IMG/VR virus record: IMGVR_UViG_3300031233_000027
Span: 1 to 25,309 of that record
Length of the DNA stretch: 25,309 nucleotides
Reading direction: 5' to 3' (one strand)
Source of the DNA: a virus
Taxonomy: Duplodnaviria > Caudoviricetes
The position numbers and the translations under genes are program-made. The notes beneath the pieces are model-generated. The model made no database searches. It was not told the DNA's origin and saw nothing but the letters and a program-made list of their open reading frames with translations. Positions 1 through 25,309 of the stretch are shown here, piece after piece; the first letter of the stretch is position 1, and the number at the start of each line of letters is the position of its first letter.

Positions 1-1
1 T

Positions 2-184
2 ACGGGTGGTGGTGGAACTGCTCCCCCGGCTGTACCCGCCTCCACAAATCGCAACGCTGCAGTTAGTTATCAAGGAGGAGTCCCAGTATTTACAGAGGAA
101 CAAGCTCGGGCTCATGCAACCCCCGGTAATTCTGGTAAGCACTTCTATATCCAAGGTCAACCCGGACTACAGGTCTTCCATTAA
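2..184 (+). CDS. 3' end of an upstream virion-module gene (partial)
   Basis: Frame 2 is open from the window edge (TGGGGTAPPAVPASTNRNAAVSYQGG...GLQVFH*). TAA at 182-184 overlaps the ATG of the next gene (TAATG). Confidence 0.75.
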   Translation, partial: TGGGGTAPPAVPASTNRNAAVSYQGGVPVFTEEQARAHATPGNSGKHFYIQGQPGLQVFH

Positions 185-3100
185 TGGCTGACCCTTGGGG
201 TCCTGCACAGCCTACACCAACTTCTGGGGGCAATCCCTGGGGTCCTGTAAGTGCGCCTGTACCACAGTCGAATGATCTGTGGCATGAGGTTCTTGGTTAT
301 GCTGGTGGTAATAATGACACTGTAAATAAACTGGGCAACGCTGCTGGTGCGGTGTACAAACAAGCTGTCGCCAGCGGACCAATTATGAATGGTCTTCCTG
401 GTGTTGCTGATGTGATCTCAGCAGTTCCTGGTTTGCATGATGTTGGTCAGAGTCAGGTTGCTCAGGGTATCCAGAAAGTCCTTCCGCCGCTTATGGGCGG
501 CCGTACCCCTGGTGTACGTGACATCATGGAGCAGTCTGGTTTTGGTCGTCAACCGGGTGAGACGGACGCGCAGTTACATCAGCGTTACAACCAAGGTCTG
601 ACTGACATCAACCAGCAAACTACCGCCGAAGCGACTGCTAATCAAATTGGCAATGCTAATGGTAGTCTTGGTGACAAAGCCGCTCGTGTGGGCCAACAGG
701 TCCTCAATATTGGTGCGGGTGTTGCTGCTAATCCCCAGTATCTTCTTGCTCCTCAGATGGGTCTTGGTGCCGGTATGGCTGGTCGTCTTGGTGGTGCTAT
801 GGCGGGTAATGCTATTATAGGCGCTGCTGGAGATGCGGCTGCTCAGATGATGGATATGGCTCAGGGTCAGAAGAAAGACTTCGACATTGAGCAGAACCTT
901 AAGTCTGCTATGATTGGTGGTGCTGTGGGTGGCGCTATTCACGGGGCCGTAGAGGTCAGTCCATTTGTCAAGGGCCTCTTCGGTAACAGAGGTATTGACA
1001 CAACCCCACAGGCTGATCCTAGGCCCAGTCAGATAACGCCTATGACACAGGATCATGTGCAACTTAATGCACAAGACCATGCTCAGTATCAGCAACTGTT
1101 GCAGACTGGTAGTGTGGACGACATCAAGAACTTCTTCCAGGGTAGGCAAGGTCCTCAGCCTAACTGGCAGGATGTCAATACCTGGGTTGAACATCGTGAT
1201 GGACAGAGCCGTACTGGTCCAGTTCAACAGACGCTGCAACCAGATTTCAACTATCAGGATCAATACAATCAACACGCGGAGATGGTACAGAATGAACAGC
1301 ACCGCCAAAATGTTGAAGATCATGTCAACAACCAGACTGCTGGCTGGACTAATGCTCCTAATGTGGAGGTTGTTCATGGGCCTGCTGACATTGCTGATCC
1401 TGGAGTTCGCGCTCAAGCACTAAAAGAAGATAGACCGGGTAGTTCTAGTGAAGGCGCTCCCGGATTCTATGGTAAGGACGGTACTGTTCGAATTTACAGT
1501 GGCCGTAACGCCACCCCTGAAGATGTGAATGCACTCTTGTATCATGAGGGCCTTGGCCACTTTGGTCTTGCCCAACAGTTCGGGGACAAACTTGATAGTA
1601 CTCTGACTAGTCTTCTTGATCGTAATGTGAACCAACTGAGTCGCGACACAGACGCTTGGCAGAAAGCAAATCCCAAGGCGTATGGTGGTAACAGATTACG
1701 GGCTGCCGAGGAAGTTCTGGCTGAACGGTCTGAGAGTGGTGCTATGCCAAAGAACTGGAAGGACGCCATGGAAAGTGCTGTCCGCCAGTTTGGTCGTAAG
1801 ATGGGGCTTAATCTCAGCTATAATGATGCGGAAGTGAGTCATATTCTTGCTATGTCTCATGACGCTGTGATTAACGGCAAGTCTGGTGCTCGTGAGAATG
1901 GGTTCAACAGTGCTGGTAATCGGTTCATGTTTATCGGAAAGAACTCTCGTGGATTTGACCCATATGATGCGGGCACTTTCAGAGCGTCTGATGGCCAACA
2001 GCGTTCTGAAATTAGCGATAAAGATGCTAAACTTATTCCTCATCTCCAAGGCCCCACACTAGCGGATCACCTAGATCACCCAGAGTTGTTTGATCGATAC
2101 CCTGAGCTACGCGATATTCCTGTGTCTTATAAACCTCCTGCTGGTTCAGACGGAGCGTACTGGGCTAAGGAACAGGGTGGTCCTCACATTGCAATTAGGC
2201 CAGATTCCCCTGACGTACTTAGGTCAGTTCTGCATGAAACGCAACACGCAATTCAAGATATTGAAGGCTATCCCGATTTCAGAAAACTAGTTAATAATGG
2301 CGAAACTACTTCTAAGAATAGTGAATTTGGTTATCGAGATCACCCTAGCGAACAAGAAGCCTTTACCACTGAGGATAGGGCTGGTATGTCTATGCGTGAA
2401 CGTGATGCTAATCCAATCAAGTTCATGCGGTCTAGAGATGAAGACGGTAAACCCCCTTATCTCGGGTTCAACCGTAGAACAGGCGATACTGATTCGCCTG
2501 CGTATCAAGACACACTAAAAGATTTTATAAATAGTGTCGAAAATTTCACCAGTAAACATACCGAGGAGATTAGTAGGTTTCAACAAAGTGCTGAACGGTA
2601 TAAGAAAGACTGGGAAGAGGGGCGGAAAGGTTCATTTGATGGGCCTCCTAGTGAAAGTCAGGAAATTGCAACCTCTCGCAGGCTTGCACTATTCAATATG
2701 CTTGATAAAGAATTGTCTGGTTTTCATGAAGCAGATATTCATAATCTTAAGTCTAGCCTAGAAAGCCCATATAGTCATGAGAGTTATATGGATGCTCTTT
2801 ATGCGAAAGCTAATGAAAGTCTATCTAAAGATCAGAATAAGTTCATGACTCGTGCCCAACAACTTCGGAATCAAATTGCTCGTACTGGTTATATCCCCGA
2901 AGATCTTCAAGGCATTCATGACGAAGTTGAGAAGTACAATGAAGGTAAGGAACCAATCAGTTGGGAAGAAACCCGCGCCAGAGCTTTTGAACTTGGCCTC
3001 AACCCTAATAAGATTCCTCAAGTCAAACAAGGTGAACTGACTGCTCGTATCATGCGTGCTGGTGCTAGTGCTGACTTGGCTGCCGCAAAGGCTGATGACA

Positions 3101-5352
3101 TTTTAAGTCGTCTTGGAACTGACCAATGGAAAGAGACAGATCAAACCGATCTTGCTAAAGCAATTGCAGATCGTAATTGGGCAATGCACACTTTTCTCGG
3201 TCACACCTCGGAAGCTGGTCGTGCTCTGAATGTGAGTAAGGTGTTCAGGCAATATAGTGCGGGGCATATTGGCCCACTGCTAGACGCACTTCGTGAGAAT
3301 GAGAGTGGTCTAGCACTCTTGGCTGATCCTACTAATCCTCAGGCCATGTTGTTCATGCAACAACTAAAGGCTGACCTCAAGGATGGTGCTAACCCTAAGG
3401 CGGCTAATGTTCGTATGGACGCGGTTAACAAACCCTATTGGTGGCAGTATCTTACTACCTTCCATATGAATATGATGTTGAGTGCGCTCTCCACTCACGT
3501 CAAAGCACCTATTGACATGACTACAGGTATTCTCCGCAATGTAATTGAGAAGTCAGTAGCGATACCAATCAGTAAGACCAAGCAACTATTGGGTGGTGGT
3601 CCTGGGGTTGAGTTCGGGGAATTAGCTAGTCATATCTTTGGCTTGGGTGGTGCTGTTGCGGACGGGGAAGTTTATCGTGCTGTGGCTAGGGCCGCTAAGA
3701 CTGGTGACAGTTCATATGTACGTCCCATAAATAATACAACCCTTAATGAGAGGATCAATCAACTTAGCGGTCAAAACGATCCTGTTTTGCAAGACCAAGC
3801 TAAACTTGACACTGGACGTATTACACAAACCAATTTCGCCAATCAGTTTGGGGCTATTTCTAGTCCCAGATTTACTGGTGCTGCTAGTATTATCAATAAA
3901 CCTACTGACCTCATTTCAGCCCAGGACACCTTCTTTCGGTCTGTTGAGATGAATGGTCAACTGCGTTCTATTGCTTATCGAGAAGCTACAGAACAACTTG
4001 GACCTAAGGCATCTATCTTTGATAAGATGTCGCTCGGTAAAAGTCTTGCACTCAATCCTACCGAGAGTATGATTAAAGAAGCATACCTTCAGACTAATAA
4101 AACCCTTCTATTGAATGACAACCCACTTAATACTGCGATCAATAAACTGCGTGTGGTCAAACCTGGGATGAATGGCTTTCAACAGTTTATTTCATTTGTG
4201 GTTAGCAACCTCGCACCCTTTATTCGCGTGGAGTCTAACAACCTGCTGAACCGTGTGATTGATCGGTCACCACTTGGTTTGTATCAGCTATTTGATCCCC
4301 GCTCTGACATCCGTCAAGGTGGTGCTAAGGCCGACATTGCTTGGGCTAGGATTGCCTATGGTAGTGCTCTTCTTGGACTTTACTGGAACATGGCAGATCC
4401 GGCAAGAAAACTACAGACTGGTAGTGGTCCAGACAATGTGGACAAGTACAAGGAGAAGATTGCTGGTGGGTGGAGACCTAATGCTGTCAGCGAGAATGGC
4501 GGCTACAATACTGGTGGTCAGTTGGGTATGTCTGTTAATCCTTTTGACGTACATAACAAGACCGCCCAGCTAGTTGCCAGTGCTCGGCAAGCCTATGATG
4601 CTGGTATGAGCACACAAGGTTGGGGTTCGGCTCTAATGATTGCTGCTGGGTCTGTTGGTTCTAATCTAGCTAATATGTCTTGGTTGTCTGATGTACACCC
4701 GGCTATTGAAGCTGCCACTGCACATGGTCAAACTGCAAGACAGGCTGTTACCAGTTTTGCCAGCAATACTGCTAATACTTGGTTACCTGCGGGAATGAAC
4801 CAAGCTGCACGACTTAATGATCCTGATCAACGTGACACTAATGCTACAGGAACAACCGCGCAAAGATTTGGTGGGGCTATTGCTAATTCACTTCAGTCTG
4901 AGATCCCCGGTCTGCGTAAAGATCTACCAATCAAATACAATGTGTATGGCAGTCCGCTAGCTAATGGAGCTAGCCTTACTGGTGTCCACACAATCATTCC
5001 AGGTTTGAGTGGCAATGGTACGACTGAAACCAATGATCCTGGCGAGCGTGAACTTGACCGTCTTCAAGCAATGTCGCCCAACAAAGCGTTGATGACACCA
5101 GTCCAACATTCGATCTCTAAAGACCCACAAGATAGTTCAGCAGGGAAAATACAACTGACTACAGCTCAGTTCGAGGAGTATCAGCATTTGGCTGGTAGTA
5201 ATACAGTCAACTATGTCAAGCAAATGATGAACGATGGTAGTTGGTCCAAAATGACTGATGAACAGCGAGCTGAAGAAGTGTATGGCAAGAATGGCATTGA
5301 ACAGGATATGAAGAAGGCAGCAGCAGAAGTGATAAGATCGGGGATTAAATGA
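184..5352 (+). CDS. Large internal virion/ejection protein of large-polyvalent-protein type with metallopeptidase-like modules
   Basis: 1722 aa. Gly/Ala-rich N-terminal segments; LLYHEGLGHFGL (~1540); SEISDKDAKL...LDHPELFDRYPELRDIPV, which resembles LPD23, followed by the HExxH motif VLHETQHAIQDIEG (~2233). Located at the end of a podovirus structural arm. Confidence 0.8.
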   Translation: MADPWGPAQPTPTSGGNPWGPVSAPVPQSNDLWHEVLGYAGGNNDTVNKLGNAAGAVYKQAVASGPIMNGLPGVADVISAVPGLHDVGQSQVAQGIQKVLPPLMGGRTPGVRDIMEQSGFGRQPGETDAQLHQRYNQGLTDINQQTTAEATANQIGNANGSLGDKAARVGQQVLNIGAGVAANPQYLLAPQMGLGAGMAGRLGGAMAGNAIIGAAGDAAAQMMDMAQGQKKDFDIEQNLKSAMIGGAVGGAIHGAVEVSPFVKGLFGNRGIDTTPQADPRPSQITPMTQDHVQLNAQDHAQYQQLLQTGSVDDIKNFFQGRQGPQPNWQDVNTWVEHRDGQSRTGPVQQTLQPDFNYQDQYNQHAEMVQNEQHRQNVEDHVNNQTAGWTNAPNVEVVHGPADIADPGVRAQALKEDRPGSSSEGAPGFYGKDGTVRIYSGRNATPEDVNALLYHEGLGHFGLAQQFGDKLDSTLTSLLDRNVNQLSRDTDAWQKANPKAYGGNRLRAAEEVLAERSESGAMPKNWKDAMESAVRQFGRKMGLNLSYNDAEVSHILAMSHDAVINGKSGARENGFNSAGNRFMFIGKNSRGFDPYDAGTFRASDGQQRSEISDKDAKLIPHLQGPTLADHLDHPELFDRYPELRDIPVSYKPPAGSDGAYWAKEQGGPHIAIRPDSPDVLRSVLHETQHAIQDIEGYPDFRKLVNNGETTSKNSEFGYRDHPSEQEAFTTEDRAGMSMRERDANPIKFMRSRDEDGKPPYLGFNRRTGDTDSPAYQDTLKDFINSVENFTSKHTEEISRFQQSAERYKKDWEEGRKGSFDGPPSESQEIATSRRLALFNMLDKELSGFHEADIHNLKSSLESPYSHESYMDALYAKANESLSKDQNKFMTRAQQLRNQIARTGYIPEDLQGIHDEVEKYNEGKEPISWEETRARAFELGLNPNKIPQVKQGELTARIMRAGASADLAAAKADDILSRLGTDQWKETDQTDLAKAIADRNWAMHTFLGHTSEAGRALNVSKVFRQYSAGHIGPLLDALRENESGLALLADPTNPQAMLFMQQLKADLKDGANPKAANVRMDAVNKPYWWQYLTTFHMNMMLSALSTHVKAPIDMTTGILRNVIEKSVAIPISKTKQLLGGGPGVEFGELASHIFGLGGAVADGEVYRAVARAAKTGDSSYVRPINNTTLNERINQLSGQNDPVLQDQAKLDTGRITQTNFANQFGAISSPRFTGAASIINKPTDLISAQDTFFRSVEMNGQLRSIAYREATEQLGPKASIFDKMSLGKSLALNPTESMIKEAYLQTNKTLLLNDNPLNTAINKLRVVKPGMNGFQQFISFVVSNLAPFIRVESNNLLNRVIDRSPLGLYQLFDPRSDIRQGGAKADIAWARIAYGSALLGLYWNMADPARKLQTGSGPDNVDKYKEKIAGGWRPNAVSENGGYNTGGQLGMSVNPFDVHNKTAQLVASARQAYDAGMSTQGWGSALMIAAGSVGSNLANMSWLSDVHPAIEAATAHGQTARQAVTSFASNTANTWLPAGMNQAARLNDPDQRDTNATGTTAQRFGGAIANSLQSEIPGLRKDLPIKYNVYGSPLANGASLTGVHTIIPGLSGNGTTETNDPGERELDRLQAMSPNKALMTPVQHSISKDPQDSSAGKIQLTTAQFEEYQHLAGSNTVNYVKQMMNDGSWSKMTDEQRAEEVYGKNGIEQDMKKAAAEVIRSGIK

Positions 5353-5588
5353 AGTTACTAATTGGTTCCATTAATATAGCGGATGTTGTTGCACTTGGTG
5401 TAATTGCTGGTACAATAGCAAAACTACTACCAGAGTTGGCCGCGCTATTGGCTGTAGTCTATTATGGATTTGTTATCTACGACAGAATACGATATGGTCC
5501 TGAGCTAGAACGCCGTACAACTTATGATCAAAAAGACATGACTAAAAGTGAGAAAAAGGAAAATAATGATGCAATTGGTAAAACCTAA
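5349..5588 (+). CDS. Putative holin / small membrane protein
   Basis: 79 aa. Hydrophobic N-terminal half (VVALGVIAGTIA..LAALLAVVYYGFVIY) and a charged C-terminal tail; overlaps the previous stop codon. Confidence 0.55.
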   Translation: MKLLIGSINIADVVALGVIAGTIAKLLPELAALLAVVYYGFVIYDRIRYGPELERRTTYDQKDMTKSEKKENNDAIGKT

Positions 5589-5805
5589 CTATTCGGCCAG
5601 GTCACCAATCGTTAATGACAACAACTTTGTAGATGGGAATCCCCCTATAAGCACTCCAACGATTGGTAGCCCACAGGCCACATTCAATCCTGGTGCTAAG
5701 TCCGGGCCACTGCCAAACGGACCGCCCAAGTACATCCAACCTCAGGGGAAGAGGCCGATGTCAAAGGGTATGAGTAATAAACGACTACCGATGAATAATG
5801 TGTAA
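5566..5805 (+). CDS. Hypothetical Pro-rich, basic small protein
   Basis: AAGGA SD upstream of ATG ATG at 5566/5569; ends directly before the terminator. Confidence 0.6.
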   Translation: MMQLVKPNYSARSPIVNDNNFVDGNPPISTPTIGSPQATFNPGAKSGPLPNGPPKYIQPQGKRPMSKGMSNKRLPMNNV

Positions 5806-5806
5806 T

Positions 5807-5843
5807 AAAAAACCCCTAGGCGCAAACCTAGGGGTTTTCTTTT
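5807..5843. terminator. Bidirectional rho-independent terminator
   Basis: Perfect 12-bp stem AAAACCCCTAGG-cgcaaa-CCTAGGGGTTTT (5809-5838), with an A-run on the left and a T-run on the right, lying between convergent genes. Confidence 0.92.
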
Positions 5844-5850
5844 ATGTTCT

Positions 5851-6195
5851 TTAGAGTAGAGCTGGAAGTGATTTAATCGCTAGACCGAGAAGTGATTGAA
5901 CCAATGTGGACCCAATCGTTTCTGCGTCTTTAATCAGATTACCACCTTGGCCTTCACCCCATTGAAGAAACATCTGTTCGAGGTTCTCCAATGTGGTACC
6001 AGAGAGAACAGCCTTTTCAATGGTTGGAAGGAAAACCTTGGCAGAACTAACCACACTGTTAACCACAGTGGCTTCAGCAGCGCCAAAGACAGTCTTTACA
6101 ACCGACCACACTTCTTCAGCAGCACCTTCAACCTCATGCTCAAGCCAGCCACCAGCCGCTTCTAGATCATGTTCGATAGTTTGAATAAAACTCAT
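5851..6195 (-). CDS. Hypothetical amphipathic helical protein
   Basis: 114 aa; ATG overlaps the upstream stop; last gene of the minus arm. Confidence 0.7.
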   Translation of the reverse strand: MSFIQTIEHDLEAAGGWLEHEVEGAAEEVWSVVKTVFGAAEATVVNSVVSSAKVFLPTIEKAVLSGTTLENLEQMFLQWGEGQGGNLIKDAETIGSTLVQSLLGLAIKSLPALL

Positions 6196-6386
6196 TTAAC
6201 TGGGGTGACCTTTCCACGAATAAGCATACCAACTGCCAGAGTGACAACCAGAGCGATGATGTTCTTGTAATCTTGTTGCATGGCACTAGCTTGCACAGCA
6301 GCAACCACAGCGGCACCACCACTAGTCCAAACGATAGCAGGCTCAGAGCTGATAGCCAGCTTGATCCAGTTTAGAAATCCATTCAT
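6192..6386 (-). CDS. Small two-TM membrane protein (holin-like)
   Basis: 64 aa. GAGG SD; two hydrophobic stretches; basic C-terminus RGKVTPVK. Confidence 0.6.
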   Translation of the reverse strand: MNGFLNWIKLAISSEPAIVWTSGGAAVVAAVQASAMQQDYKNIIALVVTLAVGMLIRGKVTPVK

Positions 6387-6387
6387 A

Positions 6388-8280
6388 TTATATTACCTCG
6401 CAATAGCCCGAAGAGCAAGCGTACTCTTGGGAGCCTGTTGTGTTGTCTTCTTGTTCGTAGGTCTTTAGCAAATCCCAATCGATCTGCTTGGGCATCCTAC
6501 TTACCCATTCGTTGTATTGTTCTTCTGTGATCTCTTGGTAGGGAGCCTGTCGATAGGTGTGTTCAGAATAGGGTAGAAAAGCCACACCAGAAAGAATATC
6601 GAAATTATCCCACACCCAAGATCCCACACCAATCCATTCATTTTCTTTTACATTCACCGTTATACTGGGTTTATGTTCACACCAATGTTCTTGGACATTA
6701 CGCCAGATTTCAAGGTGCTCGATTGCAGTGATATCCGACCTGCACAAACTAGCATCTGGGCTTGCGATGGGGAAAGAGAAGACAGCCGTATGGTCTGGGT
6801 TTGTGACATCTGGTTCAAAGGGTACACCTTGGTCAATTAGGAATGTGGTTAGCGGATCTTTTACATCTCCTCGTACCGTCCTAATATAAAAAGGACTATG
6901 CCGAGGGTGAATGCCAGAACTACTGTCCACCAACTGGGAGACGGTACCTGAAGGCTTAACACAAGTAATAGCCACAGACTGCTGAATACCAAGAGTAGTA
7001 GCCAGATTCTTATTTGTTGCAACTGCTATCTCCCGAAGGCGTTGGAGCCACAGACAACCTTCACCAGTTCGTCCGAGGATTGGGTGGTCGAGGATTCCGG
7101 TAAGGCTAACGCCAAGTAGACGTTCTTCTTCTGTATTTTTCCGCCAGCAACGTCTGAGATACGCAAACTGAGTAAGAGTGGACTGAAAGGTCCCAAGAAT
7201 GGTGGCCAGTCGCACTTTTCGTTCCAGGTCTGACAAGTTATCTCCAGATCGTACAACGACTTCAGTGAGGTTACAGAACTGATTAGGTCGAAGAATGATC
7301 TCGCTGCAAGGATTAGTCCCGTACTCGAAAGAGACATCTCGTCTGGCATTTCGACTAGCTTGTCGCACGCTTGCCTTACGGTTGAATATCCCTCGCTCCC
7401 CACTTTTACTGTCGTATAGAGATTGCCACTCTCGTAGGAATTCTCCGACGGATGGTTTTCCCAAGTACACCGCGCTGTTATTAGATAGACCTCGTTGTCC
7501 ATTCTGCTCCCACCAAGCTCCGTGCTTTGCCTGCCTTGCTCCTTCATCACTTAGATCGCTTAGACTGATCATGGCTGACCGTCTTACACCACCGACAACA
7601 ACAACCTCTGCAATCTTACACAAAAGATCGTGGCACTCTAGCGACGATAGTTGCCTTCCTCGGGCTCGATTACAAACTTCTGTAGCATAAGTAAATAACT
7701 CGACAAGCGGCTCAGGTCCGCTAGCACGACCCCCAAAAGTCTTGAGTCGAGCGCCTGCAGGCCGTACTCGCGAAACGTCCCATCCAGGTGTGTAACCCTC
7801 AAAGAGGTAACTGAGGAGGGTTCTAAGGGCTGATGCCCACCCTTCCTTACTGTCTGGTACTGTGACAATTGGTTGATCTTGTCCACCAATAGTTTCTCCG
7901 ATGGTTGGAAGTTGATCCACATATTTCTTTTCCACGCTGAAACCAACACCAGTCCCACAAAGTAGGATGTACATGGCCTCATCGAAGGCGCGTAGGTTGT
8001 CAACTACAAGATAAGCACAATTATAACCAGCTACGTGAGTCCTGTCAAGAGCTGGACCAGCAGTCATAAGACATCTCATTGATGGCATGACTTCTAGATT
8101 AATTATCGCATCTTCAATTTCAAGCCATTCTTTTGAACCTAGAGAACCACCTTTGGTGTAAAGCATCATCCAATCAATATAGCGTCGGACAGTTTCTTCC
8201 CAGGTTTCTCGTCGGTTCTCATCAGGTATCCACCTAGCGTAGCGACTTGTGTGTATAAATCTTTGATAATCAGTTAGAAT
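6388..8280 (-). CDS. nrdJ: Class II (adenosylcobalamin-dependent) ribonucleotide reductase, ~630 aa, inferred ATT start
   Basis: Motifs PSMR, YNCAY, GTGVGFSV, VVVGGVRRSAMISLS, GTNPCSEI, CVKPSGT and C-terminal CSSGYC. The frame extends 37 codons upstream of the track ORF through the typical YQRFIHTSRYARW..RRETWEETV N-terminus to ATT at 8280, with AGGAG 7 nt upstream. Confidence 0.93.
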   Translation of the reverse strand: MLTDYQRFIHTSRYARWIPDENRRETWEETVRRYIDWMMLYTKGGSLGSKEWLEIEDAIINLEVMPSMRCLMTAGPALDRTHVAGYNCAYLVVDNLRAFDEAMYILLCGTGVGFSVEKKYVDQLPTIGETIGGQDQPIVTVPDSKEGWASALRTLLSYLFEGYTPGWDVSRVRPAGARLKTFGGRASGPEPLVELFTYATEVCNRARGRQLSSLECHDLLCKIAEVVVVGGVRRSAMISLSDLSDEGARQAKHGAWWEQNGQRGLSNNSAVYLGKPSVGEFLREWQSLYDSKSGERGIFNRKASVRQASRNARRDVSFEYGTNPCSEIILRPNQFCNLTEVVVRSGDNLSDLERKVRLATILGTFQSTLTQFAYLRRCWRKNTEEERLLGVSLTGILDHPILGRTGEGCLWLQRLREIAVATNKNLATTLGIQQSVAITCVKPSGTVSQLVDSSSGIHPRHSPFYIRTVRGDVKDPLTTFLIDQGVPFEPDVTNPDHTAVFSFPIASPDASLCRSDITAIEHLEIWRNVQEHWCEHKPSITVNVKENEWIGVGSWVWDNFDILSGVAFLPYSEHTYRQAPYQEITEEQYNEWVSRMPKQIDWDLLKTYEQEDNTTGSQEYACSSGYCEVI

Positions 8281-8834
8281 AGGTTTTCTCCTGCTGGTTC
8301 AATATTAAAAGCTAGATCGAACCCTTTAAATTGTGGGTTAAGCCAGCCGTACTTATCTGCTTTCTTTTGTGCCCGTGCCAAGGACTTAGCAACTGCTTTA
8401 GGTTCTTTATTCTTGCTAATGTACTCAATAGTTTCATTCTGTACGGATTCAAAAGCCTTACGATGAATGAACATACCTTTATTGCTGAACACACCAAGAG
8501 TTAGACTATGATCAAAGGATTTGAAATGCTGCTTTGGGTCAATAAAGTGCACACCTATTAGTTGTATCCTATACACCCCATCAACTAGATAATCATAGAC
8601 AGATCCGATGTGATTACCATTACCTTGTTCATACTCATTCTGATTATCCTGATCAAGTTTTACCCAATTAGGTGGTAGAACTGGTAGACCAACCTGATAT
8701 GTATAAAAGATATCGTAGTCTTTCGGTTGAAGATGTACACTATATGCGTAGTCAACAACTGCTCCACCCATCAGAACAGAGTTCTTTGGGGCCTCAGAGA
8801 TCAATTTCATCCAGAGTTTCGGACCGTTCGCCAT
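8274..8834 (-). CDS. Pol-beta superfamily nucleotidyltransferase (CCA/poly(A) polymerase head-like)
   Basis: GGAVVD....PKDYDIF (GG-x-DxD) and a downstream FDHSL segment; AAGGA SD. Confidence 0.7.
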   Translation of the reverse strand: MANGPKLWMKLISEAPKNSVLMGGAVVDYAYSVHLQPKDYDIFYTYQVGLPVLPPNWVKLDQDNQNEYEQGNGNHIGSVYDYLVDGVYRIQLIGVHFIDPKQHFKSFDHSLTLGVFSNKGMFIHRKAFESVQNETIEYISKNKEPKAVAKSLARAQKKADKYGWLNPQFKGFDLAFNIEPAGENLF

Positions 8835-8943
8835 CCCAGTTCCTTTTGGGTTTCTGTCGTTGTTGTTTAGGTAGTTTCAGATCCTTATCAAAGTGATTCT
8901 GCCTACGCTGTCTTCTACGATCCTTAAGATCGAACTTGTTCAT
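8794..8943 (-). CDS. Small basic hypothetical protein (49 aa)
   Basis: MNKFDLKDRRRQRRQNHFDKDLKLPKQQRQKPKRNWDGERSETLDEIDL*. It fills the gap between neighbours and is below the track's length cutoff. Confidence 0.6.
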   Translation of the reverse strand: MNKFDLKDRRRQRRQNHFDKDLKLPKQQRQKPKRNWDGERSETLDEIDL

Positions 8944-9277
8944 ACCCTTGCTCAACGTCGTACTCCGATAGTTCCCAAATCTTGAGGCTAAGGAATTTAG
9001 CTAGTGCCACTTCTGCCGCAACCCCTTTTGACTTCTGCCACCCAGGAAGAAGAGCAATTGCGTCCGCTTCATTTGCAATATAATTGAGATCATCCATAAT
9101 CATACAACGCATAACCTTACCATCAAGTTCTAGTTTATCATAACCTTTTTGGCGATCATTATCCGCTGGACTAAAAACTTCATGTCCATGTTTTCTTAGT
9201 GTCAGGGCAGCCATATCAAAGGCTGGAAAGTTAAACTCTGGAATGCCTCTCATAGGGCCAGCTAGGTAGACGTTCAT
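8924..9277 (-). CDS. DUF4406 / nucleoside 2-deoxyribosyltransferase-like protein
   Basis: MNVYLAGPMRGIPEFNFPAF...VFSPA...DAIALLPGWQKSKGVAAE; GGAG SD before ATG 9277. Confidence 0.8.
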   Translation of the reverse strand: MNVYLAGPMRGIPEFNFPAFDMAALTLRKHGHEVFSPADNDRQKGYDKLELDGKVMRCMIMDDLNYIANEADAIALLPGWQKSKGVAAEVALAKFLSLKIWELSEYDVEQGYEQVRS

Positions 9278-9387
9278 TGGTTCTCCAATATTTCGAATAA
9301 CCAATACCACAATATTTGGTTTGGTTCTATATTTTTATGCCGGAAATAAGCATAACTACTCGTCCAATAATCAAGATTTTTGTTCAA
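9274..9387 (-). CDS. Possible small protein (37 aa, TTG start)
   Basis: MNKNLDYWTSSYAYFRHKNIEPNQILWYWLFEILENQ*; ends in an ATGA overlap with the next gene and fills the intergenic gap. Confidence 0.45.
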   Translation of the reverse strand: MNKNLDYWTSSYAYFRHKNIEPNQILWYWLFEILENQ

Positions 9388-9694
9388 GAATTAGTTCCAA
9401 ACGAGCTAGACTATTCCAGGCAACGTGGGCAGCATGTAGAAGTTCACTATCAGCATCACAAACCTCTCCAGATGCTTCCTTGAGCAGGTGTCGAGCCAGT
9501 GCGTCAGTGTAACGATTAAGTCCGTCTGGGACATGTCTCCAACCAGCCCAGGCATATTTTCTGGCACCAAATTCACTGACACGAGATAGTTCTTCAATTG
9601 CTCGCGGAAAGTATCCGATTGCTCCACGATAGACTGGAGCCTTTCCTTGGTCATACTTAACTGCGCCAGGTATTGACCCCTCGGCATCAGACAT
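9371..9694 (-). CDS. DUF5664-family (dATP/dGTP diphosphohydrolase-like) protein
   Basis: KYDQGK...FGARKYAWAGW...YTDALARHL...DADSELLHAAHVAWNSL pattern. Confidence 0.8.
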   Translation of the reverse strand: MSDAEGSIPGAVKYDQGKAPVYRGAIGYFPRAIEELSRVSEFGARKYAWAGWRHVPDGLNRYTDALARHLLKEASGEVCDADSELLHAAHVAWNSLARLELILEQKS

Positions 9695-9842
9695 TATCTT
9701 CCATCACACCAAATAGATTGGTTGGGTCTTCAATCGGTACGATCATAAAACCCCATTCAGCAAGTTCTCGTTCGAGAGTCTTAGCATCAAAGGGTTCGCC
9801 TTCGTAGATACGATCAATGATGTCATTCAGCATATCATCCAT
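9687..9842 (-). CDS. Small acidic hypothetical protein (51 aa)
   Basis: MDDMLNDIIDRIYEGEPFDAKTLERELAEWGF...; the likely start ATG 9842 lies just after the upstream stop. Confidence 0.55.
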   Translation of the reverse strand: MDDMLNDIIDRIYEGEPFDAKTLERELAEWGFMIVPIEDPTNLFGVMEDNV

Positions 9843-9843
9843 C

Positions 9844-10548
9844 TCAAACCTTCTTTCTGGCGCCTGTATGCCAAGAACCACAGTCAATGCACTGAAGTCG
9901 TTGTACTTTAAAAAACTTCGTCCTTCGAAATCCTCTAGATTGTACATGATTACTCCCACAAGCTCCACAAGCTCCCTTGTTATCCCCAAGATGCGGGTGA
10001 TCTTGAATGAAAGGTTTAATTCGCTGATAGAGATTAGCAGTTACCTTGACATCCTGAATACAATACTTCTGCATCCGCTTCTGGGCCTTGACATCGCCTT
10101 CAAGAACAGACCGCCAGAGTGCAAAGCCTTCATGCTTCATCTTAGATCCAACACCAAGTAAGGGGCCAATATAAGCCAACTTGGCCATCACAAATCCCAA
10201 GCCTTTTACGGTCTTAATCAAATCGATAGAGGTAGGTGGTGCAAAAGGTTTCAAACCCTCAAGCATTAGATGGCCTTTAATCTTAGGCAAATCATATCGA
10301 TTGCCGTTGTAAGTAATTACAGCGTCTGCCTCATCAAGAAGATTGCGAAGAACATATGCCATGTCTGTTGCACCATACTCCCACTTAGAGAGGAAGATGA
10401 ACTCTTTAGAGCCAACCCAATGAGCACAGAAGCAGAGAAGACCGCCGCTATCAATCAACTGATCAGGACTAATATTCTCATCATACATCCGCCAGACATA
10501 AGCCTTGGCAGGTGCCCATTCGATATCTATAACTAGGATTTTACTCAT
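9844..10548 (-). CDS. RNase H-like (DnaQ/RNase_H_2) 3'-5' exonuclease with C-terminal Zn ribbon
   Basis: MSKILVIDIE...ITYNGNRYDLP...YCIQDV; CGACG...CIDCG; AGGAG SD before ATG 10548. Confidence 0.85.
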   Translation of the reverse strand: MSKILVIDIEWAPAKAYVWRMYDENISPDQLIDSGGLLCFCAHWVGSKEFIFLSKWEYGATDMAYVLRNLLDEADAVITYNGNRYDLPKIKGHLMLEGLKPFAPPTSIDLIKTVKGLGFVMAKLAYIGPLLGVGSKMKHEGFALWRSVLEGDVKAQKRMQKYCIQDVKVTANLYQRIKPFIQDHPHLGDNKGACGACGSNHVQSRGFRRTKFFKVQRLQCIDCGSWHTGARKKV

Positions 10549-10891
10549 CAATCCACTCCTGGGGTACGACACCAACGGCCCACTTGTAGCCGTTCCGGTC
10601 TGCCCACTTCTCGTGGGTCTGCTTCTGAAAGGGAACTTTCTTGTTGGCCTCCATAAATAGGAAGCGAATGTCATGATCAGGATATTGTTTACGTACCGCA
10701 ATCATCTTGCGAATACTCTCCCGATCTAGTCTACCTTTGACTTCGATAATAATTCCGTTGTCTAGTATGAAGTCTGGATGATAAATTCCGTTTAAAGTGT
10801 AAGGAAGTTCCAAAGTCTCGTAGGTATATTTCACCCCACGAGACCTTAGATTGGCATCGACCGTGCGCTCGAAGCCTGACTTAAAAGCCAC
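10541..10891 (-). CDS. T7 endonuclease I-like Holliday junction resolvase
   Basis: FKSGFE...YTYE...YHPDFIL.NGIIIEVKG...WADRNGY; GTG start in a TAGTG overlap. Confidence 0.9.
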   Translation of the reverse strand: MAFKSGFERTVDANLRSRGVKYTYETLELPYTLNGIYHPDFILDNGIIIEVKGRLDRESIRKMIAVRKQYPDHDIRFLFMEANKKVPFQKQTHEKWADRNGYKWAVGVVPQEWIDE

Positions 10892-11316
10892 TAAGGATAT
10901 TTAGCCGGATCAAGTTGGTAATGGCCCCAGTCCTGGAAGTGACTAACCACACCGTCTACCCAAGCACCAACTGCTTGGCCACCCCACTGAACGTCAATAC
11001 CCAACTCCTGAGCAGCAGCCAAGACTTGTTTACTTACCGCAGTGTAGACCACAGCCACAGTGGGACCAGAGCCAAGATAGACGCCATTGACAAAAACCCC
11101 AATATCAACAGCCATAGCAAGATTATTGTAATGACTGTCTGGGAGGTGTCTCGAATGAAGTGTTTGGGAAAATCCCTCAAGAACCAATTGCTTTTCTTCG
11201 GCGAGAGTTCTAATTCCATAGATCACCTGAAATGGTTGTGGAGTTTGACTAGCAGCGTTGATGACTTTGACAAGATCGGGATGAACTTGAGAAAGAAGAT
11301 TATGTGGATCTAACAT
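10891..11316 (-). CDS. Endolysin, peptidase M15 (L-Ala-D-Glu peptidase-like)
   Basis: GIRTLAEEKQL...SRH...AVDI...WGG...DWGHYQL, matching the M15 Zn-ligand pattern. Confidence 0.85.
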   Translation of the reverse strand: MLDPHNLLSQVHPDLVKVINAASQTPQPFQVIYGIRTLAEEKQLVLEGFSQTLHSRHLPDSHYNNLAMAVDIGVFVNGVYLGSGPTVAVVYTAVSKQVLAAAQELGIDVQWGGQAVGAWVDGVVSHFQDWGHYQLDPAKYP

Positions 11317-11738
11317 GTCTTGTAAAACTTCCCAGCTTCGCTCTGATTCAATATCAACAAATGACCACTATTAGGTTTAGGAAGCCCACCTCGAGATTGA
11401 ATGTACTTATTCAACCCTGGTGTCTTGTAAATAATGTCTCCGTACTCAGGTCCATCTTCTGTCATCATAACTGATTGATGATAACCTAGTACCGCGTTCT
11501 TAGTGATACAAACATTATCACGAGCTTCATCGACCAAGATAGTGCAAGCACTCAAACAAGGACCATCCACGATTACAGGCGTCTTGTCAGCAGCAAGTTG
11601 CCTACCTTGAGCGGCAAATAGATCGATGATACCACCAGGACTAAACTCAACCACACAGGGAACTGAGCAAGGGACCGGAGGATAACTAAAGTCAGACTGA
11701 CCTAGACCAAAAATCGAAAGAATAAGAAGACTAATCAT
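11310..11738 (-). CDS. Exported ClpP/crotonase-fold-like protein
   Basis: Signal-peptide-like N-terminus MISLLILSIFGLG; SPGG...VDGPCLSACT...LGYH motif. The exact start (11738-11750) is uncertain. Confidence 0.55.
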   Translation of the reverse strand: MISLLILSIFGLGQSDFSYPPVPCSVPCVVEFSPGGIIDLFAAQGRQLAADKTPVIVDGPCLSACTILVDEARDNVCITKNAVLGYHQSVMMTEDGPEYGDIIYKTPGLNKYIQSRGGLPKPNSGHLLILNQSEAGKFYKTC

Positions 11739-12009
11739 AAATATCATCACTCTCTTCTTCTTCCAATTCGTCGCACATCTGAGCGGCCTTAACGCGGCCA
11801 ATGGGTATAACAATATCAGGAACCGCACCGAGTTCTGTAGTCTTCATGATGGCAACGTGATGCGGGGTGAAGATCAGAAAACCCTCGGCGAACCATTCCA
11901 CATCTTCGATGTCTGTAATTACGTAATGATTACTCGGAAACTTAGCCTCTTCTTCCTTACCCTTACCACCATTAATGGTACCGAGATGAAAGATGTTATC
12001 GTCGTCCAT
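11731..12009 (-). CDS. Hypothetical protein with acidic tail
   Basis: 92 aa; AAGGA SD; in operon orientation. Confidence 0.7.
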   Translation of the reverse strand: MDDDNIFHLGTINGGKGKEEEAKFPSNHYVITDIEDVEWFAEGFLIFTPHHVAIMKTTELGAVPDIVIPIGRVKAAQMCDELEEEESDDIYD

Positions 12010-12024
12010 ATTTGCTTCCTTGCT

Positions 12025-12861
12025 CTAGAAGTTCACTTTTTCGAATACCTTCGGTTCTCTTTTTACTGTCGTGAAAAACTTAGGGCCATTAGAATAAAGA
12101 AAGGTCCGAAGACCCAAACCACCATTGCTATCAGCCCAACAACGCCTCTTATGATCACAGTAGGAGCAATTTGTTCCAAGAACTCGGTTACCACTTGCTC
12201 CATCTTCTTCATCGGGGTAGCACCTTTCAGGTTCGACATCTGACTCAACAGCAGACTTTAAATAGTCAATACGTTCTTCAACATTAACTGTGGCAGCAAG
12301 TTCGTCCTTAGTGAATGGAAGATAAGCTAGGTGTCCGCTGACTTTGTCCATTGCAAGAAATGCACCGTCTGTGTTTCTTGCTTTACTATAACCGGCGATC
12401 TGTTCAATATAACCGAAGGCGTCGTCTTCAGCCAAAGATCCATTAGCGAACTTCTTAAACGAATAGGGGCTAGCACTCTTGACATCAACAGTTACTCCGT
12501 CGATGTCGGCGTCGATATGTCCTTTAATTCCTTGGATAGCCACTTCATCTTGGCGAGCCGTAACATTGTGGCCCGACACGCTGGCGAGGAATAGTAGGAC
12601 AGACTCTGTAATGTGGCCAACGAGGAACTTGAGGAGAGTGTGGCCTTTGAGTGGTTCTTCTGGTTCATATCTCTTTTGGTACCAAAGTTGACGTGCGCCT
12701 TTTCCGAGGTTGGACATACGAAGGGTGAATGGTCGTTTACCTTCTTCTAGACTGTCCCGGATAATGGTAGCAAGTTCAGACCCAAATTCAGTTGCTTCGG
12801 CGTCGGTAACTTGCTTACCATTTTCCAGGACAGAATAGATGTCATCTACTAAAGTTGAGAT
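12025..12861 (-). CDS. PD-(D/E)XK (Cas4/RecB-like) exonuclease, ~278 aa, inferred ATC start
   Basis: GHIDADIDGVTVDVKSAS, YIEQIAGY and CSYCDHKRRCW. The frame extends 48 codons upstream (ISTLVDDIYSVL...LRMSNLGK) to ATC 12861, which overlaps the SSB stop (TAATC), with GAGGA 9 nt upstream. Confidence 0.85.
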   Translation of the reverse strand: MSTLVDDIYSVLENGKQVTDAEATEFGSELATIIRDSLEEGKRPFTLRMSNLGKGARQLWYQKRYEPEEPLKGHTLLKFLVGHITESVLLFLASVSGHNVTARQDEVAIQGIKGHIDADIDGVTVDVKSASPYSFKKFANGSLAEDDAFGYIEQIAGYSKARNTDGAFLAMDKVSGHLAYLPFTKDELAATVNVEERIDYLKSAVESDVEPERCYPDEEDGASGNRVLGTNCSYCDHKRRCWADSNGGLGLRTFLYSNGPKFFTTVKREPKVFEKVNF

Positions 12862-13301
12862 TAAGCGACTTCCTCGGCCCAGGGCTTGTCATCTTCTCTA
12901 GTTGGGAATTCACCGCCTTCAAATGCTACCAAGTCCCAGACCTGAAGCGATAGAATATTAGCCGACTTCTGATTCTTACCATACTCGTTAATAGCAAAGT
13001 TGACATTGACCGTAGAACTATTACCGATCTTGGTCTTCGGATTCCACGCTTCACCATGATGGTCAACCACACGAATGGGTTGGTTCGGACTGCCGTCTTG
13101 CTTCAGTTCACGACGCTTGAAGGTCATATAAGGACCATTACCCTTGTCCTTGATCTTCTCTTTCAGACCTTCAACTTCCAGCCGATGAACAGTTTCCTCG
13201 TCGAGATACACATCAATGCTCCACTCCTTGTGAGCATTTTGATAACCCCAACCAGGTTCACCGGTAATCTTGGCCCACTTGGCCTTTCCACGAATGAGCA
13301 A
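12861..13301 (-). CDS. Single-stranded DNA-binding protein (T7 gp2.5-like)
   Basis: GKAKWAK...WSIDV...KIGNSSTVNV...LQVWDLVAFEGGEF and an acidic C-terminus; TTG start with AAGGAG; sits between polymerase and exonuclease. Confidence 0.75.
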   Translation of the reverse strand: MLIRGKAKWAKITGEPGWGYQNAHKEWSIDVYLDEETVHRLEVEGLKEKIKDKGNGPYMTFKRRELKQDGSPNQPIRVVDHHGEAWNPKTKIGNSSTVNVNFAINEYGKNQKSANILSLQVWDLVAFEGGEFPTREDDKPWAEEVA

Positions 13302-13387
13302 TAGATGCTCCTTTCTTTCTTGTTATTTTCTTATTGTTTTATTGTCTTCGACATTAAAGTAGATGATCTCTCATCACCATATTCAAT

Positions 13388-13416
13388 ATTGTACCTTATG
13401 ATACTTTACTTGTCAA
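13388..13416 (-). promoter_or_regulatory. Sigma70-type promoter upstream of SSB
   Basis: TTGACA (13416-13411), 17-nt spacer, TACAAT (13393-13388) on the minus strand, followed by an A-rich leader. Confidence 0.85.
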
Positions 13417-13582
13417 CCAATTTATCGAATATTCTCAAATGAAATGTGCCATTACCGTTGTCGTGGAACTGAACACACTCAGAATCTACAAAGTCGCCCA
13501 CTATTTCGAGTGGTACTGTAATGTATGGTCCTATTTCATCATTGCATTCAAATTGTTGATAGTAGTCTGGTCCTTGTCTCAT
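13406..13582 (-). CDS. Small protein (58 aa), possibly AbrB/MazE-like
   Basis: MRQGPDYYQQFECNDEIGPYITVPLEIVGDFVDSECVQFHDNGNGTFHLRIFDKLVDK*; the ITVP.EI...DNGNGTF.L pattern recalls phage AbrB-like proteins. Missing from the ORF track. Confidence 0.55.
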   Translation of the reverse strand: MRQGPDYYQQFECNDEIGPYITVPLEIVGDFVDSECVQFHDNGNGTFHLRIFDKLVDK

Positions 13583-13627
13583 GCAAATAGATCACTTTCC
13601 CTGCAATATTTCTCGTATTTATTTAGA

Positions 13628-15457
13628 TCAATGGCACTCTGCCCAGTTGAGTCCAACTTTGTAGTTACCCGTGAGCGGGACTTTAAATCCAATAGCAAGC
13701 CCTGCACTTGTGATTGCGTCAACACAGGTCTTTCCAACTTCCTCAGAATCCTCGGTCTTTGCATCAAGTTGTCCTTCATCATGAATGTTACCCACATAGA
13801 AGCCATCAAGCCCGCGCCGTTTAATCTCATTACGGGCTATGATAGCCGCCTTCTTCATAACTATTGCCCCCGCACTTTGGAGCTTATAATTAAGGCTAGC
13901 GCTTTTGGAGTGGCACCTGACGAATCCCCCATCAATAGTTCGGAGAAGTCCGCCAGTTCCTCGAAACTCATCTTGGATATCTGCGACCAATCTGGCCAGT
14001 CCGGGCGTACCTTTTTCAAGGACTCCACGAGCCCATTTACCGTATGGTCCAGCTTCACCTTTACGAAGTTCAGGTTTAAGCGTGACTCCGAGTTTACCAT
14101 CTCCAGCTCCATAGAGATAAGCGTAGAATCCATTCTTGACCGTGAGATCACGCATTTCATCTGGGAGTTCGAGGTTTCTAGTGTTAAGGAGGTGGGGGTC
14201 TCCTGTAGTGAAGAGAAGGGTGGCCTCAGCATTGTTAAGATACTCAGCAAACATACGCATTTCAAGGCCGCTGGCATCATAGCCAACTTCTCGTCGGTTG
14301 GGTCTAGCTTGCCAGAGCCTTCGACATTCAATTCCATACTTTACCTTCTGCTTTGCCTTAGGGATATTGGCTGTGTTTGGACCAAAATGTGTCATCCGAC
14401 GGGTTGTTGCACCACAAGTCAGAACACTACCGTGCATACAACTGTCTTCATAGTTAACATTATTCAACCAAGTGTCAATCATAGATGACCGACCCTGAAG
14501 TACAAGCCATTCAGCAATAGCAGTTGCTTCAGGTCTTCTCGAACTCTCAGCGAACGCTAGAAGGCTTTCTTCGTCAACCTTGGGGAAACCCTTCTCAGTG
14601 AAATCTTGGGGTTCCCAACCTAGTCCAAGTAGGCGTTCTACTCTCTGCTTAGGCGATCCAATATTGAAGGCTTGCCAATCGAGAGTGCTGTAGGTTCCGT
14701 CTCCGTTTTCACGGAGTTCAGGATATGTTGCAAGGTGCCTGAGGCGGCTCGCATATTCTCCTCCGTCCGCTTTAACTCTTCGATTGTATGTTCCGACAAC
14801 TTCAAGCTTGGGTGGGAATAGCTCCAGTATTGGACCTTCCAGAGCTGCTTGCTCAGCTCGGAGTTGACCGACAAGAGATTGTGCACCTGGGATGTCAAAT
14901 GCCCAACCAGCTCGCTTTTGCTCATCTACTACCTCTCTGATTTCATGTTCAATTTCACAAGACAGCTCACTAAAACCAAGCCGCAACATACGCTGCCACA
15001 GAGCACGAGCCACTTTCTTTCCGAGCCGAACGTCTTGTTGGCAATACCTGTCCATTTCGGGGCTGTAGCCACTGAAGTCGTCGAACTGCCCTTTCGGGTC
15101 TCCAAGACGTTCGCCCCAAGCTTCCAGGCTGTGGCCGCCGCTGAGAGCAGGATCGTACAGGTATGAAAGAACAAGAGTGTCGACGATATTACCAGTGTGA
15201 ATGGGAGCGCCAACCAATCTCGCCGTGTGAGGTCCGTCGTAACTGATCGCGTTATGACCGACAAAATATACCCCCTGTCCCCGTAGTTCATCGAAAAATC
15301 TCCGTATCGCATCATGGCCAACGAAACTATGAACTTCATCAGAGTCCATTCGACTGGCACACATCATCCAAAGTTTAGATGGGTACAGGCTGTCTGCTTC
15401 GCAGTCTATGTACCAATATTTGTGATAGTCCTCAACGCGGGGAAGGTATTTTACCAT
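13628..15457 (-). CDS. polA: T7-like family A DNA polymerase with 3'-5' exonuclease
   Basis: Exo motifs IDCEAD, GHNAISYD, YCQQDV; motif A GYDASGLEMR; motif B KNGFYAYLYGAG; motif C NIHDE. Confidence 0.95.
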   Translation of the reverse strand: MVKYLPRVEDYHKYWYIDCEADSLYPSKLWMMCASRMDSDEVHSFVGHDAIRRFFDELRGQGVYFVGHNAISYDGPHTARLVGAPIHTGNIVDTLVLSYLYDPALSGGHSLEAWGERLGDPKGQFDDFSGYSPEMDRYCQQDVRLGKKVARALWQRMLRLGFSELSCEIEHEIREVVDEQKRAGWAFDIPGAQSLVGQLRAEQAALEGPILELFPPKLEVVGTYNRRVKADGGEYASRLRHLATYPELRENGDGTYSTLDWQAFNIGSPKQRVERLLGLGWEPQDFTEKGFPKVDEESLLAFAESSRRPEATAIAEWLVLQGRSSMIDTWLNNVNYEDSCMHGSVLTCGATTRRMTHFGPNTANIPKAKQKVKYGIECRRLWQARPNRREVGYDASGLEMRMFAEYLNNAEATLLFTTGDPHLLNTRNLELPDEMRDLTVKNGFYAYLYGAGDGKLGVTLKPELRKGEAGPYGKWARGVLEKGTPGLARLVADIQDEFRGTGGLLRTIDGGFVRCHSKSASLNYKLQSAGAIVMKKAAIIARNEIKRRGLDGFYVGNIHDEGQLDAKTEDSEEVGKTCVDAITSAGLAIGFKVPLTGNYKVGLNWAECH

Positions 15458-17058
15458 GAATGCTCAACTATTGTAGTTCCTCCGTTGTTGTACTGTATAA
15501 TCTGTTCTTTGTCTAGTTCTGTGAGTCGCCCGGTGAATTCGTTATAATGAAGGTAAGCGCCAGGACCAGTCCTGCCACAAAACCTGTTCTTTTCTACAAT
15601 AAGTTTCACCACATTACGCCTCCACGGGTCTTCGGAGAGACGTTCTCTATGAAGTTTGATTACAATATTGGCCAGTTGTTCCACACCAGCAGTGCCCCTA
15701 ATTTGACCCTGCCTATTCTGGTGTATTACAGCAAGTACCGCGATATTTAATTCCATTGTCAAAGTTTTGAGCTTAGTGCTAATCTCATCTAGTTGCTTAC
15801 GCTCATCCCCTGATTGATCAGACACGACAATACTAAGATGGTCCAAGATAATATACTTGCAACCAAGATTGTGCATATGGCGGACTTTATTGAGTATCTC
15901 CTGAATGGAGTTACTCCCGAAATGATCATAAATAACCAGCTTGTCAGTATTAACACTCCGATCAAAATACTCACGCATCTCCTCCTGTTTAATTGTGTCC
16001 CTTACATCTGGAAGATGGAGAGGTAGATTAGCCTCAAGTGACATCAAACCTAGTGCTGTGTCGCCGTTAGTCTCTTCCAGGTGAAGGAGTCCGATACCCG
16101 CATCGGGGCTAACCTTACGGATATTGAACTCTATTTCCTTGAGTACTGATGTCTTTCCAACACCTGTTTCCGCAGTGAAGACCACGAACTCCGAAAGCCT
16201 AATGCCGTATGTCTGAGTATTAAGCAAGTCCCAGGGATACGGTACTGTCTCATACGCCTTCCGTTCGCTGATCTCACCCCACATGTCGCGGCCAAGTTTG
16301 AGGCCGCTTGGAGTAAACGTCGGGCTGGACCACCATTCACGGTTGAACTGCTCCCGCTTACCAGCTTTAAGATAGTCGTTCGGGTCTTTGCCGTCTGCAA
16401 GAGTAAGAATCTTAACCTTGCCGATGGGGAACATACCAGCCACAGCAAGAGCCGCCTCTTGGCCGGGGTAACGGATTTGTCCCGTTCTCTCATTTACTTT
16501 CGGATCGTCCCTGTCGAAGCAGACAACGACGTTTGCAAAGCTGTTAAGGTATTCAAAGTTGTCTGCAACATCTCGACTAGCTCCGTCCGCTCCATATCGA
16601 ACAGACACGACCGGCCACCTGCTTCCCATGAGCTCAAATGCCGCGCAAGCGTCATATTCGCCTTCAACAATTGTAATGAACTTCGCACTACCTCCAGGAA
16701 AAAGCTGGCTTCCGAAGAGTCCGGAGTGTTTGATGTCACCTTCAACATTAAATTCTTTATCAGGGTGTCTGACCTTGTTTGCAAGGTGTTTTCCATCATT
16801 GAAATATGGGAAGTATGTCGTGTCACCATTACGCCAAATGCCATACTTCTCAGCACTGGCGCGGGATATCTTTCGATCAGTTAAATCTTTGTAGTCTTTA
16901 CCGAGTTCTGTGAGGATATTACTGTCCTCCTTCTTATTGTTATTCGGAAATGTCGTGTTACCGCAACTGAAGCAATGAGTGTGTCCATCATCATACAAAG
17001 AATTGGCATCACTACTATCACATTCGTTACAGGCAATGTGCCTTAGAAACTGACTTAT
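15451..17058 (-). CDS. T7 gp4-like primase-helicase, ~535 aa, inferred ATA start
   Basis: Zn finger HIACNECDSSDANSLYDDGHTHCFSC, whose first CxxC lies upstream of the track ORF; TOPRIM EGEYD/CFDRD; Walker A AETGVGKT; ILDHLSIV; KNRFCGRTG. Confidence 0.93.
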   Translation of the reverse strand: MSQFLRHIACNECDSSDANSLYDDGHTHCFSCGNTTFPNNNKKEDSNILTELGKDYKDLTDRKISRASAEKYGIWRNGDTTYFPYFNDGKHLANKVRHPDKEFNVEGDIKHSGLFGSQLFPGGSAKFITIVEGEYDACAAFELMGSRWPVVSVRYGADGASRDVADNFEYLNSFANVVVCFDRDDPKVNERTGQIRYPGQEAALAVAGMFPIGKVKILTLADGKDPNDYLKAGKREQFNREWWSSPTFTPSGLKLGRDMWGEISERKAYETVPYPWDLLNTQTYGIRLSEFVVFTAETGVGKTSVLKEIEFNIRKVSPDAGIGLLHLEETNGDTALGLMSLEANLPLHLPDVRDTIKQEEMREYFDRSVNTDKLVIYDHFGSNSIQEILNKVRHMHNLGCKYIILDHLSIVVSDQSGDERKQLDEISTKLKTLTMELNIAVLAVIHQNRQGQIRGTAGVEQLANIVIKLHRERLSEDPWRRNVVKLIVEKNRFCGRTGPGAYLHYNEFTGRLTELDKEQIIQYNNGGTTIVEHSW

Positions 17059-17276
17059 TTTATAATGGCCTCATAGTAAACATAAAAAAGACCGTGCCAA
17101 TATGCTCTGAGATTTTTGTTAGGATAAGCTACTCTAAGAGCTTTGTTCATTTCGGAACAGCGTTCATTATTTGTTAATCCAGACGGGACGTTGATAATTC
17201 TAATCTGACTACCTGGTAAAAGGTTACCTGCCTCAATAAGCCAATGACTCCAATCAGTTTTTACGGTAATTGTCAT
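17055..17276 (-). CDS. Hypothetical protein
   Basis: 73 aa; AAGGA SD; its stop overlaps the inferred primase start. Confidence 0.65.
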   Translation of the reverse strand: MTITVKTDWSHWLIEAGNLLPGSQIRIINVPSGLTNNERCSEMNKALRVAYPNKNLRAYWHGLFYVYYEAIIK

Positions 17277-17790
17277 GCACTTTCCTTTTTAACGCTTCAT
17301 GAATTTGAATTGGCGAGTAGTCTGTATGTTCAAGACTGACACACACATACCTTGGATCATCTATTTTCTGGTAGTGAAGGTGACCATGGATGTTGGTTCC
17401 GAACCTTCCCACACTATCAGGATGTATAGGTATGTGGGAAAGAATGACCTTATTACCTTCGCCGTCCTTTTGAACCACATACGAACGAATGTCATCAAAG
17501 AACGGAAGATAGTCTGGCAACTTGAAAATATCATGATTGCCTTTGACTAGAACAAGGCGACCAACAAAGCGAGATAGCAAATGCCTGCTATGCCGATTGA
17601 TACACACGTCTCCAAGCATGTAGACCCGATCTTCGGGCTTGATAACTGCATTGTGACGTTGGATGATTGTTTCATCATGTTCCTCTATAGTTTTGAAAGG
17701 CCGAAGTGGCGTTCCGTCTTCTCGTTTGAAATTGAGAATATTAGCATGGCCAAGGTGATGGTCAGCAGCCACCCACGTCCTGCCGCTCAT
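17254..17790 (-). CDS. Calcineurin-like metallophosphoesterase
   Basis: ADHHLGH, LGDV, GNHD, SHIP and HGHLH motifs. Confidence 0.9.
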   Translation of the reverse strand: MSGRTWVAADHHLGHANILNFKREDGTPLRPFKTIEEHDETIIQRHNAVIKPEDRVYMLGDVCINRHSRHLLSRFVGRLVLVKGNHDIFKLPDYLPFFDDIRSYVVQKDGEGNKVILSHIPIHPDSVGRFGTNIHGHLHYQKIDDPRYVCVSLEHTDYSPIQIHEALKRKVHDNYRKN

Positions 17791-18014
17791 TATGGATTAG
17801 GTTCTCCTTCATAAATCTTCTCTCCGTAGAACCGGGTATTCCAGCCCTCATGCCAGTCCTCCCAGCGTTGATCCCGCAACCCACCGTCCATCTGTGGAAA
17901 CGGATTGTGATGACGACTAATTGAGCGAGCACAGGCTCCGTAGCCCTCAAGAAACTCCGTAGAGCGTTCAGCTCTGCCGAACTTGTCCGTCGAATGTTCC
18001 GCTGTCTTGGGCAC
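17790..18014 (-). CDS. Rmf/CrpP-fold-like small protein
   Basis: EGYGA...NPF...WEDWHEGW pattern; GGGAG SD 7 nt before GTG. Confidence 0.55.
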   Translation of the reverse strand: MPKTAEHSTDKFGRAERSTEFLEGYGACARSISRHHNPFPQMDGGLRDQRWEDWHEGWNTRFYGEKIYEGEPNP

Positions 18015-18165
18015 GATTGATCTCCCTTACAGTATAACCACGTTTGGCAAGAGCAATTCGAAGATTTTGAAGGTCGTCCCAAGTACGTTGAAGATATTCA
18101 ATAGCTTCAATTTTGTTACCCTCCTCGGCAATATTGTTAATGAATGCGGCATTGTATTTAGCCAC
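17968..18165 (-). CDS. Hypothetical protein
   Basis: 65 aa; AGGAG SD before GTG. Confidence 0.7.
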   Translation of the reverse strand: MAKYNAAFINNIAEEGNKIEAIEYLQRTWDDLQNLRIALAKRGYTVREINRAQDSGTFDGQVRQS

Positions 18166-18394
18166 TTATCGCTCTCCTTATTAGGGGATCAAACTGCGCA
18201 AGACGGATAGCGGACAAACTAGGGGCTTTGTTATAACCATTCCAATGATCTTGGTGGCGAAAGACTTGCCCAGCAACAGCGCTCTTAGTTATACCGAGCT
18301 TATTTGCACACTTACTAAATGAAAGACCAAAATAACGTAGGTCACGCAAAATGAGAAGTTGCTCTTTAGACCAATCAGGCCGTTGCTTGTTCAT
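18158..18394 (-). CDS. gcrA: GcrA-like HTH regulator (N-terminal domain only)
   Basis: WSKEQLLILRDLRYFGLSFSKCANKLGITKSAVAGQVFRH parallels the GcrA N-terminus (W.DE....L..LW..GLSASQIA..LG.VTRNAVIGKVHR); ATGA overlap at 18391-18394. Confidence 0.7.
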   Translation of the reverse strand: MNKQRPDWSKEQLLILRDLRYFGLSFSKCANKLGITKSAVAGQVFRHQDHWNGYNKAPSLSAIRLAQFDPLIRRAISG

Positions 18395-18528
18395 CCCCAA
18401 CCATCTTCAATAAGATCTTCATCTTGCTCTTCTTCATTAAAATATTCAACAGTTTCCTGTATAATCTCACTACAAGAAAGACAGTCCCAAAAACTATTAG
18501 TATCACGATCACAAATCGGGCAGCGCAT
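18391..18528 (-). CDS. Small Zn-finger protein with acidic tail (45 aa)
   Basis: MRCPICDRDTNSFWDCLSCSEIIQETVEYFNEEEQDEDLIEDGWG*; GGAG SD; TAATG and ATGA overlaps at its two ends. Confidence 0.75.
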   Translation of the reverse strand: MRCPICDRDTNSFWDCLSCSEIIQETVEYFNEEEQDEDLIEDGWG

Positions 18529-18902
18529 TACTTCTCCCGTACTTTCTTATATTCGTCTTGTTCTGGGAAGTTCTCTTCCATGTAGTCTAAAACAAACTGT
18601 TGTTGAACGGATTCAAGTGCTTGGGCGAGATTATGAAGACGCTGACGAACAGCCATAGTGGTTGCATATGGATCGGGAAAGAAGTTAACAATGTTGTCAC
18701 AGCGTTCAGTCAGCTTCTTCTGCTGGGCTTCGTCAAGAGCCGGACCAAATTTGATAGTCGGGTTAGGCTTTCTCTTGGCTGATCTTGACCTGATGAAGAT
18801 AATATGTTGATTGTACTCACGCCTCTCAACAACCCAACCATATTTGTTAACAAGCTTACTTTCAAGATAAAGTGGAAGACTGTATTTAGTCTTTAACTTC
18901 AT
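18528..18902 (-). CDS. Hypothetical protein (124 aa)
   Basis: Likely start ATG 18902 (MKLKTKYSL...) just after the ATP-grasp stop; the track's longer version overlaps the ATP-grasp gene. Confidence 0.7.
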   Translation of the reverse strand: MKLKTKYSLPLYLESKLVNKYGWVVERREYNQHIIFIRSRSAKRKPNPTIKFGPALDEAQQKKLTERCDNIVNFFPDPYATTMAVRQRLHNLAQALESVQQQFVLDYMEENFPEQDEYKKVREK

Positions 18903-18909
18903 TGGTCCA

Positions 18910-19791
18910 CTACCAACCGAGATTGAGGTTGCGGATACCACTTCCAATTCCGGCCACGGAAGCAGGGGCGGCAACCCACAATCCAGGTCCAGCTTGTTGT
19001 TCTGCGGGCTTATGATCATAGGCAATTGCCTTCGGTTTAATACCGGTTCGTAAACTTTCTGCAAGACCTCTGAGGGCGACGCCGTACTGCTGAACAGTTG
19101 TCCCTTCGATGCCCGGTGCAGTATTAGCTTCCAGGACATAAAAATCTCCCTTTTTGTCCTCGATGATATCCAGACCACCAAAATCCAAGCCCAGCGCCTT
19201 GATGGTCTGTATTGCCAAGGCGTCGCGTTTAGCACTAGGAATTATGTTCTTGCGCTGAAAGATAAAACCATTTTGCCAGGAACGAACTTTCCAGCTAACA
19301 ACTTCACGCTTAGGGTCACGGACCTTTTGTTGGGTGTCAATAATATCATATGGCGTTGCATGAACGCGAAATTCCTTTTCCTTGAAAATGTATTGGGTGT
19401 AGAGGGGAGCTTCTATGAGCTCATTACCTGGCTCTACTATTACAATACCATCGCCTTCATGGCCTGTCAAGGTCTTCCGGGCCACAACCGTCTTGCCAGA
19501 AGCCAGCCACTCCTTGGCCACAGCCTTATTAGCTGTCCAAGGAACTGTGGGTATATTCTTTCCCGCCAGCATCTGAAATGTCATTAGCTTATTAACAGCC
19601 TTAGCAACCGCACCCGGTTGATTTAGTGGCCGAAATTTAGTAACTGCAATAGCAGCGCGACATTTACCCCAGTTAACAATCACATCGTCCGGCTTAACAA
19701 CCTTATTAAGATGAAGACGACGAAAACCCTCCTCTTTAGCGAGCAAGGCGGCTCCGTCGGACGGTCGGCCACTGTAAATCCAAATGGTCAT
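18910..19791 (-). CDS. ATP-grasp peptide ligase (RimK-like, phiEco32 type)
   Basis: IVNWG, AVNKL, GHEGDGI, EFRVH, LGLDFGGLDII, VLEANTAPG. Confidence 0.92.
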   Translation of the reverse strand: MTIWIYSGRPSDGAALLAKEEGFRRLHLNKVVKPDDVIVNWGKCRAAIAVTKFRPLNQPGAVAKAVNKLMTFQMLAGKNIPTVPWTANKAVAKEWLASGKTVVARKTLTGHEGDGIVIVEPGNELIEAPLYTQYIFKEKEFRVHATPYDIIDTQQKVRDPKREVVSWKVRSWQNGFIFQRKNIIPSAKRDALAIQTIKALGLDFGGLDIIEDKKGDFYVLEANTAPGIEGTTVQQYGVALRGLAESLRTGIKPKAIAYDHKPAEQQAGPGLWVAAPASVAGIGSGIRNLNLGW

Positions 19792-20657
19792 TCGGTCAAA
19801 GCCCCTTCATTCCACGCAGAACAGAACGCCAAATCTTGAGCGATCCTCATGCCGTCTCGCAACATCTCTTCAAATCCAGCAACCTTAAGATACTTGATAG
19901 CATATGGCCCAAGAGAATTCTTCAGGAATTCAGTCGAGTCCATCATGCTGAATTGCTGGATGATTGCAGTAGGATTTTGAAATGTCCTAGCCCTTTCCTT
20001 GATCTGCTGGAGGGTACCAATCCAATGCATAAGACGACCCTCATGCAATGTGCATTCCAAGGACCGATACTCAATACTGCCAAACTTCAACAGACTGGCG
20101 AAATTAATTGAACTATAGCGATTATTCTGTTGAATACCGAAGAAGTCTGAACCCTGGGAAATGGAGTTTACAAGTTCAACAATTTGTCCCATCGCATCCT
20201 TGGCGCGGAAACAGAAATTATTACCAACTCTGTGTTCTCCGTTCTGAGACACTAGAAGTTCGTCAAGTATCACAGACAACACCATCGAATTGTAGATGGT
20301 TCTGAATGATTCTTGAGAATAATTAACGTGAACATGGATTGAAGTCCGGTACGAGTCGAACACCTCAACCCCTGGACCGGTAAGGTAACCAAACAGAAGT
20401 TGGATAGCTTTCTCAGTATTTTTCAAATTATATGGTGAACGACTGACGTACTCAACAGCCTGAGATCCTGGTACGATTTTCCGAAGACTGCCATCATTAT
20501 GTTGAGCCCACAAAATCTTAACCCGCTCTTCAGGGCTCATAATATTCTTGCCTTCGAGCTCAACTTCAATACCGAAAACGTCTGTCACACTAGCCGCATT
20601 CGCAATAGGAATATGACGAGTTAAGGTGTCGTCCAGTTTCATTCTCTTTGTAAGCAT
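19788..20657 (-). CDS. Putative amidoligase (glutamine-synthetase-like fold)
   Basis: FGIEVELEG, HNDGSLR, EYVS, RTSIHVHVN, RYSSINFASLLKFGSIEYR. Confidence 0.88.
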   Translation of the reverse strand: MLTKRMKLDDTLTRHIPIANAASVTDVFGIEVELEGKNIMSPEERVKILWAQHNDGSLRKIVPGSQAVEYVSRSPYNLKNTEKAIQLLFGYLTGPGVEVFDSYRTSIHVHVNYSQESFRTIYNSMVLSVILDELLVSQNGEHRVGNNFCFRAKDAMGQIVELVNSISQGSDFFGIQQNNRYSSINFASLLKFGSIEYRSLECTLHEGRLMHWIGTLQQIKERARTFQNPTAIIQQFSMMDSTEFLKNSLGPYAIKYLKVAGFEEMLRDGMRIAQDLAFCSAWNEGALTE

Positions 20658-21286
20658 TATGCGAGAGCCTCCTGCAATGCTTCATTGAGGTGTTTGTACT
20701 CATTCAAAATCTTGTACTCACCAAGATTACCATTAAGACTTACGCCAACCTTGGTACCACGATATTCAAGAATAAAATCCTGGTGGATGTAATCATACGA
20801 CAATGCGAAATCCTTATGAAAAGCAATAGTCTTAGCTTCTTTGTCTTTCAAGACCTTTTCGACAACAGGAATTTCAGGATAAACATTCTCTAGCATATTT
20901 ACATACGGACGTGAAAAATTGAAATTCTCTTCTGGCATCATAACATTTTCTGAAGATGAAAAGCCGAGTTGGGAACGAATCAAACCCTGCCGATATTGCT
21001 TGATTGGTTTTCTATACCACCAAAGACAGTGATTATTAGTATTGGCATAACCAATATTGTACTTCTTATATGTGAACGCTTTGTCTTCGAGATTTATATT
21101 TTTATTGCGCATATTGAAAGCACAGACGACTAGACGAAACTTATCTGGAATCTGTTCACTGTTATTAGGATCTATCTGATGACTAACTTGCTTGACGAAA
21201 ACAGCTTTATTCTCATAATAACAGATAGTTTGACTGAACTTGGAACTAACGTCTTCTAGGTTGTCGAACTGTATTTCCTTAGGCAT
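20657..21286 (-). CDS. Hypothetical protein within the ligase cluster
   Basis: 209 aa; TAATG-coupled on both sides. Confidence 0.75.
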   Translation of the reverse strand: MPKEIQFDNLEDVSSKFSQTICYYENKAVFVKQVSHQIDPNNSEQIPDKFRLVVCAFNMRNKNINLEDKAFTYKKYNIGYANTNNHCLWWYRKPIKQYRQGLIRSQLGFSSSENVMMPEENFNFSRPYVNMLENVYPEIPVVEKVLKDKEAKTIAFHKDFALSYDYIHQDFILEYRGTKVGVSLNGNLGEYKILNEYKHLNEALQEALA

Positions 21287-22128
21287 TAAGCCGCCTTAAG
21301 TAGTGTTAGTGGATCCAAGTGCAAGTCACACTCGGGATAGTGTTCAGGCCAATCAACATCATTGGTGTTGATCACAGTCTGTGCGATGTCACCATAGTTG
21401 TCCTCGGCCCAGAGCCCGCTAAAGCCGTCGGCCATAGCGACCTGAGTAGTGTTATAGACCCAACGCATCAATGGGTCTGAATCCAACCATCTATTTGAGA
21501 GAACGCGATACTCCAACCCGTAGGATTTCGGACGAAACGCACCCGCTTTCCCGTATAGTGAACGACGAACCGGGTCTTTATCCCAAAAAAGTGAATACAT
21601 CCCAAGATAGTAGTCCAACTGACGTGCAAAACGACAACAAAGCATGAACCAATCTTTATCCTCAATGTCTTTGTCCTCTGTCCAACCAATGTGAATGTGC
21701 CCGCTAGCGGTCCTGAAAGGCTCCCCAGCGGGATCGGGGGCCGGATTGGTAGTCATGGTCCAGCCACTATAGTCAGGGTTACAGCCGAGCTCCTGGGCAT
21801 GACTAGGGACTTGAAACTTGAAGTAGTCTGGCTCAAACCGAGCAACAGGTTCAGCCACAACATTATAGCCGGGGACCATATTGATCATGGTGTTCATAAC
21901 GGATTGAATATTGTGAACAAACTCATCACAGGTTTTAGCAGGATCAATGTTAAACTCAAGTGCGGTTCCGTCAATTTGGACCGCCCCAAATGGAACTTTG
22001 TGAGGTTCCCACTTAGTTCCGGGAATTCTTGGTCCATGTTCCAGGTCGTCAGCAGACACAAAAGCACCCGTATTAGGGTTACGCATAAAGAGTTCTGGGT
22101 CGCAACCGACCAATACTGTTGATTTCAA
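21286..22128 (-). CDS. phiEco32-like COOH-NH2 ligase type 2
   Basis: VGCDPELFM, QIDGTALEFN, GCNPDY, RTASGHIHIG, RRSLYGKAGAFRPKSYGLEYRVLSN; TTG start with AAGGA SD. Confidence 0.92.
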   Translation of the reverse strand: MKSTVLVGCDPELFMRNPNTGAFVSADDLEHGPRIPGTKWEPHKVPFGAVQIDGTALEFNIDPAKTCDEFVHNIQSVMNTMINMVPGYNVVAEPVARFEPDYFKFQVPSHAQELGCNPDYSGWTMTTNPAPDPAGEPFRTASGHIHIGWTEDKDIEDKDWFMLCCRFARQLDYYLGMYSLFWDKDPVRRSLYGKAGAFRPKSYGLEYRVLSNRWLDSDPLMRWVYNTTQVAMADGFSGLWAEDNYGDIAQTVINTNDVDWPEHYPECDLHLDPLTLLKAA

Positions 22129-22140
22129 CTCTTGTTTCCT

Positions 22141-23214
22141 TCACATCACATGTCGGAGGGTTTCATAGCAATCAACATCGCCATAACAAACTTCACACAT
22201 GAATGGAGTATTCTTGGCCCCATTCCAGTTACCCATTATCTGAATAAAGTCACCCCATTCTTGACTGTTGTCATTACAGAACGCACAGCCTTCGGCAACC
22301 ATGTGCTCAAACTGCTGCTTGTTGATGGTGTGGCCGTAGATGTCTTTGTATGGGGGGCGAAATCGCTTGGTATCGAATTTTTGATTAAACGATAGAACAT
22401 TGCTATCACTCTTCTTATAACCAGCAAACGTCTTCACCGTCGTCGTAGTTGTAGCCCCACCTGTAAAAGGGACTGTGGCATAAACACATGACTTCCCTTC
22501 AACTTTAGACTGCTCGGGACTGTCAAATTTCTTGGTAACAACCGTGGGGACTTTCCACTTATAATGGGTGTCCTTGGTTATCGTGAAGAACTCGTCGCCT
22601 TCCGTTTTCTTGCGACGACGACCTAGAACGTACTTAAGCATCTCAGGTTCAGACGCCCAAATAAGCGTGCAACGATCTGCAGAATAGCAATAGTGAAGTG
22701 GTCGCTTGTCATTACGCAGGAAGTTTAGGGTTCCGTCTCGCTTGTCAAACCACGTAAGAGCCCAAGCGCCAGTCACACGCTTCATGGTTTCAACAACACC
22801 AACTTCATTTATTGTCGAAAAAATGGCCTGACTGTCTGTGTCATAGAGATTCGCATCATGAAGATTTTTAATAGTAAATTTGTCAAGCGTACCATTATGA
22901 GCACCCATAACATGTTCAAAAGCGAATGGATGAGCATTCTCTTCAGTGTGAGCCCCAAGAGTGGCATATCTGTTATGCCCTATGAGAACTTTAACAGGAT
23001 TATTGATGTCCATAGCGTCTTCGAACGCCTTGGAGTGAAACAAGTTGAAAGGGTGTCCGGGCGCTCTTGCTAGAGTGAACTCGTTCGTGGCTCTGTGAAC
23101 AAATCCAGCACCAGTTGAGTGTGCACCTCTAACACTGTCAACTAGTAGTAGTTCATTAAAAACGTCTTTCCAACTTCCATAAATGTCTCCCGCGACTCCG
23201 ACTAGCCCGCAAAT
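22141..23214 (-). CDS. Class II (Ntn) glutamine amidotransferase, ~357 aa, inferred ATT start
   Basis: ATT-TGC-GGG-CTA-GTC-GGA gives (M)CGLVG with AGGAG 8 nt upstream; RGAHSTG, GHNRYAT, NAHPF, GAHNGT, TDSQ; C-terminal CAFC/CEVC. Confidence 0.92.
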   Translation of the reverse strand: MCGLVGVAGDIYGSWKDVFNELLLVDSVRGAHSTGAGFVHRATNEFTLARAPGHPFNLFHSKAFEDAMDINNPVKVLIGHNRYATLGAHTEENAHPFAFEHVMGAHNGTLDKFTIKNLHDANLYDTDSQAIFSTINEVGVVETMKRVTGAWALTWFDKRDGTLNFLRNDKRPLHYCYSADRCTLIWASEPEMLKYVLGRRRKKTEGDEFFTITKDTHYKWKVPTVVTKKFDSPEQSKVEGKSCVYATVPFTGGATTTTTVKTFAGYKKSDSNVLSFNQKFDTKRFRPPYKDIYGHTINKQQFEHMVAEGCAFCNDNSQEWGDFIQIMGNWNGAKNTPFMCEVCYGDVDCYETLRHVM

Positions 23215-23870
23215 TGCAAACTCTCCTGCATGAATTCTGACATTAGTTCAAAACAATAATCAGCAAAACGAGAACCGGGAACATATTCTGGATGACCCTG
23301 AATGCAGAGGGTCCGGGTTTGCGGATACCAAACGATCTCAGTGTCCTTGTGGTCGTCTGGGTAGAAAAGACTATGCCCAGCTTCCCAATGATCAGGATTC
23401 GCAAGCTTTCTGGTTGATTCGTCAGCCGTTGCAATGACAACACCAGTCTTGTAATTGGGTCGCATCATCTGGTGGTGTGTGCTGGTGGCTCTGATCTTTT
23501 CACCAGTTCGGGTGTCAACGATCATATGGTCGCGAGTGTGACGATCAACATCTTGCCAGAGGGTGCCACCATTAAGGCAATTGAGAAGTTGAGCTCCACG
23601 ACAGATACCAAGTTTGAAAGTATTCGGAAAACGATTAAAGATGGCAATCTCTTCTTCATCACGACGAGACGGTTCGAACGGAACACCACGATAAGCCGGT
23701 CGTTCGTGGTAGATTTTGGTACCAATATCGGCACCGCCGTTAAAGACAATCAAAGTAGCAGACTCGGGATCTTTGATAGGACGCATACCAATTCCACGGA
23801 AAAGATGGCTGGAACTGTCCAAACCACCATATTCGTTAAGGCTAGTAAACGGCATGTCTTTAAAGTTCAT
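23202..23870 (-). CDS. Class I glutamine amidotransferase / peptidase C26 (gamma-glutamyl hydrolase-like)
   Basis: GGADI, LGICRGAQLLN, STHHQ and IQGHPE give a Cys-His-Glu triad; start is 23870 or 23855. Confidence 0.88.
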   Translation of the reverse strand: MNFKDMPFTSLNEYGGLDSSSHLFRGIGMRPIKDPESATLIVFNGGADIGTKIYHERPAYRGVPFEPSRRDEEEIAIFNRFPNTFKLGICRGAQLLNCLNGGTLWQDVDRHTRDHMIVDTRTGEKIRATSTHHQMMRPNYKTGVVIATADESTRKLANPDHWEAGHSLFYPDDHKDTEIVWYPQTRTLCIQGHPEYVPGSRFADYCFELMSEFMQESLQFAG

Positions 23871-24849
23871 CAAAGGCGTCGTCGTCGTCAAGGTCGTCGA
23901 AATCAAAATCGTGTTCCTCTATGTGTGGTTGTGGTTGTGGTTGTGGTTGTGGTTGTGGTTGTGGTTGTGGTTGTGGTTGTGGTTGTGGTTGTGGTTGTGG
24001 TTGTGGTTGTGGTTGTGGTAGATCATCCCAAATATGCAAGGGAGGTTGAACAAATAGTGGAGGCATTGGAACAAACTTTTTAATCTTTGGTTCAGCTATT
24101 GGCTTGATAATGGGTAGACCAAACAACTCCGAGATCTTTTCGTCGTCCATAGTCTTCATACCCCGAATAGTATTATAATCGGTACTACCCCAAATTTTGT
24201 CACACGGACGACAATTTTTAGGATTTACCTTAAAAGATTCTGACATTGAAGTCATATCACCTTTTATGATCCGACCCCAATCGGACGACGGAGCGAACCA
24301 ATAGTGACCATGTACCGGGAAAAATCTGTTGTCGCCATTAAATGGCTCACCACGAGTAGAATAAGACAGCAGAAAGGCTAGAACAGTGTCGAACCCAGCT
24401 TGTGTCAACAACTTCCATTGTTTAAGAAACTTTGAATGTTCTATTGGAACTCGGGTGGCAATACAGAAGTTGTAAAGAACATTGCTTGGCCATTTGTCTA
24501 GATCAGTAATATGAAGATAATAAGTCGCTCTCGATTTCTTAAGACTGACAAGATCACTAAAAGCTTTGAAGGGACCATTTATCAACATTCGAATATAGTC
24601 TATAGAAACCTCATTAGACTTTGGAACAGCAGTAACCATCTCTTCAAAACCAGGTTTGTGCATTTGCATACTAGCGTGACATATACGCATGTATTCCTTG
24701 ATAAGAACACCTTGAGAATTCCAAATGAACCAAGAAGATGGACTAGCATGATTCAAGCTTTTATACGTGTCAAACAAAGAGGGTAGGTTCTCTTCTATAA
24801 CACTCTTACTATCAACTAGGATTTCTTCGGGGATTTTCTTATTCACCAA
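23860..24849 (-). CDS. Hypothetical protein with (PQ)15 tract and acidic C-terminus
   Basis: 329 aa; first gene after the promoter; TTG/GTG start with AAGGA upstream. Confidence 0.75.
   Translation of the reverse strand: MVNKKIPEEILVDSKSVIEENLPSLFDTYKSLNHASPSSWFIWNSQGVLIKEYMRICHASMQMHKPGFEEMVTAVPKSNEVSIDYIRMLINGPFKAFSDLVSLKKSRATYYLHITDLDKWPSNVLYNFCIATRVPIEHSKFLKQWKLLTQAGFDTVLAFLLSYSTRGEPFNGDNRFFPVHGHYWFAPSSDWGRIIKGDMTSMSESFKVNPKNCRPCDKIWGSTDYNTIRGMKTMDDEKISELFGLPIIKPIAEPKIKKFVPMPPLFVQPPLHIWDDLPQPQPQPQPQPQPQPQPQPQPQPQPQPQPQPHIEEHDFDFDDLDDDDAFDEL
23924..24019. repeat. Perfect hexanucleotide tandem repeat (TGTGGT)16
   Basis: 16 identical units; encodes Pro-Gln on the minus strand. Confidence 0.97.
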
Positions 24850-24903
24850 TTATTGGTCTTCCTTAACGGAGTTAAGAACTTCTACGTTGAGGGTAAAGAG
24901 ATC

Positions 24904-24965
24904 TTTATATATTATTATATTATTTAGTCTCTTTAAAGAACTCTCTAAGAGTCTCTTTAAGAGAT
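24904..24965. repeat. AT-only tract plus ~12-bp periodic direct repeats
   Basis: 24904-24925 is A/T only; AGTCTCTTTAA at 24926 and 24950 with degenerate AACTCTCTAAG between them. Confidence 0.7.
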
Positions 24966-24993
24966 ATTATATACCAAAATATTAAGCTGTCAA
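24966..24993 (-). promoter_or_regulatory. Sigma70-type promoter for the ligase/replication operon
   Basis: TTGACA (24993-24988), 16-nt spacer, TATAAT (24971-24966); both hexamers are perfect consensus. Confidence 0.85.
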
Positions 24994-25158
24994 GATAATA
25001 AATCCAATTACAGCAGAAACAGCACCGGCATAACACCAATGCAACCCTGTAATTGTGGTACGTCTTCCGTCTTCAGGAAAGTCGTTCTTCATAGCAGATA
25101 TGCCTGCTAGGAACATACAAACAGCACAAATAGCGAAGAAAAGACCCGCGATAGACAT
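24982..25158 (-). CDS. Small two-TM membrane protein (58 aa)
   Basis: MSIAGLFFAICAVCMFLAGISAMKNDFPEDGRRTTITGLHWCYAGAVSAVIGFIILTA*; TAATG-coupled. Confidence 0.65.
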   Translation of the reverse strand: MSIAGLFFAICAVCMFLAGISAMKNDFPEDGRRTTITGLHWCYAGAVSAVIGFIILTA

Positions 25159-25307
25159 TATGCCGCCAGCTTCCAGGTTTTGCTTTTGTCGCGAAGGAAC
25201 AAACCTTGGGGGCTACCGCGCGGTGTGGCTTCCCCGATCTTGACAAAACCACACTTCTTGATGGCGTCCATGATCTTCTTGCTAGCCATTTGACCAGAAT
25301 TGAGGGT
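25158..25307 (-). CDS. Hypothetical protein, probably 5'-partial
   Basis: Open frame ...TLNSGQMASKKIMDAIKKCGFVKIGEATPRGSPQGLFLRDKSKTWKLAA* running to the window edge. Confidence 0.6.
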   Translation of the reverse strand, partial: TLNSGQMASKKIMDAIKKCGFVKIGEATPRGSPQGLFLRDKSKTWKLAA

Positions 25308-25309
25308 CA

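Follow-up and report, generated by a model that had tools for sequence, protein, structure and literature searches.

Near-cognate start codons on core replication-arm enzymes in a clade of Zobellviridae-like phages, and their possible role in limiting enzyme output

The window, that is, the whole stretch of DNA analysed here, is 25,309 nt long and corresponds to IMG/VR record IMGVR_UViG_3300031233_000027 (Caudoviricetes), from an uncultured phage that we call putatively Zobellviridae-like by its gene order, genomes of 42-53 kb and best matches. Its minus strand carries nrdJ, a class II (B12-type) ribonucleotide reductase gene (6388..8280; 630 aa from an ATT at 8280) matched by PHROG 367 over residues 5-629 and by the Pfam RNR-II insertion domain, a Cas4-domain exonuclease gene (12025..12861; 278 aa from an ATC at 12861; PHROG 1990), a T7-type primase-helicase gene (15451..17058; 535 aa from an ATA at 17058; PHROG 239 from residue 2) and a gene matching Pfam GATase_6 (22141..23214; 357 aa from an ATT at 23214). 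Judged by its sequence, the last product is a class II (Ntn) glutamine amidotransferase: its catalytic Cys, at position 2, directly follows the initiator and is invariant in 9/9 aligned sequences, and its profile matches the GlmS and PurF structures. This gene belongs to a phiEco32-type module (18910..23870, minus strand) with Pfam and PHROG matches to class I and class II amidotransferases, a COOH.NH2 ligase, an amidoligase and an ATP-grasp enzyme, in the same order as in Pseudomonas phage O4. A perfect sigma-70 consensus site (24966..24993, minus strand; 12/12 matches), a predicted promoter, lies upstream of the module, and a near-consensus site (13388..13416, minus strand; 11/12), also predicted, lies upstream of the SSB (TTG) and exonuclease (ATC) pair. 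A similar sigma-70-like site was found upstream of SSB in 4/9 genomes.

A preliminary description of this DNA had proposed that these four enzymes start at ATH codons (ATT, ATC or ATA), and we found all four codons in place. The closest upstream in-frame stop is a TGA, 6 (nrdJ), 9 (exonuclease), 4 (primase) or 11 (amidotransferase) codons away, with no ATG, GTG or TTG between this TGA and the ATH codon in any of the four genes, and the first canonical codon comes 37, 48, 20 and 57 codons downstream, respectively. As described, the N-terminal sequence ahead of that codon is conserved in all four genes, with 20-26/36 (nrdJ), 19-32 of 46-47 (exonuclease), 10-13/19 (primase) and 25-42/56 (amidotransferase) residues of the skipped stretch identical to relatives. 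Comparison with 6-7 relatives per gene gave pN of 0.21-0.45 versus pS of 0.66-1.34 in these stretches, which indicates purifying selection there. The start sites, all on the minus strand, consist of AGGAG, 7 nt and ATT for nrdJ (8278..8292; SD pairing of -7.4 kcal/mol; 7-nt overlap with the upstream stop), GAGG, 10 nt and ATC for the exonuclease (12859..12875; one base shared with the SSB stop), GAGG, 10 nt and ATA for the primase (17056..17072; 4-nt overlap with the upstream stop), and AGGAG, 8 nt and ATT for the amidotransferase (23212..23227; overlapping the class I amidotransferase gene by 13 nt). Thus, the SD spacing of 7-10 nt, the overlaps and the TAATC, ATAA and ATTCTAA geometries are as first noted. 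SD pairing at the four sites ranges from -5.6 to -7.7, comparable to the other genes of the window when scored with one generic anti-SD. Like SD-led near-cognate starts of the infC/pcnB/ccpN type, these sites combine normal SD spacing with conserved sequence lacking a canonical start before it.

At each site, 4-6 other public contigs (one possibly from the same source) match the window exactly over the 63 bases surrounding the codon, and assembled Logan contigs from four further runs cover the codons of nrdJ (2 runs), the exonuclease (4), the primase (2) and the amidotransferase (3) among the listed pieces, none of which has another letter at any of the four codons. The same bases in other contigs and runs, as well as purifying selection on the skipped stretches, argue against sequencing error or pseudogenes. 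Recoding could be invoked since the upstream in-frame stop is TGA in all four genes. However, TGA read-through from upstream starts was rejected, as it finds no canonical start for nrdJ and the exonuclease, puts extra residues before the amidotransferase Cys, and involves a codon that ends real genes here. We also rejected ATH being read as Met, as internal ATT, ATC and ATA align mostly to Ile (166/245, 119/191 and 55/94, respectively) and ATG to Met (106/167). Artefact or recoding is thus largely refuted and, in our view, extremely unlikely. The four genes are intact and their start codons real, and initiation probably takes place at them. Public gene calls shorten the products (515 instead of 535 aa for the primase, 230 instead of 278 for the exonuclease and 593 instead of 630 for the reductase).

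Judging by gene-copy counts and the starts of relatives, the systematic near-cognate initiation of core enzymes that had been proposed is supported and applies across the whole clade. Among 8 related genomes, 18/144 replication-arm gene copies have no canonical start versus 0/115 virion-arm copies, these copies being drawn from related genomes and not independent. All 8 genomes are affected, with a gene set that varies from one to another, and the codons include CTG and ACG besides ATH, so that the habit extends beyond ATH. Of the 19 near-cognate starts scored, 84% follow an SD of -5.6 or better, compared with 13% of 2542 internal near-cognate codons. ATG is the start of the scaffold and major capsid genes and of most virion genes. 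The earlier statement that plus-arm genes use ATG therefore stands for most of them but not for the large terminase, which starts with TTG in 7/8 genomes (the full record G001, which is near-identical, and its relatives).

At the level of single genes, nrdJ relatives start at the same or the adjacent next codon with ATG, GTG or TTG, and one (L031) also with ATT. Counting the window's own copy, a canonical start is missing from the exonuclease in 7/15 close relatives versus 0/47 distant ones, the nearest relatives L030 and L031 having ATA at the same place, and from the primase in 10/23 close relatives versus 0/41 distant ones. Starting the primase at its first canonical codon would halve the zinc finger. 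A gene inserted before the window's primase led to the gain of a new start site, which is weak again. Within this gene, a candidate internal start (16915..16932, minus strand) places AAGGAGG 8 nt from an in-frame ATC at 16917 (codon 48), after the zinc finger; its SD (-11.7) is the strongest among the in-frame candidates of the gene, and an SD of -7 or better occurs at this place in 6/23 relatives versus 7% of other windows.

We then surveyed which codon immediately precedes the catalytic Cys across 138 non-redundant phage amidotransferases and found ATG in 87, ATT in 23, TTG in 12, ATC in 11 and GTG in 5. Any other codon, ACG, CTG and ATA included, was absent (0/138), and simple tuning of output leaves the absence of ACG and CTG unexplained. 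ATT and ATC thus account for 34/138 phage sequences versus 0/83 cellular GlmS (ATG 82, GTG 1). The amidotransferase tree requires at least 29 changes between ATH and NTG, with 15 independent pairs on well-supported branches, and only 3 ATH amidotransferases occur in the 20-row branch containing the window. Even near-identical proteins differ in their codon (ATC in K4 and TTG in PA11; ATC, ATT and TTG in Klyazma, Asterion and L346; ATT in L381 and ATG in L383). SDs in this family have a median of -8.95 for ATH versus -6.0 for ATG, a difference that does not reach significance across independent pairs (median p 0.375; generic anti-SD). ATH amidotransferases often have a small hairpin before the SD, whereas the window's four sites have none.

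An alternative is tolerated drift under overlap constraint, in which a small need for the enzymes and rescue of near-cognates by coupling would let ATG decay, often forced by the other-frame coding of the upstream gene. In several relatives, the primase start sits within the last codons of the phosphoesterase gene, where a Tyr/Asn codon and the next base set ATA, ATC, ATT or ATG; replacing ATGA by ATAA still leaves the upstream gene with a stop codon; and overlap is common on the minus arm anyway (23/30 tabulated junctions, 19/26 for non-ATH genes, three start choices being uncertain). High codon lability would fit as well. However, only 5/33 ATT/ATC amidotransferases touch the upstream gene, compared with 39/84 of those with ATG, and 28/33 overlap nothing. 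Decay of ATG by drift should also favor the transitions ATA, ACG and GTG, while ATA and ACG are missing from the amidotransferases and GTG is the rarest of the codons found; ATA may be barred there because ATA followed by TG makes an out-of-frame ATG. Finally, SSB never lacks a canonical start (0/32), nor do the overlapping small genes. We find drift distinctly unlikely. The same counts bear on the proposal that the four genes are translated only by coupling: overlap is 4/4 in the window, but obligate coupling was rejected as a rule for the family, though coupling may assist initiation at the four sites of the window.

The preliminary description had also raised gating by a phage product, for which we found no support: start codons flip between ATG, TTG, GTG, CTG, ACG and ATH among close relatives, and the proteins that we scanned yielded no IF3-like family. 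Nor do products of the module fit, as the ATP-grasp/amidoligase module is equally present in genomes with an ATG-started amidotransferase. The changes on the tree, even among near-identical phages, argue against an obligatory gate. They also speak against an IF3-gated start of the sigR type, in that the codon is not conserved across the lineage. Autoregulation of the infC type was rejected too, since the four products (reductase, exonuclease, primase-helicase and amidotransferase) are not the codon-discriminating factor. For an early phage protein that would loosen initiation fidelity, by IF3 titration or by 30S remodelling or modification, and turn on near-cognate genes, the best candidate is a 92-aa acidic protein encoded directly after the exonuclease (11731..12009, minus strand) and predicted to form an Sm-like five-stranded barrel (model pLDDT 77.6). 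Its gene follows the exonuclease in 15/15 close versus 0/63 distant loci, which parallels the near-cognate exonuclease and primase starts. Structure comparison places the model near Hfq, LSm and the C-terminal domain of RimP, the best match to Hfq having Z 4.6 and rmsd 4.1 over 53 aligned positions. Immature 30S subunits are reported to escape IF3 scrutiny (PMC6868393), and the noncanonical start of sigR, repressed by IF3, is a described precedent (PMC5472188). On the other hand, the co-occurrence of this gene with weak starts amounts to one clade, a single event. Although Hfq and LSm dominate the lists of fold matches, all have Z <=4.6 with no E <0.001, and the best score (Z 5.3) belongs to an unrelated cytochrome, so that the scores are generic. 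The protein is strongly acidic (22 D+E versus 6 K+R; net charge strongly negative in 14/14 members), no N-terminal helix is predicted in its model, and it has no sequence match to Hfq/LSm-type Pfam or PDB families and none among 50,697 phage records. Moreover, three of the four weak-start genes lie upstream of its own, phages without it commonly have ATH amidotransferases, and L137 has a CTG primase yet no such gene after the exonuclease. The protein is therefore a weak lead as a translation-related factor, and gating by it seems very unlikely.

Host state could also be sensed without any phage factor, if AUU/AUC initiation dropped further in starved or cold cells (through IF3 and ppGpp) and throttled the replication enzymes in poor hosts. 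AUU messages are reported to compete poorly at low temperature, with nutrient limitation and ppGpp hitting non-AUG starts hardest (PMC5499595), and rich medium reportedly raises initiation at the AUA of S. aureus ccpN to 30%, from about 10% (PMC13009471). The restriction of amidotransferase near-cognates to ATT and ATC, often with a hairpin before the SD, is in line with this idea, as is the origin of the best-holding runs, all peat metagenomes. However, a codon with a regulatory role should be conserved, as the sigR GTC is described to be (PMC5472188), while that of the amidotransferase is labile; the affected genes vary from genome to genome; and ATH starts are also found in phages that infect fast-growing E. 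coli, Klebsiella and Pseudomonas. This makes host sensing unlikely. Distinctly doubtful as well is a broader translation-level control layer in this clade, in which IF3-rejected starts on replication enzymes would be relieved when host state or the 92-aa Sm-like protein relaxes scrutiny, so that DNA replication is timed with no need for a phage-encoded RNA polymerase, and in which the ATC at 16917 may give a helicase-only form of the primase.

Down-tuning, the more modest option of the preliminary description, appears to fit best, the codons being labile and confined to the non-virion arm. We favor, with a probability of about 0.63, that SD-led weak starts keep enzymes low on strong polycistronic messages and do not act as an on/off switch. 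Strong host promoters would probably drive long transcripts of the replication arm, and host fMet-tRNA would read ATT, ATC or ATA behind an ordinary SD at a rate that is a fraction of that for AUG. Weak codons, with ATH, CTG, ACG, TTG and GTG as interchangeable settings, would then form a fixed dial, possibly under selection for low output, that holds catalytic or harmful enzymes (primase-helicase, exonuclease, reductase, amidotransferase, terminase) well under the level of virion proteins. Ribosomes ending the overlapping upstream gene probably assist the weak starts in the window, while many relatives may use a stronger SD preceded by a small hairpin in place of overlap; a degree of dependence on host IF3 and nutrient state would follow as a side effect. 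Near-cognate rates are given as 0.1-3% of AUG in E. coli (10.1101/063800) and about 10% in S. aureus (PMC13009471). Against a dial, the ATT-started amidotransferase of SU10 gave 9 peptides in mass spectrometry, N-terminus unmapped, compared with 2 for the DNA polymerase of that phage (PMC4281155), so that very low output is not a given, and non-AUG starts are described as often doing more than limit output (PMC5499595). ATG versions of each of the four genes also exist, often with weaker SDs, so that net output may not differ.

Part of this is already known. In phiEco32 phi32_83 (NC_010324.1, RefSeq), SU10_085 (KM044272.1) and Bas88_0074 (PQ850628.1), the latter two in GenBank, a homologous Ntn amidotransferase in the same module is annotated with ATT directly before the Cys. 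In phiEco32 it is the sole ATH among 102 annotated leftward genes and lies 79 nt from the upstream gene with a hairpin before its SD, whereas the window has four ATH starts, all overlapping and none with such a hairpin. The best cultured amidotransferase matches (38-43%) are the Zobellviridae phages O4, K4 and PA11 (Pseudomonas), Klyazma and Asterion (Klebsiella) and CVT22, which share the module order and convergent arms of the window; on the polymerase side, the window's genes reach only about 40% similarity to those of any cultured phage. O4, like K4 and Klyazma, starts this gene with ATC, and CVT22, like PA11, with TTG. ATH genes are annotated too short in these records, five cultured ones losing the catalytic Cys. 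Unlike in the window, the amidotransferase has the only near-cognate start among the genes inspected in O4 (19) and Klyazma (15). SD-led AUU/AUA starts reported to lower output in E. coli infC and pcnB (AUU) and S. aureus cvfC1, ccpN, citZ and infC (10.1101/063800, PMC13009471) each concern one conserved gene, with feedback in the case of infC (PMC5499595), whereas the window's clade has several enzyme genes per genome and a labile codon. Likewise, the GTC of Streptomyces sigR, reported to set the stoichiometry of a coupled pair through IF3 (PMC5472188), is conserved and tested, while the clade's codons are labile and known here from sequence. We found no literature report of clade-wide, multi-enzyme near-cognate use.

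Near-cognate starts are put at about 0.05% of annotated bacterial genes (10.1101/063800), compared with 12% of replication-arm gene copies in this clade and 25% of the phage amidotransferase family. Whether rare start codons merely limit output or sense ribosome state is thus a question that cultured near-twins with different codons (ATC in K4 and O4 versus TTG in PA11; ATT in phiEco32, SU10 and Bas88 in E. coli) make directly testable.

We confirmed that no ATG, GTG or TTG codon lies between the upstream in-frame TGA, 4–11 codons up, and the ATT, ATC, ATA and ATT codons (ATH) from which nrdJ (8280), the exonuclease (12861), the primase-helicase (17058) and the class II amidotransferase (23214), all on the minus strand, had been proposed to start. 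The first canonical codon (ATG, GTG or TTG) is found 37, 48, 20 and 57 codons downstream, respectively. The N-terminal stretches above it are conserved, as stated in the preliminary description, and are under purifying selection as in the remainder of each gene. The skipped stretch holds the first Cys pair of the zinc finger in the primase and, in the amidotransferase, Cys2, a residue that all 9 aligned sequences share. Identical bases occur at each of the four sites in 4–6 other contigs, and Logan contigs from four runs, none flagged as source, carry the same bases at the four codons. Public gene calls give a shortened protein for three of the four genes. We rejected recoding of ATH as Met, given that internal ATH codons mostly line up with Ile, and TGA read-through from an upstream start, which rescues no start.

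The overlap with the upstream gene claimed for each site was present at all four, but it is not distinctive, as 19 of 26 other genes overlap too. Translational coupling may assist these four overlapping starts; re-initiation is itself IF3-sensitive, according to PMC2268962. Right after the primase zinc finger we also noticed a strong Shine-Dalgarno sequence (SD) with an in-frame ATC (16915–16932, minus strand). At this site an SD of −7 kcal/mol or better is found in 6 of 23 relatives against a background of 7%, although the linker is Lys/Glu-rich, so that an SD could arise there by chance. By analogy with gp4B, the helicase-only form of the T7 protein, the internal ATC could yield a helicase-only form of the protein.

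The window represents 25.3 kb of a ~47–50-kb uncultured podovirus-like genome with convergent arms. By Pfam and PHROG, its minus arm encodes a phiEco32-type amidotransferase/ligase module, primase-helicase, family A polymerase, SSB, exonuclease, endonuclease, lysin and class II reductase. Between the arms, a hairpin of twelve pairs with T-runs on both sides (5809–5838) is likely a two-way terminator. A 329-aa gene contains, close to its own end, a long (CAACCA)n repeat encoding a Gln-Pro run (23919–24000, minus strand). The related record G001 is 99.9% identical to the window across 22 kb, with no difference at any of the four ATH codons and a repeat 18 bases shorter; its early gene with a KTSC domain (L184:2005–2328) is common to 6 of 8 close genomes. 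The nearest cultured phages by best matches are Zobellviridae-type, at ~40%. A small GcrA-like protein (18158–18394, minus strand; Pfam 26.8 bits, slightly below the 26.9 cut-off) hints at an alphaproteobacterial host, GcrA being typical of alphaproteobacteria, and could conceivably act in cell-cycle or transcription control. All 24 listed runs holding the window sequence are peat metagenomes, with no RNA run among them.

Ten related records were fetched and the eight close ones compared, G009 and G010 being left out of the arm count. By scoring hand-picked families (19 and 15) for the absence of ATG, GTG or TTG in the interval that opens with the upstream stop and closes five codons beyond the first conserved column (the anchor), we found no canonical start in 18/144 replication-arm versus 0/115 virion-arm gene copies (Fisher p 2e-5, the copies not being independent). 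An initial automated rule gave 21/144 versus 10/115 (p 0.18), and was changed because the 10 virion-arm cases, which we rejected, traced to anchors badly placed before the ATG or more than 40 codons past it. The revised rule overlooks one real case, the ATT of the G003 amidotransferase. Each of the eight genomes has 1–4 cases, with ATT, ATC, ATA, CTG and ACG as codons. They concern the primase (5 copies), the exonuclease (4), the amidotransferase (2, or 3 by eye), a gene that we take from its sequence to be ThyX-like (2) and, once each, nrdJ, the polymerase, the endonuclease, the phosphoesterase and the dNTPase. Virion proteins mostly start with ATG; the large terminase starts with TTG in 7 of 8 genomes, after a conserved TAAAGG (L184:7125–8549 in G001).

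Across all loci, the canonical start is missing in 10/23 close versus 0/41 distant primases and in 7/15 close versus 0/47 distant exonucleases. For nrdJ the figures are 4/41 and 1/24, and for SSB 0/32 loci. The nrdJ genes of the distant phages at L074, L076 and L061 also lack a canonical start and show ATA, ATA and CTG, each after an SD. In G002, nrdJ (L111–L113) is split over two frames and has ~220 extra bases, possibly an intron.

Since the start position is set by the Cys, the amidotransferase offers a clean read-out of the start codon. From 207 matching loci, removal of 52 duplicates, 6 without N-terminus and 3 at contig ends left 146 rows, or 138 at 90% identity. In these 138, the codon preceding the Cys was ATG (87), ATT (23), TTG (12), ATC (11) or GTG (5), and no other; that Leu is encoded solely by TTG and Val solely by GTG marks this as a start codon and not as part of a propeptide. 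We also rejected a propeptide or a fusion by frameshifting, as no slippery site was seen and most members lack upstream overlap. The cellular control GlmS gave 82 ATG and 1 GTG among 83 (from 120 loci caught by a pattern favouring GC-rich genomes). A quick tree built from the 138 rows requires a minimum of 29 changes of the ATH state, and 15 independent pairs lie on well-supported branches. First, SD pairing was stronger before ATH starts (median −8.95 versus −6.0 kcal/mol), a difference not significant in the independent pairs. Second, upstream overlap was seen at 5/33 ATH against 39/84 ATG starts, again without significance in the pairs. Third, upstream structure was greater at ATH than at ATG starts (median z −0.95 versus 0.1), with just 3 of 34 reaching z −2. 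Many free-standing ATH sites of the family have a small hairpin immediately before the SD; in the window it is absent at the exonuclease, primase and amidotransferase sites and weak at nrdJ.

Among 21 cultured-phage records, picked from 316 matches with SU10 added by accession, 8 amidotransferases start with ATT/ATC, 2 with TTG and 11 with ATG. The ATT is annotated as such in phiEco32, SU10 and Bas88, whereas in O4, K4, Klyazma, Asterion and BUCT695 the ATT/ATC gene is annotated too short. Compared to the window with its four, phiEco32 has the amidotransferase as sole ATH start among 102 annotated leftward genes. In Klyazma, an HNH nuclease gene (L199:40659–41093) lies directly 5' of the ATC-started amidotransferase; the Asterion start region is nearly the same, with a different gene ahead.

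Drift combined with dual-coding constraint would explain some primase starts, namely those embedded in the phosphoesterase end, but leaves free-standing amidotransferase sites and the excess of transversion codons unaccounted for. The primase start lies within the phosphoesterase end in most relatives; in the window a 73-aa orphan gene (17055–17276, minus strand) is inserted between the two and a relic of the overlap is kept.

The simplest reading is that weak starts act as a fixed dial on enzyme output. Sigma-70 consensus sites lie upstream of the module and of the SSB-exonuclease pair, so that messages are probably abundant and polycistronic; on such messages, weak starts would hold enzymes under the level of structural proteins. 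A perfect sigma-70 match within nrdJ (8048–8020, minus strand) was discarded: it follows from the coding of the conserved peptide LDRTHVAGYNC, and as DNA it is kept in no more than 2 of 8 genomes. Near-cognate starts are reported at 0.1–3% of the AUG rate in E. coli (10.1101/063800); for S. aureus the figure is ~10%, with 30% in one case (PMC13009471). Counting against a dial, PMC4281155 reports 9 peptides of the ATT-started SU10 enzyme from a phage preparation, and PMC5499595 describes non-AUG messages responding to cold, starvation and ppGpp and argues for roles beyond limitation. Selected host sensing through weak starts appears unlikely to us.

Gating by a phage product, as proposed initially, is more doubtful still. 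Relaxed IF3 scrutiny and IF3-repressed starts both exist, as PMC6868393 and PMC5472188 show, but no tRNA gene was found in G001 and no IF3-like or ribosome-binding family by Pfam/PHROG among window proteins and G001 early proteins (early genes chosen by eye). The ATP-grasp module is present regardless of start codon, and where PHROG gives "ribosomal protein S6 glutaminyl transferase", this is no more than the name of a family. The one lead is a 92-aa acidic protein gene without family name (11731–12009, minus strand), always immediately after the exonuclease, in 15/15 close and 0/63 distant loci. Its family is small (54 matches at 50% clusters), with no match in cultured phages. The protein is predicted to form a five-stranded, Sm-like barrel, with structure matches mostly to Hfq, LSm and RimP (Z at most 4.6). 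Against such a role, the protein is acidic, its gene is confined to a single clade and ATH starts exist in its absence.

SD-led AUU, AUC and AUA starts are already known, and the amidotransferase ATT is already in GenBank. Our literature search did not find multi-gene non-AUG starts in these phages, though phiEco32's original genome description may mention the ATT. Nor did we find a description of a phage clade in which a number of core replication enzymes at once have near-cognate start codons that can replace one another, the virion genes being spared; because cultured near-twins exist, whether such starts tune or sense is a testable question.
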